From contig MGDH01000018.1 of the NCBI GenBank assembly GCA_001790855.1, forward strand, positions 14,207 to 78,206: a stretch of 64,000 nucleotides of DNA. Direction: 5' to 3'. The stretch's first letter is position 1. Every line of letters begins with the position of its first letter. Shown piece after piece: positions 1 through 64,000 of the stretch. The DNA comes from Candidatus Schekmanbacteria bacterium RIFCSPLOWO2_02_FULL_38_14. Its GTDB lineage: Bacteria; Schekmanbacteria; GWA2-38-11. The notes beneath the pieces are model-generated. The model was given only the letters and a program-made list of their open reading frames with translations. It did no database searches and had not been told where the DNA came from. The translations under genes were made by a program, and so were the position numbers.

Positions 1-412
1 TTGCTGTGTTTACAATAGGGGATGAAGGATTCCCGAGGCCATGGGAATAGGCAATTGAAGAAGCATCAACTGTGGCAACACTAAAAGAGGAAAGCTGAGG
101 ATAATCATCAGGTTTTTTATGGGTATTAATAAGTATCATGCCGCCTTTTTCCAGTCCCTCTGTTACATCAACGCTTTCAATCAGAGTAGAATGAAGGACT
201 ACTACATAGTCCGGCTCATACACACATGTGCGCAGTCTGATTGGTTCATCATCAATTCTGATAAAGGCTGCGACAGGCGCGCCTCTTCGCTCTATCCCAA
301 AAATGGGGAAGGACTGGACATGTCTTCCCTCATTGAACAAAGCCAATGAGAGGATTTTTGAAGCAACTACTGCTCCCTGTCCTCCCCTGCCATGAAATCT
401 GATTTCAATCAT
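1..412 (-). CDS. porG: 2-oxoacid (pyruvate):ferredoxin oxidoreductase gamma subunit, partial (N-terminal 137 aa; gene runs off left edge)
   Basis: Reverse-strand translation from ATG at 410-412 gives [61 protein letters not shown]...VNTA with no stop to position 2; classic POR gamma-subunit motifs (GRGGQG, ERRGAPV). Not in ORF track because it lacks an in-window stop. Confidence 0.8.
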
Positions 413-413
413 C

Positions 414-584
414 TTTTGTATCCAAATTTTGTTTTCAAAAATAATTATAAGTTCAAATGTCAAAATCCAAATTTCAAATGAAGTTCAAATTATTAAATGC
501 CAAAATATTCAATTTAGGCTTTAAACTTCCCCATTCATTTGAGCTTTGAGCTTTGGCATTTGACATTAGCTCCTCTACTGACCG
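414..584. repeat. AT-rich palindromic intergenic element, family A (caaat/aaatt-rich body, arms containing ttgagctttgagctttggcatttgacatt)
   Basis: Inverted-repeat organisation (aatgtcaaa ... tttgacatt). Related copies at 1927-2050, 15531-15668, 46211-46345, with short variants at 28135-28180 and 48670-48712. Confidence 0.6.
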
Positions 585-1196
585 TTACTCCTTCGGTGTA
601 TACAGCACCACCACTGCCTTGGGCTTAATATTTCCAATGCCGTTGAAAGCGTGAGGAATCTTGGAATCGAAACAAAGGCTGTCTCCTTTTTTCAAAGTAA
701 TTATTTCATTTTCCAGTTTATATTCAAGCTCGCCTTCAAGAAGAAAAAGGAACTCCTCTCCTTCGTGGCTTACAGGAGCAACCTCCTCTTCTATATTAAT
801 ATCAAATTCAACCAGAAAAGGCTGCATATGATTTTCTTTCCTGTGAGATGAAAGCATTTCATAGGAATAACTCAAAGGCATTGCCTTTCTCTGAGGCAGT
901 TTCCGTTCAACCTTTTTTCTCTCATTAACCCTGACTATATCAAATTTCCTGTCAGACCTCTCTTCACTGAAAAAATATACTATTTCAACACCCAAAGCCC
1001 TGGAAATCTTTAAAAGAGCCGGAATCGGAGGAGCAACCGTATCATCTTCTATCTGCGACAGCACAGTCTCTGAAAAACCTGTTTTCTCAGACAGTCCCTT
1101 TAAAGAAACTTCCCTGCTTTTTCTTAGCCCTTTTATTTTTTCTCCAATCTTTAAACCCCTTACCTCCTCTTTAGTATTCTTATTATCTAAAGCCAT
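585..1196 (-). CDS. XRE-family HTH transcriptional regulator with C-terminal cupin domain
   Basis: N-terminal HTH_3-like LKIGEKIKGLRKSREVSLKGLSEKTGFSETVLSQIE; C-terminal cupin-like fold (GDSLCFDSKIPHAFNGIGN). Confidence 0.75.
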   Translation of the reverse strand: MALDNKNTKEEVRGLKIGEKIKGLRKSREVSLKGLSEKTGFSETVLSQIEDDTVAPPIPALLKISRALGVEIVYFFSEERSDRKFDIVRVNERKKVERKLPQRKAMPLSYSYEMLSSHRKENHMQPFLVEFDINIEEEVAPVSHEGEEFLFLLEGELEYKLENEIITLKKGDSLCFDSKIPHAFNGIGNIKPKAVVVLYTPKE

Positions 1197-1359
1197 TTAA
1201 TGACTCCTTTAAGCTATAAGTTGGAGTGCAAAACAGAAAGTTAAAATTATTAGTTTTTTTAAAAAGCTTACAGCTAACAGAATTATTTTGATTTTGTCAT
1301 TTGCCACTTTATTAAGATTACCTTAGTTTTTTTGTCTGTTCAAGGAGTTTTCTTCACTG

Positions 1360-1641
1360 TCAAAATTTAATATCAAAGCCTTTGTACTCCCCTCTGTAAT
1401 CCTCCCATACAACTTCTACATCTGTTACTTTTGACAGCGAAGGGCCCTTTTTTAATCTAAGGATAAACTTTTCAATTTCTTTTTTCTCTCCCTCTGCAAC
1501 AGTTTCCACATTGCCATCGTAAAGGTTTTTTACATGTCCGTTTAATCCAAGGTTTGCTGCCTCTCTTACAGTAAAATAGCGGTAACCTACGCCTTGAACA
1601 AACCCCTTTACTACTGCCTTTATCCTGACCTTATCATTCAT
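1360..1641 (-). CDS. acyP: acylphosphatase
   Basis: 93 aa; VQGVGYRYFT...GHVKNLYDGNVE signature of the acylphosphatase family. Confidence 0.8.
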   Translation of the reverse strand: MNDKVRIKAVVKGFVQGVGYRYFTVREAANLGLNGHVKNLYDGNVETVAEGEKKEIEKFILRLKKGPSLSKVTDVEVVWEDYRGEYKGFDIKF

Positions 1642-1746
1642 AACCCAGAAAACCTTTTGACAAACCTATTGTGTTTAAGATAAAAAACAAAAACTTGATT
1701 AGATAAGAACTTTTTTGCTCTCTAAATTATCATATTTCGCTGTTAT

Positions 1747-1953
1747 ATGCAACTTAAAGAAAAATTTCGGAAAAGAAAAGCAAAATTAGGAGTAATCGGT
1801 CTTGGTTATGTCGGACTGCCTCTGTGCCTTGAAATGGCAAATGCAGGCTTTGATGTAACAGGAATTGATGTTGATAAAGAAAAGGTTAAGAAGATTAACA
1901 AAGGAATCTCATATATCTTAGATGCCAAAGTTCAAAGTCCAAATGCAAAATAA
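1747..1953 (+). pseudogene. N-terminal fragment of UDP-sugar (UDP-GlcNAc/UDP-glucose) 6-dehydrogenase, truncated after ~55 aa by a family-A palindromic element
   Basis: KLGVIGLGYVGLPLCLEMANAGFDVTGIDVDKEKVKKIN is the NAD-binding N-terminus of UDP-glucose/GDP-mannose dehydrogenases, normally ~430 aa. The ORF reads into repeat sequence (SPNAK*) and the epimerase gene starts at 2071, so no room for the body. Confidence 0.65.
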
Positions 1954-2050
1954 ATTTCAAATGATTAAATGCTAAAATGAATTAAAAATTAAATTTTGGA
2001 TTTTAGATTTCATTTGAACTTTGAGCTTTGACATTTGAATTTTTAATTAT
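1927..2050. repeat. AT-rich palindromic element family A copy (disrupts the dehydrogenase gene)
   Basis: caaatgcaaaataaatttcaaatg...tttgaactttgagctttgacatttgaat; same arms as 414-584 and 15531-15668. Confidence 0.6.
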
Positions 2051-2070
2051 TTTTCTTTAGAAGGAACATC

Positions 2071-3021
2071 ATGCAAAATTGTCTTATTGCCGGCGGAGCG
2101 GGTTTTATAGGTTCTAATCTCTGCAAAGAATTACTTGAGAGAGGACACTTTGTAAGGGTTCTTGATAATCTTTCAACAGGAAAGATTGAAAACATAAAGC
2201 CATTTATTAATAAGATCGAATTCATTCAGGGAGATTTAAGATCCGGAGATGATGTCAGAAAAGCCTGCTCGGAGGTTGATTACATATTCCACCAAGGAGC
2301 AATTCCTTCAGTCACAAGGTCTGTTCAGGACCCTATACCATCAAATGATTCCAATATTTCAGGCACATTAAATTTATTAATTGCTGCAAGGGAAGCAAAG
2401 GTAAAAAGATTTATTTTTGCAAGTTCCTCTTCTGTGTATGGTGATTCCCCTTCCCTTCCAAAGAAAGAGGATATGAAACCAAACCCCCTTTCCCCATACG
2501 CAATTACAAAACTCACAGGGGGATATTACTGCAAAGTATTTTTTTCCCTCTACGGGCTTGAAACAGTAGCTCTCAGGTACTTCAATGTCTTTGGTCCAAA
2601 TCAGGAACCAACATCCCCGTATTCAGGAGTCATATCAATATTTATAAAAAAGCTTCTTGAGAAAAATTCTCCCCTTGTTTACGGAAATGGAGAACAGTCA
2701 AGAGACTTCACCTTCGTAAAAAATGTTGTCCAAGCAAATATTTTTGCAGCAACTTCTCCTGATGCAGCAGGAAAAATCATCAATATCTCCTGCGGAGACA
2801 GAATTGATCTCAATAAAATGTTAGGACAGCTTAATAGAATTTTAAACTTGGATATAAAACCAACCTACATCGACCCGAGGCCCGGTGACATAATGCACTC
2901 TCGGGCTGACATCTCTCTTGCCAGAGAAATTTTAGGTTATAAACCCCTGGTCTCATTTGAAGATAGGTTACTTGAAACAGTCAGGTGGTATCAAGAAGAT
3001 AGAAAAGAAATAGACAATTGA
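2071..3021 (+). CDS. NAD-dependent epimerase/dehydratase, WbpP/TviC-like UDP-GlcNAc(A) 4-epimerase
   Basis: GGAGFIGSNLCKEL Rossmann motif; extended SDR with YxxxK; UDP-sugar 4-epimerase fold downstream of a UDP-sugar dehydrogenase remnant (TviB-TviC / WbpA-WbpP type arrangement). Confidence 0.75.
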   Translation: MQNCLIAGGAGFIGSNLCKELLERGHFVRVLDNLSTGKIENIKPFINKIEFIQGDLRSGDDVRKACSEVDYIFHQGAIPSVTRSVQDPIPSNDSNISGTLNLLIAAREAKVKRFIFASSSSVYGDSPSLPKKEDMKPNPLSPYAITKLTGGYYCKVFFSLYGLETVALRYFNVFGPNQEPTSPYSGVISIFIKKLLEKNSPLVYGNGEQSRDFTFVKNVVQANIFAATSPDAAGKIINISCGDRIDLNKMLGQLNRILNLDIKPTYIDPRPGDIMHSRADISLAREILGYKPLVSFEDRLLETVRWYQEDRKEIDN

Positions 3022-3127
3022 AATTCTGGCAGAACAGGCGCCTGCCTGCCGGCAGGCAGGTCTCGCCTGTCTGATAGGCAGGGTTTTCTAACCCTGCCAA
3101 ACTAATTTTCAGAAAAAAGGCAAAAGA

Positions 3128-4486
3128 ATGAATCCACAGATATTCAGGGAATATGACATAAGAGGGTTAGTTGATGTTGACTTGACTGAGGATATTGTTA
3201 CAAAAATAGGAGTTGGATTTGGTACATACATGGCAGTATCAGGTAAAAGAAAATTATCTGTTGGCTATGATATCAGGCTGAGTTCAGAGCGTTTTAAGGA
3301 TGCCCTCATCAAAGGGCTCACATCTGCTGGCTGCGATTGCATTAATATCGGAATGGTGCCAAGCCCTGTTCTTTATTTTTCCCTGTTTCATCTTGATGTT
3401 GACGGAGGTGTGATGATAACAGGCAGCCATAACCCTCCTGAGTTTAATGGACTGAAGCTATGCGATAACAAAACATCTCTTTATGGTGAAGAGATTCAGA
3501 GAGTCAGAAAAATCATCGAAGAAGGGAAATTCAGCAAAGGAAATGGAAATATCACTTCAAGAAATATAACTGAAGACTACATAGAGCTTATAAAAAATAA
3601 AATAAAGCTAAGAAGAAAGCTCAGGGTAGTTTTGGATGCAGGAAACGGAACAGCATCTTTAATAGCTCCAAAACTGATAAAAGGAATAGGCTGTGATGTA
3701 ACAGAGCTTTTCTGTGAACCTGATGGAAGATTCCCGAATCACCATCCTGACCCTACAGTTCCAAAATACCTGGAATCGCTCATTGCAACAGTAAAAAAAG
3801 AAAAAGCAGATGTTGGTATTGGGTATGACGGTGACGCTGATAGAATCGGTGTGATTGACGACAGGGGAGAAATAATATGGGGCGACCAGCTTCTTGTCAT
3901 ATTTTCAAGGGAAGTCCTGAAAAAAGGAAAAGCCCCTATTATCTTTGAAGTAAAATGCTCACAGGTGCTCAATGATGACATATTAAAACACGGAGGAATA
4001 CCAATAATGTGGAAGGCAGGGCATTCTCTTTTAAAGAGCAAGATGAAGGAAGAAAAATCTCCTCTTGGAGGTGAGATGAGCGGACATATGTTCTTTGCAG
4101 ATGGCTACTTTGGGTATGATGATGCAATCTATGCCTCATGCAGGCTTCTTGAAATCCTCTCAAATACAGATTTAAGGCTTTCTGAAATACTTAAAGACCT
4201 TCCAAAGATGTATAATACCCCTGAAATCCGTGTTAACTGCCCTGATGAAACAAAGTTCAGTGTTGTTGAAGATGTAAAAAAATATTTCAAGGAAAAATAT
4301 AAGACCATTGACATTGATGGTGTAAGAATAACCTTTGAAAACGGCTGGGGCCTTGTAAGGGCTTCAAACACACAGCCTGTTCTTGTCCTGAGGTTTGAAG
4401 CTGATTCCCAGAAGGCACTGGAAGAAATAAAAAAAATTGTCTTTGACAAACTGGCTCAGTATCCCGGAGTTTCAATCCCTGAATAA
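3128..4486 (+). CDS. phosphomannomutase/phosphoglucomutase (alpha-D-phosphohexomutase family)
   Basis: Active-site loop TGSHNPPEFNGLK, Mg loop GYDGDADR, sugar-binding GEMSGH; 452 aa. Confidence 0.85.
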   Translation: MNPQIFREYDIRGLVDVDLTEDIVTKIGVGFGTYMAVSGKRKLSVGYDIRLSSERFKDALIKGLTSAGCDCINIGMVPSPVLYFSLFHLDVDGGVMITGSHNPPEFNGLKLCDNKTSLYGEEIQRVRKIIEEGKFSKGNGNITSRNITEDYIELIKNKIKLRRKLRVVLDAGNGTASLIAPKLIKGIGCDVTELFCEPDGRFPNHHPDPTVPKYLESLIATVKKEKADVGIGYDGDADRIGVIDDRGEIIWGDQLLVIFSREVLKKGKAPIIFEVKCSQVLNDDILKHGGIPIMWKAGHSLLKSKMKEEKSPLGGEMSGHMFFADGYFGYDDAIYASCRLLEILSNTDLRLSEILKDLPKMYNTPEIRVNCPDETKFSVVEDVKKYFKEKYKTIDIDGVRITFENGWGLVRASNTQPVLVLRFEADSQKALEEIKKIVFDKLAQYPGVSIPE

Positions 4487-4510
4487 ATCTGATTTCTCTT
4501 ATAATTTTTT

Positions 4511-4585
4511 TCAAATTCCCCCCTTACCCCCCTTTTCCCTGCCTGCCGGTAGGCAAGTAAAAAAAAGGGGGATGGGGGGATTAAT
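4511..4585. repeat. composite palindromic element: family B (C6/G6 hairpin) with a family C core (CCTGCCTGCCGGTAGGCAAG) nested in the loop
   Basis: aaattccccccttaccccccttttccctgcctgccggtaggcaagtaaaaaaaagggggatggggggatt; the 108-aa ORF 4437-4763 is produced by this repeat and is not a gene. Confidence 0.6.
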
Positions 4586-4669
4586 TCCAATATTCCTTTG
4601 TATGGCCCTAAAACTTATGAAACTTACAATAATCCTAATCTCTGTAATCATATTAAACATACACAACAA

Positions 4670-7393
4670 CTATCTGGATTTAGAAAAAAAGGATTTCAAC
4701 AGCTCTGATGCCAAATCTCTGTATATGCTGAATTCAAGCAATTCTGCCACTATTTCCTTATAGGATTTCTCTCCTGAAACAAAGTCATATATCAGCTTAT
4801 ACAGCTTTTCGTTTCTCTGGGATATGTGGATAATTCCATCAATTATATGGTAATTTGTTGATATATTGCAGAGCCTTCTCATTAAAATTCCGTGATAATA
4901 ATCTTCAGTCAAATCCATGCACTTATAGGCATATTCTGAAAAAGCCTTTCTTGAGAATCCGTATCTGTGCATTACCAGGGCAGCCCTTATTCCTGTAATC
5001 ATTGCAACATTAATTCCCTGGCTCTTAAACGGCTTCATCCATCCTGTTGCATCCCCAACAATAACATAGCGGTGGCCATATGTGTTTTTTGCGGCAGAAG
5101 TCGGGAATCTTCCCGCATAGTAATTTAACTGGCTCTTGTCATATTCCGGAAGCAGCGATTTTACCTGCGGCTGGTTTAAAAAAAAGTCCATGTCAAGGGA
5201 TGTCACATTCTTTCCTGCTATGTTAATTATTATGTGGTCACCCTTTGGACCAATAGCACCAAATTCCACTGTTGGAAGAGATGAAAGAAGAAAGGCAAAG
5301 ATTGAGTCATTAAATTTTTTATTGATAAATTCCGGGTCTGTATGAATTTTCGTGATAAAAGTCTTAAGATAACCTTTAGGCCTTTTGTATGGATAAAAGT
5401 TAGCAGTTGCATGTTCAAACTGATTCAGCATTGCCTCATCAAGCCCAAACGCACCAACCACAGCATCTGCCCTGAAATACTGGCTCTCGCAGTAAATCCT
5501 CACTTCATCATTGTTTGCAGTCCTTACAAATTCAACTCCGCTTACCCTGCTGTTAACAACCTCTACGCCAGTCTCCCTTGCCTTATCAAGAAGAAACCGG
5601 TCAAACTCAACCCTGCGGACAGTGTAATACCTCTTATCCCTGTTTTTCTGGTCAAGAAAAATTTCTTTTCTGCCGGAGCGAAGGACATATCCCTTTATAG
5701 TCCGTTTTATAAGCTCTTCAGGAAGGCTTATGCCTAACTCTTTTACGAGACACTCTTCAACCTTAGGAGAAAGAATCCCCATGCACTGATTATAATGAAA
5801 ATTGAAATCCTTTCCTTCAAATATAACAACCCTTATATTCTTGTTCTCTTTCTGTGCTTCAAGAAGCAGTTTTATTGCACAGCTTGCGCCGCTTGGTCCT
5901 CCGCCGATTATTGCAATTGTTGTTCCGTTTTCAATAAATGGAGGTTTCTCTCTTCCTGTTTTTACTGACTTGGGCTGAGTTGCAAAACCCCTTCCGTCAA
6001 AATCATATTCAGAAGCTTTGTCAAAGTCGATTTCCTTAGGTTTTTCTCCGGAAAGTTTCCTTGAAATTTCACTGATTTTTTTTAAAAGCGTCTTTAAAAG
6101 CTGCCAGACAAGTGTAAGCTGAAGCCTCGGGTCTAACCCCTTCCAGAAGATTTTCTTGTAAGGCATTTCTCCTGTAAAGAGATACCACAGGGTTTTGCTG
6201 AAAAACCTGACCTTTGGGGCAAGCTTTTCCTGCTCAAAATTTGCTATTGAGAACTGAAGCTCAGAGAAAAATGGGTGTGATGCTGCAAACTCATTTACTT
6301 TAAAGAGAAATTTCCCAAACCGGTTATCAAAAGAAAACATTTTTCTGCATCTTGGATAATAATATTTCTTAAATGCTTCTTTTGAAACACCATGCCTGAT
6401 TGCACTTTCAGCAGCAAAAAGAGAAGTATAAATCGCAGACTCAATTCCATTCTTTAAATACCTGCTGTCACAGGCATCACCAACCATTACAAGCCGTTTA
6501 TAAAAAGGAACCTTTGCAGCAGTAACAGGAATCTTTGGATGGCAGTGGCAACTTATTCTCCAGCCCTCTGGCAGATAGGCGCGAACCTCCTTGTAATCCA
6601 AGACCTCTTCAAGGGCTTTTATCTTCACATGCTCGCCAATAGCGCTTATTGTAACAAACCTTCCTTTAGGCGTGAAGGCTACAAACTTAACATTCTTCTC
6701 GCCAAGGGTAAATATGTGTATCATATCCCTGTGCCTGTCTTTTATAAATCCGGGCTCCACTTCTATCTCTGCCTGACATGCATGCCATGTTTCAGGAGGG
6801 AAATATCCGAAATCCCATTTCTTTGAAAGCCTGCTGTTCACACCAAAAGCCCCGACAACAAGGTCAACCTCTTCTGTCTTTGTCCCTTCTCTTAATTTAA
6901 TTAATGGCTTTTCACTATCTCTATCAGAAAGAATAATATTTTCTACAAGCTCAGGAACATGGTTGGCTCCTGATTTTATTGCGTTATCAAGCAGATATTT
7001 ATCAAAGCTTACATACTCATCAACACAGGGTTTTGGAGTGATTCCCCTGAAAACAGTATAGATTGGAGAAAAAGGGTCCTGAGGTATTGCAACAACCCTT
7101 TTGTTAGAGTGGAATGCATAACCTTTTACCTCGTGCCTTATGACTTTTGTCCCAAGAGGCATCCCTTCATTTTCAAGCCTTCTGTAAAGGTTGCTTCCAA
7201 TGACTCCGGCACACATATTGCAGTCCTTTGGAAGGTGGGTTGCAAAAGTCTTGCGGTCATAGATGTCAACCTTCAAGGCAATTCCGGTTTCTCTTGCAAA
7301 TTTTAAAATGAAATGAGCAAAAAAGCTTCCTGCGGGTCCCCCTCCGATTACTGCAATCTTAGAGCCGTTTTGAAGTTTTGTGTAAGGTTCCAT
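4670..7393 (-). CDS. large FAD-dependent oxidoreductase with two tandem FAD/NAD(P)-binding domains (geranylgeranyl-reductase/FixC-like)
   Basis: Two dinucleotide-binding motifs (KIAVIGGGPAGSFFA near the N-terminus; TIAIIGGGPSGASCA near residue 485); 907 aa; CNMCAGV in the first domain. Confidence 0.55.
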   Translation of the reverse strand: MEPYTKLQNGSKIAVIGGGPAGSFFAHFILKFARETGIALKVDIYDRKTFATHLPKDCNMCAGVIGSNLYRRLENEGMPLGTKVIRHEVKGYAFHSNKRVVAIPQDPFSPIYTVFRGITPKPCVDEYVSFDKYLLDNAIKSGANHVPELVENIILSDRDSEKPLIKLREGTKTEEVDLVVGAFGVNSRLSKKWDFGYFPPETWHACQAEIEVEPGFIKDRHRDMIHIFTLGEKNVKFVAFTPKGRFVTISAIGEHVKIKALEEVLDYKEVRAYLPEGWRISCHCHPKIPVTAAKVPFYKRLVMVGDACDSRYLKNGIESAIYTSLFAAESAIRHGVSKEAFKKYYYPRCRKMFSFDNRFGKFLFKVNEFAASHPFFSELQFSIANFEQEKLAPKVRFFSKTLWYLFTGEMPYKKIFWKGLDPRLQLTLVWQLLKTLLKKISEISRKLSGEKPKEIDFDKASEYDFDGRGFATQPKSVKTGREKPPFIENGTTIAIIGGGPSGASCAIKLLLEAQKENKNIRVVIFEGKDFNFHYNQCMGILSPKVEECLVKELGISLPEELIKRTIKGYVLRSGRKEIFLDQKNRDKRYYTVRRVEFDRFLLDKARETGVEVVNSRVSGVEFVRTANNDEVRIYCESQYFRADAVVGAFGLDEAMLNQFEHATANFYPYKRPKGYLKTFITKIHTDPEFINKKFNDSIFAFLLSSLPTVEFGAIGPKGDHIIINIAGKNVTSLDMDFFLNQPQVKSLLPEYDKSQLNYYAGRFPTSAAKNTYGHRYVIVGDATGWMKPFKSQGINVAMITGIRAALVMHRYGFSRKAFSEYAYKCMDLTEDYYHGILMRRLCNISTNYHIIDGIIHISQRNEKLYKLIYDFVSGEKSYKEIVAELLEFSIYRDLASELLKSFFSKSR

Positions 7394-7480
7394 AAAAATG
7401 GGTCTTTTATTCTTAATATCTTTGCAAGAAACAGCTCTGTCAAGGGATTTCTATGAGGCTTCTGAAAAACCCGCCTCATG

Positions 7481-7572
7481 GTCATTGCGAGAAGCGTTAA
7501 CGACGTGGCAATCTCAAAAATGTCATTGTTATTAAAGAAATTGCCACCTGCCTGCGGTAGGCAGGCAATGAC
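7481..7572. repeat. palindromic element family D (GTCATTGCGAG ... CAGGCAATGAC termini) with a family C core inside
   Basis: gtcattgcgagaagcg...gtggcaatctcaaa...ccacctgcctgcggtaggcaggcaatgac. Related copies at 26227-26275, 29775-29891, 48509-48659 and 56028-56046 (partial). Confidence 0.55.
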
Positions 7573-7633
7573 AAAAAAGGAATTCTCGGACAGCCTGCTC
7601 TGCTGCGAGTTAGTTCATTTATATAACCATTTA

Positions 7634-8899
7634 TTAGTTCTCTATTCTGAATAACTCTTCTTTTAAGAATAACGAGAGCACTGCTGCCATTAGTGCGCAC
7701 AGGGAGAAGAAGATAAAGGCATTGCCATAAAAAATATTACCATTAGTTTTTGTTATTAGAAAGCCTGCAATTACCGGTGAAAGAAACGCGCCGCACTGGC
7801 CTATGAAATTACTGATTCCTGCAGCAGTTCCTACTATTTCTCTCGGATATCTTAACTGAATGAATGCAATAAAGGGGCCCCAGTTAAGATTTGCGAAGAA
7901 GCCAAGAAGGACAAAGAGTAAAATCAGCATTGATATATTTCCTGTCTGAATTTTTCCTATGGCATAAAGGCACGGTATGCAGCCTAAAAATGAGATAAGG
8001 AGAATCGGCTTTATTTTTCCATGAAAAACCTTGTCCATAAGATAGCCGCCAAGAATCTGTGAGGCTCCTCCTACTATAAAAGGTATGGCAGCTATTACTC
8101 CCATCTCCGCGATTTTAATTTTGTGCTGTTCATAGAGAAAAGATGAAATCCAAGTAGTGTTTCCCCAGAAAACCGCAAGGTTAAAAAAAAAGGCAATAGA
8201 GTAAAGCCAGAAAACAGAATCCTTCAGAATTGCCCCATAAACATTTTTTTTCTCTCCTGCAAGCGCCGGAAGAAGTCCTGAGCTGATATAGTCAAATTCA
8301 TTTTTTTCCAGTCTGCCAAGTTCATATGCCTGTTTTGGAGTGTTTATAATAAAATAATAGAGAAATATTATTCCGATTAGTCCGGGAATTGCCAGAAAGA
8401 AAAAAACATTTCTCCATCCAAATGATGCTGCAATCAGAGTGGCGACAATTGGAGCAACAGCAGGGCCCATGGTGAATGAAGTGCTGTATATCCCTGTAGC
8501 CCGTCCTTTTTCTTTTGTAGGAAACCAATCAGCGCATATTTTTAAGCTTGGAGTCCAGTGCTGACCTTCTCCCAGCCCAAGGGCAACTCTGATAAGAAGG
8601 AATTGTTTAAGGTTCTGAATAAGCCCTGTAACAAAGGTTACAACCGTAAAAGCAGATATGGCAATTGTCATCATTATTTTTGCGCCAAAACGGTCAGCCA
8701 TGTGACCTGCAAAGACCTGAGCAATAGCATAGGCAAGAAAGAAAATTGATGCAGCAAAACCGATTTCTGCATGGGTGAGGTGCAAGTCCTCTCTTATCAG
8801 AGGGAGAAGGGTTAAAACACTTATCCTGTCCCAGTAGTTTATGAAATAAAGAAGCCAGAGGGTAAAAAGTATCTTGTAACGAAATCTGCCGGTTTTCAT
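7634..8899 (-). CDS. MFS transporter
   Basis: 12-TM profile, MFS motif region (AGHMADRFGAKI); 4-nt overlap with upstream MFS gene suggests an operon. Confidence 0.8.
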   Translation of the reverse strand: MKTGRFRYKILFTLWLLYFINYWDRISVLTLLPLIREDLHLTHAEIGFAASIFFLAYAIAQVFAGHMADRFGAKIMMTIAISAFTVVTFVTGLIQNLKQFLLIRVALGLGEGQHWTPSLKICADWFPTKEKGRATGIYSTSFTMGPAVAPIVATLIAASFGWRNVFFFLAIPGLIGIIFLYYFIINTPKQAYELGRLEKNEFDYISSGLLPALAGEKKNVYGAILKDSVFWLYSIAFFFNLAVFWGNTTWISSFLYEQHKIKIAEMGVIAAIPFIVGGASQILGGYLMDKVFHGKIKPILLISFLGCIPCLYAIGKIQTGNISMLILLFVLLGFFANLNWGPFIAFIQLRYPREIVGTAAGISNFIGQCGAFLSPVIAGFLITKTNGNIFYGNAFIFFSLCALMAAVLSLFLKEELFRIEN

Positions 8900-10203
8900 T
8901 TCTTTATTTCCTTGTGATGAGGAATCTTTGACCAGTTTGAAAGTATATATATTATAACAAGAATATCACCTGCCCCTTTAAGCAGAAATGGCGTTGTAAA
9001 TCCTATATTGTCAAATAAGTAGCCTCCTATGAGGGCAAAAAACATTATCCCTATTGCTCCTGTTGTGTTGAATCCCCCAAGAACAGAACCTACAATTTCC
9101 TTTGGTGCCAGGTCTGCTGTCAGGGTTTGTGCGGCAATGGTCATTCCAGAAATTCCGAATCCAAGAAAAGTCATAAAAAGATAAATAAACGGCGAGAAAG
9201 GGGAAGAGAGAAACCCGAGTCCCAAATATGCTATGCCGCTTAGACCAAGGCACAGACAGAGAACGCTTTTCCTGCTCCATCTGTCAGTAAGATAACCAAA
9301 AAGCGGTGATGAGAGCGCTGCAAGAATCACATTGAAACCCATAACAGCAGAAGCAAGCGCTGTTGCAAATGCAGAGGTTTTGCCAAAATTCTGCGCTACC
9401 TTAACAGCCCATGTAATAAGAAAGAGCCCGAGAATTGACTGGTCAGCCCTTGCAGAAAAGGCGGAAACAAAGCATACCCGCAAACCAACGCTTTCCTTTG
9501 CGGCAGTAAGAACTCTTTTCCACTCCTTTTTTTCAAGCGAGTGATGAGGAGCCTTGCTTTTTGAAGTTCTATCTACTATGCCTGCAGCAACAACAGTGAA
9601 TCCAAGAACTCCGAGAATCGGTCCAAGATAGAAAAATTCCATAATTCCAACAAGCTGAGGAAGCCTTGAGAGGAAAATAAGGGAGATTACAGCTCCTAAT
9701 ATTCCAATAAGGTTTACTGCCCCCATCCCTTTCCCCCTGCTTTCAACAGAGGTATAGTCAGCAATCAGGGTTATGAGCTGAGGCCAGAGAAAAAGAAAAG
9801 CCAATGCATTTACCCCGCGCAGAATATATACAATTATTACAGGGTCAATTCCAAGTGATGCTGCTATTGAATTCGAGTATCCATAGACGAAGAACACGCT
9901 TCCAAAAAGGATATATCCTGTTGCCATCAGAATTTTTCTTCCAAACCTGTCTGAAAGGATTCCTATGTAGCCGACAAATGCAATGTTAACTATCTCCATA
10001 ATAATCTGGAGGTTGGCATTTATCTTTCCGTATGATGAAGGGTCAATTTTAATAACCTTCTCAAGCCAGATTGGCTGGATAATATGGAAAAGAGGGAGGA
10101 TTATATTGATAAGAAATGCTGCACAGATAAGGGACCAGAAGTTAACTGGCTTAAGACCTTCAGCAATTCTGACCCAGAGGGTTTTGTAACCAGATTTTGT
10201 CAT
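8896..10203 (-). CDS. MFS transporter (second, tandem)
   Basis: Hydrophobic 435-aa protein with MFS-like loop SDRFGRKILM; co-directional with the kinase and MFS genes. Confidence 0.75.
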   Translation of the reverse strand: MTKSGYKTLWVRIAEGLKPVNFWSLICAAFLINIILPLFHIIQPIWLEKVIKIDPSSYGKINANLQIIMEIVNIAFVGYIGILSDRFGRKILMATGYILFGSVFFVYGYSNSIAASLGIDPVIIVYILRGVNALAFLFLWPQLITLIADYTSVESRGKGMGAVNLIGILGAVISLIFLSRLPQLVGIMEFFYLGPILGVLGFTVVAAGIVDRTSKSKAPHHSLEKKEWKRVLTAAKESVGLRVCFVSAFSARADQSILGLFLITWAVKVAQNFGKTSAFATALASAVMGFNVILAALSSPLFGYLTDRWSRKSVLCLCLGLSGIAYLGLGFLSSPFSPFIYLFMTFLGFGISGMTIAAQTLTADLAPKEIVGSVLGGFNTTGAIGIMFFALIGGYLFDNIGFTTPFLLKGAGDILVIIYILSNWSKIPHHKEIKK

Positions 10204-10212
10204 TTTTAATCC

Positions 10213-11331
10213 TTATATATATTTAACAAAAAAATCTTTTAGCCCTTTCAGCTCTTCATATTTCTCAAGATTCTCCTTCACATATCTCAGTGTATCCGGG
10301 ATATACTGCAAATAGAAATCATTTCCTTTTCCCATTTTTTGAAAAGCAAATGTTCCTATGGCTTTAATGTTTCTCTGGACAGACATAAAATCAAATAATT
10401 TTCTAAACTCTTTTCTGTCTGTGTTGGTGCTGTAATGCTCATCAATCCTGAGAATATAATATTCTATAAGTCCATCCCTTAAAGAATCATCAAGAACCAC
10501 ATAAGAGTCCCTCAGCAGTGACGCAAGGTCATACTGGCAGAGTCCCATCCTTGCATCCTGAAAATCTACCATTGCAAGCTCATTGCCAACAACCATCAGG
10601 TTTCTTGAATGGTAATCCCTATGGGCAAAAACTCGTGGCTCTTGCGCAAGTTTCTGTGAAAGTTTTAAAAATTCATTATTTAAATTTATTAAATCATCAT
10701 TGCTGATTTCTGCCATAAGGAGACCTTCAAGGTAATGCTCTCTGAAAAAATTCAATTCAAACATAAATTTTTCAACATCGAATGACAGGGTAAAGGCTAT
10801 GCTTTTTGGCTTTTTTGGGATGGATGCTTTTACCTGCAAATGAACAAGAAGAGCAACTGCTTTTTCATAGAGGTTTTTTTTTCTTTTACCATCAAGAAAA
10901 GATAACCTCCTTTCCATAGTTTCATCACCCAGGTCCTCAAGCAAGAGGAATTTTTCATCTCCGTCAAAACCATATATCTCAGGAACCCTCAACCCTGATT
11001 TTTTCAGATGTTCCTGCACATCAATAAAGGAAAGATTTTTGCCTGAAAACCCTTCCTGCAGTTCCATTACAATTAATGACTTCTTTGCGCCTCCAGTTTT
11101 GTAGCTGTACCTGTAAAAAGAGCGGTCTGAAGCATCTCCTGGAAGTTTTTCAGTTTTCAGAGTCTCAATTTTCCCCTTATGGAGATTTTCAATAGCAAGC
11201 TTGATTTTCAAACTCATGGAAGGATTTATTTGTCCACAGACTTTTGTATTAATATAATCTTGAAGTTTATCTCTTTCCAATTGTAATTCAACTTGTTTTG
11301 AATTTATAAAAATATTTTTTTTATTATCCAT
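10213..11331 (-). CDS. APH/choline-kinase-family phosphotransferase
   Basis: Brenner motif HRDYHSRNLMV and VDFQDARMG (DFG-like) typical of the aminoglycoside phosphotransferase / ChoK / AmgK family; first gene of a kinase-MFS-MFS operon. Confidence 0.65.
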   Translation of the reverse strand: MDNKKNIFINSKQVELQLERDKLQDYINTKVCGQINPSMSLKIKLAIENLHKGKIETLKTEKLPGDASDRSFYRYSYKTGGAKKSLIVMELQEGFSGKNLSFIDVQEHLKKSGLRVPEIYGFDGDEKFLLLEDLGDETMERRLSFLDGKRKKNLYEKAVALLVHLQVKASIPKKPKSIAFTLSFDVEKFMFELNFFREHYLEGLLMAEISNDDLINLNNEFLKLSQKLAQEPRVFAHRDYHSRNLMVVGNELAMVDFQDARMGLCQYDLASLLRDSYVVLDDSLRDGLIEYYILRIDEHYSTNTDRKEFRKLFDFMSVQRNIKAIGTFAFQKMGKGNDFYLQYIPDTLRYVKENLEKYEELKGLKDFFVKYI

Positions 11332-11416
11332 AACTACACCTAACGACAGACATTACTCGCGAGTGTCCGAAGGGCGCAAGTTAGGTGCATGCCTTTATTA
11401 GATTTGCTTTTACATA

Positions 11417-12427
11417 CTAAATGATGTTGTCACTCTTTTTTCGATTACACTTCTCACACAGAAGTTCTATGTTTCTTGCAGTGTTACTTCCACCTTTTGA
11501 AACAGGTACCATATGGTCAAATTCTAACCTCTCTCGGCTTCCACATTTTACGCATGATCCATCATCACGTTTCCAGACGAATCTCTTTACTTCATCAGGA
11601 ATTCTTTGTCTATCAGGCTTTATACATTTCTCCTGAATAGGAATAGTATCATAGACCCTATCAATTAATTGTTCAGGTCTCCTCTTTATTAATTGTTCAA
11701 GTCTTCTCTTTCCATCTTTTTTTATAGAGAGTCCATGACTTGGCAGGATTGTATCAAAACTATAGTTCAACAACTTTGGTAGATTATCCCATGCCTTTTT
11801 GTAGGAAAAGCAAGACCATTCTGCTGAAAGGTTTAATTCCTCAGGTGCCATTTTAGGATTTAAAAGATTCTTCCCTAAAACTGTATCACCTGTAATAAGT
11901 ACCTTGTTTCGATAGAGCAAGCATATATTTCCTTTTGTATGCCCTTCAATGTGAATTATTCTTAAATCTTCATTAAAGAATTCATCATCTTTTAAACTGA
12001 TATCCACTTTACAGGGCGCAACATCAAAATGTTTTTGAAGCTCTTCAGGAACAAATTGAGGATTTGAAACCTTTTCTCTGCCTTCAATGAATGGTATGTC
12101 AGCGCTGTGTGCAGCAACAGGAACATTTAATTCTTCTTTAAGTTGGGCAAGGTTTCCTGTGTGGTCCCCATGGCAGTGAGTGCATATGATGACATCAACT
12201 TTGAACTTGTTTTTTTTCAAAAAGTTAAGGATTGTATGGTGAGAGCCCTTTTTAAAAAATTCAAATCCTCCTTCGCCAAAATTATATCCGTTTTTTGAAA
12301 GAAAATTCAAGACATCATTGTGCAATGGCTTTAGCCCGGTATCTACCAGTATCTTTTCAGACCCGTCTATATAAAATGCTTTTGTATTTGCCAGCTCAAT
12401 TTCATGGACACCATGAAAACTGTTCAT
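11417..12427 (-). CDS. fusion protein: N-terminal MBL-fold metallo-hydrolase plus C-terminal HNH endonuclease domain
   Basis: HCHGDHTGN (HxHxDH metal motif) near residue 85; C-terminal CVKCGSRERLEFDHMVPVSKGGSNTARNIELLCEKCN (HNH Cys4 and catalytic His). Confidence 0.7.
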   Translation of the reverse strand: MNSFHGVHEIELANTKAFYIDGSEKILVDTGLKPLHNDVLNFLSKNGYNFGEGGFEFFKKGSHHTILNFLKKNKFKVDVIICTHCHGDHTGNLAQLKEELNVPVAAHSADIPFIEGREKVSNPQFVPEELQKHFDVAPCKVDISLKDDEFFNEDLRIIHIEGHTKGNICLLYRNKVLITGDTVLGKNLLNPKMAPEELNLSAEWSCFSYKKAWDNLPKLLNYSFDTILPSHGLSIKKDGKRRLEQLIKRRPEQLIDRVYDTIPIQEKCIKPDRQRIPDEVKRFVWKRDDGSCVKCGSRERLEFDHMVPVSKGGSNTARNIELLCEKCNRKKSDNII

Positions 12428-12440
12428 TGCTCTCCCTCTT

Positions 12441-12478
12441 AAAAAATATCCCGTCCTGCAAAAAAATCAGGACGGGAT
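12441..12478 (-). terminator. rho-independent terminator (perfect 11-bp stem atcccgtcctg/caggacgggat) downstream of the 78-aa gene on the minus strand
   Basis: Stem-loop seen directly in sequence; reverse strand shows a T-run after the stem. Confidence 0.5.
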
Positions 12479-12522
12479 TATGTTTATATTCTTACTCTTA
12501 AATAATTGTTTTTCAACAATCA

Positions 12523-12759
12523 CTATTTTTTAATAAGAGGCTCAATTGATTTCATTGCCATAGCAAGAAAGGGCTTTGGTGTGATTTCCTTTACAACTTC
12601 AACAAGAATTTCAGGTGTTACTTTCCCGCCATCCCCGACTTTAGCAACAAGGGTTTCATTCGCTTTTTTTCTGGTCATTTCCTGAAAAGGTTTTGGTGAG
12701 CCGGAAATGAGTTTATCATAGATTTCTTTTGAGTTTCCTTCCCATGCGAATTCAGCCAT
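12523..12759 (-). CDS. small conserved hypothetical protein (78 aa)
   Basis: Clean ORF with its own terminator, co-directional with tusA-moeB; no confident family assignment. Confidence 0.4.
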   Translation of the reverse strand: MAEFAWEGNSKEIYDKLISGSPKPFQEMTRKKANETLVAKVGDGGKVTPEILVEVVKEITPKPFLAMAMKSIEPLIKK

Positions 12760-12935
12760 TTTTTTCCTCCTGTGTAAGGTTTTTTAATAAGTAATTAATG
12801 AAATTTGTTTTGATTATAATTATTATCAAAAAGTTGTCAAGGATGAAAAAAACATAAAAGCCGCCCTGATAATCAGAACGGCTTTTATGTTTTTATAAAA
12901 ACTCTCTCAGGTGAGAGAGAATGGCCCATAGTGTT

Positions 12936-13172
12936 TTATTGTTTGAGGATTATGAGACGAAAAACATCTCCATTTTGTTCAACTTTTAAAACCTTATGCC
13001 CTTCATCTGTAACTGACCTTGGAACATTTTTGATCGGCTCTCCATCTTTCAGAAAAACCTCTAAAATATCGCCTGCCTGAAGGGATTCAAGCTTAAGCTT
13101 GGTTTTCACAAAGGTCATCGGGCATGTTTCTCTGGTTATATCCAATGTTGCTGTAATGGAATATTCGTTCAT
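12936..13172 (-). CDS. tusA: TusA-like sulfur-carrier protein
   Basis: 78 aa with conserved CPxP motif (ETCPMTFVK) at the expected N-terminal position. Confidence 0.75.
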   Translation of the reverse strand: MNEYSITATLDITRETCPMTFVKTKLKLESLQAGDILEVFLKDGEPIKNVPRSVTDEGHKVLKVEQNGDVFRLIILKQ

Positions 13173-13292
13173 TGCTCTTTAAGATAACCCTCCTTTTCTG
13201 CTTTCCAGATATAATCTCTCTTTAAGTTTGTCAATTAGAATTTATCTGAGGGCTTAAAGGAACTCTACTTTAGAGACTTTTTCAAAGACATA

Positions 13293-14096
13293 TTATCTAA
13301 TCCCACAGAACTGTTCGTAGTCAATCAGCTCTTTTATTGATGGGTTTTCACCACAAATAGGGCAGGCAGGGTCTTTTCTTATCTTTAATTCTCTAAATTC
13401 CATATCCAAAGCATCATACATTAAAAGCCTTCCTGTTAAAGGCTCTCCGATTCCAAGTATGATTTTTATGGCTTCTATTGCCTGTATAATTCCAATTATT
13501 CCGGGAAGTACTCCTAATACCCCTGCTTCCTGGCAGCTTGGGACTGCTCCCGGAGGAGGTGGTTGAGGGTAAAGGCACCTGTAGCAAGGGCCATCAAAGG
13601 GTTTAAAGACTGTTGCCTGCCCTTCAAACCTGAAAATACTGCCGTGCACATTTGTCTTTTTTGCAAATACACAGGCATCATTCACAAGATAACGGGTTGG
13701 AAAGTTATCGCATCCGTCTAAAATCACATCATAGTCTTTAATAATTCCCATTATGTTTTTGGAATCTATTCTCTCTTTATATGTTATTACCTTAACATCG
13801 CTGTTTAGTTTGTTTATTGTTTCTTTTGCAGATTCTACTTTTGGTCTTCCCAAGTCAGTGGTGCTGTGGATTATTTGCCTCTGAAGATTGCTCAACTCAA
13901 CAACATCTCCGTCTATTATACCAATTTTTCCTATTCCTGCAGCTCCAAGATAATATGCTGACGGAGAGCCAAGCCCTCCTGCCCCGATAATCAGAACACT
14001 TGACTCAAGAAGCTTTTTCTGTCCCTTTCCGCCAACTTCAGGCAGGATTATATGACGGCTGTATCTTTCTATCTGTTCTTCAGAAAAATCAAACAT
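13293..14096 (-). CDS. moeB: MoeB/ThiF-family E1-like adenylyltransferase (molybdopterin/thiamine sulfur-carrier activation)
   Basis: GAGGLGSPSAYYLGAAGIGKIGIIDGDVVELSNLQRQ nucleotide-binding motif; C-terminal CxxC...CxxC zinc motif (CYRC ... CPIC). Confidence 0.8.
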   Translation of the reverse strand: MFDFSEEQIERYSRHIILPEVGGKGQKKLLESSVLIIGAGGLGSPSAYYLGAAGIGKIGIIDGDVVELSNLQRQIIHSTTDLGRPKVESAKETINKLNSDVKVITYKERIDSKNIMGIIKDYDVILDGCDNFPTRYLVNDACVFAKKTNVHGSIFRFEGQATVFKPFDGPCYRCLYPQPPPPGAVPSCQEAGVLGVLPGIIGIIQAIEAIKIILGIGEPLTGRLLMYDALDMEFRELKIRKDPACPICGENPSIKELIDYEQFCGIR

Positions 14097-14157
14097 TAAA
14101 AACTTACTCCAATAATTAGTCTATAGACCCACGCAACACAATATTATAAAGTAAAAA

Positions 14158-14206
14158 TCAAATCCCCCCTCGCCCCCCTTTAGCAAAGGGGGGTTGGGGG
14201 GATTTG
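14158..14206. repeat. palindromic element family B (AATCCCCCC-TCG-CCCCCC-TTTAGCAAA-GGGGGG-TTG-GGGGGATT)
   Basis: Perfect hairpin with palindromic loop; identical in sequence (reverse orientation) to the copy embedded in ppx at 15989-16033. Confidence 0.65.
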
Positions 14207-14472
14207 AACATTCAATTTATTTAACCTTTGACTTCTTTAAATTCATAAAAAATTGTTTTTGTCAAGGGCTTTTAACTCAATAAAAAAATAGGTCAAGCAA
14301 AGAAATTGAAAATGTATAGTAAGTGCAATTCCCACAGGTTGCTGCAGGGTTGGCAGGGTTGGCAAACGAATCTATAAAAACTGTTACTTGCATTTTGAGA
14401 TTTTCTGCAGTTTATTGGAGGAGCTTCAATTTATTTGACAATTGGATATTTTTCTGATAGCAAAATCTGAAT

Positions 14473-15528
14473 ATGGAAATGGTAGAAATGATAAAAGTTG
14501 GAATCATCGGAACATCGAGCCTGACATCAGGCGAGATTTTAAAAATTTTAATAAACCATCCAAAAGCAAAGCTTGCCTATCTTGAATCAGAACATTTTAC
14601 CGGGAAAAAGGTCTGGGAAGTCCATAAATTCTTAAAAGGAATTCTGGATTTGACTCTTAAGGCTTTTTCTGAAGAAGAGATTATTGAAAACTGCTCTGTG
14701 GTTTTTATTTCAAAGCAACATGACTATGCCTCAAAGATTTCAAGAAAATTGATTGAAAATGGAGTGAAAGTCATAGACCTTGGCGCTGATTTCAGGCTCA
14801 AGGATTGTAAGGAATATCAGAAATGGTATGGGGTTGACCACAAAGACCACGCTCTTGTTAAAATTGCAATTTACGGACTTCCTGAAATATATGGAAATAA
14901 AATCAAAAAGGCAATGCTTGTTGCAAATCCCGGGTGCTATCCAACAAGCATAATACTTGGCTGCAATCCTTTGGTTAAAAATGAATGGATTGACTTGAAG
15001 GATATAATTGTCAGTTCTTATTCTGGAATTTCAGGCGCAGGAAGGTTTGCAAAACCCGGAATGAATCTTTTTATGGACAACTACCGCAATCTTTTTCCTT
15101 ACAATGTGGCTTCTCACCGCCATACCCCTGAGATTGAACAGGAGCTTTCCGTAATTTCCGGAAGTTCAGTTAATCTGACATTTGTTCCCCATGTTGCACC
15201 TCTTGATAAGGGAATTTTAAGCACAATTTACTTGAAACCTGAAAAAAAATGCTCTGAGGATGAAATCAGGGAACTTTATAATGAAGCCTACAGGAAATGT
15301 CATTTTGTAAGGGTATATGGCAAAGGTGAATACCCTTCAACACTGAATGTGGTTGATACCAATTTCTGCGATATAGGGATAAAATATGACGAGCGCAGTA
15401 ATAGAATTATTGTAATTTCTGCAATTGATAATCTTGTAAAGGGAGCTGCAGGACAGGCTGTTCAGAATATGAATATTATGATGGGTATTGATGAAACAGA
15501 GGGATTGCCTGTTGGCAAAAAAATTTAA
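14473..15528 (+). CDS. argC: N-acetyl-gamma-glutamyl-phosphate reductase
   Basis: VGIIGTSSLTSGEIL N-terminus and catalytic MLVANPGCYPTS motif. Confidence 0.85.
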   Translation: MEMVEMIKVGIIGTSSLTSGEILKILINHPKAKLAYLESEHFTGKKVWEVHKFLKGILDLTLKAFSEEEIIENCSVVFISKQHDYASKISRKLIENGVKVIDLGADFRLKDCKEYQKWYGVDHKDHALVKIAIYGLPEIYGNKIKKAMLVANPGCYPTSIILGCNPLVKNEWIDLKDIIVSSYSGISGAGRFAKPGMNLFMDNYRNLFPYNVASHRHTPEIEQELSVISGSSVNLTFVPHVAPLDKGILSTIYLKPEKKCSEDEIRELYNEAYRKCHFVRVYGKGEYPSTLNVVDTNFCDIGIKYDERSNRIIVISAIDNLVKGAAGQAVQNMNIMMGIDETEGLPVGKKI

Positions 15529-15530
15529 AT

Positions 15531-15668
15531 AATAAGTTCAAATTTCAAAATCCAAAATTCAAAATCAAATAAGAGCTTCAAGTGATTATTTTTTCACTTA
15601 AACCTTTGAATCCCTGACACTCTGAACCCTTTTTTATTTGAACTTTGAGCTTTGGCATTTGACATTTT
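15531..15668. repeat. AT-rich palindromic element family A copy
   Basis: aataagttcaaatttcaaaatccaaaattcaaaatc ... ctttgaatccctgacactctgaaccc ... tttgaactttgagctttggcatttgacatttt. Confidence 0.6.
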
Positions 15669-16611
15669 ATATCATCTCCATCATTACACCATAGCGCAGC
15701 CCTCTTGTGCTCACATGTAGCTCATAGAATTTCAGATAGTTTATTATCTCTTCAAGAATAATAGCTCCAGCAATAATAACATCTGCTCTATCAGGTTCAA
15801 GACCTATTATCTTTTTCCTCTCATCCATGTCCTTTTTCTTCAAAACAGAAATAATTCTTTTTAAATTTTCACTTTTCAATTTCCAATTTTCAATTTTCAA
15901 CCTGTCATATCCTGGGATTTTCAGGTCTATCTGCGCAAGGGTGGTGACTGTTCCTGCAACTCCGATTAGAAGATTATCCTTGTTAGGCAAATCCCCCCAA
16001 CCCCCCTTTGCTAAAGGGGGGCGAGGGGGGATTTGCTTGAGATTATTTTTTATTGCTTCCCTTATATTTCTAACCTCATTTTCTTCTACAGGGTCTGATT
16101 TCAAGAACTTTTCTGTCAGTCTCACTGAGCCGATTTCAAGGCTTTTAGAATATTGAATTTTATCATCTGCTCCAAAAATTATTTCAGTGCTTCCTCCTCC
16201 AATATCTATGATTGTTGTATTAATACCTTTATCTTCTATTCCTGAAACTGCTCCAAGAAAAGAAAGCTCAGCTTCTTTTTTCCCTGATATTACTTCAACT
16301 ATTATATCTGTTTCATTTTTTACAAGATTTAAGAAGGCTGATGAGTTTTCTGCCATTCTTAAAGCGCTTGTTCCCACTACCTTGATATTTTCTGCTCCTG
16401 ATTTTTTGCACTTATCAATATAGTCCTTCAGAACGCTGAGGGTTTTTGTCATCGCTTCGTTTTTTATCAGTTTTGTATCATAAACCCCTTTGCCGATTCT
16501 TGTAACTTTTAAATCTTCGTGGATGGGTTCAATGTGTTTATTTTTATCAATTCTTCCTATTAATAATAAAACTGAGTTTGTTCCTATATCTATTGCACCA
16601 TAAGTTTTCAT
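15667..16611 (-). CDS. ppx: Ppx/GppA-family exopolyphosphatase / guanosine pentaphosphate phosphohydrolase
   Basis: MKTYGAIDIGTNSVLLLIG N-terminus and IGGGSTEII actin-like ATPase motifs; carries an in-frame family-B repeat insertion. Confidence 0.8.
   Translation of the reverse strand: MKTYGAIDIGTNSVLLLIGRIDKNKHIEPIHEDLKVTRIGKGVYDTKLIKNEAMTKTLSVLKDYIDKCKKSGAENIKVVGTSALRMAENSSAFLNLVKNETDIIVEVISGKKEAELSFLGAVSGIEDKGINTTIIDIGGGSTEIIFGADDKIQYSKSLEIGSVRLTEKFLKSDPVEENEVRNIREAIKNNLKQIPPRPPLAKGGWGDLPNKDNLLIGVAGTVTTLAQIDLKIPGYDRLKIENWKLKSENLKRIISVLKKKDMDERKKIIGLEPDRADVIIAGAIILEEIINYLKFYELHVSTRGLRYGVMMEMI
15989..16033. repeat. family-B palindromic element embedded in-frame inside ppx (encodes IPPRPPLAKGGWGDLP)
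   Basis: Reverse-complement translation checked by hand: atc ccc cct cgc ccc cct tta gca aag ggg ggt tgg ggg gat ttg cct gives IPPRPPLAKGGWGDLP inside the Ppx ORF. Confidence 0.7.
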
Positions 16612-16848
16612 AAGGTTACTTCAAAAATTAGTTTAATTATTTTTATTCTTGACTCTTGACTATCTTTTAGCTTGCATATATCAAATATGTTTTAAAAGAT
16701 TAAAGCAAAAAAGGATTTGTAGAAACAGACCTTAAGGTCTGTTGTCAACAGGTCTAAAGACCTGTTTCTACATTTTAAAAAACTTACTACTTACAGCTCA
16801 ATGCTTATAGCTTACAGCCATTAAAAGTCTTAAATCAAGGAGAAGTTT

Positions 16849-17904
16849 ATGAGTGAAGTTTTGAATAATAATAGTTTCATAAGCTCTATTGACAAAAGTA
16901 ACATGTACAGGGAACTGGATAATTTTCCAACAACTCTTTCTGAAAAAGTAGCTCTCTCACTTCCTAAAGAATACTCATCTGTTAAAAATATAATGATTGG
17001 CGGAATGGGTGGTTCAGGAATCTGTGGAGATATAATTCAGTCCCTTTTTCTTGAAAAAGCAGATGTGCCGGTTGAAGTAGTAAAAGACTACACCCTTCCA
17101 AAACATATAGGGCCAGACTCTTTGGTTATAGCAATCAGTTATTCAGGAAACACAGAAGAAACTCTTTCGCTTTATGATGAAGCCCGCAGGAGAAAATCAA
17201 AAATCATTGCTATCTCAAATGGCGGGGAATTAGAAGAAAAGGCAAGAAAAAATAAATGCCCTTTTATGAAAGTCAGGGACAGCCTTATGCCAAGGACAGC
17301 CCTCGGGCACCTTCTCAATCCGCTTTTTAACATAATCCTTAAACTTTTTCCAAAAGCATTACCTTACAAGGATATCCTTGAAGCTGAGAAAATCTTAAAA
17401 AAGCTTCAAGAAAAATATACCCTTTCATCTCTGGTTTCTGGAAACAGGGCAAAGGAGATTGCAAAGAGGGTTGAAGGTAAGAATATAATGATTTTTGGTT
17501 CTGAACAAATAACAAAGCCCGCAGTATTCCGTTTAAAGACTCAATTTAATGAGAATTCAAAACTTTCGGTCTATTATAACTTCTTTCCCGAACTTGGGCA
17601 TAATGAAATTATAGGGCTTGCAGATGACCCTGAGTCAAAAAAGAGTACAATAGTTGTATGTCTGCGTTCTTCTATGGAAAATCCTGAGCTTAAGAAATGT
17701 ATTGATGTAGCTCTGGAAATTATAAAACCAAAGGTTGGAAGCATTATAGAATTATGCGGAGAGGGGAAATCAAAACTGGCTCAGATGCTTTCTCTTATCT
17801 GTCTTGGTGACTGGACAAGCTATTATTTTGCAATTCTCAGAAAAGTTGACCCTACACCAGTGCCGTCAATCAATCAATTCAAGAGAATGAAGAAAGAGAG
17901 ATAA
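16849..17904 (+). CDS. bifunctional phosphoglucose/phosphomannose isomerase (SIS-domain, archaeal-type PGI/PMI)
   Basis: 351 aa; SIS motifs GGMGGSGICGDI and ISYSGNTEET; size and architecture of the PGI/PMI family. Confidence 0.7.
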   Translation: MSEVLNNNSFISSIDKSNMYRELDNFPTTLSEKVALSLPKEYSSVKNIMIGGMGGSGICGDIIQSLFLEKADVPVEVVKDYTLPKHIGPDSLVIAISYSGNTEETLSLYDEARRRKSKIIAISNGGELEEKARKNKCPFMKVRDSLMPRTALGHLLNPLFNIILKLFPKALPYKDILEAEKILKKLQEKYTLSSLVSGNRAKEIAKRVEGKNIMIFGSEQITKPAVFRLKTQFNENSKLSVYYNFFPELGHNEIIGLADDPESKKSTIVVCLRSSMENPELKKCIDVALEIIKPKVGSIIELCGEGKSKLAQMLSLICLGDWTSYYFAILRKVDPTPVPSINQFKRMKKER

Positions 17905-17923
17905 TTGGAAATTGAAAATTTAT

Positions 17924-18364
17924 TTACTTCTTTAATCTTTTGTACTTAATAACATCTCCAGATGGTGTACCGCCGATTGCATCTAAATACTGCATTTTAA
18001 TTCTGTTTTTCCCATTGCTTATAAGTGTTATTCTTACAAAATCACTTGGCGAACCAATTTGAGTGGCTCCTAAAATGGTAATATCAGCAGTTTTTTTGTT
18101 TTCGTTAACAGTTCCTGATGCATTTATTGTGGGAAGATCTACGCCATTATAATTTGTGTCTACTGTTCCTGAAATGTTATTTCCTTCCATTTTCAGAATG
18201 TAAACTATAATAATAGGCACTTGTTGATACTCAATGCTTGCTTCAAATTTTCCTGCAAAAGGTTTTTTTGGTTTGAATTTAAAATTTCCTCCTGCAAAGG
18301 CACTGCTGCAAACCAGAAACATTGGGATAAGAAAGATTAAGATTAGTAAACGCGACTTTTTCAT
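17924..18364 (-). CDS. secreted hypothetical protein (signal peptide)
   Basis: N-terminal signal MKKSRLLILIFLIPMFLVCSSAFAGG; no recognisable domain. Confidence 0.4.
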   Translation of the reverse strand: MKKSRLLILIFLIPMFLVCSSAFAGGNFKFKPKKPFAGKFEASIEYQQVPIIIVYILKMEGNNISGTVDTNYNGVDLPTINASGTVNENKKTADITILGATQIGSPSDFVRITLISNGKNRIKMQYLDAIGGTPSGDVIKYKRLKK

Positions 18365-18552
18365 TTTGAAAAACCTCCTTCTAAAAAGATTGTTGTAGAA
18401 TATTATGCAAAAATTATGCCAGAGTAATCTTGGAAATATTTAAGTTGCTAACTTCTTGAAAAAATAGAGTATGATCTCTTAAAACATTTCAATTGAGAAA
18501 ATAACTGAGATTGTAATGGTACAAAAATGAACATATCCGTTATATAACTAAC

Positions 18553-19857
18553 TTAAAATTTGTAACCAACACTCATTGAAACTATATTTGCATAGCTGTT
18601 GTATTTTGCATTGAACCTGAACATGTTATTGAATCCGACCCTTGCAGTCCGGGTTGAGGCTTCTTCAAAGAAGATAGCCATATTGGAAATATCAAACTTC
18701 CATTTTCCAAGCTTGTAGCCGAGTCCAAGGGTTACAGCGTGTTTGTCAGCATCAGGTACCATCGGGTCAAGACGGTTGTTAGGAACAGTGCTTGGGTCAT
18801 AAGCGTAACCTCCCCTTAGTGCCAGATTATTGTTTAACCTGTATTCAAGTCCTGCCCTGTAGGTTACTGTATCCTTCCACTGCTGGGAAATCTTTACGTT
18901 TTTCATCCTTTTATTCCTGAACTGAATTCTAAGTGTATCACTCCGCGACCAGCCTCTCCAGTCAATGTCAAACTCAGCAGTAAGATTTTTAGAGATATTG
19001 TAGGATACGCCTGCTAAAAGCTGCGGAGGCATTGTTATCTTTGTTCTTGCCCTGCTGTTAAATAATGTTGCATTTATAAGAGCTACTGTTGGACTGTTTG
19101 CACTGTTAGCTTTATTGAACTCTGTCCTTCCTGAATATCTTATTCTTATTGGAGACCTGTAGGACAGACCGATTTTTAGATTATCAGTAACGCTGTATAA
19201 CCCTCCGGCATTTATTCCTGCGCCACCCCCATCCCCTTTAAGTTTTGAATGTCCTTCTATTCCGGTCAAAGTTCCTGGAGTAAAGCCGGGTATGCTGGCT
19301 GCGGCAAGATTTTCATAAACAAGCCTGCTGTTCAATACTACGTCTGAGTATACTCCAATACCTCCAACTCCAATTGATAGATTTTTTGTTGGTTGCCATG
19401 CGATGACAGGATTAAAGAAAAAGGTTTTGAGCATCGCGTAAGTAACAATGTGTCTTCCGGGCCAGCCACTCTGCCAGTCTGATGCAAGGCCAAATGGCTG
19501 GTAAAAACCAAAACCTGTTGCAAACTTGTCATTTATTTTTCCTGTTACATAGAAATAACTTGGAGTGTCTAACCTGTCTTTTGTTGAGCTTTTATCACCG
19601 CCTCCGGATTTATTGTATGTAGTTTTTACAGTTACCAGATTAGTTCCCAAAGTCATATTGATTCCATCAAGCTGTGTGATTCCTGCCGGATTGTAGAATA
19701 TTGCAGATGGGTTGCTTGCCCTTGCAGCAAAGGCGCTTGCCCCACCCATTGCCTCTGCATCCTGCTCGCCAATAATAAAGCCATTGCCAAAGGAGGCAGA
19801 AGGGTGCAGAAATATAATGATTGCTAAAACAAAGAAACTTATCAGATATTTTTTCAT
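18553..19857 (-). CDS. outer-membrane transport protein, FadL/OmpP1/TodX family (hydrophobic-compound channel)
   Basis: Signal peptide; NPAGIT motif near N-terminus characteristic of FadL family; alternating beta-strand pattern; C-terminal aromatic residue (VGYKF). Confidence 0.7.
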   Translation of the reverse strand: MKKYLISFFVLAIIIFLHPSASFGNGFIIGEQDAEAMGGASAFAARASNPSAIFYNPAGITQLDGINMTLGTNLVTVKTTYNKSGGGDKSSTKDRLDTPSYFYVTGKINDKFATGFGFYQPFGLASDWQSGWPGRHIVTYAMLKTFFFNPVIAWQPTKNLSIGVGGIGVYSDVVLNSRLVYENLAAASIPGFTPGTLTGIEGHSKLKGDGGGAGINAGGLYSVTDNLKIGLSYRSPIRIRYSGRTEFNKANSANSPTVALINATLFNSRARTKITMPPQLLAGVSYNISKNLTAEFDIDWRGWSRSDTLRIQFRNKRMKNVKISQQWKDTVTYRAGLEYRLNNNLALRGGYAYDPSTVPNNRLDPMVPDADKHAVTLGLGYKLGKWKFDISNMAIFFEEASTRTARVGFNNMFRFNAKYNSYANIVSMSVGYKF

Positions 19858-20057
19858 GCTATTCCTTTCTTTTAGAATTCAAGTAAAGCAAACTTAATTC
19901 TTTATCTATGCAATTATTATGCCAACTCTTCCAATCCATTAAACTCTTGAAACCACAATAATAATACACTGTAAATTCTCATAGAGAAAGAAATATGTTA
20001 ATTTTATGTCGCTTTAATGTTCTTAGTGTACAGAAATGTAATGTTACTAATGATAGC

Positions 20058-23000
20058 TTAAAATGGCTGGATGATTTCCTTTTTCTTTTCCGCAAACCAT
20101 TTATATATGGTTGGCAGAACAAGCAATGTTAAAAGTGTTGATGATACCAGTCCGCCTACCACCACCGTTGCCAAAGGTCTCTGAATTTCAGAGCCTGGAC
20201 CTTGAGCAAAGAGCATGGGAATAAGTCCCATAATGGCTACAAAAGCTGTCATAAGCACAGGCCTTAAGCGTTTCTCACACCCTAAAGTTATAGCCTCTTC
20301 AATATTCAAACCTTCTTCCCTCAGCTTATTGATGTAAGAAACAAGGACTACGCCATTTAGAACTGCCACACCAAAAAGGGCAATGAAGCCAACTGATGCG
20401 GGGACACTTAAGTATTGTCCAGAAATAAAAAGACTTAGAATACCGCCTATCAGAGCAAGTGGGAGGTTTAAGATTATCAAAAGAGCGTATCTCATGGAGT
20501 TAAAAGTCGAGAATAGCAGAAAGAAGATAAGACCAATTGTCAGGGGAACAATAATCAAAAGCCTCTTCATAGCCCTCTGCTGATTTTCAAAAGTACCTCC
20601 CCATGTAATGTAATATTCAGGTGGAAGTTTTACCTGTTCTCTTATTTTCTCCTTTCCCTCCTGCACAAAACTCCCTATGTCTCTTCCTTCAACATTGCAT
20701 TCAATCACAACTCTCCTTTTGCTGTTTTCCCTACTTATTTGGACAGGACCTTCAGTAATTGAGATTTTGGCAAGCTGGGCAAGAGGAATATTAGCTCCAT
20801 TAGAAGCCTTCACCCCGTTAGAACGCCCCATCACTTGGGATGGGGATGAATCTAAAGCCCCGTCCTTTCTAACGGGGTTCACAAAAATATTACCAATCGC
20901 TTTAATGCTATTTCTTTTCTCTTCAGGAAACCTTAACACCACTGAAAACCTTTTATCTCCTTCAAAGACTTCTGTGGCAGCTTTTCCACCAATAGCAGTC
21001 TCAATTATTTCTTGAATATTTGCTACATTGATTCCATATCTTGCAATTTTCCTCCTATCTATATCTATTGTCAGGTAAGGCTGGCCAGCCACCTGTTCAA
21101 CTCTCAAGTCCCTAACTCCATCAACTTTAGCCATCACTCTTGCTATCTCCTCAGCTTTTTCTTTTAAAACTTCCATATCATCTCCAAAGAGTTTTATGGC
21201 AATCTGGGACTTTACTCCGGATATAAGCTCATCAACTCTCATTGCTATGGGCTGAGTGATATTAAGACCTATACCCGGAATCTTCTCAAGTTCTTCTCTA
21301 ATCTTTTCTATGAGTTCATTCTTAGTCCTTGCTGTTTTCCACTTCTCCCTTGGTTTAAGCCTTACAAAGGGGTCGCTCAAATTCGGCCCCATGGGGTCTG
21401 TGGCAATCTCAGGCGTTCCTATCCTTGATACAACTCCTTCAACTTCGGGAATATTGAGAAGCGCTTTCTGCACCTTTTTTTCTATCTCCACAGATTCTGT
21501 AAGAGAAATACTTGGAAGCCTTATAATCTGTGGCATGATAGTTCCTTCATCAAGGCTTGGTATGAATTCAGTGCCAAGAAAAGGGAATAGAGCAATGCTT
21601 CCTATCAGAAGAATCAAAGCAGCGGTTATAACCACCTTGGGATGTTTCATAACCCAACGGAGGAGAATAGTATAAGGTTTCTTTACCCAATGGATAATAA
21701 AACTTTCCTTCTCCTTCCCCGGTTTTAAGAATAAAAAACAGAGAACCGGTATTACAAAGATAGAAAGGATGAGGGATGAGAGAATAGCTATGACTACTGT
21801 AAAGGCTAAGGGTGAAAATATCTTTCCCTCCATTCCCTGAAGTGTCATGATGGGGATAAAGGTTAAGGCTATTATAAGTTCCCCAAAAAAACTGGGTTTC
21901 CTCACTTCAATCACAGCATTTAAAACTGTATGCAACTTATGTTTTGATGCCCCGGTTTCTGACAAATGCCTGTGGACATTTTCCACCTGGATGATGGCTG
22001 CATCCGCAATCATGCCTAAGGATATGGCAAGGCCTCCTAAAGACATAAGGTTTGCAGAAAGACCGAGCCTCTCCATTACGATAAAGGTTGCAAGAGTTGC
22101 AAGGGGCAAACTTAAGGCCACAACAAAGGCACCTCTTATGTCTCTCAAGAAGAGATATAGAACTATGATAATGAGAATACCACCCTCCTCAATGGCCCTT
22201 GTTACGGTTCCAATACATTTTTCAACAAGCTCAGTCCTGTCATAATAAGGCTTAATCTTTATCCCTCTCGGAAGAATACTGCTCTCATTTATTTCCTTTA
22301 CCTTTTCCTTAACCTTCGCTACTACATCCCTGCCGCTTCCTCCCTTTATCATCATGACAATCCCAGCAACAACCTCTCCCTTACCATCCTTCACAGTAGC
22401 ACCCTGCCTCGTCTCTGGACCAATCTTTACTTCAGCTACATCCTTAACAAAAATAGGTGTTCCTGCTTCTTCCCTGACAATGATATTTTCAATATCCTGA
22501 ATAGATTTGATAAGGCCAAAACCTTGAACTATATATCGCTCTGATGAGTGCTCGAGAATATTGCCTGCTGCATTTGTATTATTTTGAAGGACGGACTCAA
22601 AAATTTCCCTCAAGCTCAAGTCATATTTTCTCAGTTTGTCTGGATGGACAAGCACCTGATACTGCTTAACAAATCCTCCAAAAGCATTGACCTCTACAAC
22701 TTCTGGGATGGTTTTTAAGATGGGTCTTATAACCCAATCTTGAAGAGTTCTTAATCCCATAAGATCTTTTTCTGTGAAGTTGGGATTGCCTTCCTTTTCA
22801 AAGGTATACTGATAAATTTCTCCAAGAGCTGTCGATATTGGACCTAAGCTTGCCTCTATACCTTCAGGTAACTTCTCCTTAGCTTCAATTAATCTCTCAA
22901 GAACCAACTGCCTTGCAAAATAAATATCTACATCATCTTCAAAAACAATTGTTACGAGAGAGAGCCCGAATTTTGATAGGGAGCGAAGTTCGACAAGTCT

Positions 23001-23231
23001 TGGAAGTCCGCTCATTTGAACTTCTATAGGGAATGTTACAAATTTTTCAACTTCAATGGGAGAACGACCAGGAGATTCTGCTATGACCACAACCTGGATA
23101 TTTGTCACATCTGGGAAGGCATCAATGGGAAGCCTTTGGAAAGAATATATTCCAAAAACGGCTAACAAGATGACTCCGATTATTATAAGAAGCCTTTGCT
23201 CAAGGGCAAAAATGATTAACTTTTCAATCAT
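20058..23231 (-). CDS. czcA: heavy-metal efflux RND transporter, CzcA/CusA family
   Basis: 1057 aa, 12-TM RND architecture; N-terminus LPIDAFPDVTNIQVVVIAESPGRSPIEVEKFVTFPIE typical of HME-RND pumps. Confidence 0.85.
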   Translation of the reverse strand: MIEKLIIFALEQRLLIIIGVILLAVFGIYSFQRLPIDAFPDVTNIQVVVIAESPGRSPIEVEKFVTFPIEVQMSGLPRLVELRSLSKFGLSLVTIVFEDDVDIYFARQLVLERLIEAKEKLPEGIEASLGPISTALGEIYQYTFEKEGNPNFTEKDLMGLRTLQDWVIRPILKTIPEVVEVNAFGGFVKQYQVLVHPDKLRKYDLSLREIFESVLQNNTNAAGNILEHSSERYIVQGFGLIKSIQDIENIIVREEAGTPIFVKDVAEVKIGPETRQGATVKDGKGEVVAGIVMMIKGGSGRDVVAKVKEKVKEINESSILPRGIKIKPYYDRTELVEKCIGTVTRAIEEGGILIIIVLYLFLRDIRGAFVVALSLPLATLATFIVMERLGLSANLMSLGGLAISLGMIADAAIIQVENVHRHLSETGASKHKLHTVLNAVIEVRKPSFFGELIIALTFIPIMTLQGMEGKIFSPLAFTVVIAILSSLILSIFVIPVLCFLFLKPGKEKESFIIHWVKKPYTILLRWVMKHPKVVITAALILLIGSIALFPFLGTEFIPSLDEGTIMPQIIRLPSISLTESVEIEKKVQKALLNIPEVEGVVSRIGTPEIATDPMGPNLSDPFVRLKPREKWKTARTKNELIEKIREELEKIPGIGLNITQPIAMRVDELISGVKSQIAIKLFGDDMEVLKEKAEEIARVMAKVDGVRDLRVEQVAGQPYLTIDIDRRKIARYGINVANIQEIIETAIGGKAATEVFEGDKRFSVVLRFPEEKRNSIKAIGNIFVNPVRKDGALDSSPSQVMGRSNGVKASNGANIPLAQLAKISITEGPVQISRENSKRRVVIECNVEGRDIGSFVQEGKEKIREQVKLPPEYYITWGGTFENQQRAMKRLLIIVPLTIGLIFFLLFSTFNSMRYALLIILNLPLALIGGILSLFISGQYLSVPASVGFIALFGVAVLNGVVLVSYINKLREEGLNIEEAITLGCEKRLRPVLMTAFVAIMGLIPMLFAQGPGSEIQRPLATVVVGGLVSSTLLTLLVLPTIYKWFAEKKKEIIQPF

Positions 23232-23232
23232 C

Positions 23233-24474
23233 TTATTCTTCCTCCAATTCCGCTTTGAGAAGTTCTGATTTTAGATAAAAAGCTCCATCAGTGACCACAC
23301 TATCTCCGGCTTTAAGCCCTTTTAGAACTTGATAAAAACCATTTATTTCTTCTCCTACTTCTATTTCTCTTTTTTCAAAGGTATTGTTGCTCTTTGCAAT
23401 AAAGATAATTTTCTTTCCATCCTCCATCTGAATTGCTTTTTCAGACACAACCAACAACTCTGGGGACGATTTAGTTATAATCTGTACATCAGCAAACATT
23501 TCGGGTTTCAGAATCCCCCCATTCCCCCCTTTAAAATCCCCCTCAGCCCCCCTTTTCCAAAGGGGGGTGTGGGGGGATTCAGGGGGATTATCAATCTCAA
23601 TCCTTACTTTTGCCATACGGGTTGAAGCATCTACAATATCACTAATATAAGTGACTTTTCCTTTAAACTCTTCTTTAGGATAAGTTGAGACTTTAATATT
23701 TGCTTCCAACCCCTTTTCAACTGATGATATATCCTTCTCAGGAACATCAGCTATAACCCATAATCTTGATAAATCTATAATAGTAAAAAGCTGACTTGAA
23801 GACTCAATTACTTCTCCTAAAGTCAAGTTCCTTTCAACCACTGTTCCAGAAAACGGAGATCTTATTGACATTTGAGGATTGATTATGTGGGTTGAGGTCA
23901 ATCTTTCTATATCTTTATCACTTATTCCAAAAAGGTATAATTTCTCTTTAGAGGCTTGAAACTCTGCTTTGACATTTAAATACTCTGCCTCTCTCCGTTG
24001 AAACTCACCAAGTCCGATTGCTTTACCGTCAAAAAGCCTTTTTGCACGCTCATACCCCTTTTCAGCTACCCTCAAATTCGCTTCAAGTTTTAGAAAATTT
24101 GACTCTGCTTCTCCAAGTTCAGGACTGTCTATTGTGGCAAGGGCTTCACCTTTTTTAACCTCGTCACCAAGATTTACTTTTATCTCAATAACCCTTCCAG
24201 GTATTCTGCTTCCTATACGGGCAACTCTGTTTTCATCAGGCATTATTTTGCCAGGAAAATTATGAGAAAGGCTTAGTTTTTTTAATGTTACCTCTTCAAC
24301 TTTTATCCCTGCTATTTTTATAGAGGAAGGATCAAAATGAACTATATTTAGATTGGTATCTTGCTTGGTTACATTTTCTTTGTTCTCTTTTTTTGGAGAA
24401 CATGCGTTGAAAGTAAAAACACCAATTTGTAAAATTAAAATCATTAAAAGTAAATTAATCAGATTTTTTTTCAT
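23233..24474 (-). CDS. czcB: RND efflux membrane fusion protein (CzcB/HlyD family), with in-frame repeat insertion
   Basis: Lipoprotein-like N-terminus, coiled-coil hairpin, beta-barrel motif ...IEIDNP[insert]LKPEMFADVQI; family-B repeat at 23506-23583 encodes NPPESPHTPLWKRGAEGDFKGGNGGI in-frame. Confidence 0.8.
   Translation of the reverse strand: MKKNLINLLLMILILQIGVFTFNACSPKKENKENVTKQDTNLNIVHFDPSSIKIAGIKVEEVTLKKLSLSHNFPGKIMPDENRVARIGSRIPGRVIEIKVNLGDEVKKGEALATIDSPELGEAESNFLKLEANLRVAEKGYERAKRLFDGKAIGLGEFQRREAEYLNVKAEFQASKEKLYLFGISDKDIERLTSTHIINPQMSIRSPFSGTVVERNLTLGEVIESSSQLFTIIDLSRLWVIADVPEKDISSVEKGLEANIKVSTYPKEEFKGKVTYISDIVDASTRMAKVRIEIDNPPESPHTPLWKRGAEGDFKGGNGGILKPEMFADVQIITKSSPELLVVSEKAIQMEDGKKIIFIAKSNNTFEKREIEVGEEINGFYQVLKGLKAGDSVVTDGAFYLKSELLKAELEEE
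23506..23583. repeat. tandem family-B palindromic element embedded in-frame in czcB
   Basis: aatccccccattcccccctttaaaatccccctcagccccccttttccaaaggggggtgtggggggattc; hand translation of the reverse strand matches the ORF-track protein. Confidence 0.7.
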
Positions 24475-25712
24475 CTCAACTCTCCTCCAGCAAGTCTTTC
24501 CAAACGTGCTTTGCTTGAATTTCCCTCGAAGAGGGTCTGGTAATATTCAAAAGATACCTGCCTGTAAACTCGTTGGGCATCTAAGAAATCAATCAAACCG
24601 GATTCCCCTTCCACATATCTTAATTTTGCAATTCTCAAAGCCTCTTCCGCTTGTTTGAGAAGCCCTTTTTCAAAGATTTCTATCTGTTCAGAGGATATTT
24701 GATAGTTTTTAAGTTCTTCTGTGATAAGCCTTGAAAGCTCAATTTTAATTTGATTTAATTCCTCTTGTGCTTTTCTTTCCTCTGCAGAAGCTCTTGCTAT
24801 TGCTCCCTGATTTCTATTCCAGAGAGGAAGTGGTAGTGAGAAGCCAAAACCAAAAGACCTTTTATCTATTTCTCTTGCAAAAATAGTTTTTAGGGAAATG
24901 TCAGGAAAACGGTTATTCTTTTGAAAAGAAATATTATATTGCTGTTTCTGTAAGCCACTCTCCTTCTGGAGTAACAAAGGTTGTTTTTTATATGCAATGT
25001 TCAGAAGTGGATTAATTTCATATATTTCATAAGGTGCTTTTAGTTCACCTGAAACATCAAAGCCTTCTGGAAGAAATTTTCCTAAGAGGCTATTTAAATT
25101 TGATTTTGCAATAATAATTTTATTCTCTGCTTTCTTTAACTCTTTCTCAGCACGCAGAACTTCAACTTGGGCTTTTATCAATTCAAACTCTGGTGCCTCA
25201 CCTGACTCAACCCTTACCTTTACAGAAGTCAAAATTTTCTCTGAATCTGAAAGGTTTTCTTTTGTTAAAGTAAGCTCTTTTTCAAGTTTTAAAATTTCAT
25301 AGAAAGATGTTTTAACTTGAGAGGTCAAATCTAATTTGAACTCTTCCAGTTCAAGGGTTGCTATATCTACATCTTTTCCTGCAACTTTTTTTCTATAAAA
25401 CCTTTTTAAAGGCCATTCAAAGGGCTGGCTTAAGGTGAAGTTGTACTCCTTTCCTCTCTTACTTTCTCCTCCAAGTGCCCTTCCTCGCAAACCCTCTCCC
25501 TCTATTTCAGGATTTGGATATAGAGAGGCTTGAATTAAATCGCCCTGACTTGCGTCTACTCCTGCTTTAAAGGCTTTTAGCTGAGGATTTTCTTTAATGG
25601 CTATTTCAATCACTTCTTCAATGGGATAAAAATGGCTTTCTTCAAATGCATGAAGAAGGAAATTAAAAAGAGAAATTAAAACAACAAAGGTAATGATTAA
25701 AAAATTTTTCAC
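24471..25712 (-). CDS. czcC: outer-membrane efflux protein (TolC/CzcC family)
   Basis: Signal peptide, two-repeat OEP architecture, 4-nt overlap with czcB giving a czcCBA operon. Confidence 0.75.
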   Translation of the reverse strand: MKNFLIITFVVLISLFNFLLHAFEESHFYPIEEVIEIAIKENPQLKAFKAGVDASQGDLIQASLYPNPEIEGEGLRGRALGGESKRGKEYNFTLSQPFEWPLKRFYRKKVAGKDVDIATLELEEFKLDLTSQVKTSFYEILKLEKELTLTKENLSDSEKILTSVKVRVESGEAPEFELIKAQVEVLRAEKELKKAENKIIIAKSNLNSLLGKFLPEGFDVSGELKAPYEIYEINPLLNIAYKKQPLLLQKESGLQKQQYNISFQKNNRFPDISLKTIFAREIDKRSFGFGFSLPLPLWNRNQGAIARASAEERKAQEELNQIKIELSRLITEELKNYQISSEQIEIFEKGLLKQAEEALRIAKLRYVEGESGLIDFLDAQRVYRQVSFEYYQTLFEGNSSKARLERLAGGELR

Positions 25713-26316
25713 ACCTATTCCTTTCGCTACGAAAAATTAAAAGAAATTATTTGAAATTAAAAAATAGAATAGAAATTTAGAATTTTGGAGGTCTGTAAAG
25801 TAGATTGATTGAAATTGAAGGGATGAAGATGCAGTAGTAAATCGTAATTAATGAAATAAACAAATACAAGACAATTCCATTAGATAAAGGGATAAAACTT
25901 AAATTCAAACAGAAAGAACAGATATGGGAGTTAATATCAATTCCATATGGGCTTCCACATTCATCGCACAGAAAAAAGTCCACACAATATGCAAATAGAT
26001 ATAGAACTAGAAAAATTATTATCACTAAAAAATAAATCTTTTTCATATTGCTTTTTATAAATTATTAATTTTCTTTTTTGTCAAGACAAAAAATTGTGAG
26101 TGTAGTAAAATATTGCTTATGAAAGTCAATTCCTATATACTTCATTTGTACATCTCCTTTATTGTTTTTAATCAAGCAGTAGTTTATTCCATCTACTACT
26201 TCGAGGATCACAACTTTTTTATGTTATCATTGCGAGCTATGAGCTTGCCGCGTTGCTACTTTTCCCGCAACGACTAAGAGTAGTTTTTTCAGAGACTAAT
26301 ATATAAGGCATTAACA

Positions 26317-26880
26317 TTGAAGAAGCAGTCATGGAATGAAAAATATAGTGAAGATGAATATGCGTTAGGAATTGAGCCTGCGGAATTTCTTGTTGAGCAT
26401 ATTGGAAGGCTTACAAAAGGAAAAGCACTTGATATTGCAATGGGCGAGGGGAGGAATGCAGTTTATTTAACAAAGAAGGGTTATGAGGTAGACGGTGTTG
26501 AATTTTCAGAGGAGGGGATAAAAAAGGCATTAGCCCTTGCCCAAAAAAACAATGTTACTATCAATGCTATAAGGGCTGACCTTGAAAAACACGAGCATAG
26601 AATAGAAAAAGAGAAATATGATTTAATCTCCTGCTTTTATTATTTGCAGAGAGACTTGTTTCCGGAGATTAAGGAAGGATTAAAAAAAGGAGGGATGGTA
26701 ATCTGCCAGACCTTTACAACAGACAACCTGAAATACCAGCCCCACCCCAAAAACCCTGACCATGTATTGCAGCCAAATGAGCTTTTCAGGTATTTTCTTG
26801 ATTTGAGAATTATTTTTTACAGGGAATGTGTTTTGAATAACGAGACTGCTGTTGCAAGCATTATTGCGCAGAAGATATAG
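26317..26880 (+). CDS. class I SAM-dependent methyltransferase (TehB/TPMT-like)
   Basis: Motif I LDIAMGEGRNAVYL, acidic residue after beta-2 (VDGVEFSE); 187 aa. Confidence 0.6.
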   Translation: MKKQSWNEKYSEDEYALGIEPAEFLVEHIGRLTKGKALDIAMGEGRNAVYLTKKGYEVDGVEFSEEGIKKALALAQKNNVTINAIRADLEKHEHRIEKEKYDLISCFYYLQRDLFPEIKEGLKKGGMVICQTFTTDNLKYQPHPKNPDHVLQPNELFRYFLDLRIIFYRECVLNNETAVASIIAQKI

Positions 26881-26918
26881 TAAAAAGGTCTTAGGGTCAA
26901 GGGTCAAGGATGAAAAAT

Positions 26919-26966
26919 TAAATCCCTCCAGCCCCCCTTTGATAAAGGGGGGTAAGGGGGGATTTT
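26919..26966. repeat. family-B palindromic element (intergenic)
   Basis: aaatccctccagccccctttgataaaggggggtaaggggggattttt. Confidence 0.6.
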
Positions 26967-26993
26967 TCATAAAAGTAAAAGAGGTAAATTAAA

Positions 26994-27638
26994 ATGCAGA
27001 ATCTGAAATACTTAATAATTGATCTTGATAACACTATTTATCCTGAATCAGCAGGTGTGTTCAAGAAAGTTGACCAGAAGATAAATCGCTATCTTGAGGA
27101 AAAAATGGGGTTTTCAAGAGAAGAGGTTAATCCGCTGAGGCTTAGATATTATAAAGAATACGGCACAACACTCAGAGGACTTATGATTAACTATAAAATT
27201 GCTCCTGAAGACTATCTTGAATATGTACACAATATCAATATGAAAGAGCTTCTTTCAAAGGATACAAAACTTGATAAGGTATTGAAAGGCATTTCCATAG
27301 AAAAAGTTATTTTTACAAATGCCTCTAAGGCTCATGCTGAAAATGTTCTTAATACACTGGAAATCACGGATAATTTTGTTCGTATATTTGATATTGTTGC
27401 TATGGATTATCTGGCAAAACCTCACCCCGTAACATATGAAAAACTTCTAAATACGCTTGGGGTAAAAGGGGAAAGGTGTCTTTATTCTGATGATATTGAA
27501 ATAAACTTACAGCCGGCAAAAGAACTTGGCATGAAAACGGTTTTTGTCAGCAACAACGGATATGAGAAAAAGCCTTTTGTTGATTTTGTGATAAAAGAGA
27601 TTAGCGAGATTGGAAAGTTTTTTAGCTGTAAGCTATAA
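26994..27638 (+). CDS. HAD-superfamily hydrolase (pyrimidine 5'-nucleotidase-like)
   Basis: HAD motif I IIDLDNTIY at N-terminus; motif IV region SDD. Confidence 0.65.
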   Translation: MQNLKYLIIDLDNTIYPESAGVFKKVDQKINRYLEEKMGFSREEVNPLRLRYYKEYGTTLRGLMINYKIAPEDYLEYVHNINMKELLSKDTKLDKVLKGISIEKVIFTNASKAHAENVLNTLEITDNFVRIFDIVAMDYLAKPHPVTYEKLLNTLGVKGERCLYSDDIEINLQPAKELGMKTVFVSNNGYEKKPFVDFVIKEISEIGKFFSCKL

Positions 27639-28124
27639 GCTCTCTAATCCCTCAAACATCTTTTTGAGTGTCTTATATGTCTTGCTTATATGTTCAGGAA
27701 TGACTCTTACATCAGCAAGAACAGGCATAAAGTTAGTGTCGCCTTCCCATCTTGGTACTATATGGAGATGGACATGGTCTTTGATTCCGGCTCCTGCAAC
27801 TTTGCCAAGGTTTATTCCGACATTGAATCCATCAGGCTTAAAGGTTTTTTCAAGAATCTTTAAGCAGACTTGCATTGTTTCAAATATCTCCAGGCTTTCT
27901 TCCTTATTTGCTTCAGTAACATTACCAAAGTGTCTGTATGGGGCAATCATAATATGACCGTTGTTATATGGATAGAGATTCATGATTGCAAAACAGAGGT
28001 TTTTCCTCAGAAGAATCAGATTGTTTTCATCTTTATTTTCTTTTGATTTGTTGCAGAAAATGCATCCATTTTCTTTATTGTTCAGGATATAATCCATTCT
28101 CCACGGCGCCCATATGTTCTCCAA
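27633..28124 (-). CDS. HIT-family hydrolase
   Basis: Histidine-triad motif DHVHLHIVPRW; N-terminal Cys pair (CIFC). Confidence 0.75.
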   Translation of the reverse strand: MENIWAPWRMDYILNNKENGCIFCNKSKENKDENNLILLRKNLCFAIMNLYPYNNGHIMIAPYRHFGNVTEANKEESLEIFETMQVCLKILEKTFKPDGFNVGINLGKVAGAGIKDHVHLHIVPRWEGDTNFMPVLADVRVIPEHISKTYKTLKKMFEGLESL

Positions 28125-28176
28125 TACCAGTCTCCTTTTTTCTGAAAATTCTAAATTCTAATTTGGATTTAGAATT

Positions 28177-28626
28177 TTAATTTTTATGTTTATAATATTT
28201 CTCCATAAGCTCTTTCTGGAGGGAGTTCATTTTTTCTTCATCTTTCTTGTTATGATGGTCATAACCTAAAAGGTGAAGAACCCCATGGGTCAGCAGAAGC
28301 GTTACTTCTTTTTCAAGTGAATTCTTAAAGATTTTTGACTGAAGTTTAGCCATTTCCAAAGAGATTGCTATATCTCCCATTTCTTTTTCATTGCCTTCCT
28401 TTAGCTCTTTTTCCTGGTCTGCAGTAAATGCCAAAATATCAGTAGCACGGTTTATCTTGCGGTATCTTAGATTTAATTCTTTGATATATTCATTATTTAC
28501 AAGAACAATATTGAGGCTTGCCTTTTTTTCTCCAAGCTCGGCAAGAATATCATTTAAATGTTTTTTTAGTTTATTTGTATCTATTTTAAGATCAGTCTTG
28601 GAAATATTCTGGATGGTAATTTTCAT
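28177..28626 (-). CDS. ybeY: rRNA maturation endoribonuclease YbeY
   Basis: HGVLHLLGYDH zinc-binding motif; 149 aa; downstream of phoH as in many bacteria. Confidence 0.85.
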   Translation of the reverse strand: MKITIQNISKTDLKIDTNKLKKHLNDILAELGEKKASLNIVLVNNEYIKELNLRYRKINRATDILAFTADQEKELKEGNEKEMGDIAISLEMAKLQSKIFKNSLEKEVTLLLTHGVLHLLGYDHHNKKDEEKMNSLQKELMEKYYKHKN

Positions 28627-28667
28627 TTGGGTAATTCAAAATCCTATTCTTAACAGCCCATCAAACC

Positions 28668-29693
28668 CTAAAGTCCTTTTCCATTCTTGTTGTTTTCATA
28701 AGCCTTGATTATTTTTTTTATCAAATCGTGCCGTACCACGTCTTTTTCATCAAAGTAGACGAATTTAATATCCTCTATATCAGAAAGGATTTTCTGTGTT
28801 TCAATCAAACCAGAAGATTTTCCTTCTGGCAAATCAATTTGTGTAATATCTCCGGTAATTACTGCTTTTGAATTAGACCCTAACCTGGTTAAAAACATTT
28901 TCATCTGCTCAGAAGTAGTATTCTGAGCTTCATCAAGAATTACAAATGAATCGTTCAATGTTCTGCCTCTCATAAAAGCCAGAGGTGCAATCTCAATTGA
29001 ACCCCTCTCAACCAGATTTTCTATTTTTTCTTTATCAATCATTTCATATAAGGCATCATAAAGAGGACGCAGATAGGGGTGTACTTTTTCATACATATCC
29101 CCTGGCAGGAATCCGAGCCGTTCTCCTGCCTCTACTGCAGGTCTTGCTAAAATCAGACGGTTTACTTTTTTATTCATTAAAGCTGAAATAGCCATTGCCA
29201 TTGCAAGATAGGTTTTCCCTGTTCCTGCAGGACCTATTCCTATTACTATATCATAATTTTTGATTGCGTCTATGTATCTTTTCTGGTTGCTGCTTTTTGG
29301 TGAGATAGATTTCCTTAATGCCAAATGTATTTTTTCAAGAAAAACATCGTCTAAATCATCTTTAATGCTATCAGTGGCGGTGTGTGCAATGTGCCTGATG
29401 TTGGATTTGTTGATTTCTAAACCTTTTTCTGAAAGGTTATGCAGTTTTTTCAATGTATTGTATGCTCCATTGACAGGTTCCTCTTTTCCTCTTAGTAAAA
29501 CAGTCCTGCCTCTTGCAAATATTTTTATCTTATAGGTATCTTCCAGAAATCTGAGATGCTCATCAAGAATTCCGTAAAGAACTTTTAGATTGGTGCTTTC
29601 TCCAAAATTTATCTTCTTTTCAAAATCCACTATTTTACTTAGATTGCCTCCTTGAACCACTATTAATTTACAGAGATTTTCAATGTTTGTCAA
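28668..29693 (-). CDS. phoH: PhoH-family ATPase (PhoH/YbeZ)
   Basis: Walker A GPAGTGKTYLAMAMA; conserved phoH-ybeY gene order. Confidence 0.85.
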   Translation of the reverse strand: MTNIENLCKLIVVQGGNLSKIVDFEKKINFGESTNLKVLYGILDEHLRFLEDTYKIKIFARGRTVLLRGKEEPVNGAYNTLKKLHNLSEKGLEINKSNIRHIAHTATDSIKDDLDDVFLEKIHLALRKSISPKSSNQKRYIDAIKNYDIVIGIGPAGTGKTYLAMAMAISALMNKKVNRLILARPAVEAGERLGFLPGDMYEKVHPYLRPLYDALYEMIDKEKIENLVERGSIEIAPLAFMRGRTLNDSFVILDEAQNTTSEQMKMFLTRLGSNSKAVITGDITQIDLPEGKSSGLIETQKILSDIEDIKFVYFDEKDVVRHDLIKKIIKAYENNKNGKGL

Positions 29694-29774
29694 TTGGTAT
29701 TTAGGAGCTTTGGATTACACAGATTTCTATCAGTTTGCCGAAAAAGTGCCTTTTTGACCGGGATTGCGGAGTAA

Positions 29775-29891
29775 TGTCATTGCGAGCGAAGCGAAGCAAT
29801 CCAGACGAGATTACCACGAGCCGATAAATCGGCTCTAGTGAAATGACCCTTTGGGTCAGATTGCTTCAGGGCTAAAGCCCTTCGCAATGAC
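29775..29891. repeat. palindromic element family D (GTCATTGCGAGCGAAGCGAAGCAATCC ... GGCTAAAGCCCTTCGCAATGAC)
   Basis: 117-nt element with inverted termini and internal sub-hairpins (gagccgataaatcggctc; gaccctttgggtc). Confidence 0.55.
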
Positions 29892-30036
29892 GGGCGAGGA
29901 AACAGATATTTTTAAAAGGATTCCTTTCAAAAATCATTAGGTCTTGACACTGGATTGCCTTGTAAATATTATTAAAAAATCATAGGGTAAAAAAATTTAA
30001 GTATTCAAACCACATTAACCCCTTGAAGCAACTGAC

Positions 30037-31035
30037 ATGAAAGCAATGGTTTTAAAGTCTTGCAGTCCAATTGAGCAAAACCCATTGGTAGAAGCAGAAG
30101 TTTCTGTTCCTGTGCCAAATGAGAATGAGGTTCTTATTAATATTAAAGCCTGCGGGATATGCCATACTGACCTGCATATAATAGAGGGGGAACTCCCCTC
30201 AAGAAAGCTTCCATTGATTCCAGGGCATCAGATAGTTGGCGTTGTTGAAGGGATGGGTGAAAGGATTTCAAGATTTAAAAAAGGTGACAGGGTTGGTATT
30301 CCGTGGTTAAACTCTGTATGTGGAAAATGCAGTTTTTGCAAAAAAGGAAAGGAAAACCTCTGCGACAATATCAGCTTTACCGGCTACAATGTGAATGGAG
30401 GCTTTGCCCAGTATATTAGCATGAATGAAAGGTTTGCTTACCATATCCCTCAGGGATTTTCTGACCTTCAGGCAGCTCCTTTGCTCTGTGCAGGAGTAAT
30501 AGGGTATAGAGCATTTAGATTAAGCGAAATTAAAGAGGGTGAGCGACTTGCCCTTTATGGGTTTGGCGCTTCAGCGCATATTGTAATCCAGATGGCTGTT
30601 TTTGATGGAATTGAAGTTTATGTTTTTACAAGAAACAGGGAACACCAGAGGCTTGCAGAAAAATTAGGGGCATCATGGGTCGGAACTGCAAAGGATAAAC
30701 CTCCTTCATTTTTTGACAGCGCTATAATATTTGCTCCAGCAGGAGAACTGGTAACTGAGGCTCTATGGTATTTGCAGAAAGGCGGAACTATTGCGCTTGC
30801 AGGAATACATATGTCTCCAATCCCTGAGATGGATTATAATCTGGTCTATAATGAAAGAACTATAAGAAGCGTTGCAAACAGTACAAGGCAGGATGCTGAA
30901 GAACTTTTGAAAATTGCAGCAAAAATTCCAATTAAAACTGAGGTCGAGGTATTTCCTCTAAAAGATGCAAACCAAGCACTCCAGCACCTGAAGTACAGCA
31001 AAATTCAGGGCGCCGGAGTGTTGGAAATCCCTTAA
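30037..31035 (+). CDS. zinc-dependent alcohol dehydrogenase (MDR family)
   Basis: Catalytic Zn motif GICHTDLH, structural Zn Cys4 (CGKCSFCKKGKENLC), GxGxxG (GFGASAHI). Confidence 0.8.
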   Translation: MKAMVLKSCSPIEQNPLVEAEVSVPVPNENEVLINIKACGICHTDLHIIEGELPSRKLPLIPGHQIVGVVEGMGERISRFKKGDRVGIPWLNSVCGKCSFCKKGKENLCDNISFTGYNVNGGFAQYISMNERFAYHIPQGFSDLQAAPLLCAGVIGYRAFRLSEIKEGERLALYGFGASAHIVIQMAVFDGIEVYVFTRNREHQRLAEKLGASWVGTAKDKPPSFFDSAIIFAPAGELVTEALWYLQKGGTIALAGIHMSPIPEMDYNLVYNERTIRSVANSTRQDAEELLKIAAKIPIKTEVEVFPLKDANQALQHLKYSKIQGAGVLEIP

Positions 31036-31248
31036 CCCAAAAGTTATTGAGATATTGTAATTATAAATGATATCAAAATCTTTAATTCAATAACATATTG
31101 ACATATCATTATTATAAATTAAGATTCATATCAGAAATTTATACCTAATTATTATTATTAGAAAATTCTAACTAAAAAAGTAAAAGTAGCTAACAGATAC
31201 TCTCCTTAAATATAGGAAATTTACCTAAAAGTTTAAAACTATCAATAT

Positions 31249-32178
31249 ATGAATCGTAAAATCATTTTATTTATCATCCTGTTTCCATTTATCTTGGGGT
31301 TGATATTCTCCGGGTGTAAAAAAGAGGAAGAAACTTATAAAAAAGTTCGCCTTAATGTTAAAGAAACAGAAGAAAATAGTCCTGCTGCTAAACCTCAAAA
31401 AAAACCGCTTCGTATAGCAATAGCGCCTGTAATCTCGCCAAAAGAAAGTTTTAATGTTTATAGTGACTTAATAGAATATATTTCCAAAAAAGTTGGAAGG
31501 TTGCCGGTTTTTATTCAGGGCAGTAATTACGCTGAGATAAATAATTTAGTCAGATACAGGCATTGTGACGTTGCCTTTGTATGCGATTATGCTTATCTGC
31601 AAGGAAAAAAAGATTTTGGAATGGAAATATTAGTGGTTCCACAAGTGAATGGGAAGGCAAAATATCAATCTTATATTATAGTGCCAGAAAAAAGCACTAT
31701 TAAAAGTTTTTGGGAATTAGAAGGAAAAAGTTTTGCTTTTGCTGACCCTTTATCAAGTTCTGGATATCTGTATCCCAAATACTTACTAAAAAAGAATGGA
31801 AAAACGCCTGAAACTTTTTTCAGCAAGACTATTTTTACATATGGACATGATAATTCCATTGAAGCTGTTTCTCAAGGGCTTGTAGACGGAGCTGCTGTAG
31901 ATAGTTTGGTATACGACTTTATGGTTGCAAATAAAAAGACTTATAGAGTTAATGCAAAGATAGTTCATAAATCTCCTTTCTGGGCTTCACCACCAATAGT
32001 TATTCATCCTGCAATTAATCCTGAAACTCGCTCAATGTTGAAAAATGTTTTCCTCTCAATGCATGAGGATAAGGAAGGTAAATTAATTCTCCGCAGGCTT
32101 ATGATTGACAGATTTGTGGCACAGAAGGATAAAGCATACGATTCAATTAGAAAAATGGCAAACGAGATAGGTTACTAA
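31249..32178 (+). CDS. PhnD/SsuA-like periplasmic substrate-binding lipoprotein (sensor-associated)
   Basis: Lipoprotein signal (ILGLIFSGC); type-2 periplasmic-binding fold resembling phosphonate-binding PhnD; immediately upstream of a sensor kinase, a common arrangement for sensory PBPs. Confidence 0.6.
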   Translation: MNRKIILFIILFPFILGLIFSGCKKEEETYKKVRLNVKETEENSPAAKPQKKPLRIAIAPVISPKESFNVYSDLIEYISKKVGRLPVFIQGSNYAEINNLVRYRHCDVAFVCDYAYLQGKKDFGMEILVVPQVNGKAKYQSYIIVPEKSTIKSFWELEGKSFAFADPLSSSGYLYPKYLLKKNGKTPETFFSKTIFTYGHDNSIEAVSQGLVDGAAVDSLVYDFMVANKKTYRVNAKIVHKSPFWASPPIVIHPAINPETRSMLKNVFLSMHEDKEGKLILRRLMIDRFVAQKDKAYDSIRKMANEIGY

Positions 32179-32185
32179 AACGAAA

Positions 32186-33643
32186 GTGAAAAAAAATATA
32201 CTTTGGCTAAGGGAAAGAGTTCTCTCCGTTAGTATACGTATAAAAGTTATGGGGATTGCTTTAGGGATTGTTTTCCTTTTTGCATTAACCATTATTTTCC
32301 AAATAAGAGAGAGTTTTGAAAAAGAGTTAAGAGAGGAATTGAAAACAAGTGGCATTTTTATTGCTAAAGAAATGACTTCAAGAAGTTCAGGTTTTATCTT
32401 AACTCCCAACCAGTTTGCTCTTAATCTGCTAATAAAAAACATATTTGAAAATAATGAAAATGTAGAGTATGCTTTTATTTTGTCCTCTTCAAATGAAATC
32501 TTAGTCCATTCTTTTGAAAATGGTTTTCCAAAGGAACTCTTGGCAGTTAACAGGGTATCTCCTGGCAGTAAATTCCGTGTAGAGATGTTGGATACTGAAG
32601 AGGGAATTATAACTGACGTAGCTGTTCCTCTCTTTGGAGGAAAACTTGGAACTGTAAGAGTTGGGATGAATGAAAAACATTTGCGGAATAAGCTTAATGC
32701 CATCACTTTACAGATTTTAATCGTTACAGCCATAGTTTCCTTGTTAAGTATTGGCGCAGCCTCTCTCTTAACCATAGTATTAACAAGGCCAATTACTAAT
32801 CTTGTTAGTTTTGTAAATGCACTTGGGAAAGGTGATTTCGAACAGAGAGCGAGAATATGGGCTGATGATGAAATAGGAAAGCTAAGTAATGCTTTTAACG
32901 ATATGATTCAGAAATTGAAAAACTTCAAAACTGAATTAGAATTTAAAGAGGAAATGACGTCACAGCTTTTAAAAAAGGTTATTAATGCCCAGGAAGAAGA
33001 ACGTAAAAGGATTGCCCGGGAATTGCACGACCAAACCAGTCAGTCACTCACATCATTAATGATAGGATTAAAGATATTGAAGTCAGCTAAAACTCTGGAT
33101 GAAGTGACCAAGCGGTCTGATGATTTGCGGGAATTGACATCAAAGACACTGGAAGAAGTCCACGACCTTGCTATCCAATTAAGGCCTACAGTGCTGGATG
33201 ATATAGGACTGGATATTGCTTTACAAAAATATGTTGCAGACTATTCCATGAAATTCAATATAAAAGTGGATTATCATTCCATTGGTTTTGACTCTTTTCG
33301 TCTTCCAACTGAAATAGAGATAGTCATCTATAGAGTTGTTCAGGAAGCACTCGCCAACATTTTAAAACATTCAGAAGCAAGGAATGCGTGCCTGCTTTTG
33401 GAAAACAGAGGTAACTTACTGAAAGTAATCGTTGAAGATAACGGAAAAGGATTTGATGTAAGAAAAGTAATGAGTTCAGAGATTGATGGAAAACTTGGTT
33501 TGTTTGGAATGCAGGAAAGAATTAACTTAATAAGTGGAGATATTACTATTGAATCAACTCCGGGGAATGGAACTAATATATATATTACAGTTCCAATTGA
33601 TAAAAAACTATCATATGAAAAAGATAAAAATACTTTTAGTTGA
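32186..33643 (+). CDS. sensor histidine kinase (2 TM, periplasmic loop, HAMP, HisKA_3, HATPase_c; NarX/LiaS-like)
   Basis: HAMP segment after TM2; H-box RIARELHDQTSQSL; ATPase motifs (NG...GNGTNIY). Confidence 0.8.
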   Translation: MKKNILWLRERVLSVSIRIKVMGIALGIVFLFALTIIFQIRESFEKELREELKTSGIFIAKEMTSRSSGFILTPNQFALNLLIKNIFENNENVEYAFILSSSNEILVHSFENGFPKELLAVNRVSPGSKFRVEMLDTEEGIITDVAVPLFGGKLGTVRVGMNEKHLRNKLNAITLQILIVTAIVSLLSIGAASLLTIVLTRPITNLVSFVNALGKGDFEQRARIWADDEIGKLSNAFNDMIQKLKNFKTELEFKEEMTSQLLKKVINAQEEERKRIARELHDQTSQSLTSLMIGLKILKSAKTLDEVTKRSDDLRELTSKTLEEVHDLAIQLRPTVLDDIGLDIALQKYVADYSMKFNIKVDYHSIGFDSFRLPTEIEIVIYRVVQEALANILKHSEARNACLLLENRGNLLKVIVEDNGKGFDVRKVMSSEIDGKLGLFGMQERINLISGDITIESTPGNGTNIYITVPIDKKLSYEKDKNTFS

Positions 33644-34274
33644 TGACCATGCTGTTCTTCGCTCGGGATTAAAGCTTTTATTAAACGCACAACCAGATAT
33701 GGAAGTTTTAGACGAAGCAACAGATGGGTTGGAAGCAATAAATAAAGCTGTAAAACTCTTTCCAGACATTGTTTTAATGGATATATCTATGCCTGGTATC
33801 GGAGGTCTTGAAGCTGCAAAGCGAATCAAGGCAAAATGCCCTAAAACAAAGATTCTGGTTTTAACCATGCATGATGATGAAAAATATCTGGATGAGTTCC
33901 TGAGACATGGCGCTTCAGGGTATGTTGTAAAAAAGGCTGCAGATACAGAACTTACGGCTGCTATACGCGCTGTTAATAGAGGCGAAATAGCACTACACCC
34001 CGCTGTAACCAAAAAACTTATTAATAATTATCTAAATATTTCCTCGCCTTCCAAAAAGAAAAATGGACAGCATGACCATTTAAGTGAACGGGAGCAGCAG
34101 GTATTAAAACTTATAGTTCTCGGCCATACCAACAAGGAAATATCAGAAGCCCTGTTTATAAGCATAAAAACTGTAGAGACTCACAGAACAAGAATCTTGC
34201 AAAAGCTAAACCTGAACACAAGGGCTCAGCTTGTCCAGTATGCAATGGGAAAAGGTATTTTTAAAAAATCCTGA
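33615..34274 (+). CDS. response regulator, NarL/FixJ family (REC + LuxR-type HTH)
   Basis: MKKIKILLVDDH receiver start (I place the start at the internal Met, 29-nt overlap with the kinase); C-terminal LuxR HTH EISEALFISIKTVETHRTRILQKL. Confidence 0.8.
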   Translation: MKKIKILLVDDHAVLRSGLKLLLNAQPDMEVLDEATDGLEAINKAVKLFPDIVLMDISMPGIGGLEAAKRIKAKCPKTKILVLTMHDDEKYLDEFLRHGASGYVVKKAADTELTAAIRAVNRGEIALHPAVTKKLINNYLNISSPSKKKNGQHDHLSEREQQVLKLIVLGHTNKEISEALFISIKTVETHRTRILQKLNLNTRAQLVQYAMGKGIFKKS

Positions 34275-34445
34275 CAAACTCTTAAAACTTATTCTTTCAA
34301 AAACCAAGCCTGCTTTATCATGTTGTAAGGTTTTCCCCTACACAAAAATCAATGTTTTCCCCGATTGTAAATCTTCTGGTTCTCATATTATAAGTAATAA
34401 ATATGAAATAAAAAATCTCACTTTTCTTTTTATAAGGAATAAATT

Positions 34446-34949
34446 GTGGGGAAAATCCTATCTACTTTCTTTATTCTTGTTTTTATAGCTTCATTATTTT
34501 CATGCTTGAAAAGCTCAGAAGAATTACAACAGCCAATCAATTTTAATCACAAGAAACATATTGAGCAGGGAATTGAATGTGAAACCTGCCACATATACAT
34601 AAAAGAAGAAAGCTTTGCAGGACTTCCAGAGCTTCAAACCTGCCTCGACTGTCATGGGAGTCCTATAACAAAAAGCACTGAAGAGGAGAAGATAAGGAAT
34701 TTTGCAAAAAAGGGAATAAGTTTAGAATGGAAAAGAATATATAGGCTTCCTCAGCATGTATATTTCTCCCATAGAAGGCATGTAGCTTTTGCAAACTTAG
34801 AATGTCAAGTTTGTCATGGCGCAATTGGAGATGCTGTGAAGCCTCCAACAAAGCCTTTAAAGATTTTGATAATGAATGATTGCATAGATTGCCACAAGAG
34901 TTCCAAGAAAAGTAAGATAAGCGCTGATTGTATTGATTGTCATAAATAA
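34446..34949 (+). CDS. pentaheme c-type cytochrome (QrcA/ActA-like small periplasmic cytochrome)
   Basis: Signal peptide; five CxxCH (CETCH, CLDCH, CQVCH, CIDCH, CIDCH) in 167 aa. Confidence 0.8.
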   Translation: MGKILSTFFILVFIASLFSCLKSSEELQQPINFNHKKHIEQGIECETCHIYIKEESFAGLPELQTCLDCHGSPITKSTEEEKIRNFAKKGISLEWKRIYRLPQHVYFSHRRHVAFANLECQVCHGAIGDAVKPPTKPLKILIMNDCIDCHKSSKKSKISADCIDCHK

Positions 34950-34991
34950 AAAGATGATTACACAGATTATTTAGGAAGATTATACAGATTT

Positions 34992-37451
34992 ATGAAGAGA
35001 AGAAGATTTTTAAAGACATTGGGTGGAACATCAGCAGGGGTAGCACTCTCTTCTTGCACCAAGATAGAGAGTTTAAACAAAAAAATTGTAACTATAATTC
35101 CTGCAAAAGAAGAAGTAGTAGTTCCTAAAGGAGTAGAGAAATGGGTGATTTCATCATGTGGGCAATGCTCTGGAGGTTGCGGAATTAAGGTAAGACTTAT
35201 AAATGAAAGAGCTGTAAAAATTGATGGTAATCCACTGCATCCTGTAAACCAGGGAACCCTTTGTCCTAAAGGACAGTCAGGGTTACAGCTCCTTTATAAT
35301 CCAGACAGATTAAAAAGTCCTCTGAAAAGAAAAGGAAATAGGGGAGCAAATCAATGGAAAAAAATTAGCTGGGATGAGGCTGCTAAATTAGTGGTTGAAA
35401 AACTAAAAGAGATTCGAACAAATGGAAAAGCTCACCAACTAACTTTTCTATCAGGCGAATGTGGTGGTCTGATGAAAAGTTTGAGCAAAAGATTTTTAGA
35501 ATCATTCGGCTCCCCAAATTATTTTGATATTTCTGGTTCAATGGATGGTAATGACCAGGGGCCCTCAGACAGTCTTTTTGCAACTCAGGGTATCAGAAAA
35601 AATCCAGTCTATAATCTGGAAAAAACTAAATTAATTCTTTCCTTCGGCTCTAATTTTTTGGAATCTTTTTCATCTCCTGTACAGATTTCCCAGGCATATG
35701 GCTATTTCAGGAGAGAAAGGACAGGCTCAAGAGCCAAACTTATCCAAATAGACTCCAGGCTTTCAGTCACTGGCGCAAAAGCTGACGAATGGATTCCAAC
35801 AAACCCGGGCACATTAGGCGCTCTTGCACTGGGACTCGCTTATATAATTATAAAAGAGGACCTTTATGACAAGGATTTTATAGATGAAGACAGTTTTGGT
35901 TTTGAAGATTTCAAAGATGATAATGGCACATTACATCAAGGTTTTAAAAGAATGGTGCTTGATGAATATACATCCGGTGTAGTCTCCAAAATCACAGGAG
36001 TCTCAACAAATAATATAATAAGGCTTGCCAGAGAATTTGCCACAAATAAACCTGCTATTGCCATAAGTGATAAAATAGGAATATATGATCAGATAGCAAT
36101 TCATTGCCTCAATGCTTTATGCGGGAATATTGATGTTGAAGGAGGGGTTTTAGTACCTAGGGATGTCCCTCTTAAGAGCTTGCCTCCTTTTAAGCTTGAT
36201 GAGATCTCAAAAAAAGGCTTGTCAATGACAAGGGTCGACGGAAGTAACCCGGAGCAATCTTCTGTTTTTTTTAACCCTTTTAAATTTATTATAGAAGCAA
36301 ATGCAACAGGCAATCCCTATAAAATAGATGCCATTTTTATTTACAACTCAAATCCTTTATTTACTTATCCTGATAAAGAAAATTTGAAAAAATTCTTTGC
36401 AGAAATACCTTTCATCTTAAGTTTTTCCTCTTATCTTGATGAAACTTCAGAAATGGCTGATTTAATCTTACCAGATCACACCTATCTGGAAAAATGGGAA
36501 GATGTCCAGACAAACACCCTGAACGGATACCCTGTTTTAGGAATAAGACAACCTGTAGTCAGCAAAATTAATGATACCATGCACACTGGTGACTTTTTAC
36601 TGAAGGTTTCAAAAGAGATAGGGGGTCCGGTGGCGCAGGCTTTACCTTGGAATGATTTTAAAGATTTTCTTTCCTATAGCATTGAAGGAATTTACGAAAA
36701 TCAGAGTGGTAATATATTTGGACCAAAATTTGAAGAAGCATGGGTCCGCCTCCTTGAAAAAGGGGGATGGAGTATTCCTTTGCATTCATCTTTTGAAGAG
36801 TTCTGGAAAAAGGTATTAGAAAAGGGCGGCTGGTGGGATTCGATGTACTATTTTAATGAATGGAGCAGAATTTTTAATACCTTATCAGGAAAATTTGAAT
36901 TCTATTTTCAAACCCTGAAGAATGAGGTTGATAAAACAAAGGATGAAAGAAGAAAAGAGATATTTAAAATGTTAGGAGGGACTAAAGACAAAGGAAAAGA
37001 GGATAAAATATATATGCCCCATTATGAGGCAAAAGCAGAAACAAATGGAAAGAGTTATCCCTTTTATCTTAACGTCTATAAACTTATGTCGCTTTCAGGT
37101 TTAAATGTAACGAATCAGCCATGGCTTCAAGGAATTCTGGCAGTCAATGTTCCAATTAAATGGAATACATGGGTTGAAATAAATCCAGAAACTGCAAAGA
37201 AAATGGCTATATCTGAAGGAGACTTGGTTGTTGTAGAATCAATAAAAAGGAAAATAATTGTTTATGCTCATTTATATGAAGGTGCAATGCCTGAGGTAGT
37301 AAATATTCCTTTTGGGTTAGGGCATTCAGCAAATGGACGGTGGGCTAAAGATATAGGTAAGAATCCAGTTTCTATCCTGGAAGAATTTTCAGATCCGTTA
37401 ACTGGAAACTTCTTCAAAGATTACACACGGGTAAAAATCTATAAGGCTTAA
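34992..37451 (+). CDS. molybdopterin-oxidoreductase-family subunit, TAT-exported (PsrA/QrcB/ActB1-like)
   Basis: Twin-arginine signal MKRRRFLKTLGG; N-terminal CxxCxxxC...C FeS-0 motif (CGQCSGGCG...CPKG); 819 aa MopB fold. Confidence 0.8.
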   Translation: MKRRRFLKTLGGTSAGVALSSCTKIESLNKKIVTIIPAKEEVVVPKGVEKWVISSCGQCSGGCGIKVRLINERAVKIDGNPLHPVNQGTLCPKGQSGLQLLYNPDRLKSPLKRKGNRGANQWKKISWDEAAKLVVEKLKEIRTNGKAHQLTFLSGECGGLMKSLSKRFLESFGSPNYFDISGSMDGNDQGPSDSLFATQGIRKNPVYNLEKTKLILSFGSNFLESFSSPVQISQAYGYFRRERTGSRAKLIQIDSRLSVTGAKADEWIPTNPGTLGALALGLAYIIIKEDLYDKDFIDEDSFGFEDFKDDNGTLHQGFKRMVLDEYTSGVVSKITGVSTNNIIRLAREFATNKPAIAISDKIGIYDQIAIHCLNALCGNIDVEGGVLVPRDVPLKSLPPFKLDEISKKGLSMTRVDGSNPEQSSVFFNPFKFIIEANATGNPYKIDAIFIYNSNPLFTYPDKENLKKFFAEIPFILSFSSYLDETSEMADLILPDHTYLEKWEDVQTNTLNGYPVLGIRQPVVSKINDTMHTGDFLLKVSKEIGGPVAQALPWNDFKDFLSYSIEGIYENQSGNIFGPKFEEAWVRLLEKGGWSIPLHSSFEEFWKKVLEKGGWWDSMYYFNEWSRIFNTLSGKFEFYFQTLKNEVDKTKDERRKEIFKMLGGTKDKGKEDKIYMPHYEAKAETNGKSYPFYLNVYKLMSLSGLNVTNQPWLQGILAVNVPIKWNTWVEINPETAKKMAISEGDLVVVESIKRKIIVYAHLYEGAMPEVVNIPFGLGHSANGRWAKDIGKNPVSILEEFSDPLTGNFFKDYTRVKIYKA

Positions 37452-37465
37452 TCAAGAGGTATTTT

Positions 37466-38152
37466 ATGGCAAAATGGGGAATGGTTATAGATTTGGATAA
37501 ATGTACAGCCTGTCAAGCCTGCGTAGTTGCATGCCAGGCTGAAAACAACATTCCTATAGCAGGACCAAAAGAGACCCAGATGGGTAGGGCAATCCACTGG
37601 ATAGAACTAATATCTCATATAGAGGGGGAGTATCCTAACACCAAAATCAAGCTTATACCCAGACCCTGTTTCCATTGCGATGAACCCCCATGTATCAAGG
37701 TTTGTCCTGTAAGGGCTACTTATAAAAGCGAGGAAGAGGGAATAGTTGGACAGATATTCCCCAGGTGTATAGGCTGTCGTTACTGTACCACAGCATGTCC
37801 TTATACGGTACGGTATTTTAACTGGGAAAAACCCGAATGGCCGGAAATGATGAAAAACCTTCTTAATCCTGATGTATCAGTGAGGCCAAAAGGTGTTGTT
37901 GAGAAATGCAGTTTCTGCTATCACAGGCTGGTAAAGGCAAGAGAAAAAGCAAAAGCAGAAGGAAGAGATTTCTCTCCTGATGAATATATACCAGCATGTG
38001 TCCAAACATGTCCAAGCAAGGCAATGTATTTTGGTGATTTAAGCAATCCCAACAGTAAAGTCTCAATTCTGGCAAGAACCAACAGAGCTTTCAGAATTCT
38101 GGAAGATTTGGGAACAGAACCAAAGGTTATTTATCTCTCGGAAGGGGAATAG
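37466..38152 (+). CDS. 4Fe-4S ferredoxin-type electron-transfer subunit (PsrB/NrfC/QrcC-like)
   Basis: Four Cys clusters (CTACQACVVAC, CFHCDEPPCIKVCP, CIGCRYCTTACP, CSFC...C). Confidence 0.85.
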   Translation: MAKWGMVIDLDKCTACQACVVACQAENNIPIAGPKETQMGRAIHWIELISHIEGEYPNTKIKLIPRPCFHCDEPPCIKVCPVRATYKSEEEGIVGQIFPRCIGCRYCTTACPYTVRYFNWEKPEWPEMMKNLLNPDVSVRPKGVVEKCSFCYHRLVKAREKAKAEGRDFSPDEYIPACVQTCPSKAMYFGDLSNPNSKVSILARTNRAFRILEDLGTEPKVIYLSEGE

Positions 38153-38153
38153 G

Positions 38154-39488
38154 ATGGAGTTAAAGAACGCTAAAGTAAAAGATGAAGATCATATCCTCTT
38201 AGATCCAATCCTCAAAATAGGAAAGGGTTTTTATCTGACGGTAGTTATATTAGGGTCCTTTGTCCTGTTAGCAATTTATGCCTATATTACTCAATTCCAG
38301 AAAGGACTGGGGGTAACCGGATTAAATAGACCAACCTTCTGGGGAGTTTATATTACTAATTTTGTATTTTTCATAGGAATAAGCCATGCCGGCACTTTAA
38401 TATCAGCTATCCTGAGAATTGCTCAGGCTGAATGGAGAAGAGCAATTACAAGGTCTGCAGAAGTAATAACTGTTCTTGTTCTTTTCTTTGGAGTTGGGAA
38501 TATTCTGATTGATTTAGGAAGACCTGATAGGCTTTTTAATATGCTACTGTACGGCAGGTTTCAGTCACCACTCCTGTGGGATTTTGTTAGCATTTCAACC
38601 TATCTAACAGCAAGTACAATATACCTTTATCTTCCTTTAATTCCGGATATAGCCATTTTAAGAGATACTTCCGGCAAAAGAAAATGGCTATATAGTGTAT
38701 TAGCTTTAGGCTGGAAAGGAACAGAAAAGCAGCATCAAATTTTAGAAAAAGCCATAGCCATAATGGCAATATTAGTAATACCTATAGCAATTTCAGTTCA
38801 TACAGTGGTCTCTTTTGTTTTTGCAATGACAATTCAACCTATGTGGCATAGCGCAATTTTTGGCCCTTATTTTGTAGCAGGGGCGATATTTTCAGGTATT
38901 GCTGCTCTTATCATCGCCATGGCAATTATTAGAAAAGTTTATAAACTTGATAATTATCTGAAGGATATACATTTCAATAATCTGAGTCTCCTTTTGCTGG
39001 TAATGAGCTGTCTCTGGTTCTATTTTACATTCTGTGAATATATAACTGTCTTTTACGGCAGTGAACCAGTTCATTTAGCTGTCTTGTACTCTAAATTCAG
39101 CGGTGAATATGCCCTATATTTCTGGACTATGGTCGCAACCTGTTTTGTAATACCATTTTCTATCCTGTCAAACAGCAAGACCAGAACAATTACAGGTAGT
39201 GTAATAGCATCAATATCTGTAACCATTGGTATGTGGCTTGAACGTTTTACAATAGTTGTTCCAACCCTTGTTAATCCCAGACTCCCCTATGAGCGAGGCA
39301 TTTATCACCCAACATGGGTTGAGGCAGCTATAACAGCAGGCTCTCTCTCATTGTTCATTCTTCTATATATGATATTTACTAAGTTTTTCCCTATTGTATC
39401 TATCTGGGAAATAAAAGAGGGGAGAGAAAAAGGTGTAGCTGAGGTACAGGAGAGGATTAAAACTTACCTCCCTGGGTCTGAGACTTGA
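38154..39488 (+). CDS. NrfD/PsrC-family quinone-interacting integral membrane subunit (QrcD/ActC-like)
   Basis: 444 aa, ~10 TM helices; start overlaps upstream stop (translational coupling). Confidence 0.8.
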   Translation: MELKNAKVKDEDHILLDPILKIGKGFYLTVVILGSFVLLAIYAYITQFQKGLGVTGLNRPTFWGVYITNFVFFIGISHAGTLISAILRIAQAEWRRAITRSAEVITVLVLFFGVGNILIDLGRPDRLFNMLLYGRFQSPLLWDFVSISTYLTASTIYLYLPLIPDIAILRDTSGKRKWLYSVLALGWKGTEKQHQILEKAIAIMAILVIPIAISVHTVVSFVFAMTIQPMWHSAIFGPYFVAGAIFSGIAALIIAMAIIRKVYKLDNYLKDIHFNNLSLLLLVMSCLWFYFTFCEYITVFYGSEPVHLAVLYSKFSGEYALYFWTMVATCFVIPFSILSNSKTRTITGSVIASISVTIGMWLERFTIVVPTLVNPRLPYERGIYHPTWVEAAITAGSLSLFILLYMIFTKFFPIVSIWEIKEGREKGVAEVQERIKTYLPGSET

Positions 39489-39501
39489 AAAATATAAGGA
39501 G

Positions 39502-40731
39502 ATGTTTCAAATGGGATTTTTGAAATTAGTCTTTAGAAAATGGCGAATGAACTACAAGGTGTTCTTTTTAATATTAATCATATTTTCTTTTCTGCCATTA
39601 AATATTCATTCTGAGAAGAATACTAATCTTTTCCCTGAAAACCCTCTGGAAGGCTCGAAGATATTTGTGATTAAAGGTTGTGTAAAGTGTCATGCCATTA
39701 AGGGAGAGGGAGGAAATATAGGGGCAGATCTAGGCAAAGTCACCTTTAAAGATACATTGCTTGATATGGCAGGAATTATGTGGAACCATTTTCCGTTTAT
39801 GAGTGAAAAAATGGAGGAGGAGAAGATTGACTGGCCAAAGTTTTTAAGTGGGGAAATGGCAAGTCTAATAGGCTACCTTTATTATATAAATTATTTTGAT
39901 GAGCCAGGCAATACTAAAAAGGGAGAAAATTTATTTTCAGTAAAAGGGTGCGCGCAATGCCATGGCATAGAAAAAAAAGGTGGCAAACCAGGACCAAGTT
40001 TAAGTAAGTTTAAACGTGACTACTCACCAATCTTCATGGCACAAGCTATGTGGAATCATGGTTCTGAAATGGAGGCATCCATGAAGAAATTAGGGATTAA
40101 GAGACCTCAGTTTAATGATAAAGAGATGGCTGACCTATCTGCTTATATTAGAAAAGAAGCAAGAGGGGAAAAGAAGGGATATGGTTTTATGTTGCCTGGA
40201 AATCCAAAAGAGGGGAAACAACTTTTTAACAAAAAAGGATGCATACACTGTCATGCCATTTCAAATGAAGGTGGAAACATAGGGCCAGACCTTGGCAAAA
40301 AGGCAGAAGAGCTGCACAGGAGTCTAAATGAAGTAGCAGGCATTATGTGGAATCACTGGCCTAATATGTATAGAAAAATGATAGAGATGAGAATAGAGGT
40401 TCCAAGTTTTTCAGATAAAGAGATGGCAGACATAATAGCATATCTCTATTTTCTTGGATACTTTGATGAAAAAGGAGATATGAAAAAGGGGTCTATAATT
40501 TTCAATGAGAAGGGGTGTATTAAATGTCATTTTTTTGATGGAAAACAAATGATAGGGCCTGATTTGAGAAAATTATCTAATACTACTTCTTCCATAGAAG
40601 TTGTTACAGAGATGTGGAACCATGCCTCAAAGATGAAAAATAAAATGGCAGAGCTTAAAATCCAATGGCCCAAATTCAAAAAAGGCGAGGTAGCAGACCT
40701 TATGCAATATCTCAGGTCTTTAAAAAAATAA
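39502..40731 (+). CDS. tetra-domain c-type cytochrome (four class-I monoheme repeats, each with CxxCH...GG...MWNH)
   Basis: CVKCH, CAQCH, CIHCH, CIKCH each followed by GEGG/KGG and an MWNH motif ~25 residues later; N-terminal membrane anchor or signal. Confidence 0.75.
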   Translation: MFQMGFLKLVFRKWRMNYKVFFLILIIFSFLPLNIHSEKNTNLFPENPLEGSKIFVIKGCVKCHAIKGEGGNIGADLGKVTFKDTLLDMAGIMWNHFPFMSEKMEEEKIDWPKFLSGEMASLIGYLYYINYFDEPGNTKKGENLFSVKGCAQCHGIEKKGGKPGPSLSKFKRDYSPIFMAQAMWNHGSEMEASMKKLGIKRPQFNDKEMADLSAYIRKEARGEKKGYGFMLPGNPKEGKQLFNKKGCIHCHAISNEGGNIGPDLGKKAEELHRSLNEVAGIMWNHWPNMYRKMIEMRIEVPSFSDKEMADIIAYLYFLGYFDEKGDMKKGSIIFNEKGCIKCHFFDGKQMIGPDLRKLSNTTSSIEVVTEMWNHASKMKNKMAELKIQWPKFKKGEVADLMQYLRSLKK

Positions 40732-40854
40732 CAGGCTGCTTAATGTCATTTCTGCCTGCCTGTCGGCACCTGTCTGCCGCCTGACTGCCGTCAGGCAGGT
40801 CAGGCTGGGACAGGTAAGAGCAGGAATCCAAAAGCAAAGGAGGTTAATAATCTT

Positions 40855-41115
40855 TTGAATCAGCAGAGAGAAGTAATAAAAAATAAATCTGTAAATATTT
40901 TTCAATTACTGATGCTATTTGCTTTCTACTTGTTTGTTGGATCCATAATTGCCTTTGTTGTCAATGGAATTTATAATGCATTGGAAAATAATGATGCTTT
41001 TATGTATTCTATAGTTATAGGAGCAATAGTTATTCCTGTATTTTTGACTTTAACTATTCTGGTTACATTAGTTTTCTGGGTCATCGTGAGAGAAGGCAGG
41101 AAGGATATGAGGTAG
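40855..41115 (+). CDS. small 2-TM membrane protein (possible complex-associated subunit)
   Basis: 86-aa ORF with two hydrophobic helices between the two paralogous cytochrome genes; weak evidence only. Confidence 0.3.
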   Translation: MNQQREVIKNKSVNIFQLLMLFAFYLFVGSIIAFVVNGIYNALENNDAFMYSIVIGAIVIPVFLTLTILVTLVFWVIVREGRKDMR

Positions 41116-41120
41116 AGTTT

Positions 41121-42347
41121 ATGAAGAATCTAAAGAAAATTACCATCTATATGTTTTCAGTTTTTTTGATAGTAGGGTCATTATTAACCGTAGGAATAAA
41201 TGTTGTTTGCAGCACAGAAAAATACCTTTTGCCTGGAGATGCTAAAAAAGGGTGGCAGAGTTTTTTCACCAAAGGGTGCATCAAATGCCATTCTGTTTGG
41301 GGAGAGGGAGGTACAGCCGGTCCTAATCTTGGCATTACACCCTCTAAGCATTTGACTGAAGCAGAGCTTACAGCAGCCATGTGGAACCATGCTCCGGCAA
41401 TGTGGGAGAAAATGTTAGCAAAAGGGATAGATTTTAAAGCCATAAGCCAGGAAGAAATGGCTGATATATTCGCATTTCTCTACTTTATTAGATATATGGA
41501 TGAGCCAGGTAATAAGGAAAATGGAAAAGAGTTGCTGGCCACAAAAAAATGCACTAATTGCCATGCAATTCATGGAAAAGGAGGCAGAGTAGGGCCCGAG
41601 CTGACAAAATGGGGAACATATACTAATCCAATTCTGTGGGCGCAGATGATGTGGAATCATGCACCCCAGATGGAAGAGGAAATGAGGAACAGAGGAATAA
41701 CCTGGCCAATATTTGGTGAAAACGAGATGGTTGATATTATTGTTTATGTAAAGAGTGTCAGTAAATCGGGAGATAAAATTTTTATTTCACCAGGTGACTC
41801 AAAAGACGGTAAAATACTGTTTTCTAAAAAGGGTTGCAGCCATTGCCATTCTACCGAGACAGGTAGCAAAAAGGATGGACCAAATCTTGGAAGGGATTTA
41901 AGAAAAAAAGAATCTTTCCCAAGGACTATTACTCAGGTTGCAGGCCTTATGTGGAACCATTCTCCTGAAATGTGGAAAGAGATGAAAGAAAAGGGAATGA
42001 AGAGGCCAGAGCTCAATCCTCAAGAGATGGCAGATTTAATCGCATATCTTTTTTCTCTCCAATATTTTGATGAGCAAGGAAACAGAGAAAAAGGAGAAAA
42101 GGTATTTAAAGAAAAATATTGCATAAAGTGTCATACAGTGAATGGCAAAGGCGGTCTGAAAGGTCCTGACCTTAAGGAATGGCGCAGGCAGGTTTCGCCA
42201 ATTTCCATGGCGCAAGCTATGTGGAACCATGGTCCTTCAATGTTGGGAGAAATGAAAAAAATGGGCTTTAAATGGCCAAAGTTTGAAGGAAATGAGATAG
42301 TGGATTTGATGGAATATTTAAGAGAACTGGCTAATAAAACACTTTAA
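41121..42347 (+). CDS. tetra-domain c-type cytochrome, paralog of 39502-40731
   Basis: CIKCH, CTNCH, CSHCH, CIKCH with the same four-repeat layout and MWNH motifs; 408 vs 409 aa. Confidence 0.75.
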   Translation: MKNLKKITIYMFSVFLIVGSLLTVGINVVCSTEKYLLPGDAKKGWQSFFTKGCIKCHSVWGEGGTAGPNLGITPSKHLTEAELTAAMWNHAPAMWEKMLAKGIDFKAISQEEMADIFAFLYFIRYMDEPGNKENGKELLATKKCTNCHAIHGKGGRVGPELTKWGTYTNPILWAQMMWNHAPQMEEEMRNRGITWPIFGENEMVDIIVYVKSVSKSGDKIFISPGDSKDGKILFSKKGCSHCHSTETGSKKDGPNLGRDLRKKESFPRTITQVAGLMWNHSPEMWKEMKEKGMKRPELNPQEMADLIAYLFSLQYFDEQGNREKGEKVFKEKYCIKCHTVNGKGGLKGPDLKEWRRQVSPISMAQAMWNHGPSMLGEMKKMGFKWPKFEGNEIVDLMEYLRELANKTL

Positions 42348-42379
42348 GTTATATTATGTGAAAAAGGGAGGTTATTAAA

Positions 42380-43549
42380 ATGAAATATAAAAAACATTTT
42401 ATTTTCCTTATTTTTTTTCTCCTGCTTTATATTAATGTAATTTATGGATTTTCCAAGGATTGGCTGGAAAAGTTAAGTTCTGAATTTAAAGGACAAGAAT
42501 TTATCTCATCCAATATCTGTGGCAAATGTCATGTTGATATTTTCAAGTATTGGAAGAATTCTATGCATTCCCTCTCTTATCAAGACCCGATTTTTATGAA
42601 TGCGTATAAACAGGCTTTTTTCGATACTGACGGGAAGGCAAAAGAGTTTTGCCTTAGATGCCATGCCCCTATTGCTTACTATAGTAAAGACTTTGGATTC
42701 AAAAATGAAGTGAGCAAAGAGGGTATTACATGTGACTTCTGTCATTCTGTTTCTGGAATAGACCTGGATAATTTTAATCAACCTTATAAAGTTGAACCTA
42801 GTAAGACAAAATATGGTCCGCATAAGAATATGGAATCTCCGGTTCATATTACCAAGGCAACAAATTATTTTAGAAGATCTGAATTCTGTGCCGGCTGCCA
42901 TGAGCTTAAAGGAAAGAACGGAGTCAACATCATAAGTACTTACTCAGAGTGGAAAGAAGGGCCTTATTCCAAAAAAGGAATCCAATGTCAAAACTGCCAT
43001 ATGCCTTACGGTCCAGGCTCCATCGTTGACCAGAACCTAAAAAAGAGTGTGGTTAGAATGAATTTGCATGATGTCTCCGGAGGTCATTCAGTGGAACTTC
43101 TTGGTAAAGTAGCAAAGGTAGAAATTATAGAGCTTAAAAAGGGGGATGGAACTATTTCTGCCAAAGTTAAAGTAACAAATGTCAAATCCGGACACAAAAT
43201 ACCTACAGGCACCCCTACAAGAGAGTTGATTCTCAAAGTAACAGTAAAAAATTCCAAAGGGAATACACTGTGTCAAGACTCCAAAGTTATTAAAAAAACC
43301 TTGGCAGATGAGCAAAATAAAGAGCTCCTGACTGACAGCGATATTATTCTGAATGCAAATAGTATCTTGAGTGATAACCGGATTCCCCCAGGAGGCTCAA
43401 GAGAGTTTCTCTTTTCATTAGACTGCAATTTAAAAGGTGAATTTTTTGTTGAAGCATCGCTGATTTATATGTATAGACCTGAAATCACTACCTACGGGGA
43501 AATGTCAATTGATATGTCTAAGGATAGTAAAAAATTAGGTGTTAAATAG
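42380..43549 (+). CDS. pentaheme c-type cytochrome, periplasmic (389 aa)
   Basis: Signal peptide; CGKCH, CLRCH, CDFCH, CAGCH, CQNCH; C-terminal ~150 aa heme-free beta-rich region. Confidence 0.75.
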   Translation: MKYKKHFIFLIFFLLLYINVIYGFSKDWLEKLSSEFKGQEFISSNICGKCHVDIFKYWKNSMHSLSYQDPIFMNAYKQAFFDTDGKAKEFCLRCHAPIAYYSKDFGFKNEVSKEGITCDFCHSVSGIDLDNFNQPYKVEPSKTKYGPHKNMESPVHITKATNYFRRSEFCAGCHELKGKNGVNIISTYSEWKEGPYSKKGIQCQNCHMPYGPGSIVDQNLKKSVVRMNLHDVSGGHSVELLGKVAKVEIIELKKGDGTISAKVKVTNVKSGHKIPTGTPTRELILKVTVKNSKGNTLCQDSKVIKKTLADEQNKELLTDSDIILNANSILSDNRIPPGGSREFLFSLDCNLKGEFFVEASLIYMYRPEITTYGEMSIDMSKDSKKLGVK

Positions 43550-43672
43550 AAAAGATTTAATATTTTTTTAAAAATTTGATTTATAAAAGAAGTTTAATAA
43601 AGATAAAGACATCAGGCAATAATAGGAATAAAGTTCTTATTTTAACAATATAAAAAATAAAAGGAGGAGATT

Positions 43673-44245
43673 ATGAGAAAAAGAACAGCCTTGGTTTTTG
43701 TGTTTATATTTTTCTCTTTAATTTTAATTAGTAAAGTTCCAGGCGAAGAGACAAAATATAATTACATGGGTGTATTTAAATGCAAGACCTGCCATGCAAA
43801 TGTAAAGCTTGGTGGAACTGAGCATCAGGTATGGGAAAAAAGTGCCCATTCAAAGGCATACCAGACTTTGGCAAGTGAAAAAGCTAAAGCAAAGGCAAAG
43901 GAGCGGGGCATTGATGATCCTCAGAAGAGTGAGAAATGCTATAAGTGTCATGTGACAGGCTATGGGGTTGATAAAAGCAGATTTGATAAAAAGTTTAAAA
44001 TTGAAGATGGTATTCAGTGTGAAGAGTGCCATGGTCCTGGAGAGGGTTATTATCCCCGGTTTGTGATGCAGAAAAGAGATGAGTCAATAAAGAAGGGTTT
44101 GATAATTCCAGATGAAAAGGTATGTGTTAAGTGCCATAATGAAGAGAGCCCTTTTTATAAAAAATTTAATTTCAAAGAATTTTTTGCAAAGATGGATCAC
44201 AAGGGCCTTGGAACAAGTAAAGTAGGAGGAGGGAGTAAGAAGTAG
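43673..44245 (+). CDS. tetraheme c-type cytochrome (190 aa)
   Basis: Signal peptide; CKTCH, CYKCH, CEECH, CVKCH; own RBS aggagg upstream. Confidence 0.75.
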   Translation: MRKRTALVFVFIFFSLILISKVPGEETKYNYMGVFKCKTCHANVKLGGTEHQVWEKSAHSKAYQTLASEKAKAKAKERGIDDPQKSEKCYKCHVTGYGVDKSRFDKKFKIEDGIQCEECHGPGEGYYPRFVMQKRDESIKKGLIIPDEKVCVKCHNEESPFYKKFNFKEFFAKMDHKGLGTSKVGGGSKK

Positions 44246-44298
44246 GGTAGAGGCAGGTCTCCTGACCTGCCATTTTCAAAGCAAAAAAATTTAATTCT

Positions 44299-46203
44299 AT
44301 GAATGAAAAGAAATACAAAGTAGAGATTCCAGATTTAGAATATTACCAGCGTGTAATTAATTGCCAGTATGCCTGTCCAGTTAAAACTGCTGCTGGAAGC
44401 TATGTTACTGCAATTACAGATAGGGAATATGAAAAGGCTTATGATTTTGCAAGAATGCCAAATCCCTTTGTTTATGTCTGTGGAAGGATATGTGACCATC
44501 CATGTGAAACAGCCTGCAGGCGTGGTGCTATTGATGAGCCAATAGCAATATGCGCCCTTAAGAGAACAGCCACTGACCACCATAATTTGAGTTTAGGTCA
44601 TTGGCTAGGCTTGCCTCTTGAAAAGAAAAGAGAGGAAAAGGTAGCTGTTATTGGCGCAGGACCAGCAGGTTTATCAGCAGCCAATGATTTAGCAAGGCTC
44701 GGTTATCAGGTTACTGTTTTTGAAGCATCACCTGTCGCTAGTGGAATGTTATATCTTGGTCTGCCAGGTTATCGCCTGCCAAGAGATATAATCAAATTAG
44801 AGGTTGATTCCATATTAAACCTTGGGGTTGAGCTTAAGACAAATACTCCTTTGGGTGAAGGGTTGAATTTAGAGGATTTAAAGAGGCAAAAATATAAGGC
44901 AATTTTTATTGCTACAGGATGCACAAAAAGCAGGGATTTAAATATAGAAGGAGCTAATCTTGACGGGGTCTTAAAGGGTGTTGATTTTCTCTTAAACATT
45001 AACCTCGGTTATAGGGTTGAACTTGGGAAGAGGGTCATTGTAATTGGTGGTGGAAATGTGGCAATGGATGTGGCTCGTTCAGCTATCAGAAAAGGAACAG
45101 AGCTTGAATCTTTAAGCCCTGAGGAGATGAAAGATGCTTTGGAAAAGGCAAGAAAGGCATTACAGCAATTGGTTGAGAGTGAAGAGGAGAGAGAAAAGGA
45201 GATGCACATTGCAATGGATGTTGCAAGGTTAGCTCTGAGAAAAGGGGCAAAGGATGTGCATTTAGTCTGCCTTGAATCAAGAGAAGAGATGCCTGCCCAT
45301 GCTTGGGAGACAGAAGAAGCATTCGCAGAGGGGATTGTGTTTCATAATAGACTCGGGCCAAAAAGGATTTTAGGAAGAGATGGAAAGGTTACAGGCATTG
45401 AGACCATTAGATGCTCGTCGGTTTTTGATAGTGAGCATAGATTTAATCCAACCTTTATCAAAGGGACAGAAGAATTTATTGAGGCTGATTCAATTATTTT
45501 GGCTATTGGCCAGGCAGCAGATATCTCTTTTTTCAAGAAAGAGGATGGCATTTCAATAACTCGCCAGGGTTTGATAGAAGTTAATCCTGACACCCTCGCA
45601 ACAACAGCAGATGGAATTTATGCAGGTGGAGATATAGCTTTTGGGCCAAGAAATGTTATTGCAGCAATTGCAGATGGACAGAAGGCTGCAAGGTCAATTG
45701 ACTCTTATTTAAGAGGAGAGAGCAAGAAAAGGATTCGGGCAAGAATGGCAGTGATTAAGGATCATAAGATGCATGAAGGATATGAGAGAATCAAAAGGCA
45801 GAAAATGCCTACATTGCCACTTAATAGAAGGATTGGCATTGCTGAGGTAGAATTAGGTTTTTCTGATGAACAGGCAATAGAAGAAGGGAAGCGATGCCTC
45901 AGATGCAATATAAATACAGTCTTTAATGGTAATAAATGTATCCTGTGTGGTGGGTGTGTAGATATATGTCCTGAATATTGCTACAGAATGGCAAAAATTG
46001 AAGAGTTAGAAGAGAATGAGGTTCTTGAAAAGTTAGTTGAAGCAAGATATGGCATTTCTTTTGAAAAATTAAAAAGTGAAAGTGGTTTAAACAGGGCTAT
46101 GATAAAGGATGAAGAGAAATGCATTAGATGCGGCCTATGTGCTGAGCGCTGCCCTACTGGTGCTATTACTATGGAGCTTTTTGAATATAGTGAAAGGATT
46201 TAA
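44299..46203 (+). CDS. NfnB/GltD/SudA-like FAD- and NAD(P)-binding iron-sulfur oxidoreductase with C-terminal 2x[4Fe-4S] ferredoxin domain
   Basis: N-terminal Cys cluster (CQYACP...C), FAD motif VAVIGAGPAGLSAANDLARLGYQVTVFE, second Rossmann VIVIGGGNVAMDVA, C-terminal CILCGGCVDICP and CIRCGLCAERCP. Confidence 0.75.
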   Translation: MNEKKYKVEIPDLEYYQRVINCQYACPVKTAAGSYVTAITDREYEKAYDFARMPNPFVYVCGRICDHPCETACRRGAIDEPIAICALKRTATDHHNLSLGHWLGLPLEKKREEKVAVIGAGPAGLSAANDLARLGYQVTVFEASPVASGMLYLGLPGYRLPRDIIKLEVDSILNLGVELKTNTPLGEGLNLEDLKRQKYKAIFIATGCTKSRDLNIEGANLDGVLKGVDFLLNINLGYRVELGKRVIVIGGGNVAMDVARSAIRKGTELESLSPEEMKDALEKARKALQQLVESEEEREKEMHIAMDVARLALRKGAKDVHLVCLESREEMPAHAWETEEAFAEGIVFHNRLGPKRILGRDGKVTGIETIRCSSVFDSEHRFNPTFIKGTEEFIEADSIILAIGQAADISFFKKEDGISITRQGLIEVNPDTLATTADGIYAGGDIAFGPRNVIAAIADGQKAARSIDSYLRGESKKRIRARMAVIKDHKMHEGYERIKRQKMPTLPLNRRIGIAEVELGFSDEQAIEEGKRCLRCNINTVFNGNKCILCGGCVDICPEYCYRMAKIEELEENEVLEKLVEARYGISFEKLKSESGLNRAMIKDEEKCIRCGLCAERCPTGAITMELFEYSERI

Positions 46204-46210
46204 GCAGAAG

Positions 46211-46345
46211 GGTTCGAGGATTCGAGGGTTCAAATGAAAATCAAAGTTTAAAAATAAAAAATTAAAATTTTGGTATTTGAATTTTGATATTTGATTTTTA
46301 TTTCACTTGAACCCTTGACACCTAGACCCCTTGAACCCTTTTTTG
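46211..46345. repeat. palindromic element, family A variant with GC-rich arms (gggttcgagg...cttgaaccc)
   Basis: gggttcgaggattcgagggttcaaatg...ttcacttgaacccttgacacctagaccccttgaaccc; arms match those of 15531-15668. Confidence 0.55.
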
Positions 46346-46355
46346 AGGTTAACTA

Positions 46356-46829
46356 ATGTCTAAAGACGAAAAAATAGAGGAAATTTCACGTAGATATTTT
46401 TTAGCAGCAGGATGGTCATCTCTTGGCATTATTATGGCTGGCTCAGCCGGTGCAAGCATTCGCTTCTTGCTCCCCAATGTTCTTTTTGAGCCTCCAACTT
46501 CTTTTAGAATTGGAAAGCCTGAAGACTATGCTGATGGTTCAGTAAATTTTTTTCCTGAGAGAAAGATCTTTGTAATTAAAAAAGAGAATGGAATTTTTCA
46601 AACTATCTCTGCAGTATGCACTCATCTACGTTGTATTGTGAAATGGTCAGAGACAAACAAGAATTTTGAGTGCCCCTGCCATGGAAGTATATTTGATGGG
46701 AAAGGCAGAATTATTGGTGGACCTGCTCCAACACCACTTGACTGGTATGAGATAACACTTGGAGAGGATGGTAAATTGTTCATAGATACTATGAAAGTTG
46801 TGGATAGCGGATATTATTTAAAGGTATAA
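46356..46829 (+). CDS. Rieske [2Fe-2S] iron-sulfur subunit of a cytochrome bc-type complex
   Basis: TAT-like RRYFLAAG; CTHLRC...CPCHGS Rieske boxes. Confidence 0.85.
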   Translation: MSKDEKIEEISRRYFLAAGWSSLGIIMAGSAGASIRFLLPNVLFEPPTSFRIGKPEDYADGSVNFFPERKIFVIKKENGIFQTISAVCTHLRCIVKWSETNKNFECPCHGSIFDGKGRIIGGPAPTPLDWYEITLGEDGKLFIDTMKVVDSGYYLKV

Positions 46830-46987
46830 AACATTTCTCCTCATCCTTTATCCTTCTCCCCATAGGGGAGAAGGCAGGTTGAGGGGGAGAAGAAAAACAT
46901 TCAACCCCAGAAGGGGTTTCCCACAGGAAATTGTGGGAGAGAATAAGAGGGACGACAGAGACGTCGTTCCCTACATGATAGGATAAT

Positions 46988-48472
46988 ATGGGGAATATAT
47001 TAAGCAAGTGGACTGAAAGAATTACACAAAACAGAATCTGGAAATCAATTTTCAGACATGGCTATCCTGATACAGAGCTTAATCAATCCCTTGTCATGTA
47101 TACCAATCTTTTTCTTCATATTCAACCTGTAAAGGTTCATAAAAATGTTTTAAGACCATCATATACCTTAAGCCTTGGTTTGATCTCTTTTATACTATTT
47201 CTTGTCCTTGTAATAACAGGGATATATTTAATGTTCTATTATGTCCCTTCAGTTGACAGGGCTTACAATGATATGAAGGAGCTTCAATTTGTTGTCTCCT
47301 TTGGCATATTTTTGAGAAACCTGCACCGATGGTCAGCTCATGGAATGGTGGCTGCAGTATTTTTACATATGTGCAGGGTTTTCTATACGGCTTCTTATAA
47401 ACCTCCAAGAGAATTTAACTGGGTCTTAGGAGTTATACTTTTAATAGTGACATTTGGTTTAAGTTTTACAGGCTATCTTCTTCCCTGGGACCAGCTTGCT
47501 TTCTGGGCAATTACAGTGGGTACAAGCATTGCCAGCTATGCACCAATTATTGGGCAGAAACTACGCTATTTTCTGTTAGGTGGGAATATTGTTGGGCAGA
47601 ATGCTCTTTTGCGGTTTTACGTTCTCCACTGCGTTGTTCTGCCATCAGTTGCTGCTGTCTTAATAGGAATACATTTCTGGCGGATAAGAAAGGATGGAGG
47701 GTTATCAAAGCCTGCAGAAAAATTAAAACAAGAAGAAAAGTTTGAAGAGCTGCAGGAAGAAGGGCTTTCCCCAAAAGGAACAAGTAAGACTTATGGTTTA
47801 ATGGAACTTGTAAAAGGTGCTACTATTCCTGTAGAACAGGAGCCCGAGAATGAGATAATGTCATGGCCACATTTGATCTTTAGAGAGTTCCTTGTCGCCA
47901 TAGTTGTTTTAGTAGTGCTTATTGCTATTTCCTTATTTTTTAATGCACCTCTTGAGGAGCTTGCAAATCCTTCAGAGCCTCCGAATCCAGCAAAGGCTCC
48001 ATGGTATTTCTTAGGACTTCAGGAGCTTGTATCTTATTCAGCCTTTATAGGAGGTGTAATTACACCTTTTCTTGTTGTTTTTGCGCTCCTGATGGCAATA
48101 CCTTATATAGATTACAGAGCAGAAGATGTGGGGATATGGTTTTCCTCTAAGAAGGGTCGTTTAATAGCATTAATTACAGCAACCCTGACATTAATAAGTA
48201 TTCCTGTCTTGATTTTTCTTAATATGAAATACGGGATTAGAGTTTTCTACCCTGATGCTCCTTCAATTCTTGTGGATTTGATAAATCCTGGAACAATTCT
48301 GATTGGAGTTACAGCAGTTATCTCAATTATTATAGGGGTCCGCACTAAGTCATGGAGGTTAGCTGCCATGATGATATTTACCTCCTTTGTAACTGGTTTT
48401 ATTGTGTTGACTGTTATTGGAACATTATTCAGGGGTCCTAACTGGGAGTTTGTTTTCCCATGGAAAGGATAA
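46988..48472 (+). CDS. cytochrome b (fused b6 + subunit-IV-like, 494 aa) of bc-type complex
   Basis: Conserved cytochrome b N-terminus ([12 protein letters not shown] ... [10 protein letters not shown]) and C-terminal PEWY-region equivalent ([10 protein letters not shown]); additional C-terminal TM helices. Confidence 0.85.
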
Positions 48473-48508
48473 AAAAATATATAGGAGTCTGTCAGAGAAC
48501 CCTTTTTT

Positions 48509-48659
48509 GTCATTGCGAGCGACTCCCTCGATATTGCTCGGGACAGGCTCCGGGAGCGTGGCAATCTCAAATCCCCCTATATCCCCCTTTTCCCTGCCTG
48601 CCGGTAGGCAAGTAAAGGGGGAGAAAAGAGGGATTGCTTTGGATTCGCCTCGCAATGAC
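48509..48659. repeat. nested palindromic element ~150 nt: family D termini, then GCAATCTC/GAGGGATTGC, then family B C-runs, then family C core
   Basis: gtcattgcgagcgactccc...gtggcaatctcaaatccccctatatcccccttttccctgcctgccggtaggcaagtaaagggggagaaaagagggattgctttggattcgcctcgcaatgac. Confidence 0.6.
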
Positions 48660-48713
48660 AAGAAAACTCATATTATTTAGAATTTCGAATTTAGGATTTT
48701 AGATTTTAAATAC

Positions 48714-49808
48714 ATGGTTAAATATTTTACATTTTTTAGTATTATTCTCCTGGTCTTTTTTTCTCTTGCCATCTTTAAGGATTATGATAGAGAGTGGAAG
48801 GATTTCCAGAAGAGGTTCTACGAGATTGAATCAGAGAGAGGAAAAAACGCTGAAGAGAAAAAAGTGATAAGAAATACTCCTTTGAGAATAAAACAGATAG
48901 TGTTAGAGGATTTGAATAGAGTTGATAGGTGCACAACCTGCCATCTCGGAATGGAATATGAGAAAAAGTCTTACAAAAAGAATCCATATAAGTCTCATCC
49001 CGACCCAACAATGCATCCCTTTGATCAATTTCCCTTTGATAGATTTGGATGCACCATCTGCCATGAAGGGCAGGGAAGAGCTACTACAAAGGATGATGCC
49101 CATGGTGATGTGGATTTCTGGGATAAGACCATGCTAAGGGGTATTTATCTGCAAGCCTCATGTCTAAAATGTCATGATGACCCTGACCTTAAGGGTGCTG
49201 AGATTGCAATGAAAGGGAAAAAACTTTTTGAGGAAAATGACTGCTATGAGTGTCATAAAGTAGGAGATAAAGGAGAAAGTGTAGGACCTGAGCTTACAAA
49301 GGAAGGATTAAAGACAAAACACCATTTTGATTTTACCCGTGTAAAGGGCAAGCACACTATTGCTAACTGGCAATTCGAGCATCTAAAAAATCCGGAAGCA
49401 GTTGTTCCTGATTCAGTGATGCCAAATTTGGAACTCAGTGATGAAGATGCAAGAGCCTTGACTATATATCTCTTAAGCCTTACTGATGAAAAGGTGCCAG
49501 AAGAATACATAGCGTCTCTAAAAAGAGGTCCTATCCTTGCATTAAGTAGAAAAGTTACAAAGCCTGAGATGAGTCCAGGTGAAAAGCTTTATATAGAGAT
49601 GAACTGCTATTACTGCCATAAGATAAAAGGGGAAGGAGGTGATGGAGCACCTGATTTAACTGGAGTTGGCGCAAGGCATGATGAAGATTGGCTTATAAAA
49701 CATTTTGACACTCCGCGGTCAATAAGTCCTCATTCTTTTATGCCTGACTATAAACTTACACCCGAGGAGATAAAGGCTCTGACAGATTTTATGTTGACTT
49801 TGAAATAG
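48714..49808 (+). CDS. pentaheme c-type cytochrome associated with the Rieske/cyt b genes (C-terminal class-I monoheme domain)
   Basis: N-terminal TM anchor; CTTCH, CTICH, CLKCH, CYECH, CYYCH; C-terminal CYYCHKIKGEGGDGAPDL...FMPDY typical class-I cytochrome c. Confidence 0.75.
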   Translation: MVKYFTFFSIILLVFFSLAIFKDYDREWKDFQKRFYEIESERGKNAEEKKVIRNTPLRIKQIVLEDLNRVDRCTTCHLGMEYEKKSYKKNPYKSHPDPTMHPFDQFPFDRFGCTICHEGQGRATTKDDAHGDVDFWDKTMLRGIYLQASCLKCHDDPDLKGAEIAMKGKKLFEENDCYECHKVGDKGESVGPELTKEGLKTKHHFDFTRVKGKHTIANWQFEHLKNPEAVVPDSVMPNLELSDEDARALTIYLLSLTDEKVPEEYIASLKRGPILALSRKVTKPEMSPGEKLYIEMNCYYCHKIKGEGGDGAPDLTGVGARHDEDWLIKHFDTPRSISPHSFMPDYKLTPEEIKALTDFMLTLK

Positions 49809-49840
49809 CTATGAGACAAAGGTTTTCATAAAACAATCAA

Positions 49841-50000
49841 GCCCAGAAGGGCTTTTCCACAGTTTTATGTGGGAGAGCCTTTTTAGGCTCGATAGCGAAG
49901 AAAAAAATAAGGAGGTGATGAGACAAGCTACATAGTAAGGGAAAGAGTTTAGATTTAAATTCTGTTAGCTACCGGATATATTTAAGAAAAAGGAGGAACT
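49841..50000 (+). promoter_or_regulatory. conserved leader/promoter module (copy 1): GCCC-AGAA-GGGC hairpin, CCACAG-TTTTAT-GTGGGAG hairpin, GAGCC-TTTTT-AGGCTC hairpin, A-rich tract, TTTAGATTTAAATTCTGTTAGCTACCGGATATATTTAAG, AGGAGG RBS
   Basis: Near-identical ~140-nt block recurs at 53010-53149 upstream of the next gene; hairpins and a TTGAAT/TTTAAA-17nt-ATATAT promoter-like spacing seen in sequence. Confidence 0.45.
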
Positions 50001-52790
50001 ATGATTGAAGAAGTATTTTTGATACTGAAAAGAAAATGGTTTATATGTGCATTGGCTTTTCTTTTTGCCATTTCAGCATCCTATGTTTTTGAGAAAGAAG
50101 CCAGTGCAGCAAAAACTTATAACATAGTGGTTAAGATAAAGTCAAATAAAGCCACTAACAGAACAGGCGTAGCGGTAGAGGTCACAGGAGGAGATTTAAC
50201 AACACCCAAGACTGCTACAACGAAAAAAACAGGTATTGTAAAGTTTACAAAACTTGCTAAAGGAACTTACACTGTTACTCCTGCAAAGGAAGGCTATACC
50301 TTTGACCCTGAATCAAAGCCTGTTACATTTGCAACAAGGAGAACAGTAAATGTTGTTTTTAAGTCAACAGAGGTTGTAATTCCTGTTACTGAAGAGGCTA
50401 TAACTCTGTCAACATCTGCAAACGGGACTCACTTTGCTGCGGGTGAGAAACCAATAATCACCATTTCTCTGCCCGACCTGTCCAGCCGCAGTGACTATTC
50501 GCAGCTACGCCTGGTGGTTTATGGTCCACAGGAAACGACCAAGACTAAAACAGCGGTGAATCTGCTCAATGCGTCCACTGACCGTTCCTTAGCTAACACG
50601 GGCCCGCATCACTACATTGACCTCGTTACAGACACCAATGTTCAGCTCAATGATAATATTCTGACCTATACGCTCCAGCCAATCACAGATGAAGAAGCAG
50701 GGACATACACAGCAAGTTTGTGGGCTGTTTTGAAAGATGACCCTTCTGTGCAGTCGTTCCCGCTTGCTGATTTCCAGATTGGAACAGCTACTGCTGAGAC
50801 GCAAATAGTAGAGAGGGAAAATTGTTCTGTCTGCCATAAGGGTGCTGATAGCGGGAAATATTACTTCCATCACATAGATCCTCGTACCGCCGGTTCATCT
50901 GGATACCCATCAATTGACTCGTGGGCAGTGAGAACGTGCAAGAGCTGCCATAACACAGATGGCTATGCAGCATACACTGATCCCGCTAATCCCTCTGCCA
51001 CTGATGGCTCTAATAAAATTCCGGATCCGATTGTAAAGCGTGTACATGGTGTTCATATGGGAGAGGAGTTAAAGAACGCGCTCAACACTGACGCGACGAC
51101 AGGTATTTTCAAAAACTACACAAGTGTGGTATTTCCTGCAAATGTCAAGAACTGCACTATGTGTCACGTGGATGATAAATGGAAGACCACACCTTCACGT
51201 CTTGCTTGTGGCGCCTGCCATGATAATATCTGGTTTGGTGATCCGGCAGCCCTTCCTTCAGGACAAGAGGCACATCCTGGTTTACAACAGGATAGCGATA
51301 CCGGATGCTCTACCTGCCACCCTGCAGATGGTTCATGGACCAAGGGTTCGGCACCTGCACCCATTTCAACGGTTCACAAGGTTGATTCGCCAGCTTACAA
51401 GTATACTGTAGAGATTAGCCTAAGCGCACCGGCAAATGAGACTCACTATGTTGCGGGCGAGGCGCCTCAGGTAACAATAACAATCAAAGATGCTACCACT
51501 GGTGCCACAATTGACCCGAACACGCTAACAGAGACCGCCTTCAGCCGTGCCTCTCTCTACGTCTCCGGCCCGCGTGAAAATACAAAACCTGTGCTTACCA
51601 CCTCGGCCAAGGGCCTTGGAGCCGTCCGTGCTTTGGCGACGAACAGCAAGGATGGACCCTGGGATCTGTCAGGCGACCCTACCTTTATCATTGGCATTGA
51701 CGGTACCTCCCGCACGGTAACGGCTGCGGCAAGTAATTTCGCAAATCCGGCAGCTGCGACCCAGGCAGAGGTCATTACATGGCTGAAAAAGGCGCTTCCT
51801 GATGGCATTGGCGATGTGGCGACAGTCTCTGCGTCTGGCACAACAAAAGTCACGATTAAAAGCAATACCAGAGGCTCGACATCCAAGGTCGAGATCTTTG
51901 CAAGTTCAGTTGCAACGGCTATGGGGTGGACCGTTGGTGCGAAAACCCCTACACCTCGTTCCTATGCCAGCAATGACTTCCGCGTCCGCAAAGATTCTTT
52001 TGATGAGGATCCGAAGGTGAGTCGTTCCACCACTGCAGTTACGTACCAGTTAGACGATGTTGCCGGTCTGACCTCAGGCACCTATACTGCTTTTGCCCAG
52101 ATGAGTCCGACATCTGGTTTTGGCGGCTCGGCGGTGGTCAATTTCCAAGTGGGTGGGGCTACAGAAGAAAAGAAGGTTGCTACAAACTGTACCAATTGCC
52201 ATGGTGATACAACAATGCACAGCACCTCCTTATCAGTGCCATTCAATCCAGACATCTGCAAGAACTGCCACGATTACAATCGTGAGGGGACTGGATATGG
52301 TTGGGCCGGCGCTCCCCCGACCGGAACGAACGGGACCTCAACGAGCGGCTGGAGCGGTTTTGGTGCCAAGCCCTTATCAAGCAGAATCCACGGTGTTCAC
52401 CGCGGTCGTTATCTGGAGCATCCTGAGGATGTAAAACCACTGTATAGGCTCGTAAGCGGGGTTGCCACGTATTGGCCTGAATACGATTTCTCTGAAGTGA
52501 TTTTCCCTCAGGATATAAGAAACTGCACCAAGTGTCACAGCGCCGATACGACCGGGACTTGGAAGACAGAACCATCTCGGTTAGCCTGTCTTGCCTGCCA
52601 CGACAACGATGAGGCAACTACCCACGGTAATCTGATGACGTATGATACGACACCTACAGATCCATGGAGCGGTGATGAGATAGAGACATGTGTTGTGTGT
52701 CATGGTTCTGGTAGGGACTTTTCTCCTGACAAGGTGCACAATATCTCGAGTCCCTATAAGCCACCGTATCTACGAGAGCCTGCAGAGTAA
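50001..52790 (+). CDS. large secreted decaheme c-type cytochrome (929 aa), mosaic composition
   Basis: Signal/anchor N-terminus, beta-sandwich N-domain. Ten CxxCH sites: CSVCH, CKSCH, CTMCH, CGACH, CSTCH, CTNCH, CKNCH, CTKCH, CLACH, CVVCH. Internal duplicated module (CxxCH...WKT.PSRLAC.ACHDN occurs twice). Bases ~50420-52790 are ~55% GC vs ~33% elsewhere. Confidence 0.8.
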   Translation: MIEEVFLILKRKWFICALAFLFAISASYVFEKEASAAKTYNIVVKIKSNKATNRTGVAVEVTGGDLTTPKTATTKKTGIVKFTKLAKGTYTVTPAKEGYTFDPESKPVTFATRRTVNVVFKSTEVVIPVTEEAITLSTSANGTHFAAGEKPIITISLPDLSSRSDYSQLRLVVYGPQETTKTKTAVNLLNASTDRSLANTGPHHYIDLVTDTNVQLNDNILTYTLQPITDEEAGTYTASLWAVLKDDPSVQSFPLADFQIGTATAETQIVERENCSVCHKGADSGKYYFHHIDPRTAGSSGYPSIDSWAVRTCKSCHNTDGYAAYTDPANPSATDGSNKIPDPIVKRVHGVHMGEELKNALNTDATTGIFKNYTSVVFPANVKNCTMCHVDDKWKTTPSRLACGACHDNIWFGDPAALPSGQEAHPGLQQDSDTGCSTCHPADGSWTKGSAPAPISTVHKVDSPAYKYTVEISLSAPANETHYVAGEAPQVTITIKDATTGATIDPNTLTETAFSRASLYVSGPRENTKPVLTTSAKGLGAVRALATNSKDGPWDLSGDPTFIIGIDGTSRTVTAAASNFANPAAATQAEVITWLKKALPDGIGDVATVSASGTTKVTIKSNTRGSTSKVEIFASSVATAMGWTVGAKTPTPRSYASNDFRVRKDSFDEDPKVSRSTTAVTYQLDDVAGLTSGTYTAFAQMSPTSGFGGSAVVNFQVGGATEEKKVATNCTNCHGDTTMHSTSLSVPFNPDICKNCHDYNREGTGYGWAGAPPTGTNGTSTSGWSGFGAKPLSSRIHGVHRGRYLEHPEDVKPLYRLVSGVATYWPEYDFSEVIFPQDIRNCTKCHSADTTGTWKTEPSRLACLACHDNDEATTHGNLMTYDTTPTDPWSGDEIETCVVCHGSGRDFSPDKVHNISSPYKPPYLREPAE

Positions 52791-52811
52791 ATAAAGCAAG
52801 GTGGATTCGTT

Positions 52812-52856
52812 AACAAGCCTATTCCCGATGGGGGGGGGTAGGCTTGTTATTTTATC
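52812..52856 (+). terminator. rho-independent terminator after the decaheme gene (aacaagcct...aggcttgtt + T-run)
   Basis: 9-bp stem, G-run loop, followed by attttat. Confidence 0.5.
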
Positions 52857-53009
52857 AAATATTTCTAATTAGCCATATGAGATATTATAGGAGGAAGAGA
52901 TAAAGGTTCTGATTAAATAGAGGTTGACTTTGAAATAGGTATAGGCTAAAAGTTTTTGCAAAATAATCGGCCCCACAGAAGGGGCCTCCCCTGCCTGCGG
53001 TAGGCAGGC

Positions 53010-53149
53010 ACAGTTTTATGTGGGAGCGCCTTTCAAGGCTCGATATAGAAAAGAAAAAAATGGAAAGGGGTGATGCAATAGAATAGATAAAAACTGGAGA
53101 AGGTTAGATTTGAATTCTGTTAGCTACCGAATATATTTAAGGAGGATAT
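53010..53149 (+). promoter_or_regulatory. conserved leader/promoter module (copy 2), paralogous to 49841-50000
   Basis: cacagttttatgtgggagcgcctttcaaggctcgata...ttagatttgaattctgttagctaccgaatatatttaaggagg atg; a family-C palindrome is inserted just upstream (52988-53011). Confidence 0.45.
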
Positions 53150-54679
53150 ATGAAGAGAAATTTATTTTTGACGACAATTTTCGTAGGAGTGTTTATCTCC
53201 TCGATTCTTTCCTTTTCCTATGCCACTGCTAAGGGGAAACCAGGAAAGAAGCCAACGGTTATAAGCATAACCCCGAAAACAGGAGCACAAGGGGAACCCC
53301 TTGATGTAACTATAAAAGGAAAGAATTTTGTTGACACACCTACTGTTAGTTTAGGCGCAGGGATAACTGTGAATGGAGTTGAGTTTGTCTCAGCGACAAA
53401 GTTAACTGCAAACATCACTATTGCCTCAGATGCTAAGATAGGACCAAAACCTGTAACTGTTACTAATCCTGATGGGAAAAAAAGCCAGGCAAAGAAAATT
53501 TTCAAGGTTAAGAAAAGCACATTACCTCAGGCTGATATAATTGCTAAAAAGGTAACAGATGAACCAGGTGAGGCTGATTGGGCAAAAATATCTGGTTCAT
53601 TAATCCAGACAACAGGCAACCCAGCAACTGGAGGACATGGTGCTCTCGGTGAAGAGAATCTCGTTGCAGTAAAGCTTCAGGCATCTCATGACAGCACAAA
53701 TATCTTCATGAGATTTGAATGGGATGACTCAACCCAGAATAACACCCATGAGGTCTGGACATATAGTGCAAGCAGTAGCACATGGTCTAAAGCTGGCAAT
53801 GAGGACAGAATTCTTATTGCATGGCCAATTACAGACGTTGCTGGCAGAGAGGGAAAAACTTTTCAGGAGATTGGATGTGCAATGCTCTGCCACCTGAAGG
53901 ATGCAAATGACCCAACTAAAACTAAGATTGTGCCTAACACCACTGACGCAGTCAATGATTGTTCAGTTTGCCATCCAAATTCTTCAGGTAAAGATACAAC
54001 CTTTGTCCATGTATTACCTACATCAGCTCAAACTTGTATTAGCTGCCATGCTGATAGGGAGATTGAAGAGATTGCTGATATGGGTTCACCTTCTGGTGGT
54101 GCCTTTGACATCTGGCACTGGAAAGCTGGAAGAAGCGATGGTATAGGACTTGCTGAGGACCAGGAAGCATCTGACGGCAAACTTCGAACAAATGATGGTG
54201 CAGGGCTTACAAGCAATAACGATGGTCCTGCTGGATTCACGGACAGGCCAAAATATATCTGGACTGCTGCTTCAGGTAAAGGAGCTTCTCCTGTAACAGA
54301 GATAATAAAGAATAGCGAGATCGCATCCCTTAAGGCTTCAAATTACCTTGCTGAGATAAATGCTACTGATGGGAAATATTATCTTAGCAATGGAACAACT
54401 GAAGAAGTTCTAGGGGATGGTGCGCAAGTGAGGAGAAGAATCCTTAAGGATGGAACCAATATTACAGAGCCTGGCAATGGAGATATCAAGGCATCAAGCG
54501 GCTATTTAGACGGAAAATGGACAGTAGTACTTAAGAGAAAACTCAATACTACTGACACTAAAGACTATGTGTTCAAAACAGGTGAAACTGATATAAACTA
54601 CTTTGGATTTGCTGTCACTGACAACAGCGGGAACAGCCATAAAGCAAAGGCTTTGCTGAAATTGAGGTTTGGGCAGTAA
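53150..54679 (+). CDS. secreted IPT/TIG-domain protein with c-type heme motifs (one CX3CH plus two CxxCH)
   Basis: Signal peptide. N-terminal IPT/TIG-like Ig domain (VISITPKTGAQGEPLDVTIKGKNF). Heme motifs GCAMLCH (verified on DNA: tgt gca atg ctc tgc cac), CSVCH, CISCH. Confidence 0.65.
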   Translation: MKRNLFLTTIFVGVFISSILSFSYATAKGKPGKKPTVISITPKTGAQGEPLDVTIKGKNFVDTPTVSLGAGITVNGVEFVSATKLTANITIASDAKIGPKPVTVTNPDGKKSQAKKIFKVKKSTLPQADIIAKKVTDEPGEADWAKISGSLIQTTGNPATGGHGALGEENLVAVKLQASHDSTNIFMRFEWDDSTQNNTHEVWTYSASSSTWSKAGNEDRILIAWPITDVAGREGKTFQEIGCAMLCHLKDANDPTKTKIVPNTTDAVNDCSVCHPNSSGKDTTFVHVLPTSAQTCISCHADREIEEIADMGSPSGGAFDIWHWKAGRSDGIGLAEDQEASDGKLRTNDGAGLTSNNDGPAGFTDRPKYIWTAASGKGASPVTEIIKNSEIASLKASNYLAEINATDGKYYLSNGTTEEVLGDGAQVRRRILKDGTNITEPGNGDIKASSGYLDGKWTVVLKRKLNTTDTKDYVFKTGETDINYFGFAVTDNSGNSHKAKALLKLRFGQ

Positions 54680-54876
54680 GAACAATCAACTGTGAGAGAG
54701 CCTTTCCCTGCCTACTGCAGGCAGGCTCGATAAATATTTTCTGGATTAAAGCCGTCAGGGAAAAATTCTCTGACGGCTTTAATATTTGCAATGAAAAATA
54801 AATCTGATATATAAAGTAAAATTTTTAAATCTTGTAGGAAAGACTTTTAGACTCGATGAATATTTTTTGATTAAAC

Positions 54877-55803
54877 CTATTTCCCCTGCTGCTTAGCCAT
54901 TGCAGCTTTTACCGCAGGGACTGCTTTTTTAACAAAGTCAGAAACGTGCTGGAATTCTATACCAAAAATATCCTTTATTCCTTTGTGGTCAAGGATTGTG
55001 TCATTCATAAAGTCCTTAATCTGTTCAGCAGTGAAGAATGACTTCTGCGGATTTGCTTTTACCATTTCAATTAACTGCTCCTTTGAAACACCCTCTGTAT
55101 AGTTTGCCTTTATGCCTGCCTCTTTTGCAATCATATTGAGGAGGTCTCCCTGCGTAATGCAGTCTGGTCCGCCAATCTCAAGGCTTTTGTTTGCTGACTT
55201 TGGATTTGTGAGTGCATCTACCATGCATTTTGCAAGGTCAACATGGGAGAGAGGATTCATGTGGAAGGTCACCGGTCCAAAGGGCCATTTGGCTGCTTCA
55301 CCCATTTTCAATACATTTGGGACATGGAAGAACTGGAAATCCTTGAACATTCCTGATGGTTTAAAAATCGTATAACCGATTCCTGAATTTCTGATTGTCT
55401 CCTCAGACTGGTGTTTTGCCATGTACATGTCAGATACGGATTGTGGACCAACTCCGACTGCTGTTACATGAATTATTTTTTTTACTCCATTTTTCTTTGC
55501 CACTTCCACAAGATTATTTACTCCTGTAAGCTCCACATCCTCATATTTCCGTCCTTTTTTAATTTCACCAGGAGTGAGTCTTATTGAAATAATAAGCGCA
55601 TCTATTCCCTTCATGGCAGGTTCAAGAGAAGTCTTGTCAAGAATATCTCCTTCAAAAAATTCTATTTTGCTTTTTGCTTCTCCCAGTTTGTCCCTGTTAG
55701 AAGTGCTTCTTACCAGCGCTCTTACCTTGTGCCCTTTTGCCACAGCAATTTTTGCTGCTTCAGAACCAACATCTCCTGTTGCGCCTATGACTAAAATATT
55801 CAT
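54877..55803 (-). CDS. NmrA-like / atypical SDR NAD(P)-binding protein
   Basis: MNILVIGATGDVGSEAAKIAVAKGHKVRALVRS Rossmann N-terminus; 308 aa. Confidence 0.7.
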   Translation of the reverse strand: MNILVIGATGDVGSEAAKIAVAKGHKVRALVRSTSNRDKLGEAKSKIEFFEGDILDKTSLEPAMKGIDALIISIRLTPGEIKKGRKYEDVELTGVNNLVEVAKKNGVKKIIHVTAVGVGPQSVSDMYMAKHQSEETIRNSGIGYTIFKPSGMFKDFQFFHVPNVLKMGEAAKWPFGPVTFHMNPLSHVDLAKCMVDALTNPKSANKSLEIGGPDCITQGDLLNMIAKEAGIKANYTEGVSKEQLIEMVKANPQKSFFTAEQIKDFMNDTILDHKGIKDIFGIEFQHVSDFVKKAVPAVKAAMAKQQGK

Positions 55804-55917
55804 ATATTAATCCTCCTGAGAATTCGTTGTAATTGTTTTTGATTGATTACCTTAGTAATTTTTGTTTATAGGATAAAGGTATTTTCATGTCAATTGGAAA
55901 GGCATCTTATCAGGTTG

Positions 55918-56046
55918 ACCGAGAATCTCAAATCCCCCTCTATTCCCCTTTTCCCTGCCTGCCGGCAGGCAAGTAATGGGGGAGAAAAGAGAGATTGCTT
56001 TGTCGCCTGCCTGCGGTAGGCAGGCTTTGCTCCTCGCAATGACATT
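55918..56046. repeat. composite palindromic element (family B C-runs + two family C cores + family D right terminus)
   Basis: gaatctcaaatccccctctattccccttttccctgcctgccggcaggcaagtaatgggggagaaaagagagattgctttgtcgcctgcctgcggtaggcaggctttgctcctcgcaatgac; ORF 55885-56127 is produced by it. Confidence 0.6.
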
Positions 56047-56059
56047 GTCGGGGAGATTG

Positions 56060-58267
56060 TTATTCTGGTTTTTCTGTCCAGAAGCAGATTGAATAAGTAT
56101 GCTTTGTGCTTTGTGATGTGACGTCAACTTTGATTTTCTTTTTTTCTGACTGTTGAAGTGAAAAATCTATTGCTATGATTTTTTCTGAATGGGGCAACAC
56201 TTTAACTGAACCTTGTCTGATGCCCAATTCTTCAGGATAAATATTGTAAATATAGTTTTCTTCAATATCAGCATGGTTTTTTATAGAAAAAGAAAATCTG
56301 TTTTTTTCATTTTTAATAATTATTGGAAGGAGAGTGGTTGTTTTATTATTGAAAGTCTCCGCAGGAGAAAGAAAAGAAGAAATATTCTGCCTTGCAGCTT
56401 GAAGCGGTTTTGGAACTGGATTGCTTTTATCAGTTTCAACAAACACTGTATCTTGTAAATCTGTTTTCAGGTATTTCTTGGCTCCTGATATCCGGAAATA
56501 GACTTCTGTTTTGTTAAATGCAAATGATTTGCCTGTCAAAGAGTCCAGAGAAATCTGTTTAAGTCTTAGCGGAAACGGCGAACTCTCTTCGTATGGATAA
56601 AAGAATATAACAATATTGCCATTATCATAAATTCTACTGATTGATTCTGATGATTCAAGTCTTGAATGAAACTCCGGGTCTTTCCCGGTAAACCTGCGGC
56701 TCATCTCCCTGTAAGTGTAATATATCCTGTCATCAGTTTCATGTGAAGGAACAACAAAAAACCTTATAAAATATTTTCTCGCAGTCTCCTCAACATCTCC
56801 CCTTATCATTCTGATTCCATCTGAGAGTTCAAGGTCTCTGAAGTTGTATGCCTCAAATCCCATTAAATTTGCAAATGGGGCGTTTTCATAGACAAGCAGG
56901 GAATCAGGGCTTTCAGGAATAAATTTTATTGCCTGAATATAACTGTTTATCCATCCGGTTAAATCTTTGGTCCTCCAATAGGTGTACCTGATGCTGTAGA
57001 ATATAATCATTAAAATCAGAATTGAGGTTCCTGTATATGAAAATAGATTACTCTGAAATAACGATTTTGAGTTCAATGCCTTTGTTATGAGCAAAGAAGG
57101 GAGTGCCATTAGCAGGTATGATATGGAAACATAAAAGGTCATTTTCAGGATTCCGTCTAAGTTCTCAAGAGGAGTGTTAAAAGGACCTGTGAATTTTAAG
57201 AATAGATAAAATATACTTCCAAGAACAAGAGTTAATATTAAAAAGGGGCTATGATGTTGAGAAGAACTATTGAAAACAGAGTCAATGGCAACAGCCATAA
57301 TAATACACATCATCGGAACTGCAGGCATGAGGATTCTCGGGAAATGATGCCCCGGATTTATTATCGCAAGAATTATGTAGGAAAGAGAAAAAACAAGAAC
57401 CAGCAGGTTTGGGATATAAATTTTTTTATTACTGAATGATATGTAAATAAAAAAAACAAATGACGGGAGAAAAATGAAATAGATTAATGAATAGTAATCA
57501 CAGATATTTGACCACAAACCACGGTAGAAATACTCCATTGATTGAAGCCATGCAGGCATTCCAAAGTCTCTGAAAAAATATATGCCGAGTTTATTTATGC
57601 GGTAGGCAAAGAAGGGAAGAAGGAATAAAACTGAAGAAATTAAAAAAACAGAAAGGTTTTTGCTCAGGAAATCTGTTTTCTCTTTCTTTTTAAGCTTAAT
57701 AATTAAATCTATAAGGAGCCAGACAAAAATTCCAATAACGATTGCCATTGAAAATGTCCTGAAGAAGAAGGCAAGGGACGCAGTAATTCCTGCAAGAACA
57801 GCAAAAGAAAATTTCTCTTTCTCTATGCTTATCAGCAGGAGAAGGGCTGAGGAGATTATTAAAAGAGATGTATATGTGTATCCCTTGCACAGATATGAGA
57901 AGATTACATGGAGAGGGAAGATAGCCAGGAAAGTGGAAGACAGAAATGCTACCCGCGGATTATAAGCTTTTATGCAAAAAATGTAGGTTATAATGATTGT
58001 GATAAGCGCAACAAGGGATTCAAGAATTTTACCAACGACTAAATGCTCACCTGTGAAGCGGTAGATAAAACCCAAAATTATTCCTGCAAGACTCGAGTCT
58101 ATGCTGATCTTTCCTGTATAGGCGAATTGCCGTGCATTTAAAAGAATTACTGCCCCGTCAGTTTCTATCAGGGGTGTGCTTAAGGAATAAAAAAACCTTA
58201 TAATTCCTCCAAGGAGGAGAGGGATAACAAGAGGAAAATAAATATAAGATTTATTTGAAGTCATCAA
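56060..58267 (-). CDS. GT-C superfamily membrane glycosyltransferase (ArnT/PMT-like, GT39/GT83-type) with C-terminal soluble domain
   Basis: 735 aa, ~12 N-terminal TM helices with first periplasmic loop acidic motif region (ETDGAV), large C-terminal extracytoplasmic domain. Confidence 0.5.
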   Translation of the reverse strand: MMTSNKSYIYFPLVIPLLLGGIIRFFYSLSTPLIETDGAVILLNARQFAYTGKISIDSSLAGIILGFIYRFTGEHLVVGKILESLVALITIIITYIFCIKAYNPRVAFLSSTFLAIFPLHVIFSYLCKGYTYTSLLIISSALLLLISIEKEKFSFAVLAGITASLAFFFRTFSMAIVIGIFVWLLIDLIIKLKKKEKTDFLSKNLSVFLISSVLFLLPFFAYRINKLGIYFFRDFGMPAWLQSMEYFYRGLWSNICDYYSLIYFIFLPSFVFFIYISFSNKKIYIPNLLVLVFSLSYIILAIINPGHHFPRILMPAVPMMCIIMAVAIDSVFNSSSQHHSPFLILTLVLGSIFYLFLKFTGPFNTPLENLDGILKMTFYVSISYLLMALPSLLITKALNSKSLFQSNLFSYTGTSILILMIIFYSIRYTYWRTKDLTGWINSYIQAIKFIPESPDSLLVYENAPFANLMGFEAYNFRDLELSDGIRMIRGDVEETARKYFIRFFVVPSHETDDRIYYTYREMSRRFTGKDPEFHSRLESSESISRIYDNGNIVIFFYPYEESSPFPLRLKQISLDSLTGKSFAFNKTEVYFRISGAKKYLKTDLQDTVFVETDKSNPVPKPLQAARQNISSFLSPAETFNNKTTTLLPIIIKNEKNRFSFSIKNHADIEENYIYNIYPEELGIRQGSVKVLPHSEKIIAIDFSLQQSEKKKIKVDVTSQSTKHTYSICFWTEKPE

Positions 58268-59564
58268 ATATCAGTTTAGTCGCTTTTCTGCCAAGGTCAA
58301 TACTGTTTGAGATGGTCCTGTCATCAGGGTGAAGCTGTGATGAGTCTGTCATGTATAAGCCTTTGACAGGAGTTTTTATATCAGGCATAACTTTTGAAAA
58401 ACCGACTTCACATATAGGCTGGGCATATTTGTCCCTGAATACATACGCAGATTTTATATCTTTTTCCTTAAAATCACTCCTTATTGTATGGAGGTATTCT
58501 GTGTACTGAGATATGATTTTTTTATCATCCCATGAGAATCTTTCATCAGTAGAAGGAAGATACTGGGGCAGATATATTATTTTCCCGCCGTTCAGAAAAG
58601 TACAAGGATTCAGATTGGTATATTCTATGACACCTGCAAGACTTATTCTCCTGTCATTGATATTAAGCCAGAAGGTTTCAGTCAGGGGCTTTTCAGTTTT
58701 CATAAGCACACAAACTACTCCTATGGAGTCGATCTTTTTCAGGTTTCCCCAATATGTTCCGGCAAGGGATGGCAGGAGGTTCAAAAAAACAGGGGAAGGC
58801 GCAGTTGATATAACAGCATCAAATTCTGTTATCTGAGAATCTATCTTGATTCCTTTTAGTGATAGAGCAGAGGATAACTCTATTCCGGTTGCTGCAGTTC
58901 CTTTGATTATCTCTCCGCCCTTGTTGATTATTTCTTTCTCAAGCTTATCTATGAGGGTTTTTGTCCCGCCTTCAAGATAACCAAGGGTTTCTTTCTGTGT
59001 AATCCTGCTTCTTGATTTCCCTATGCGGTGTATCCTTGCCCACATCCATGCAGCAGAGAGGTTTGAGGCATAAGCTCCGAATTTAAGTCTTATAAGAGGC
59101 TCATGAAGAATCTCATAAACATTTTTTCCAAATTTTGATATAAGCCATTCAGGGGATGGAATATTTTCAATATCCTTCCAGTCGTCAGCATTTCTACTTT
59201 TTATTTCCATGAGCGCAAACCCAAACTTTAACTTTTCAACCAGTGTAAGGTATGGAAATTTTAAGAGGTCAAATGGACTTCCAAACGGGTAGAGTTTCCC
59301 ATCATAAAAAAGCCCCATCTTTGTTTTTATCCATTTCAGCCTGTTTTTAAGCCCTAATTCTTCAAGCAGAGGAAAAAGAGGGTCATCACCGAGGCAGACA
59401 AAATGGTAATATCTTTCTATAAACCCGTTATCCAACGGAAAAGAACTTGCAAGTCCTCCGAGGACAGGGTTTTTTTCAAAGAGAGTTACTTTAATCCCTT
59501 TTTTCGAAAGCTCATATGCTGATGACAGACCAGCAACTCCTCCGCCAATTATACCTACTTTCAA
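58251..59564 (-). CDS. FAD-dependent oxidoreductase (amine oxidase / phytoene desaturase / protoporphyrinogen oxidase superfamily)
   Basis: MKVGIIGGGVAGLSSAYELSKKGIKVTLFEKNPVLGGLASS dinucleotide-binding motif; 17-nt overlap with downstream GT gene. Confidence 0.65.
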   Translation of the reverse strand: MKVGIIGGGVAGLSSAYELSKKGIKVTLFEKNPVLGGLASSFPLDNGFIERYYHFVCLGDDPLFPLLEELGLKNRLKWIKTKMGLFYDGKLYPFGSPFDLLKFPYLTLVEKLKFGFALMEIKSRNADDWKDIENIPSPEWLISKFGKNVYEILHEPLIRLKFGAYASNLSAAWMWARIHRIGKSRSRITQKETLGYLEGGTKTLIDKLEKEIINKGGEIIKGTAATGIELSSALSLKGIKIDSQITEFDAVISTAPSPVFLNLLPSLAGTYWGNLKKIDSIGVVCVLMKTEKPLTETFWLNINDRRISLAGVIEYTNLNPCTFLNGGKIIYLPQYLPSTDERFSWDDKKIISQYTEYLHTIRSDFKEKDIKSAYVFRDKYAQPICEVGFSKVMPDIKTPVKGLYMTDSSQLHPDDRTISNSIDLGRKATKLIFDDFK

Positions 59565-59654
59565 TTCTGAATAACCTTTACCTTTCGTTTTTTGTCTGAA
59601 AATGCGGGGTTAGAAAGTCCCGCCTATAAATTTAATCTGTGTAATCTTGTCCTA

Positions 59655-61046
59655 TCAATCAACAAACAGATAATCCCATCCTCTTTTCAAGATAGATTTA
59701 AAATGCTTGGGAGTTTTTATCTCAGAAAGCATTTTTAAAAGTATTTTAGGCCTTAGATGAAATGATAAAAAAGCCTTTCTCTGAAATTTTTTAATCTCCT
59801 TTTTTGATATTCCTTTTGGAGAATATGGAACCTTAGAATAAAATAAAGATTCCCATTGGATGTTACCTATTTCTTTGCTTTGCTGCAACTCTTCAGTAGC
59901 TTCAGTTCCCGGAAGAGGCAGAAAATTGGCAAAGTGGGCTCTTTTAAGCTTTAATTTTTTTGCAAATTTAATTGTTGCTTCTATATCCTCTTTTGTTTCT
60001 GCAGGATAGCCTATGATAAAAAAACCGCTCGGCTCAAGCCCCACTTCATTTATCAAATTGACCTTTTCCTCGATTAATTTCAGGCTCAGTTCCTTTTTCA
60101 TGTGGTCAAGGACTCTCTGCGAGCCTGATTCAATCCCGACAGTAAAAGCATATGCTCCTGTTTCTTTCATAAGCATAAGCATTTCACGGTCAAGGGTATT
60201 GAGCCTCAAGCCATTCGGGAAGGTGTAGCTTATATTCATTTTTCTTTCTTTTACTCCGTCACAGAACTCTTTGACTCTGTTTTTGTAGAGATTGAACATA
60301 TCGTCAATTATGTGGAATTCTCTGATTCCATAGTCATTATACAAAAGTTCCATCTCGTCCAGCACATTTTTAATATTCCTCAACCTTAATTTCCTTCCCA
60401 TATTGGTATATGAGGCACAGAAGGTGCAGTGGTACGGGCAACCCCTTGATGTGCTGATAGGTGCTATTGGAAAATTTTTATAAAAAGCCCCCTGAGGGTT
60501 GTCAGGATAGGTGTCTGGCTTCAGTAAATCCCATGCAGGGAACTCAAGGGAGTCCAAATCCTCTATGAATTTTCTTTCATTAACCTGTATTTTATTCCCG
60601 TCTTTCCAGATTAAACCCGGAATGTCTTTGAATGCAATATCTTCACTATTTAAAGTTTTTTTCAGCAAGAGCGGAAGATTTTCTTCTCCCTCTCCCCAAA
60701 CTCCGTAATCTGCCTTATCAAGCTCTTTCAGAACTTTTTCTCTTGTTGTTGAGACATGAGCGCCCCCAATGATTATAATAGTGTCAGGATTTGATTTCCT
60801 GACAATTTCTATTGATTGCTTAACTCTGCCAAAATCAAAGGAGAAGACCTGAAACCCTACGATTTTTGGTTTTTCTTTTCTTATAAAATTTTCAAAATCT
60901 TTAAAACTGAATTTTTCCTTTATGCAATCAAGGATTGAAATATCAGAGAAACCATTTTTTCTGAGAGCACTGGCTAAATATCCCAGCCCGATTGGCGGGA
61001 CAACATAATGAGTGTTGCTTATAGGGGTTACAAGCAGAATCTGCAT
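59655..61046 (-). CDS. B12-binding-domain radical SAM protein
   Basis: N-terminal cobalamin-binding Rossmann-like region; CPYHCTFCA (CxxxCxxC) radical SAM cluster motif. Confidence 0.8.
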   Translation of the reverse strand: MQILLVTPISNTHYVVPPIGLGYLASALRKNGFSDISILDCIKEKFSFKDFENFIRKEKPKIVGFQVFSFDFGRVKQSIEIVRKSNPDTIIIIGGAHVSTTREKVLKELDKADYGVWGEGEENLPLLLKKTLNSEDIAFKDIPGLIWKDGNKIQVNERKFIEDLDSLEFPAWDLLKPDTYPDNPQGAFYKNFPIAPISTSRGCPYHCTFCASYTNMGRKLRLRNIKNVLDEMELLYNDYGIREFHIIDDMFNLYKNRVKEFCDGVKERKMNISYTFPNGLRLNTLDREMLMLMKETGAYAFTVGIESGSQRVLDHMKKELSLKLIEEKVNLINEVGLEPSGFFIIGYPAETKEDIEATIKFAKKLKLKRAHFANFLPLPGTEATEELQQSKEIGNIQWESLFYSKVPYSPKGISKKEIKKFQRKAFLSFHLRPKILLKMLSEIKTPKHFKSILKRGWDYLFVD

Positions 61047-61312
61047 TTATTTGATTTATTAAATTATATCTTTCTTGTTTTTAATTAGTTTTCTTTTTCA
61101 ATTTTTTTTATTGCTTTGCTTAGAGTTGCTTAGAGTAGTATAATGAGTGTGTAAACAATCTGCAATAACTTTTGGTGAGTATTAAGAACCGGCACCTTTA
61201 TTTGAGGTTTAAACTATATAAGAGCTTTTGATAAGCTCCGAAAAGTTACCGAATTAGTGAGCATTAACAACCGTCCCCTTTGAAATTCTTTTAAAACTTC
61301 CAGATTATTGCC

Positions 61313-61993
61313 CTACTGAGAGACTGTGGTAAAATGTATAACCCGGCTAGTAATCATATCATTACCATTGCCGTCAGTATCTTTTGTTTCCAGACGCAGC
61401 TCATATTCAGTACCTGACTGAAGCGGGCTATCTAAAAAATCCAGCGATGTATCGCCTGTTGACAGCTCAAATTTCTCCTCCTCCAGACCCTCAGCTTTGA
61501 TATAGAGAATCAAGCCATCTATGCCACTCAAAGAACTCCATTTAATCTCAGGAGTTAAAGAAACATCTGTGTCATTGTCCTGAGGGGAGGTGATGTCAGG
61601 GGTAGGTGGAAAATCGTGGATGACACCTACCTGAAGATTTCCATACTGCTTTGGATAGAGAATAATCTGATATTTCCCTTCAGGATACTTTCGCACAAAT
61701 TCTTCCTTGCTCAGCCCATCAGCTTTCAGATTGATAGCGAAGTCATTAAAATTAAATGTATTTTTTAAAACCATTGTTTTACCGGTTGGAAGCCTCAACA
61801 GGGCTTTTTGCAGTTTCTTCGTATCCTCAGTAGCAAGCTGGAACTCAATTGCATATTCCTCTTTTGTGGGGTAAACATATTTGTAATGGTCAATACCCCA
61901 TTTTATCTCTTCTTTAGCTACAAGCTCAGTATTTAAAAGACCTGTCAGGAAAAGAAAAACCACGACAAAAGCTATTACAAAATTTTTTCTCAT
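61313..61993 (-). CDS. secreted hypothetical protein with C-terminal Ig/FN3-like region
   Basis: Signal peptide MRKNFVIAFVVVFLFLTGLLNTELVA; no catalytic motifs. Confidence 0.4.
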   Translation of the reverse strand: MRKNFVIAFVVVFLFLTGLLNTELVAKEEIKWGIDHYKYVYPTKEEYAIEFQLATEDTKKLQKALLRLPTGKTMVLKNTFNFNDFAINLKADGLSKEEFVRKYPEGKYQIILYPKQYGNLQVGVIHDFPPTPDITSPQDNDTDVSLTPEIKWSSLSGIDGLILYIKAEGLEEEKFELSTGDTSLDFLDSPLQSGTEYELRLETKDTDGNGNDMITSRVIHFTTVSQ

Positions 61994-62307
61994 AATTTTT
62001 CTCTCTCCTATTATAATTAAGATATAAACTTAGTTTCAGATATATTCCTTTCAAAGGGTTTGATTACAGTCATAATTTAATTTAGTATAATCCTAAAAAA
62101 AAGTGTAAGTCAATAATTAATTAAAGGGGACTAAGGGGACGGTTCTCTTTTTCAGTTGATATGGCTATGATATGATGATAATTAGAAACTCATAAAAAAA
62201 AGAGAACCGTCCCCTTTAGTCCTAAGTTTACAATTAATATGGTCCTCTTCATGAAATATTCTTTAATTAGGTAGGAAAACGGTCCTCTTATTTAAACCAC
62301 ATAATTA

Positions 62308-62565
62308 TTAAGAGACTTGGCTTTCTTTTATTTTTTCCATGTAGGAATAAAGAAAATCAGGACAAAAATCTGCACCTGTATCCCAAACTATTGTTCCAAG
62401 TTGTTTGTCTATACGAAAATTTTTAAATTTTTTTAAACTATTTAAAGGTTCGAAAACTTCTCCATAGAGAAATTTTTTGAAATCAATCCTTTTTTTCTTA
62501 CCATTTTCAAATTCTATTTCTATGATGTATTCTTTTATATAAAGTGCATTTTTTACTTCATGCAT
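62308..62565 (-). CDS. DUF2442-family small protein
   Basis: 85 aa; sequence pattern typical of DUF2442, encoded directly downstream of a DUF4160 gene as in the known paired arrangement. Confidence 0.6.
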   Translation of the reverse strand: MHEVKNALYIKEYIIEIEFENGKKKRIDFKKFLYGEVFEPLNSLKKFKNFRIDKQLGTIVWDTGADFCPDFLYSYMEKIKESQVS

Positions 62566-62577
62566 TTTACTCCTCCC

Positions 62578-62838
62578 TTATTCTAAAGGTTCTATACGGA
62601 ATAAAGGTTTGTGTTCCTGAGCAAGTTTCCATTCTTTCCTTAACTCATTTCGATGTAGAAATGCCCACTCAAGGACAAGAGAGATTACCCTTCTTGACAA
62701 TTTCCCTTCTAATATCTGCAAATCTTCAATAGAAAATTTTGCTTTATATTTTCCATATATTGCATGGAAATGTGGTGGATGATGATCATCATAAAACATT
62801 GCAATAATTATCCCAAAGAACTCACTTATTTTAGGCAT
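62578..62838 (-). CDS. DUF4160-family small protein
   Basis: 86 aa, MPKISEFFGIIIAMFYDDHHPPHFHAIYG is the hallmark N-terminus of DUF4160. Confidence 0.6.
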   Translation of the reverse strand: MPKISEFFGIIIAMFYDDHHPPHFHAIYGKYKAKFSIEDLQILEGKLSRRVISLVLEWAFLHRNELRKEWKLAQEHKPLFRIEPLE

Positions 62839-63579
62839 TGTGAATTAGTTTTGTATAAATTGCAGAGAATCTTTTCAAAACGGAATTTTATAAAAATTTT
62901 TATTTGAAATATATTTTACTTAAAAACTTTATAATGTAAAGGAAAAGATGACTTACTATTCATTCCTTTAATTCAAAGCCAAGATTGAATCCTGTTGTAG
63001 AATCATCAAAAGGAATTGCTGAGGGGTTTTTTACTTATGCACATGGTATTATCTTGCCGGTACATTTCCGACAAATTTCCGATAAAATATACGCCCCCCC
63101 ACGGTTGGAAGTATCAGCCACAATCAGCCAACCGTCATCTGTCCATTTCTTGCTTAACCCCGAAGGGGTGACATAAACCCTATTTCTTTCTCAGTGTTCT
63201 CTGTCTGCCTGCCGGCAGGCAGGTGTCTCTGTGGTGAAAAATTATTTGGTTCTAAGCAAGACCTTATTATGATTCCTGGGAACTTTTTATTTGAGGTAGT
63301 TGCTGAAAGAAGCATGGTGAATTGAAGTGAAAAGTAACTTTTGAGAAGAAGCAAAAAGAGACGGGATTAGTGAGGGAGGACGACCCTTCCTTTATTCTCT
63401 TCTTGATTTCGCTTGTCGCGGTATAAAAACCTCTAATCTTAACTCGTCATCAATTGTAAAGTGTTCTTATTCAACAACGTCCCTCTTCTTTCCAACTTTC
63501 AATCTAATCGGTTTTGTCTTCGCTATATAATAAGTGCGCGTCGTGCTTTTGCGTGTTAGGCGAAGTGCCGTTGATGTAA

Positions 63580-64000
63580 TCATTTCACTTTCTTGAACAG
63601 ACAGTAAACAAATTCCTGTATCGTATTAAATGGTGTTGTGTGATGTTCAACCTGACTTGACATGAGACTAAAGGCGTCTCCAAGAGTCCGTTGAAGGGAA
63701 GTCGGATCGTAGCGTACAATCTCAAGACCGCTGCACTTAAGCGGGCCATTAGGGCCAAAGGTCGCGATGATGACAAAACCACCCCGGCGAACGCTGGTCT
63801 CCATTGACTTGCAGTATCCTTTGCGCTCATTTTCCCGTACCAGAAAGTGAAATACTGCTCGGTCATGCCAAACATCAAAACTGGATTCCGATAGATCAAC
63901 CGCAGTAATATCGCCAAGAACCCATTTGACGGAATCGGCTCGGGAAGCGAGTCGGTTTTTAGAGTACTCTAATGCTTGCGCTGAAATGTCCAAAACAGTG
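63580..64000 (-). CDS. class I SAM-dependent methyltransferase, partial (C-terminal part; gene start beyond right edge)
   Basis: Protein fragment has post-motif-I features (VLGDITAVDL, DVWHDRAVFHFL, FVIIATFG); region is ~50% GC, unlike most of the window. Confidence 0.5.
   Translation of the reverse strand, partial: TVLDISAQALEYSKNRLASRADSVKWVLGDITAVDLSESSFDVWHDRAVFHFLVRENERKGYCKSMETSVRRGGFVIIATFGPNGPLKCSGLEIVRYDPTSLQRTLGDAFSLMSSQVEHHTTPFNTIQEFVYCLFKKVK

Follow-up and report, generated by a model that had tools for sequence, protein, structure and literature searches.

Linkage of a MopB/NrfD module with a flavoprotein/Rieske/cytochrome b module in Candidatus Schekmanbacteria suggests a menaquinol/cytochrome c/NAD(P) electron-transfer unit

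The function of complexes that unite a Rieske protein and cytochrome b (R/b complexes) with an NAD(P) oxidoreductase has so far been argued almost wholly from anammox bacteria. In Kuenenia (Kustd1480-1485 and Kuste4569-4574; subfamily G of Dibrova et al.), as in the locus described here, the gene for an NfnB/GltD-like flavoprotein adjoins those for the Rieske protein and a b6-type cytochrome b. NAD(P)+ reduction coupled to quinol oxidation is still a hypothesis in Kuenenia (PMC12954380), where the HAO-like subunit of R/b-3 is the proposed taker of the high-potential bifurcation electron. Other described relatives interact with quinones through NrfD-like subunits. The menaquinone reductase QrcABCD of sulfate-reducing Desulfobacterota is encoded in the order multihaem c, MopB-like, FeS and NrfD-like subunit, an order shared by the present locus, and its MopB-like protein lacks a catalytic ligand, with QrcB reported to be cofactor-free (PMC13059093). 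Alternative complex III (ACIII; ActABCDEF) likewise shares with this locus a pentahaem cytochrome, a cofactor-poor MopB-like module, FeS clusters, an NrfD-like quinol site and class-I haem subunits. Finally, Geobacter extKLMNOPQS, found with the extHIJ porin cluster, resembles the locus in joining an R/b core (ExtO, ExtP, ExtQ) to several multihaem cytochromes, one of them the c554-like pentahaem ExtKL (PMC5877670).

The gene cluster compared with these systems lies at 34446-54679 of a 64,000-nt stretch of Candidatus Schekmanbacteria DNA (the window) and consists of 16 co-oriented, intact + strand ORFs, within a co-oriented run that begins upstream, at 30037. An earlier note on this DNA had described 15 such genes; all of those it listed are intact, and an 86-aa ORF at 40855-41115 had been overlooked. 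Its figure of about 40 CxxCH sites agrees with the 39 counted (5, 0, 0, 0, 4, 0, 4, 5, 4, 0, 0, 0, 5, 10 and 2, 5' to 3') plus one CxxxCH, where an estimated total of well under one would arise by chance from the composition of about 6,500 residues. Pfam and NCBIfam searches bear out every domain call in the cluster. Every c-type cytochrome begins with a hydrophobic segment, and the flavoprotein lacks one. The same gene order is present on over 20 contigs from independent assemblies, with three Schekmanbacteria MAGs at NCBI among them, so the contig is not chimeric. The source is an uncultured aquifer bacterium, and all genomes carrying related loci are likewise uncultured. An Rfam scan of the window gave zero matches, and sigma-70 promoter scores were no higher than those of shuffled background.

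Three layers make up the cluster: module 1 (seven genes, 34446-42347), module 2 (four genes, 44299-49808) and lineage-specific parts. Module 1 contains the following features.

34446-34949, + strand: pentahaem c3/c7-type cytochrome (c5A), QrcA-like, possible lipobox (LFSC); 5 CxxCH, NCBIfam QrcA 104 bits (cutoff 180)
34992-37451, + strand: Tat-exported MopB-like subunit, FS0 [4Fe-4S] cysteines kept, no Cys or Sec at the Mo-ligand position (domain search and alignment)
37466-38152, + strand: four-cluster FeS subunit, QrcC-like; NCBIfam QrcC 315.8 bits (cutoff 400)
38154-39488, + strand: NrfD-like quinone-interacting membrane subunit with 8-10 TM helices; PF03916 121 bits, hydropathy
39502-40731, + strand: anchored class-I cytochrome c of four domains (c4x1); 4 CxxCH, a MWNH motif after each
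40855-41115, + strand: small two-TM protein of 86 aa, likely an extra subunit; two TM helices by hydropathy, kept in relatives
41121-42347, + strand: second anchored tetra-domain class-I cytochrome c (c4x2); 4 CxxCH

Module 1 is kept, together with its c5A, FeS and NrfD genes, at 39-52% MopB identity. The c5A gene stands upstream of the MopB gene in most related loci for which upstream sequence exists, the FeS subunits share 53-92% identity, and c4x1 lies directly 3' of NrfD in most related loci that have it. The second tetra-domain cytochrome is a paralogue of the first (about 41-43% identity). The 86-aa ORF is kept in L093, L094, L097 and L178, and small unannotated ORFs occupy its position in L096 and L097.

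The resemblance to Qrc is strongest in the FeS subunit, whose best score is to QrcC, but all scores fall below the NCBIfam cutoffs (QrcA 104/180, QrcB 310/440, QrcC 316/400, QrcD 41/570), and the NrfD-like subunit scores higher against DsrP (132 bits) than against QrcD (41 bits). FS0 cysteines and domain IV are present in the MopB-like protein here, whereas QrcB is without cofactors; the leading cytochrome is pentahaem rather than hexahaem; and two tetra-domain class-I cytochromes and the small TM protein are added. No dsr or periplasmic hydrogenase genes were found in the window. A sulfate-reducer context for Schekmanbacteria was not used, dsr genes having been reported only for another lineage, RBG_13_48_7. 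Relative to ACIII, the MopB and FeS genes are separate instead of fused as in ActB, there is one NrfD-like subunit instead of two (ActC, ActF), and eight class-I haem domains take the place of monohaem ActE. The MopB-like protein matches ActB in the PDB at just 49-62 bits, over the N-terminal third. The composition is nonetheless ACIII-like, and by analogy would be that expected of a quinol:cytochrome c oxidoreductase. Module 1 appears to be a Qrc/ACIII-like complex not described before, marked by a MopB that keeps FS0 alone and by a pair of tetra-domain cytochromes c.

Module 2 lies downstream and contains four genes.

44299-46203, + strand: cytoplasmic flavoprotein (FAD/NAD(P)), NfnB/GltD-like, four FeS-cluster sites; PRK12771 464 bits, no TM helix
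46356-46829, + strand: Rieske [2Fe-2S] protein, anammox type; motif CPCHGSIF, PDB 9rk4 87.5 bits and 9rk3 78.2 bits
46988-48472, + strand: fused cytochrome b6 and five-helix subunit IV; haem His 113, 127, 214 and 229, hydropathy
48714-49808, + strand: anchored pentahaem cytochrome with three c7-like haems and two class-I domains; 5 CxxCH

The flavoprotein joins a GltD/NfnB-like core to a Fer4_20 domain and a C-terminal 2x[4Fe-4S] domain, and its best PDB matches are Nfn-type and GltD-type chains. The two top PDB matches of the Rieske protein, 9rk4 and 9rk3, correspond by sequence motifs to Kuenenia Kuste4569 and Kustd1480 (PMC12954380). The Ser of its CPCHGS motif is present and a Phe stands at the Tyr position, as in Kustd1480 (PMC12954380), features that place it with the predicted high-potential anammox type. 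The four haem histidines of cytochrome b are invariant among the homologues aligned, and a further N-terminal histidine, His44 (NxxLH), is found in 31 of 31 flavoprotein-linked cytochromes b. It may correspond to the N-terminal histidine of the anammox complexes (Kuste4571 His43, Kustd1481 His62) at which an extra haem b is predicted at the dimer interface. The five-helix subunit IV is as described for Kuenenia (PMC12954380), and a multihaem c replaces cytochrome f/c1 in both systems (PMC12954380, PMC5600118); here the anchored pentahaem is the apparent stand-in. Module 2 is classed as an anammox-type complex with a subfamily G cytochrome b on the strength of its Rieske matches, b6-type haem histidines, five-helix subunit IV and NfnB/GltD-like flavoprotein.

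The differences from the anammox complexes are equally clear. Cytochrome b and subunit IV are fused here, and the CxGG haem-cn cysteine is absent from the fused protein. The pentahaem with its two class-I domains stands against hexa- or octahaem c in Kuenenia. There is no HAO-like partner, a MopB/FeS/NrfD complex is linked instead, and the host is not an anammox bacterium. The flavoprotein gene adjoins Rieske and cytochrome b genes in at least 20 genome loci, and the pentahaem gene lies directly 3' of cytochrome b in at least 16 genome loci from several phyla. Among the matches listed, the order flavoprotein, Rieske, cytochrome b, pentahaem also occurs in Acidobacteriota, Eisenbacteria, Abyssobacteria and Planctomycetota.

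What is new is the linkage of the MopB module with the flavoprotein-R/b module, and it is not an accidental juxtaposition. The earlier note had called the whole arrangement outside the textbooks. This holds for the MopB linkage but not for the flavoprotein-R/b association, which PMC5600118 already credits to Kartal 2013 and Dibrova 2013. Literature searches for the combined arrangement gave nothing more than a passing mention, in PMC5600118, of 'large conserved operons of unknown function'. Among the genome-collection matches listed for the flavoprotein profile, the source genome and its close relatives do not figure, and the linkage was therefore approached through MopB: metagenome contigs were chosen solely for a MopB homologue with at least 8 kb of sequence downstream of it. 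The flavoprotein gene lies beside MopB in 13 of the 17 such contigs at or above 41.5% MopB identity. By identity class, it is found in nine of nine contigs at 48-52%, which probably come from related organisms and are not independent events, in four of eight at 41.5-47%, and in none of six below 41.5%. The modules also adjoin in other Schekmanbacteria lineages (L093/L178, L094), in a Thermodesulfobacteriota MAG (L095) and in many metagenome contigs, which bears out the joining that the note had singled out. At least five gene orders occur among the linked loci, including L179. Genes of both modules abut or overlap in L095 and L179, and in L145 module 2 sits within module 1 (MopB-FeS-NrfD-Flav-Rieske-cytb-c5C-c4x-c4x). 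Module 1 also occurs without a nearby module 2 (L096, L097, L125), as does module 2 without module 1 in many phyla.

Because the linkage with MopB recurs in at least five gene orders, we somewhat favour a reading in which the two quinone-interacting complexes form one menaquinol/cytochrome c/NAD(P) electron-transfer unit, served by exchangeable periplasmic cytochromes. The analysis establishes composition, homology, cofactor motifs, topology and conserved linkage, whereas the routes of the electrons, the reduction of NAD(P) and the direction of flow are inferred. Module 1 would act as a Qrc/ACIII-like menaquinone:cytochrome c oxidoreductase, in which electrons would move between the quinone site on NrfD, the FeS subunit with its four clusters, the pentahaem lipoprotein and the anchored pair of tetra-domain class-I cytochromes. 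In module 2, the Qo site would oxidise menaquinol; one electron would pass by way of the Rieske protein and the pentahaem c to the cytochrome c pool, and the other through the b haems, possibly including an extra haem b at His44, to the four FeS clusters, FAD and NAD(P)+. Shared c-type cytochromes would join the modules, and the c554-like proteins and 3' cassettes would connect the pool to each lineage's own donor or acceptor. The note's suggestion of a bifurcating route to NAD(P)H is the one already proposed in print for the homologous complexes of anammox bacteria (PMC12954380).

On the face of it, both modules would do the same job, from quinol to cytochrome c, and any reason for their pairing is conjectural. 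A closed loop, possibly a physical supercomplex, is an unlikely further reading. The R/b complex would bifurcate menaquinol electrons to NAD(P)+ and the tetra-domain cytochromes, and the Qrc/ACIII-like complex, driven by proton-motive force, would return the high-potential electron to the menaquinone pool, making the pair a pmf-driven menaquinol:NAD(P)+ oxidoreductase. If true, organisms that live on high-potential donors would have a means of reverse electron transport independent of complex I, and the long-debated anammox-type R/b complexes would gain a general role, open to testing, beyond anammox. In Schekmanbacteria, Thermodesulfobacteriota and other uncultured lineages, this type of R/b complex is found time and again, and specifically, with a Qrc/ACIII-like complex as its partner. 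The pairing is a comparative handle on the supplier or remover of the high-potential electron and suggests a widespread, modular way in which quinone and periplasmic cytochrome pools are connected to NAD(P)H in the cytoplasm.

For the MopB-like subunit of module 1, a catalytic alternative must be weighed. The protein carries a Tat-type RRRFLK signal and an FS0 motif with cysteines (C56, C59, C63, C91) that no fewer than 119 of 120 homologues share; the Lys that follows the last of these cysteines and domain IV (PF01568, 38 bits) are also retained. The loop after GSPN, hypervariable over the family, reads ISGSMDGNDQ and has no conserved Cys, Sec or Ser at the ligand position: the ArrA ligand Cys falls on Ser183 in some alignments and on Met184 in others, and that of PsrA on Asp185. 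Every flavoprotein-linked MopB lacks the Arr/Psr ligand cysteine, yet keeps FS0. The Arr substrate motif (R/K)GRY is replaced by SGEC here and by SG(E/K)(C/S) in all Schekmanbacteria relatives. Membership in canonical Qrc, ACIII, Psr/Phs or Arr is ruled out by the NCBIfam cutoffs, FS0, the ligand loop and the gene architecture; of the three systems to which the note likened the module (Qrc, ACIII, Psr), the MopB subunit belongs to none. A subgroup at about 40% MopB identity was also rejected as true Qrc, since the L157 proteins score under the Qrc cutoffs and higher on ArrA. Most likely, the subunit serves as a scaffold that has given up catalysis but retains its FS0 cluster. In view of the Tat signal, FS0, Lys and domain IV, a Mo cofactor may yet be bound, with a non-canonical protein ligand or none; domain IV and the Tat signal are compatible with Mo-bisMGD being present or absent. 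The lineage documents a stepwise loss of the catalytic ligand, and with it how enzymes turn into electron-transfer scaffolds.

Under the catalytic alternative, MopB/FeS/NrfD would be a true molybdoenzyme like those of the Psr/Phs/Ttr/Arr group, a periplasmic reductase or dehydrogenase acting on oxyanions or sulfur compounds, fed the high-potential electron by the R/b complex much as the HAO-like subunit is in the Kuenenia model. Among solved relatives, ArrA is indeed its best match over the full length (250 bits), and the retained signal, FS0 and domain IV agree with an enzyme. So do the genes upstream of the cluster.

31249-32178, + strand: PhnD-like periplasmic solute-binding protein, likely sensor partner; PF12974, 208.7 bits
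32186-33643, + strand: sensor histidine kinase; sCache_3_2, HAMP, HisKA_3, HATPase_c
33615-34274, + strand: NarL/LuxR-type response regulator; Response_reg and GerE, start taken from gene calls on L001

In L171, a 46%-identical PhnD-like homologue followed by kinase and regulator genes precedes a related MopB with an Arr-like HSSIC loop, and the trio here hints at a possible oxyanion signal. Moreover, the flavoprotein-R/b genes of L180 adjoin a different MopB with a NarJ/TorD-type chaperone and a NapC-type cytochrome, an arrangement implying that R/b-flavoprotein complexes can pair with real molybdoenzymes. Against this stand the missing ligand in every flavoprotein-linked lineage, the change of RGRY to SGEC, the lack of a chaperone gene in the cluster, and scores far under the cutoffs of all NCBIfam catalytic-enzyme models. 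A catalytic role is thus improbable, and the coupled menaquinol/cytochrome c/NAD(P) unit with a scaffold MopB is preferred.

The lineage-specific layer consists of c554-like cytochromes and a variable 3' end with an MtrC-like decahaem and a TIG/EB_dh haem protein.

42380-43549, + strand: c554/ExtKL-like pentahaem with a haem-free C-terminal half; PF13435, NCBIfam ExtKL 74.7 bits
43673-44245, + strand: c554-like tetrahaem cytochrome; PF13435, 72.6 bits
49764-49986, + strand: leader copy 1, pentahaem 3' end and the spacer between pentahaem and decahaem genes; second copy at 52894-53141, 81% identical
50001-52790, + strand: MtrC/OmcA-like decahaem with an Ig-like N-terminal module, variable cassette; 10 CxxCH, PF22113 92.8 bits
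52811-52849, + strand: intrinsic-terminator-like hairpin, the highest-ranked on the cluster's + strand; 16-bp stem, then a U-tract
52894-53141, + strand: leader copy 2, decayed remnant of the pentahaem 3' end; repeat of leader copy 1
53150-54679, + strand: secreted TIG and EB_dh protein (NxrC-like haem b domain), lineage-specific cassette; PF09459 96 bits, PF01833

The c554/ExtKL-like pentahaem shifts position among L096, L097, L094, L135 and L154 and is absent from L093, a pattern by which it appears to be a mobile accessory of module 1; the tetrahaem is kept in Schekmanbacteria relatives. The TIG/EB_dh protein has two CxxCH and one CxxxCH and a weak PDB match to Kuenenia NxrC (7b04_C); a homologue was looked for in L178 and not found. 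The decahaem gene has an atypically high GC of 48.9% and is flanked by a 235-nt duplication. Recent horizontal insertion, suggested by these features and the terminator, was set aside after comparison with L178. There, the gene at the decahaem position shares the first 121 aa and the leader core motif upstream, but its haem body is unrelated, so that cassette exchange behind a conserved N-terminal module is the better reading of the 3' end.

These observations bear on quinol-driven extracellular electron transfer, which the note had put first among its examples and in which both quinol oxidases would load periplasmic cytochromes that deliver electrons to a surface MtrC-like decahaem. PF22113 matches two stretches of the decahaem, pointing to two pentahaem MtrC-type domains (MtrC/MtrF domains II/IV), and the protein, with the ten CxxCH of MtrC/OmcA, comes near the cutoff of TIGR03507 (183.6 against 209.3 bits). 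The host is diderm, with TolC-like and FadL-like genes in the window; Geobacter extHIJKLMNOPQS brings an R/b core together with a porin and with multihaem cytochromes (PMC5877670); and the cytochrome b and c554-like protein match ExtP/ExtQ/ExtKL models. A flavoprotein and a MopB/NrfD module are not described for Geobacter ext, whose porin and rhodanese are absent here. On the other side, no MtrA/MtrB-like or other porin-cytochrome gene was found in the cluster or the Pfam-scanned ORFs of the window, and the decahaem has an ordinary Sec signal with no lipobox. Like the TIG/EB_dh protein, it is lineage-specific: it is a variable cassette of atypical GC, gives way to an unrelated haem protein in L178, and has no counterpart in the linked clusters that other lineages carry. 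The conserved carriers are class-I cytochromes, usually of high potential. Extracellular transfer is thus very unlikely to be the core function.

Very stable hairpins, in some cases followed by U-tracts, lie in the larger spacers (123-359 nt) and may split transcription, and close relatives carry a sigma-54 type regulator pair in place of the PhnD/kinase/LuxR trio; the note's idea of one regulated chain is to that extent unproven. That the cluster is a respiratory island of independent operons without direct functional coupling, as these hairpins, the differing regulators and the occurrence of either module alone might suggest, is highly doubtful, since the linkage spans at least two phyla and further unassigned lineages, outlasts rearrangement, is interleaved in L145 and abutting or overlapping in L095 and L179, and the large spacers here are filled with REP-like repeats (family D7) that are present elsewhere in the window too.

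The gene order of the cluster, at window positions 34446-54679 on the + strand, recurs on over 20 contigs from independent assemblies, the longest of 191 kb, and records under Schekmanbacteria MAG names contain identical copies of its MopB, flavoprotein, cytochrome b, decahaem and others of its proteins. This rules out an assembly chimera, a concern that the earlier note had raised. The source belongs to the Rifle aquifer MAG series of Candidatus Schekmanbacteria, with a GC content of about 38%, and housekeeping genes flank the cluster; those for a FadL-like porin and for an RND efflux system that includes a TolC-like protein show that the organism is diderm. ORF listing and translation gave 16 intact + strand ORFs. 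These comprise all fifteen genes originally listed, with every domain assignment confirmed by Pfam and NCBIfam, and one more, an 86-aa two-helix protein at 40855-41115. The claimed total of about 40 CxxCH sites is borne out by 39 (5, 4, 4, 5, 4, 5, 10, 2) plus one CxxxCH, where composition alone is estimated to predict far below one. A hydrophobic segment at the N terminus is present in every cytochrome c and absent from the flavoprotein. The co-oriented run starts earlier than first described, with three further genes:

31249-34274, + strand: PhnD-like binding protein, HisKA_3 kinase and LuxR-type regulator (Pfam/NCBIfam)
34446-42347, + strand: module 1, with pentahaem, MopB-like, FeS and NrfD-like subunits and two tetra-domain cytochromes around the two-helix protein
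42380-43549, + strand: c554/ExtKL-like pentahaem (c5B)
43673-44245, + strand: c554-like tetrahaem (c4)
44299-49808, + strand: module 2, with flavoprotein, Rieske, cytochrome b and pentahaem (c5C)
50001-52790, + strand: MtrC-like decahaem
53150-54679, + strand: TIG/EB_dh haem protein

Linkage of the two modules was assessed on metagenome contigs picked by a MopB profile alone, whose neighbourhoods were searched by tblastn with all window proteins as queries; those extending 8 kb or more downstream of MopB were counted and grouped by MopB identity. In these counts, which are inflated by relatedness among contigs, tetra-domain cytochromes and the flavoprotein each occur on 9/9 contigs of the 48-52% class, together with cytochrome b on 8/9 and Rieske on 8/9. 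In the 41.5-47% class the figures are 7/8 for the tetra-domain cytochromes, 4/8 for the flavoprotein and 6/8 for cytochrome b, while below 41.5% both the cytochromes and the flavoprotein fall to 0/6. At least five arrangements of the joined modules were found among related loci, the Thermodesulfobacteriota type being the most frequent.

Gene orders joining modules 1 and 2 (c4x, tetra-domain cytochrome; sm, small two-helix protein; Flav, flavoprotein; cytb, cytochrome b; suIV, subunit IV)
(i) Schekmanbacteria: ...NrfD-c4x-sm-c4x-(c5B)-c4-Flav-Rieske-cytb-c5C; L093/L178, L094
(ii) Thermodesulfobacteriota type: ...c4x-c4x-(cNMP-binding protein)-Flav-cytb-suIV-Rieske-c; L095, L106, L112 and others
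(iii) ...NrfD-c4x-Flav-Rieske-cytb-c5C; L129, L133, L138
(iv) MopB-FeS-NrfD-Flav-Rieske-cytb-c5C-c4x-c4x, module 2 nested within module 1; L145
(v) NrfD-c4x-Flav-Rieske-cytb-suIV-c; L179

Order (i) is kept in relatives whose MopB identity is only 72-75% (L093/L178, L094), and at two further loci (L098, L167) the Rieske/cytochrome b genes lie just upstream of module 1. With one or two such loci per several-Mb genome, the chance of finding one within 10 kb is estimated at well under 1%. Even though kinship inflates the counts, the five arrangements indicate that the linkage was repeatedly maintained or re-created. Each module is also found alone (module 1 at L096, L097 and L125, module 2 in many phyla), and Rieske/cytochrome b-flavoprotein complexes may take several kinds of periplasmic MopB module as partners. 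The pairing of modules 1 and 2, of which no description was found in the literature searched, joins a known anammox-type Rieske/cytochrome b complex of unsettled function to an undescribed seven-gene module related to Qrc and ACIII.

Module 2 resembles the anammox complexes in its Rieske protein, cytochrome b and flavoprotein. The closest solved relatives of the Rieske protein, 9rk4 (87.5 bits) and 9rk3 (78.2 bits), score above every b6f Rieske protein and match Kuenenia stuttgartiensis Kuste4569 and Kustd1480 in sequence motifs; like Kustd1480, the protein has the CPCHGS serine and a Phe at the tyrosine position. Cytochrome b resembles b6 (152 bits), keeps the four haem histidines and has no CxGG haem-cn cysteine, and its fused subunit IV part has five predicted helices, the number reported for the Kuenenia complexes (PMC12954380). 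His44 of cytochrome b, in an NxxLH motif, is kept in 31/31 flavoprotein-associated homologues. In AlphaFold3 models of the Kuenenia complexes, N-terminal His43 or His62 carries an extra haem b that links haem bN to the FeS chain of the flavoprotein (PMC12954380); a correspondence of His44 to these residues is suggestive only. The flavoprotein is NfnB/GltD-like and combines FAD and NAD(P) folds with a two-cluster domain at the N terminus and a 2x[4Fe-4S] domain at the C terminus. The two cluster-bearing domains together give four predicted clusters, the count modelled for Kustd1483 and Kuste4570.

The association of such a flavoprotein with Rieske and cytochrome b was already known before this analysis, and the Flav-Rieske-cytb-pentahaem order is also present in Acidobacteriota, Eisenbacteria, Abyssobacteria and Planctomycetota. 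In passages of PMC5600118, Kartal and colleagues are credited with proposing quinol bifurcation to NAD(P)H, and Dibrova et al. describe subfamily G cytochromes b as co-occurring with such oxidoreductases 'in many other cases' and long G' cytochromes b as sitting in 'large conserved operons' of unknown function. The flavoprotein (44299-46203) bears a ~50-aa insertion in its NAD(P) domain at residues about 255-315, with a short duplication (AMDVARSAIRKG / AMDVARLALRKG); the family consensus has the insertion too, and it may serve for docking. At L180 (4317-14897), a flavoprotein-Rieske/cytochrome b homologue of 58% identity stands directly behind genes for a NapC-type cytochrome and an FeS protein and for a MopB of another kind (27% identity) with a NarJ/TorD-type chaperone; a porin gene lies upstream.

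Module 1 has seven genes against the four of Qrc, and its composition fits that expected of an ACIII-like quinone:cytochrome c oxidoreductase. Its first three subunits are nearest QrcA, QrcB and QrcC, every score being under the NCBIfam cutoff, and the NrfD-like membrane subunit matches DsrP at 132 bits against 41 bits for QrcD. Membership in ACIII was rejected on architecture, as MopB and FeS are unfused and the NrfD-like subunit is single. The two tetra-domain class-I cytochromes have four CxxCH...MWNH repeats each and share about 41-43% identity; with the small two-helix protein, they come after NrfD in loci of 41.5-52% MopB identity.

Among solved proteins, MopB is closest to ArrA, with a full-length match of 250 bits, and next to PsrA; ActB of ACIII aligns to the N-terminal third only. 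QrcB is without any cofactor (PMC13059093), and MopB differs from it because the cysteines of the [4Fe-4S] cluster FS0 (C56, C59, C63, C91) are kept in at least 119/120 homologues. The loop after GSPN is hypervariable; ArrA and PsrA have their Mo-ligand cysteine in it. In an alignment of MopB homologues L098-L177, an Arr-like cysteine is retained in some lineages (HSSIC in L171, STASGC in L127, also L169, L135 and L136) and is absent from every lineage with tetra-domain cytochromes and flavoprotein, which read, for example, NQFQW or GNDN, or ISGSMDGNDQ in Schekmanbacteria. The Arr substrate motif RGRY is replaced by SGEC in the window MopB. These motifs lead us to read MopB as a putative non-catalytic scaffold, already or in transition, that retains FS0, comparable to the NuoG domain in complex I. 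A Mo site that has no protein ligand is still conceivable. The variation of the GSPN loop could possibly form a series from enzyme to scaffold.

Other neighbourhoods of the MopB genes were also observed. Thermodesulfobacteriota-type clusters (L095 6387-9103; same place in L106, L112, L120 and L170) carry a third quinone module directly upstream of pentahaem/MopB, made of a small cytochrome c, a 301-aa FeS protein and an NrfD-like protein. At L157, in a subgroup of about 40% MopB identity that is without tetra-domain cytochromes and Rieske/cytochrome b genes, a haem O synthase gene (8482-9369) lies just upstream of the pentahaem/MopB/FeS/NrfD genes, a possible sign of a connection with aerobic respiration.

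Beyond the cofactor motifs, topology, homology and linkage that the sequences show, a route for electrons can be proposed. Module 2 would oxidise menaquinol, passing one electron to c-type cytochromes by way of Rieske and the pentahaem and the other through the b haems, the four FeS clusters and FAD to NAD(P)+. This path follows the Kartal model of bifurcation, whose plausibility is raised by the high Rieske potentials measured in Kuenenia (PMC12954380). Module 1 would join the same cytochrome pool to the quinone pool via its pentahaem, FeS and NrfD subunits. It may return the high-potential electron to the pool using pmf, so that the pair is a pmf-driven menaquinol:NAD(P)+ reductase; by analogy with Qrc, it may feed the pool from periplasmic donors; or it may be a second quinol oxidase. 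Carriers common to both modules are favoured by the nesting at L145 and by the tetra-domain cytochrome genes between or after the modules. The earlier interpretation of one regulated chain, leading to extracellular electron transfer or to NAD(P)H, is supported in part: it stands as to the coupling of the modules, and its NAD(P) link is plausible, but extracellular transfer and single regulation lack support.

Extracellular electron transfer is not supported because the decahaem region is a cassette slot, and no porin-cytochrome conduit turned up in the cluster or in the window ORFs covered by the Pfam scan. The decahaem is MtrC/MtrF-like (PF22113, 92.8 bits; TIGR03507, 183.6 bits, cutoff 209.3) with an ordinary Sec-type signal, its gene has a GC content of 48.9% against 36-40% in its neighbours, and the top-ranked + strand terminator-like hairpin of the cluster stands after it. 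Its ~235-nt leader (49764-49986), which takes in the last codons of the c5C gene, is duplicated before the TIG/EB_dh gene (52894-53141) at 81% identity, and the leader core motif AATTCTGTTAGCTACCG is also upstream of the cassette gene in L178. There, the gene at the decahaem position matches the window gene in its leader motif and over 121 N-terminal aa (signal and Ig-like domain) and has an unrelated eight-haem body, which places the 3' end outside the conserved core. L178 has a second multihaem protein with the same N-terminal module, and no EB_dh homologue. This module, a signal peptide with an Ig-like CarboxypepD_reg/SpaA domain, is shared at 53-74% identity by L178 11414-13735 and 17236-19578 and window 50001-50363, with unrelated haem bodies, which suggests domain or cassette shuffling among Schekmanbacteria secreted cytochromes. 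The c5B gene (42380-43549) also shifts position around module 1 between loci and is absent in L093.

A single operon for the whole cluster is plausible. Spacers of 1-53 nt join the first pentahaem gene of module 1 through the first tetra-domain cytochrome, the two-helix protein through c5B, and c4 with the flavoprotein. The larger spacers, of 123-359 nt, are filled by GC-rich palindromes whose folding z-scores range from -4 to -7, against the AT-rich background of the genome (40732-40854, 46204-46355, 46830-46987). The elements are REP- or MITE-like, and one family is 94% identical at 48563-48639 and 55924-56000. U-tracts follow some palindromes, as 3' of the flavoprotein and decahaem genes, and the corresponding genes abut or overlap in other lineages. 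In the Schekmanbacteria relatives L093 and L094, a sigma-54 type kinase/regulator pair replaces the PhnD/HK/LuxR trio. These hairpins and the differing regulators leave a single regulated unit unsupported. At L171 (1433-5230), a PhnD-like binding protein, a kinase and a LuxR-type regulator lie upstream of a MopB with the cysteine-bearing HSSIC loop.

Follow-up and report, generated by a model that had tools for sequence, protein, structure and literature searches.

A probable quinone-interacting ACIII–Qrc-type complex with a divided ActB and a MopB-like subunit that has lost its molybdenum ligand, in Candidatus Schekmanbacteria

The gene module reported here is of the type of alternative complex III (ACIII) and Qrc. 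In R. marinus ACIII, the ActB subunit carries a cleaved Tat signal, its domain B1 is without prosthetic groups, a [3Fe-4S] cluster lies proximal to the quinone, and an electron path through the complex has been described (PMC5928083). The QrcB subunit of D. vulgaris was reported to lack redox cofactors, within a complex that is a functional menaquinone reductase (PMC13059093); a proximal [3Fe-4S] cluster has been reported in Qrc as well. Divided versions of ActB are also known. In iron oxidisers, separate actB1 (with the motif CX2CX3CX27C) and actB2 genes were assigned to an “ACIII-Qrc clade” (PMC4643136), and Nitrospirales possess an actAB1B2CDE cluster.

The window analysed here is a stretch of 64,000 nucleotides of contig MGDH01000018.1 from Candidatus Schekmanbacteria bacterium RIFCSPLOWO2_02_FULL_38_14 (assembly GCA_001790855.1). 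It contains consecutive genes for a multihaem cytochrome, a MopB-like protein, an iron-sulfur protein and an NrfD-type membrane protein (Table 1). These four open reading frames are real and run exactly between the boundaries first proposed for them; their order is repeated in 57 of 83 related loci, which excludes a chance arrangement. The original prediction of a four-gene module of the Qrc/ACIII type is supported. The gene set, including an identical MopB protein, is shared by 21 public contigs. The module is widespread among uncultured phyla, and the family occurs in many phyla, including Gemmatimonadota, Nitrospinota and Poribacteria. We consider it likely that the module encodes a respiratory quinone:cytochrome c complex that faces the periplasm and belongs to the ACIII–Qrc clade, in which ActB is divided over two genes and the MopB subunit is non-catalytic.

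Table 1. Positions in the window of the module, its motifs and the genes downstream.
Feature	Position	Strand	Description or basis
Pentahaem c-type cytochrome, ActA/QrcA-like, probable lipoprotein	34446..34949	+	167 aa, five CxxCH, LFSC lipobox
MopB-like subunit (ActB1/QrcB-like)	34992..37451	+	819 aa, Tat-exported, four-domain molybdoenzyme fold
MopB twin-arginine leader MKRRRFLK..., lipobox-like L-S-S-C at its end	34992..35057	+	read from sequence
MopB FS0 [4Fe-4S] motif C56-x2-C59-x3-C63-x27-C91	35157..35264	+	invariant in alignments
MopB loop of the lost Mo ligand, degenerate (residues 177-196, FDISGSMDGNDQGPSDSLFA)	35520..35579	+	alignments
Four-cluster FeS subunit (ActB2/QrcC-like)	37466..38152	+	228 aa, 16 Cys
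FeS subunit Cys group III, CIGCRYC	37766..37786	+	alignment with ActB
NrfD-family integral membrane subunit, ActC-like	38154..39488	+	444 aa; PDB ActC matches
Tetrahaem protein, four class-I cytochrome c domains	39502..40731	+	four CxxCH; Pfam Cytochrom_C
Conserved 86-aa protein, two apparent hydrophobic (TM) stretches	40855..41115	+	ORF 45% identical in related locus L006
Second tetrahaem, four-domain class-I cytochrome c	41121..42347	+	four CxxCH; Pfam Cytochrom_C

The best PDB matches of three subunits came from ACIII, namely ActA for the cytochrome (8k9e_A 89 bits, 6lod_A 88, 6f0k_A 76), the C-terminal domain of ActB for the FeS subunit (6f0k_B, 197 bits, with ArrB at 141 and PsrB at 111), and ActC for the membrane subunit (6f0k_C 259 bits, 6btm_C 235). 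Pfam assigned these proteins to Cytochrome_C7 (53 bits), Fer4_11 (62 bits) and NrfD (121 bits), respectively. In NCBIfam the best models were those of Qrc, each under its cut-off: QrcA with 104 bits (cut-off 180), QrcB with 310 (440) and QrcC with 316 (400). The NrfD subunit reached only 41 bits with QrcD (570) and 132 with DsrP.

No signal peptide was found on the FeS subunit, whose N-terminus leads directly into the first cysteine group; the MopB leader is thus required for export, with or without molybdenum, and the FeS subunit is presumably co-exported with MopB. In its third cysteine group, CIGCRYC replaces the CIGTRYC of R. marinus ActB and the CVGTKYC of Roseiflexus. The additional cysteine is conserved in 66 of 70 FeS partners of the family, and the quinone-proximal cluster is accordingly predicted to be [4Fe-4S], unlike the [3Fe-4S] cluster of ActB and QrcC. 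Homology suggests ten transmembrane helices for the NrfD subunit, which has a putative quinone/quinol site. It retains W82, I86, F89, L166, D169, S245 and V250 of the ActC pocket, whereas throughout the family D stands in place of H139 and V in place of D253, both of them among the three charged residues conserved in the ActC quinol pocket. Together with a 4Fe-4S proximal cluster, these two changes suggest a quinone chemistry possibly unlike that of both ACIII and Qrc.

MopB carries both features on which the original prediction relied. Its start, MKRRRFLK, conforms to RRxFLK (Pfam TAT_signal scored 16.4 bits, under its cut-off of 22.7), and the FS0 motif is followed directly by P-K-G. Among 39 aligned homologues the twin arginines are near-invariant and the four FS0 cysteines invariant, and so are these cysteines in the partners from other phyla (58 of 58). 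In 134 representatives, taken as the nearest full-length sequences at 50% identity, the Tat motif was present in 123 (92%) and the complete cysteine set in 122 (91%). The mean top-residue frequency is 0.67 in the FS0 domain vs 0.51 in the whole protein; the cysteines are under strong purifying selection, and a pure scaffold does not obviously need them. Their retention does set MopB apart from canonical QrcB, as had been proposed, since two QrcB representatives that pass the NCBIfam cut-off show CGVS and SGIS at the four columns. The leader, by contrast, does not distinguish MopB from its cofactor-less relatives: it is found in R. marinus ActB, and the validated QrcB representatives have RR motifs.

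The cofactor site has fared differently from FS0. Alignments place Met184 opposite Cys193 of ArrA and Asp185 opposite Cys173 of PsrA. Conservation in the family is lowest in the surrounding loop (residues 177-196), with a mean top-residue frequency of 0.20, 19% gaps and indels, and residues 183-189 have pLDDT below 50 in the AF2 model. The ligand column held no cysteine in 57 family sequences. Cysteine is likewise missing there from 119 of the 120 close homologues, 57 of the 58 partners in other phyla and 128 of the 134 representatives, leaving 4.5% of the last set with Cys. Nowhere in the MopB family is Cys, Sec, Ser or Asp conserved as ligand. GRY, His189, Ser190 and Lys198 of ArrA are all replaced in the window protein, and the Asp of PGTD, kept in just 5 of 58 family members, is Leu. 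A catalytic Mo site is thus probably absent from MopB, judging from these alignments. We infer that the pterin is missing too; against this, arsenite oxidase retains its bis-PGD cofactor with no ligand from the protein. In a neighbour-joining tree, which is rough and has no support values, MopB lies inside a ligand-less radiation that contains true QrcB, and Cys-keeping relatives are basal, together with ArrA. Most members of this radiation retain FS0 and the Tat leader; its validated QrcB members have kept Tat and are without FS0.

The original prediction had read these two features as pointing towards a true Mo/W-bisPGD enzyme. A functional subunit of the Psr/Phs/Ttr/Arr type, acting on a periplasmic sulfur or arsenic substrate with the cytochromes as additional wiring, is highly improbable. 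It would account for the leader, the invariant FS0 and the Lys after its fourth cysteine, and the complete four-domain fold is nearest to ArrA (250 bits in the PDB, ahead of PsrA with 153; Foldseek TM 0.78 for an AF2 model of pTM 0.82). Pfam recognises Molybdop_Fe4S4 (PF04879, 59.8 bits), Molybdopterin (PF00384, 126.5) and Molydop_binding (PF01568, 38.3), and ADLILPDH..LE.W, the NP motif, N374...GG and domain IV survive. The NCBIfam scores for PhsA (301 bits, cut-off 694) and ArrA (295, cut-off 1600) are near that for QrcB, Asp185 is imaginable as a Nar-type ligand, and a few relatives (L007/P0118 and L074) keep Cys at the exact position. However, every enzyme equivalog cut-off is missed 2- to 5-fold, and the hypervariable loop, where the largest clade has Trp in place of the ligand, argues against a catalytic site, as do the loss of the PGTD Asp and the ArrA substrate residues and the tree placement. 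Out of 144 columns identical in ArrA and PsrA, the window MopB keeps 85, near the level of true QrcB (68-76), and Cys-keeping relatives keep 89-103; general motif retention is no evidence for a cofactor. Ligand-less members score 295-304 bits with the ArrA model vs 416-467 for Cys-keeping relatives. MopB is also the fastest-evolving of the core MopB, FeS and NrfD subunits (27-52% identity across loci, against 58-75% for FeS and mostly 55-76% for NrfD, which is among the slowest; the cytochrome is about as divergent as MopB), and neither a TorD-type chaperone nor a Moco biosynthesis gene was found within the cluster. Loss of the Mo-binding residue makes a wiring and scaffold complex most likely, rather than a novel reductase of sulfur or arsenic compounds, and the proposed activity on polysulfide, thiosulfate, tetrathionate or arsenate is not supported. 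The original prediction is thus partly supported; the loss of the Mo ligand and the placement with QrcB that it had named as counting against an enzyme are, in substance, what was found.

A genuine Qrc is unlikely, despite the QrcABCD-like gene order, the top-scoring Qrc models, dsr genes in one Candidatus Schekmanbacteria genome (PMC6018805) and the interpretation of similar four-gene sets from MAGs as Qrc (PMC9324843). All four subunits stay under the equivalog cut-offs, most clearly the membrane subunit, which matches ActC; FS0 is kept here and missing in true QrcB, and the proximal cluster motif is 4Fe-4S instead of 3Fe-4S. The cytochrome has five haems, against six reportedly present in Qrc. 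Next to the module lie genes for class-I-type cytochromes c, for a GltD-like flavoprotein and for a Rieske/cytochrome b complex, with no hydrogenase, formate dehydrogenase or cytochrome c3 among them, and Gemmatimonadota, Nitrospinota and Poribacteria are, to our knowledge, not known as sulfate reducers. It is also very unlikely that a non-catalytic MopB remains redox-active, with FS0, with or without a ligand-free pterin, as third electron port of a branched hub including the GltD-like, Rieske and cytochrome b proteins. Such a port would fit the FS0 cysteines being invariant over more than 15 phyla, the 16 cysteines all kept in the FeS wire towards FS0, the role of FeS2-4 in ACIII being described as elusive (PMC5928083), and the GltD-like, Rieske and cytochrome b genes lying repeatedly near the module in related loci. 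Against it, 11 of 58 family members have no basic residue following the fourth cysteine of FS0, no docking partner was identified, and true QrcB lacks FS0, yet Qrc is functional. In complex I, cluster N7 in the MopB-like domain of NuoG is off-pathway, and such clusters can be conserved purely for stability.

In the preferred reading, a quinone-interacting complex with a non-catalytic MopB, Tat would export the folded MopB-like protein and take along the signal-less subunit with its four [4Fe-4S] clusters. The pentahaem lipoprotein would presumably be exported separately and receive its haems in the periplasm, like c-type cytochromes. Homology with the structure of ACIII suggests that electrons would be exchanged between the proximal FeS cluster and a site for menaquinone/menaquinol in the ActC-like subunit. 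From the cluster they would branch, entering the ActA-like haem wire and then reaching the two downstream four-domain cytochromes c. The first of these (124 bits in three stretches with Pfam Cytochrom_C) is a probable redox partner of the module, and at 56 of 83 loci NrfD is followed by a homologue of it; the second (119 bits in four stretches) is conserved in syntenic position in 56 of 83. Transfer from quinol to cytochrome c is our best guess, the reverse, Qrc-like direction being possible. MopB would act as scaffold and export vehicle, with FS0 either a structural, off-pathway cluster like N7 or the terminus of the FeS wire.

Compared with ACIII, homologues of ActD, ActE and ActF were not found with the module. 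The 86-aa protein, without a match in Pfam or the PDB, ActD included, is possibly a small membrane subunit. Domain B1 of ActB is far more degenerate than the window MopB, which it matches with only 52-62 bits. A division into ActB1 and ActB2 with FS0 has already been published for iron oxidisers, and the module adds a member to a known kind.

The four open reading frames of the module and their coordinates were recovered exactly as in the original prediction, all on the forward strand, and their order of multihaem cytochrome, MopB-like, FeS and NrfD-like subunits, which is that of QrcABCD, is also present. From its sequence, the locus is a putative split-ActB member of the ACIII–Qrc clade and a predicted quinone:cytochrome c electron-transfer module. 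The MopB indeed begins with a twin-arginine (Tat) leader, MKRRRFLK, and carries the N-terminal [4Fe-4S] motif FS0 as C56-x2-C59-x3-C63-x27-C91-P-K-G, with cysteines that are invariant in homologues. The identical protein is found on 21 public contigs, GCA_001790785.1 and GCA_001790675.1 among them, and the closest named homologue, from Candidatus Schekmanbacteria, shows 75% identity.

Features of the four-gene module and of the surrounding window (window coordinates)
Feature	Position	Strand	Details
Pentahaem cytochrome	34446-34949	+	167 aa; five CxxCH; LFSC lipobox; Pfam Cytochrome_C7
MopB	34992-37451	+	819 aa; Pfam Molybdop_Fe4S4, Molybdopterin, Molydop_binding
Tat leader of MopB	34992-35057	+	ends in lipobox-like L-S-S-C
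FeS protein	37466-38152	+	228 aa; 16 Cys in four ferredoxin-type groups; Pfam Fer4_11
NrfD-family membrane protein	38154-39488	+	444 aa; Pfam NrfD
Two tetrahaem four-domain cytochromes c	after module		86-aa membrane protein between them
86-aa membrane protein	40855-41115		two apparent TM stretches
ExtKL-like multihaem cytochrome and c554-like cytochrome	after module
GltD-like NAD(P)H-binding FeS flavoprotein	within 44299-49808, after module		634 aa
Rieske protein	46356-46829, after module
Cytochrome b	46988-48472, after module		494 aa
Multi-domain cytochrome c	48714-49808, after module
MtrC/OmcA-like cytochrome, then EB_dh haem-binding and TIG protein	50001-54679		cytochrome of 929 aa; PF22113, 93 bits
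MoeB/ThiF homologue	13293-14096		MoeB subfamily, 317 bits (cut-off 266)
MFS transporter	8896-10203	-	MamH model 276 bits (cut-off 300), MamZ 224

Every NCBIfam score of the four subunits fell below the curated equivalog cut-off. For the cytochrome the best NCBIfam model was QrcA with 104 bits (cut-off 180), and ActA chains in the PDB gave 76-89 bits. The FeS subunit scored 316 bits with QrcC (cut-off 400) and 197 with the C-terminal domain of ActB in the PDB, and the NrfD subunit 41 bits with QrcD (cut-off 570) and 259 with ActC (6f0k_C, residues 28-421). These three subunits are thus ACIII-like. The MopB obtained 310 bits with QrcB (cut-off 440), 301 with PhsA (694), 295 with ArrA (1600) and 100.5 with TtrA (1750); against solved structures it gave 250 bits with ArrA, 153 with PsrA and 52-62 with the N-terminal domain of ActB. 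Its AlphaFold2 model (pLDDT 79, pTM 0.82) has a TM score of 0.78 to ArrA and of 0.70-0.77 to PsrA.

The MopB had been described as more like a true Mo/W-bisPGD enzyme, a view that did not withstand inspection of the molybdenum site: the ligand and substrate residues are lost, and the PhsA, ArrA and TtrA cut-offs are missed. On alignment with ArrA and PsrA, none of Cys, Sec, Ser or Asp is conserved at the ligand position (ArrA Cys193, PsrA Cys173). HMMER places ArrA Cys193, within HSSVC, opposite the window stretch ISG-SM, and MAFFT places Met184 opposite ArrA Cys193 and Asp185 opposite PsrA Cys173. Asp185 was rejected as a Nar-type ligand of the family, its aligned column being mainly gaps or Glu without conservation, and selenocysteine was ruled out by the absence of an in-frame stop in the reading frame. 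Among 39 + 120 close homologues, the segment that follows the invariant GSPN is hypervariable and of unequal length; the biggest clade reads IDNQFQWEG there, with Trp at the ligand position, and a single sequence, Nitrospinota protein P0118, has Cys. The ligand Cys is absent from 57 of the 58 MopB partners found in an 80-locus scan of species genomes, and the ligand column of 57 family sequences contains no Cys. In the loop of residues 177-196, the commonest residue has a mean frequency of 0.20 and gaps make up 19%, compared with mean frequencies of 0.51 for the whole protein and 0.67 for the FS0 domain, and AlphaFold pLDDT is below 50 at residues 183-189. The arsenate-site residues R165, Y166, H189, S190 and K198 of ArrA are all replaced (GRY by GEC, HSSVC..K by ISG-SM..D/Q), and the column of PsrA R332/ArrA R374 holds a gap in one alignment and Lys in the other, never Arg. 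The Asp of PGTD is Leu in the window protein and is kept in just 5 of 58 family members, and the basic residue following the fourth FS0 cysteine is missing in 11 of 58.

A search of 1.84 billion representatives yielded 150 clusters, 134 of them full length. All four FS0 cysteines are present in 122 (91%) of these full-length representatives and the RR motif in 123 (92%), and Cys stands at the ligand column in 6 (4.5%). The proteins bearing the ArrA-like motif HS(S/N)(I/L)C (P0276, P0352 and that of L074, a Bipolaricaulia locus) reach 416-467 bits on the ArrA model, compared with 295 bits for the ligand-less window protein and 304 for that of the related locus L005. Two representatives, P0315 and P0371, exceed the QrcB equivalog cut-off with 508 and 501 bits, and in exactly these two the FS0 columns read CGVS and SGIS, the RR motif being present in both; this loss of FS0 agrees with the published QrcB, which has no redox cofactors (PMC13059093). 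Statements on QrcB made here rest on later papers and on these NCBIfam-validated representatives. Domain B1 of ActB was compared by bit scores, and a search for full-length ActB with the R. marinus B2 fragment yielded short fragments only. As a proxy for the MGD-binding residues, retention was counted over the 144 columns identical between ArrA and PsrA: 89-103 are kept in Cys-keeping relatives, 85 in the window protein, a mean of 77 (range 61-96) in ligand-less representatives and 68-76 in true QrcB. The neighbour-joining tree, which has no support values, shows a basal grade made up of ArrA and the Cys-keeping sequences; the window protein lies with true QrcB inside a large ligand-less radiation. 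A graded series emerges, from an Arr-like enzyme, through a state that lacks the ligand but still has FS0, to loss of FS0 in QrcB and to the more degenerate fused ActB. This series agrees with published work that makes ActB the sister of Arr/Arx (PMC10100899).

In the most probable reading, the MopB-like subunit is a scaffold exported by Tat that has no catalytic role but would still bind the FS0 cluster. A catalytic Mo/W enzyme, for which the Tat leader, FS0 and the ArrA-like fold could be invoked, is very improbable. The Tat leader is not diagnostic of a Mo enzyme, since the ActB of R. marinus has a Tat signal, which is cleaved, and a domain B1 without prosthetic group (PMC5928083), and RR motifs occur in true QrcB. 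Because the retention of the window protein is near that of true QrcB, the surviving fold and general MopB motifs are no argument for a cofactor either. Across the related loci, FeS proteins are 58-75% identical to that of the window, NrfD proteins mostly 55-76% and MopB proteins just 27-52%; divergence faster than that of the FeS and membrane partners is not what one would expect of a catalytic subunit. Genes for Moco biosynthesis or a TorD-type chaperone are absent from the cluster, and the scan, which covered all but a few of the window ORFs, found no MoaA, MoaC, MoeA, MobA or TorD-like gene. The MoeB/ThiF homologue scores similarly on ThiF, MoeZ and UbaA; generic and 21 kb distant, it is uninformative.

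FS0 retention truly sets the window protein apart from canonical QrcB and ActB, yet it is the majority state of the radiation, and cluster N7 of the complex I subunit NuoG provides a precedent for an FS0-type cluster kept in a cofactor-less MopB domain. Arsenite oxidase, for its part, holds bis-PGD without a protein ligand. A MopB that is redox-active yet non-catalytic is nevertheless improbable, and an equally slim chance is given to a subunit that, rather than being an empty scaffold, keeps a ligand-free bis-PGD or uses FS0 as a working electron port. The FeS subunit lacks a signal peptide and must be exported folded, and by analogy with the assembly of iron–sulfur molybdoenzymes it would be co-exported with the MopB. 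At the place where the window's MopB leader has its lipobox-like motif, other clades have IGGC, VSGC or LSGC and the largest clade has no Cys; some family members may be Tat-exported lipoproteins.

On the quinone side, group III of the FeS subunit reads CIGCRYC, and its second cysteine is likewise kept in 66 of 70 family partners, whereas ActB has CIGTRYC or CVGTKYC, without this residue. Group III, from what is known of DmsB and NarH, presumably serves the quinone-proximal cluster. With the cysteine kept, this cluster is predicted to be [4Fe-4S], as in Dms and Psr enzymes. In ACIII (PMC5928083) and Qrc (PMC6303296) it is [3Fe-4S], the comparison with Qrc resting on the latter paper. The NrfD subunit keeps the ActC quinol-pocket residues W82, I86, F89, L166, D169, S245 and V250; H139 is replaced by Asp in 53 of 61 family members, and D253 by Val, Ile or Leu in 55 of 61, with Val in the window. 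No second NrfD paralogue (ActF) was found in the window by tblastn. In the PDB, the four-domain cytochromes gave no significant ActE match, just generic class-I matches, and the 86-aa membrane protein gave no ActD hit. This small ORF, for which Pfam and the PDB returned no match, is conserved, with 45% identity to its counterpart in the distant locus L006 (16111-16377), and may be an unrecognised small subunit.

The contig scan with the FeS alignment returned 80 loci from metagenome-assembled genomes (MAGs), of this family only and with no QrcB. All related loci are from MAGs, and they are distributed over Thermodesulfobacteriota, Nitrospirota, Nitrospinota, Zixibacteria, Ignavibacteria, Aminicenantes, Calditrichota, Acidobacteriota, Gemmatimonadota, Chloroflexota, KSB1, Planctomycetota, Rokubacteria, Poribacteria and others. 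The order cytochrome-MopB-FeS-NrfD is found in 57 of 83 related loci, and in 56 of 83 the gene after NrfD encodes a multi-domain class-I cytochrome c. Upstream of the module, the window has a HisKA_3 kinase and a LuxR-type regulator. At least 9-12 other loci (e.g., L005, L013, L020, L026 and L036) also have GltD-like, Rieske or cytochrome b genes beside the module, a layout that recalls the complexes proposed for anammox bacteria, in which Rieske protein and cytochrome b are joined by an NAD(P) oxidoreductase subunit. The region with the MtrC/OmcA-like cytochrome has a GC content of 0.45-0.48, compared with about 0.36 elsewhere, and may serve in extracellular electron transfer or have been acquired. 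The MFS transporter with similarity to MamH is unrelated to the module.

Some relatives are exceptional. P0118 (L007, 7711-10182; Nitrospinota MAG GCA_003696125.1) has Cys at the position of ArrA Cys193 (ASGCEG) in an ActA-MopB-FeS context and scores 418 bits on the ArrA model, compared with 295 for the window protein, and is a candidate for an enzyme still catalytic within an ACIII-like module. In L074 (824-5441), the MopB has an NHSSIC motif and 466 bits on the ArrA model, the FeS protein is 59% identical to that of the window and NrfD just 32%, and there is no ActA-like cytochrome. L074, which was used as a positive control, probably encodes a true enzyme of Psr/Arr type that is basal in the radiation. 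Second, smaller cytochrome-FeS-NrfD modules without MopB adjoin the ACIII-like module in two other phyla (L005, 6555-9287; L007, 1-2853). In L088 and L089, which are ENA long-read contigs, genes for a cytochrome bd-like oxidase subunit and for several cytochromes c come after an ActA-like gene and an ActB-like FeS fragment; neither contig has an ActC, and the gene calls round the MopB-like part look broken. Their layout resembles the arrangement of ACIII with CydAA' described in Nitrospirales (PMC12342949).

The FS0-bearing, ligand-less MopB is the dominant state of a radiation in >15 mostly uncultured phyla. On the improbable reading that it keeps a ligand-free bis-PGD or uses FS0 as a working electron port, the family would be a functional link, still surviving, from Arr/Psr-type enzymes to the cofactor-less ACIII/Qrc, and the module would belong to a branched hub with the often-adjacent genes for the GltD-like NAD(P)H flavoprotein, Rieske protein and cytochrome b. 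Where they are named, such MopB proteins are called 'molybdopterin-dependent oxidoreductase' or 'anaerobic selenocysteine-containing dehydrogenase', and such four-gene sets have been read as Qrc by others (PMC9324843). The loss of the Mo ligand and active site guards against inferring polysulfide, thiosulfate, tetrathionate or arsenate respiration from the locus. The data also offer a simple sequence test with three states: Cys-keeping enzymes with HSS(I/V)C, FS0-keeping ligand-less ActB1-like proteins and FS0-less true QrcB. Nothing in this will surprise specialists in ACIII or Qrc.

Among known systems, ArrAB (6CZ7) and PsrABC (2VPW) provide the closest solved MopB structures (250/153 bits, TM 0.78/0.70) and share with the window the Tat leader, FS0, the four-domain fold and a 16-Cys FeS partner. 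They differ in that the Mo ligand, the ArrA substrate residues and the PGTD Asp are lost here, with no Arg equivalent to PsrA R332; moreover, PsrC has eight TM helices, whereas the membrane subunit here is of ActC type (ten TM by homology) and a pentahaem cytochrome is added. The menaquinone reductase QrcABCD of Desulfovibrio vulgaris, a cytochrome c3:menaquinone oxidoreductase linked to periplasmic hydrogenase or formate dehydrogenase, has the same gene order and subunit types, with a MopB-like part that bears a Tat motif and lacks the Mo ligand; it supplies the best NCBIfam models for three window subunits and falls in the same ligand-less radiation of the neighbour-joining tree (no support values). 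However, true QrcB has no FS0 cysteines and QrcC has a proximal [3Fe-4S], whereas the window keeps FS0 and the group III cysteine, the QrcD model reaches just 41/570 bits, and the partners are not cytochrome c3 or hydrogenase; all but a few of the window ORFs were scanned, and they include no hydrogenase or formate dehydrogenase gene. The module would thus not be a canonical Qrc, as QrcD, FS0, 3Fe-4S and every cut-off fail.

[quoted passage not shown] In ACIII, ActB is fused, with a cofactor-free B1 and a B2 carrying [3Fe-4S]+3x[4Fe-4S]; here there are two genes, the B1 equivalent keeping the FS0 cysteines and the B2 equivalent having 16 Cys. The window MopB is also much less degenerate (ArrA 250 bits) than domain B1 (52-62 bits), the pocket has H139 changed to D and D253 to V, and a proximal 4Fe-4S is predicted instead of 3Fe-4S. 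ActD, the monohaem ActE and ActF are replaced by two four-domain cytochromes c and the 86-aa membrane protein. With ActB unfused and ActD/ActE/ActF absent, the module does not appear to be a canonical ACIII. It shares separate ActB1 and ActB2 genes with the split-ActB clusters, from which it differs in having no recognisable ActD/ActE and tetrahaem four-domain proteins as downstream partners; its proteins are putative orthologues of the published split-ActB sequences. Such clusters include actAB1B2CDEF of Fe-oxidising Gallionellaceae and Zetaproteobacteria, whose ActB1 has a CX2CX3CX27C [4Fe-4S] motif and belongs to the ACIII-Qrc clade (PMC4643136), and actAB1B2CDE of Nitrospirales, where ActF and ActG are missing; in the 'ACIIIcc' of Caldithrix (actABCEED), cytochrome genes are duplicated after actC. 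Split-ActB variants are taken as ACIII-like in the literature, and the module fits the published 'variations on the same theme' of ACIII.

What the first reader, a model, noticed from the sequence alone, without database searches (positions are those of the whole stretch)
39502..42347. Tandem paralogous tetra-domain c-type cytochromes with a repeated CxxCH...GG...MWNH signature
Two adjacent ~408-aa proteins each consist of four ~100-aa class-I-like heme domains, separated by a small membrane ORF. Every domain carries CxxCH followed by a Gly-rich turn (GEGG/KGGG) and a strictly repeated M-W-N-H motif. Examples are AGIMWNHFPFM, AQAMWNHGSEM, AGLMWNHSPEM and AQAMWNHGPSM. Eight near-identical domain repeats in series suggest a molecular wire or a multivalent docking partner for the flanking complexes. 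The MWNH motif probably supplies the distal Met or His ligand.
Basis: seen in the sequence. Interest (0 to 1): 0.6.

Follow-up and report, generated by a model that had tools for sequence, protein, structure and literature searches.

The report
Paired four-haem cytochromes beside respiratory complexes
Two neighbouring genes each encode a chain of four small haem domains with an unusual conserved W-N-H-x-P-x-M signature, and this uncharacterised pair almost always sits next to two membrane respiratory complexes in uncultured sediment bacteria, so it probably carries electrons between them.

Summary
ORFs 39502-40731 (409 aa) and 41121-42347 (408 aa) each carry four CxxCH and four MWNH motifs. 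The eight domains are only 32-53% identical, not near-identical.

The window comes from a Candidatus Schekmanbacteria genome bin. The proteins belong to a large family known only from metagenomes: at least 472 clusters at 50% identity, nearly all with four domains, carrying only generic names. No curated family model is specific to it, and no multi-domain structural relative exists in the PDB.

The conserved core is W-N-H-x-P-x-M. The Met of "MWNH" is only 62% conserved. The His (90%) and the Met four residues later (91%) are the candidate sixth haem ligands. Both lie in a predicted long helix.

In 44 of 53 loci the genes directly follow an alternative-complex-III/Qrc-like module. In 30 of 44 a Rieske/cytochrome b complex with an NAD(P)-binding subunit follows. 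Natural A-B fusions exist.

Best reading: the two proteins replace monohaem ActE as a dedicated eight-haem relay. The direction of electron flow and the ligand identity are unresolved.

This is a new variant of a known kind, of moderate interest.

The parts
34446..34949 (+). Pentahaem c cytochrome, ActA-like (5 CxxCH; N-terminal LFSC lipobox-like signal)
   Evidence: Pfam Cytochrome_C7. Five CxxCH. The four best PDB sequence hits are all ACIII ActA chains (8k9e_A E 2.5e-24, 6lod_A, 6btm_A, 6f0k_A). Conserved upstream of the cytochrome pair in most loci.
34992..37451 (+). Molybdopterin-family subunit 'B1' (QrcB/ArrA-like) with TAT signal
   Evidence: Pfam Molybdopterin, Molybdop_Fe4S4 and Molydop_binding. 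NCBIfam QrcB 310 bits (cut-off 440), PhsA 301, ArrA 295. PDB ArrA E 3.6e-73. The Cys molybdenum ligand of ArrA/PsrA aligns to Ser/Asp.
37466..38152 (+). Fe-S subunit 'B2' (QrcC-like / C-terminal part of ActB)
   Evidence: NCBIfam QrcC 316 bits (cut-off 400). Best PDB hits are the C-terminal part of ACIII ActB (6f0k_B E 3.1e-57).
38154..39488 (+). NrfD-family membrane subunit, ActC-like
   Evidence: Pfam NrfD. PDB ActC 6f0k_C E 1e-75 and 6btm_C 1.7e-68. NCBIfam QrcD only 41 bits against a cut-off of 570. 65-77% identical in related loci.
39502..40731 (+). Tetrahaem class-I-type cytochrome A (409 aa). Domains: 39628-39897, 39898-40188, 40189-40464, 40465-40728. CxxCH at 39679, 39949, 40240, 40516. 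MWNH at 39778, 40048, 40345, 40612.
   Evidence: AF2 pLDDT 85.0, pTM 0.79, with each MWNH inside a long helix.
40732..40854 (+). GC-rich structured intergenic spacer inside the operon
   Evidence: RNA MFE -52.2 kcal/mol, z -4.1, 0 of 200 shuffles as stable. Unique in the window. No Rfam family above threshold.
40855..41115 (+). Small two-helix membrane protein (86 aa, TTG start)
   Evidence: SD AAGGAGG 10 nt upstream; stop 5 nt before the cytochrome B start. Conserved at the same position in L032 (77%) and L007 (43%). No Pfam, NCBIfam or PHROG family.
41121..42347 (+). Tetrahaem class-I-type cytochrome B (408 aa). Domains: 41226-41498, 41499-41783, 41784-42068, 42069-42344. CxxCH at 41277, 41550, 41835, 42120. 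MWNH at 41379, 41649, 41949, 42219.
   Evidence: 100% identical to P0001 (Candidatus Schekmanbacteria, 'hypothetical protein'). AF2 pLDDT 86.4, pTM 0.81.
42380..43549 (+). Pentahaem c554-family multihaem cytochrome (389 aa)
   Evidence: Pfam Cytochrome_C554. Five CxxCH. Present at this place only in the window, L001 and a few others.
43673..44245 (+). Tetrahaem c554-like cytochrome (190 aa)
   Evidence: Pfam Cytochrome_C554 72.6 bits. Four CxxCH.
44299..46203 (+). GltD-like NAD(P)-binding Fe-S flavoprotein (634 aa)
   Evidence: Pfam Pyr_redox_2, Fer4_20, Fer4. NCBIfam PRK12771 464 bits. Starts within 2.5 kb downstream of the pair in 30 of 44 loci.
46356..46829 (+). Rieske [2Fe-2S] protein
   Evidence: Pfam Rieske. 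Conserved in related loci.
46988..48472 (+). Cytochrome b (b6 plus a subunit-IV-like part fused, 494 aa)
   Evidence: Pfam Cytochrome_B and Cytochrom_B_N_2. Split into 239 + 185 aa genes in L004.
48714..49808 (+). Pentahaem cytochrome with two FixO/NorC-type class I domains (364 aa)
   Evidence: Pfam Cytochrom_C and FixO. Carries the canonical ...P.S.MP Met-ligand motif and not W-N-H. This is the likely c-type subunit of the Rieske/cytochrome b complex.

Best explanation
**What they are.** Cytochrome A and cytochrome B are paralogous exported tetrahaem c-type cytochromes. Each is a rigid chain of four class-I-type domains, built by duplicating a two-domain unit.

**Where they act.** They are the c-cytochrome partner subunits of the alternative-complex-III/Qrc-type quinone-reactive module encoded directly upstream. 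That module comprises a pentahaem ActA-like protein, a molybdopterin-like B1, an Fe-S B2 and an ActC-like membrane subunit. The pair sits where ACIII operons carry the monohaem ActE.

**What they do.** Together they offer eight haems in series. These move electrons between that module and periplasmic partners. The most likely partner is the co-encoded Rieske/cytochrome b complex, which carries a GltD-like NAD(P)-binding subunit and its own multihaem cytochromes.

**Haem ligation.**
- The canonical Met-ligand loop of class I cytochromes has been lost.
- The distal face is instead covered by a long helix bearing W-N-H-x-P-x-M.
- I infer that the Met (His+4) is the sixth ligand. Trp, Asn and His would then hold the propionates.
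- This gives His/Met haems and a flow of quinol to ACIII-like module to cytochromes A/B to acceptor.

**Shown:** sequence, domain architecture, family size, motif conservation, fold class, synteny, fusions.

**Inferred:** physical association, ligand identity, redox potential, direction of flow.
For: **Architecture**
- Four CxxCH per protein.
- Pfam Cytochrom_C far above cut-off.
- AF2 pLDDT 86/85 with pTM 0.81/0.79. The inter-domain linkers are confidently modelled.

**Neighbouring module is ACIII-like**
- Best PDB sequence hits: ActA E 2.5e-24, ActB C-terminal part 3e-57, ActC 1e-75.

**Synteny** (figures; gene orders)
- An ActC-like gene ends less than 1.5 kb upstream of the first cytochrome in 44 of 53 loci.
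- A tandem pair is present in 42 of 51 loci.
- A GltD-like gene lies immediately downstream in 30 of 44 loci.
- 56 of 60 loci of at least 9 kb hold an ActC-like or a Rieske/cytochrome b gene.

**A and B work as one unit**
- The first gene always matches A best and the second matches B best.
- P0121 (768 aa, eight domains) is an A-half plus B-half fusion.

**Motif**
- In 597 domains from 150 cluster representatives: W 94%, H 90%, the Met at H+4 91%, but the Met of MWNH 62% and the Met at H+8 56%.
- His is replaced mostly by Lys, Ser, Asn, Arg or Thr while the Met is kept, in 50 domains.
- The Trp aligns with Trp59 of mitochondrial cytochrome c.

**Literature**
Against: - There is no direct evidence of physical association.
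- Gene order varies. The cytochrome precedes the ActA-like gene in L069, L078 and L086. It sits next to Rieske/cytochrome b with no ACIII-like genes in range in L089, L097 and L103.
- Ligand identity is unresolved. 43 domains keep the His but lack the Met. Sequence alignments to cytochrome c disagree: HMMER puts Met80 on an Ile, while hhalign puts it on the less conserved Met at H+8.
- B1 is ArrA-like over its full length and might still be catalytic.
- No terminal oxidase or reductase is encoded in the window.
Confidence: 0.52

Rival explanations
1. **Qrc-like direction.** The upstream module works as a menaquinone reductase, as QrcABCD does in Desulfovibrio. Cytochromes A and B are then low-potential bis-His cytochromes, with the His of W-N-H as sixth ligand. 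They would feed periplasmic electrons into the quinone pool.
For: - B1 and B2 score best against QrcB and QrcC models. They are separate, TAT-exported proteins as in Qrc.
- Most hosts are Thermodesulfobacteriota/Syntrophales-type genome bins from anoxic habitats.
- The position equivalent to the canonical Met ligand is Ile/Leu/Val.
- 43 family domains keep the His but have lost the Met at His+4, some with no Met left in the region.
Against: - The membrane subunit is ActC-like (E 1e-75), not QrcD-like (41 bits against a cut-off of 570).
- The multihaem subunit has five haems and matches ActA.
- The Met at His+4 is as conserved as the His (91% against 90%).
- Where the His is lost it becomes Lys, Ser, Asn or Arg, which suggests a hydrogen-bonding or charge role, while the Met stays.
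Confidence: 0.2
2. The pair belongs mainly to the Rieske/cytochrome b-GltD complex. It would be that complex's high-potential acceptor (a cytochrome c1/f substitute or first partner), and its adjacency to the ACIII-like genes would be secondary.
For: - A GltD-like gene plus cytochrome b and Rieske follow the pair in about two-thirds of loci.
- Loci L089, L097, L103 and L108 have family members beside Rieske/cytochrome b genes with no ACIII-like module in range. In L101 and L102 the cytochrome follows the Rieske/cytochrome b/cytochrome c genes.
- NAD(P)-linked Rieske/cytochrome b complexes are proposed to need a favourable high-potential branch (PMC12954380).
Against: - 44 of 53 loci have the ActC-like gene immediately upstream.
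- L020, L053, L055 and L070 keep the ACIII-like genes and the cytochrome without Rieske/cytochrome b in range.
- The Rieske/cytochrome b operon already encodes its own c cytochrome with canonical class I domains.
Confidence: 0.13
3. The two proteins are free soluble periplasmic carriers, comparable to cytochrome c4 or c2. They would be merely co-regulated with the respiratory genes, with no fixed complex and no wire geometry.
For: - In most relatives cytochrome B has an ordinary cleavable-looking signal peptide (for example ...QAAGA/EKK in L004). No lipobox or C-terminal anchor is seen.
- JGI annotates relatives as 'cytochrome c2'.
Against: - The paralogue pair, its order and the four-domain count are all strictly conserved, and A-B fusions exist.
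- The predicted inter-domain geometry is rigid (pTM about 0.8).
- In two lineages a conserved small membrane protein is encoded between the two genes.
Confidence: 0.1
4. The proteins have a catalytic or sensory role, such as NorC/FixO-like, SoxX-like or peroxidase-like, and are not simple electron-transfer proteins.
For: - Some relatives are auto-named 'nitric oxide reductase subunit C'.
- NCBIfam SoxX and TIGR02603 summed scores exceed their cut-offs.
- A His/Met pair one helical turn apart could in principle open a coordination site.
Against: - The SoxX and TIGR02603 scores are sums over 2-3 repeated domains. For TIGR02603 only 38 of 134 profile positions match.
- Pfam FixO scores 18 bits against a cut-off of 29.6.
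- No NorB, SoxA or other catalytic partner is nearby.
Confidence: 0.03

Closest known systems
ActE, the monohaem cytochrome c subunit of alternative complex III (Rhodothermus marinus 6F0K, Flavobacterium johnsoniae 6BTM)
   Same: Both are class-I-type c cytochromes encoded just after the ActC-type membrane subunit in an act-type cluster. ActE is the presumed haem exit from the Fe-S/ActA chain to periplasmic partners.
   Different: - Four haem domains instead of one, and two paralogues instead of one gene.
- No lipobox.
- The distal motif is W-N-H-x-P-x-M.
- The surrounding module has a split ActB, an ArrA/QrcB-like B1, and no ActD or ActF.
[quoted passage not shown]
   Same: A four-haem protein takes ActE's place in an ACIII-like cluster. 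That cluster also carries extra Fe-S/NrfD/multihaem modules, as the Thermodesulfobacteriota loci here do.
   Different: - It is only a one-sentence genome annotation.
- Sequence homology to this family was not tested here.
- No tandem pair, motif, family survey or Rieske/cytochrome b link was reported.
Tandem class I cytochromes: dihaem cytochrome c4 (1ETP), dihaem Kustd1711 (7ZS0), trihaem subunits of membrane-bound alcohol and fructose dehydrogenases (8GY2_B, 9JQA_C)
   Same: These are several class I domains in one chain, used as fixed electron relays.
   Different: - No PDB chain matches the two- or four-domain arrangement.
- All of these keep canonical Met loops.
Mitochondrial-type cytochrome c / c2
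   Same: - The N-terminal half is shared (G-x3-F-x2-K-C-x2-C-H...G-P-x-L).
- So are the Trp59-equivalent Trp and the C-terminal E-x-x-D-L-I-A-Y-L helix.
- Profile E 3e-8 to rice cytochrome c; hhalign probability 96.6% to horse cytochrome c.
   Different: - About 11 residues of the 70s loop are missing.
- The Met80-equivalent position is Ile/Leu/Val.
- The region after the Trp is predicted as one long helix.
- Foldseek TM-score is only about 0.47.
QrcABCD menaquinone reductase of Desulfovibrio, and NAD(P)-oxidoreductase-bearing Rieske/cytochrome b complexes of Kuenenia (PMC12954380) - for the flanking modules
   Same: - Like Qrc, there are separate TAT-exported QrcB/QrcC-like subunits.
- Like the Kuenenia complexes, there is a Rieske/b6-type complex with a GltD-like NAD(P)/FAD/Fe-S subunit and multihaem cytochromes.
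   Different: - The membrane subunit is ActC-like, not QrcD-like.
- The hosts are not anammox bacteria.
- Neither known system includes four-domain class I cytochromes.
- Homology of the GltD-like protein to Kuste4570/Kustd1483 was not tested.

Membership tests
Class I c-type cytochrome domain (Pfam PF00034 / PF13442) | One CxxCH near the N-terminus of each roughly 90-aa domain, with a profile score above the curated cut-off | tested here: met
   Eight CxxCH, one per domain. PF00034 scores 124 and 119 bits against a cut-off of 21.3. PF13442 scores 76 and 72 bits against 27.
Class I c-type cytochrome domain (Pfam PF00034 / PF13442) | Class I fold, with N- and C-terminal helices around the haem pocket | tested here: met
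   [not shown]
Class I c-type cytochrome domain (Pfam PF00034 / PF13442) | Sixth ligand Met in the loop about 16-17 residues before the aromatic residue of the C-terminal helix | tested here: not met
   That position (profile position 67) is Ile/Leu/Val in most domains; 39 of 597 have Met. Candidate ligands lie 9-13 residues earlier, in a predicted helix.
ACIII subunit ActE | Encoded in an act-type cluster downstream of ActC | tested here: met
   Cytochrome A starts 13 nt after the ActC-like gene. The same is true in 44 of 53 related loci.
ACIII subunit ActE | Single haem c | tested here: not met
   Four CxxCH per protein. 134 of 150 family representatives have four domains.
ACIII subunit ActE | N-terminal lipoprotein anchor | tested here: not met
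   No lipobox in either N-terminus (...NIHS/EK and ...INVVCS). Relatives have AGA/EK-type signal peptides. Judged by eye, with no predictor run.
ACIII subunit ActE | Specific sequence or structural similarity to solved ActE chains | tested here: inconclusive
   [not shown]
Alternative complex III (the flanking module) | ActA-like pentahaem, ActB-type Fe-S module and ActC-type NrfD subunit | tested here: met
   PDB hits: ActA 2.5e-24, ActB C-terminal part 3.1e-57, ActC 1e-75.
Alternative complex III (the flanking module) | Second NrfD-type subunit ActF and membrane subunit ActD | tested here: not met
   There is only one NrfD-family gene in the window cluster. The only small membrane ORF (40855-41115) has no family match.
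Qrc complex (the flanking module) | QrcB, QrcC and QrcD equivalogs above the NCBIfam cut-offs | tested here: not met
   QrcB scores 310 bits against a cut-off of 440. QrcC scores 316 against 400. QrcD scores 41 against 570.
SoxX (TIGR04485) | A single SoxX domain partnered with SoxA in a sox cluster | tested here: not met
   Scores of 82 and 75 bits exceed the cut-off of 61 only as sums over 2-3 repeated domains. SoxA scores 17-21 bits against a cut-off of 110. There are no sox genes nearby.
NorC / FixO (CcoO) cytochromes | Profile match, the W..H..NP....P.S.MP ligand motif, and an adjacent catalytic subunit | tested here: not met
   Pfam FixO scores 18 bits against a cut-off of 29.6. That motif is present in the neighbouring 364-aa cytochrome but absent from A and B. 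There is no NorB or CcoN.
Cytochrome c4 (dihaem) | Two class I domains in the c4 pseudo-twofold arrangement | tested here: not met
   [not shown]

The most novel reading that the evidence does not exclude
Cytochromes A and B would form one fixed eight-haem periplasmic rod. This rod would be the shared high-potential arm of a previously undescribed respiratory super-module in uncultured Thermodesulfobacteriota, Schekmanbacteria and Nitrospinota. It would couple an ACIII/Qrc-type quinone module to an NAD(P)-linked, electron-bifurcating Rieske/cytochrome b complex of the kind so far proposed only for anammox bacteria. The His and Met one helical turn apart on the distal helix (W-N-H-x-P-x-M) would act as a switchable ligand pair that gates or tunes electron flow.
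Probability: 0.12. Interest if true: 0.75.

Novelty: new variant of a known kind. Interest (0 to 1): 0.45.

Why it matters
**An unmodelled family.** This is a large, metagenome-only family: at least 472 clusters at 50% identity with profile E below 1e-30. It has no specific curated family model, no solved structure and no named member. Yet it occupies a fixed place between two quinone-reactive respiratory complexes in abundant sediment and groundwater lineages.

**Why the ligand matters.** Whether the haems are His/Met or His/His would settle the direction in which the ACIII/Qrc-like module runs.

**A wider question.** The work would also test whether NAD(P)-linked Rieske/cytochrome b complexes, and the bifurcation proposed for them, exist outside anammox bacteria.

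**A structural point.** The family is a clear example of a class I cytochrome that has lost the canonical Met loop and rebuilt its distal side from a helix.

Tried and rejected
**Literature**
- A search for 'MWNH' gave only unrelated hits.
- 'Schekmanbacteria + cytochrome' gave nothing about this cluster.
- Searches combining ACIII, Rieske and bifurcation terms gave only the MBNT15 note and the Caldithrix actABCEED cluster.

**Searches that could not be run or gave nothing**
- A Foldseek search against afdb50 was not possible because the library is absent.
It worked with the full-length alignment.
- Model coordinates are not exposed. Iron-ligand and haem-haem distances therefore could not be measured, and the ligand question stayed open.

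**Attempts to decide the ligand**
- Transfer by alignment gave conflicting answers. HMMER puts Met80 of cytochrome c on Ile67. hhalign puts it on Met62. The c551 alignment stops before its Met61.
- I looked for mutually exclusive loss of His54 and Met58. Double losses (8-10 of 597) are not fewer than independence predicts, so the test says nothing.

**Annotations rejected**
- SoxX, TIGR02603, NorC/FixO, c550 and Haem_bd annotations result from summed or partial domain scores.

**Small ORF and intergenic hairpin**
- The small ORF has no Pfam, NCBIfam or PHROG family.
- The intergenic hairpin has no Rfam family above threshold.

**Names**
- Cluster-member look-up of ten divergent representatives returned only generic or absent names.


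Full report
**1. What is in the sequence**

- Each has four CxxCH and four MWNH motifs at regular spacing, and the quoted peptides are all present.
- MWNH occurs eight times in the six-frame translation of the whole window, all in these two genes. Composition predicts 0.0017 occurrences.
- A and B are 41.8% identical over their full length. They also align when shifted by two domains (44.8%).
- The eight roughly 90-aa domains are 32-53% identical. They fall into odd (1, 3) and even (2, 4) classes.
- The history is therefore mono- to di- to tetra-domain, followed by gene duplication. The repeats are old, not near-identical.
- Invariant positions among the eight domains are G9, K16, C18, C21, H22, G32, L35, M51-W52-N53-H54, M58, M62 and E76.
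- The Gly-rich turn is present in six of the eight domains.
- Pfam sees only generic Cytochrom_C/Cytochrome_CBB3.
- NCBIfam SoxX and TIGR02603 scores exceed their cut-offs only as sums over repeated or partial matches.

**2. The gene between them**

- The ORF at 40855-41115 (86 aa, TTG start) has an AAGGAGG Shine-Dalgarno sequence 10 nt upstream. It ends 5 nt before the cytochrome B start codon.
- It is predicted to have two hydrophobic helices.
- It is called as a gene and is 77% identical at the same place in another Schekmanbacteria bin (L032). It is 43% identical in a Nitrospinae bin (L007).
- It is therefore a real gene, but lineage-restricted. Most Thermodesulfobacteriota loci have only 10-110 nt between A and B.
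- The 123-nt spacer before it is GC-rich and strongly structured (-52.2 kcal/mol, z -4.1). It matches no Rfam family above threshold.

**3. The family**

- Cytochrome B is 100% identical to a 'hypothetical protein' of Candidatus Schekmanbacteria bacterium RIFCSPHIGHO2_02_FULL. The word-index search found 2889 relatives, mostly about 389 aa long. They are unnamed or auto-named 'cytochrome c2', 'mono/diheme cytochrome c' or 'nitric oxide reductase subunit C'.
- A profile of the eight single domains, searched against 1.84 billion cluster representatives, found 5890 proteins at E<=1e-3 and 472 at E<=1e-30. Of the best 150, 134 have exactly four domains.
- Both A-like (96) and B-like (54) classes are represented. 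P0121 (768 aa, eight domains) is an A-like half fused to a B-like half.
- Ten divergent representatives carry only generic names or none.
- In species-representative genomes all 31 loci come from genome bins: 27 are Thermodesulfobacteriota, 'Deltaproteobacteria' or Syntrophaceae-type, and the rest are one Syntrophorhabdus, one Nitrospinae, one Acidobacteriota and one unclassified bacterium.

**4. The motif and the fold**

Conservation in 597 domains from the 150 representatives:

| Position | Conservation |
|---|---|
| C, C and H of CxxCH | 97% each |
| G9 | 96% |
| W52 | 94% |
| M58 (His+4) | 91% |
| H54 | 90% |
| N53 | 84% |
| P56 | 69% |
| M51 (the Met of 'MWNH') | 62% (Leu 25%) |
| M62 | 56% |

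- The family signature is therefore W-N-H-x-P-x-M.
- When the His is lost, it is mostly replaced by Lys, Ser, Asn, Arg or Thr, and the Met is kept (50 domains).
- When the Met is lost, it becomes Ile, Val, Leu and others, and the His is kept (43 domains). Some of these have no Met left in the region.
- Double losses are not rarer than chance, so conservation alone does not decide the ligand.
- Sequence-profile comparison shows a genuine but distant relation to mitochondrial-type cytochrome c. Rice cytochrome c scores E 3e-8 over the whole domain, and horse cytochrome c gives hhalign probability 96.6%.
- In these alignments the Trp aligns with Trp59, the propionate-binding Trp of cytochrome c. 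That role for Trp59 is established knowledge, not tested here.
- The canonical Met-ligand position is not kept. HMMER aligns Met80 to an Ile/Leu/Val position. hhalign needs an 11-residue deletion to put Met80 on the poorly conserved M62.
- AlphaFold2 models are confident: B has pLDDT 86.4 and pTM 0.81, and A has 85.0 and 0.79.
- In both models every W-N-H-x-P-x-M lies inside a roughly 20-residue helix. M51, H54, M58 and M62 then fall on one face of that helix (i, +3, +7, +11).
- The high pTM and the well-modelled short linkers argue for a rigid four-domain body.
- Foldseek finds no multi-domain match in the PDB, and single cytochromes c reach a TM-score of only about 0.47.
- The other class I domains in the same cluster (the 364-aa cytochrome) carry the canonical ...P.S.MP ligand motif. 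The W-N-H type is therefore specific to A and B.

**5. Context**

All genes from 34446 to at least 49808 are on the + strand, with short spacers.

Upstream module:
- A pentahaem cytochrome whose four best PDB sequence matches are ACIII ActA chains (E 2.5e-24).
- A TAT-signal molybdopterin-family protein. It scores NCBIfam QrcB 310 bits against a cut-off of 440, and PDB ArrA E 3.6e-73. The Cys molybdenum ligand of ArrA/PsrA aligns to Ser/Asp.
- An Fe-S protein. It scores QrcC 316 bits against a cut-off of 400, and its best PDB hits are the ActB C-terminal part (3.1e-57).
- An NrfD-family protein that matches ActC at 1e-75 but QrcD at only 41 bits.

This is an ACIII/Qrc hybrid, with a split ActB and no ActD or ActF. 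Cytochromes A and B sit where ActE would be.

Downstream genes:
- Two c554-type multihaem cytochromes.
- A GltD-like NAD(P)/FAD/Fe-S protein.
- A Rieske protein.
- A fused b6/subunit-IV cytochrome b.
- A pentahaem cytochrome with FixO-type domains.
- An MtrC-like decahaem and an EB_dh-domain haem protein.

Synteny across 111 related loci from genomes and metagenomes (figures; gene orders):
- An ActC-like gene ends within 1.5 kb upstream in 44 of 53 loci with enough flank.
- A tandem pair is present in 42 of 51 loci.
- A GltD-like gene follows in 30 of 44 loci.
- 56 of 60 loci of at least 9 kb contain an ActC-like or a Rieske/cytochrome b gene.
- Gene order varies in the more distant loci. The cytochrome lies before the ActA-like gene in L069, L078 and L086. 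It lies beside Rieske/cytochrome b only in L089, L097 and L103.
- The family is therefore linked to both complexes.
- The samples overlap partly (for example L014 and L063 are the same contig). They are also biased towards relatives at least 38% identical.

**6. How it most likely works**

Best-supported reading (confidence about 0.5):
- A and B are exported electron-transfer proteins. They replace monohaem ActE as the c-cytochrome partner of the ACIII/Qrc-like module.
- They form an eight-haem relay between that module and periplasmic partners. The first candidate partner is the co-encoded Rieske/cytochrome b-GltD complex.

The ligand:
- I favour Met58 (His+4) as the sixth ligand, at roughly 55%.
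- It is as conserved as the His.
- The Trp-to-Met spacing (+6) resembles the W-G-P-I-P-M of Pseudomonas c551 (+5).
- The His substitutions are polar or basic, as expected for a propionate partner. This is an inference from established knowledge of c551-type cytochromes.
- The His as ligand remains a live alternative, at roughly 30%.

Direction:
- His/Met haems would fit quinol oxidation, as in ACIII.
- Bis-His haems would fit quinone reduction, as in Qrc.

The GltD-bearing Rieske/cytochrome b complex:
- It is of the kind described for Kuenenia. There it is proposed to split quinol electrons between NAD(P)+ and a favourable high-potential branch (PMC12954380).
- A and B would be a natural sink for that branch. 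This is inference only.

**7. Comparison with what is known**

- The closest functional analogue is ActE, but membership fails on haem number and anchor. Specific similarity could not be shown.
[quoted passage not shown] Duplicated ActE is reported in Caldithrix. ActE variation is therefore known at annotation level.
- Neither this family, nor its motif, its paired and fused organisation, nor its link to NAD(P)-type Rieske/cytochrome b complexes has been described in the literature I could search.
- Tandem class I cytochromes such as c4, Kustd1711 and the dehydrogenase trihaem subunits match only at single-domain level.

**8. Verdict**

- It is a large unmodelled family that is a new variant of a known kind: a multi-domain class I cytochrome c used as a respiratory-complex partner.
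The 'near-identical repeats' and 'Met of MWNH' points are not supported.
- Interest is moderate (0.45). It would rise if the eight-haem unit proves to couple the two complexes, or if the His/Met pair proves to be a ligand switch.

Noticed in passing
window 40732-40854: A GC-rich spacer inside the operon, in a genome of about 37% GC. It folds into a very stable RNA structure (-52.2 kcal/mol, z -4.1). It is unique in the window and matches no Rfam family above threshold. The related bin L032 has different hairpins at the same place. It may be an intra-operon processing or stability element.
   Followed up: partly
window 44299-49808: A GltD-like NAD(P)/FAD/Fe-S protein, a Rieske protein, a fused cytochrome b6/subunit IV (494 aa) and a pentahaem cytochrome. 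This is a Rieske/cytochrome b complex with an NAD(P)-oxidoreductase subunit, the type proposed to make NAD(P)H by bifurcation in Kuenenia (PMC12954380). Here it occurs in Schekmanbacteria and in many Thermodesulfobacteriota bins.
   Followed up: partly
window 34992-37451: The molybdopterin-family subunit has a TAT signal followed by a lipobox-like LSSC. It is ArrA-like over its full length (E 3.6e-73). The Cys molybdenum ligand of ArrA/PsrA aligns to Ser/Asp. Whether it still binds a cofactor is open.
   Followed up: partly
window 50001-52790: An MtrC/MtrF-like decahaem cytochrome (929 aa) with an N-terminal SpaA-type Ig domain. The gene has 45-48% GC against 36-40% in its surroundings. This could reflect horizontal acquisition or a composition effect.
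   Followed up: no
window 53150-54679: A 509-aa protein that combines TIG/IPT and EB_dh (ethylbenzene-dehydrogenase-type haem-binding) domains with two CxxCH and one CxxxCH. It is probably an extracytoplasmic haem protein associated with the MtrC-like gene.
   Followed up: no
L004 493-3202 and the equivalent region of most Thermodesulfobacteriota loci: A second quinone module lies directly upstream of the ActA-like gene: a small multihaem cytochrome, an Fe-S protein and an NrfD protein, with no molybdopterin subunit. It is absent from the window, where a histidine kinase and a LuxR-type regulator (32186-34274) sit instead.
   Followed up: partly
L004 11338-11811: In Thermodesulfobacteriota loci a cNMP-binding-domain protein (157 aa) sits between cytochrome B and the GltD-like gene. 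The window has two c554-type multihaem cytochromes at that place.
   Followed up: no
window 20058-25712 (- strand): An RND efflux operon of CusCBA type: AcrB-family pump, CusB/HlyD_D23 adaptor and outer-membrane factor. With FadL at 18553-19857, it shows the organism has an outer membrane and hence a periplasm.
   Followed up: no
window 56060-58267 (- strand) and 61313-61993 (- strand): A 735-aa ORF and a 226-aa ORF have no Pfam match at E<=1e-5. They lie next to an amine-oxidase-type flavoprotein and a B12-binding radical SAM protein.
   Followed up: no
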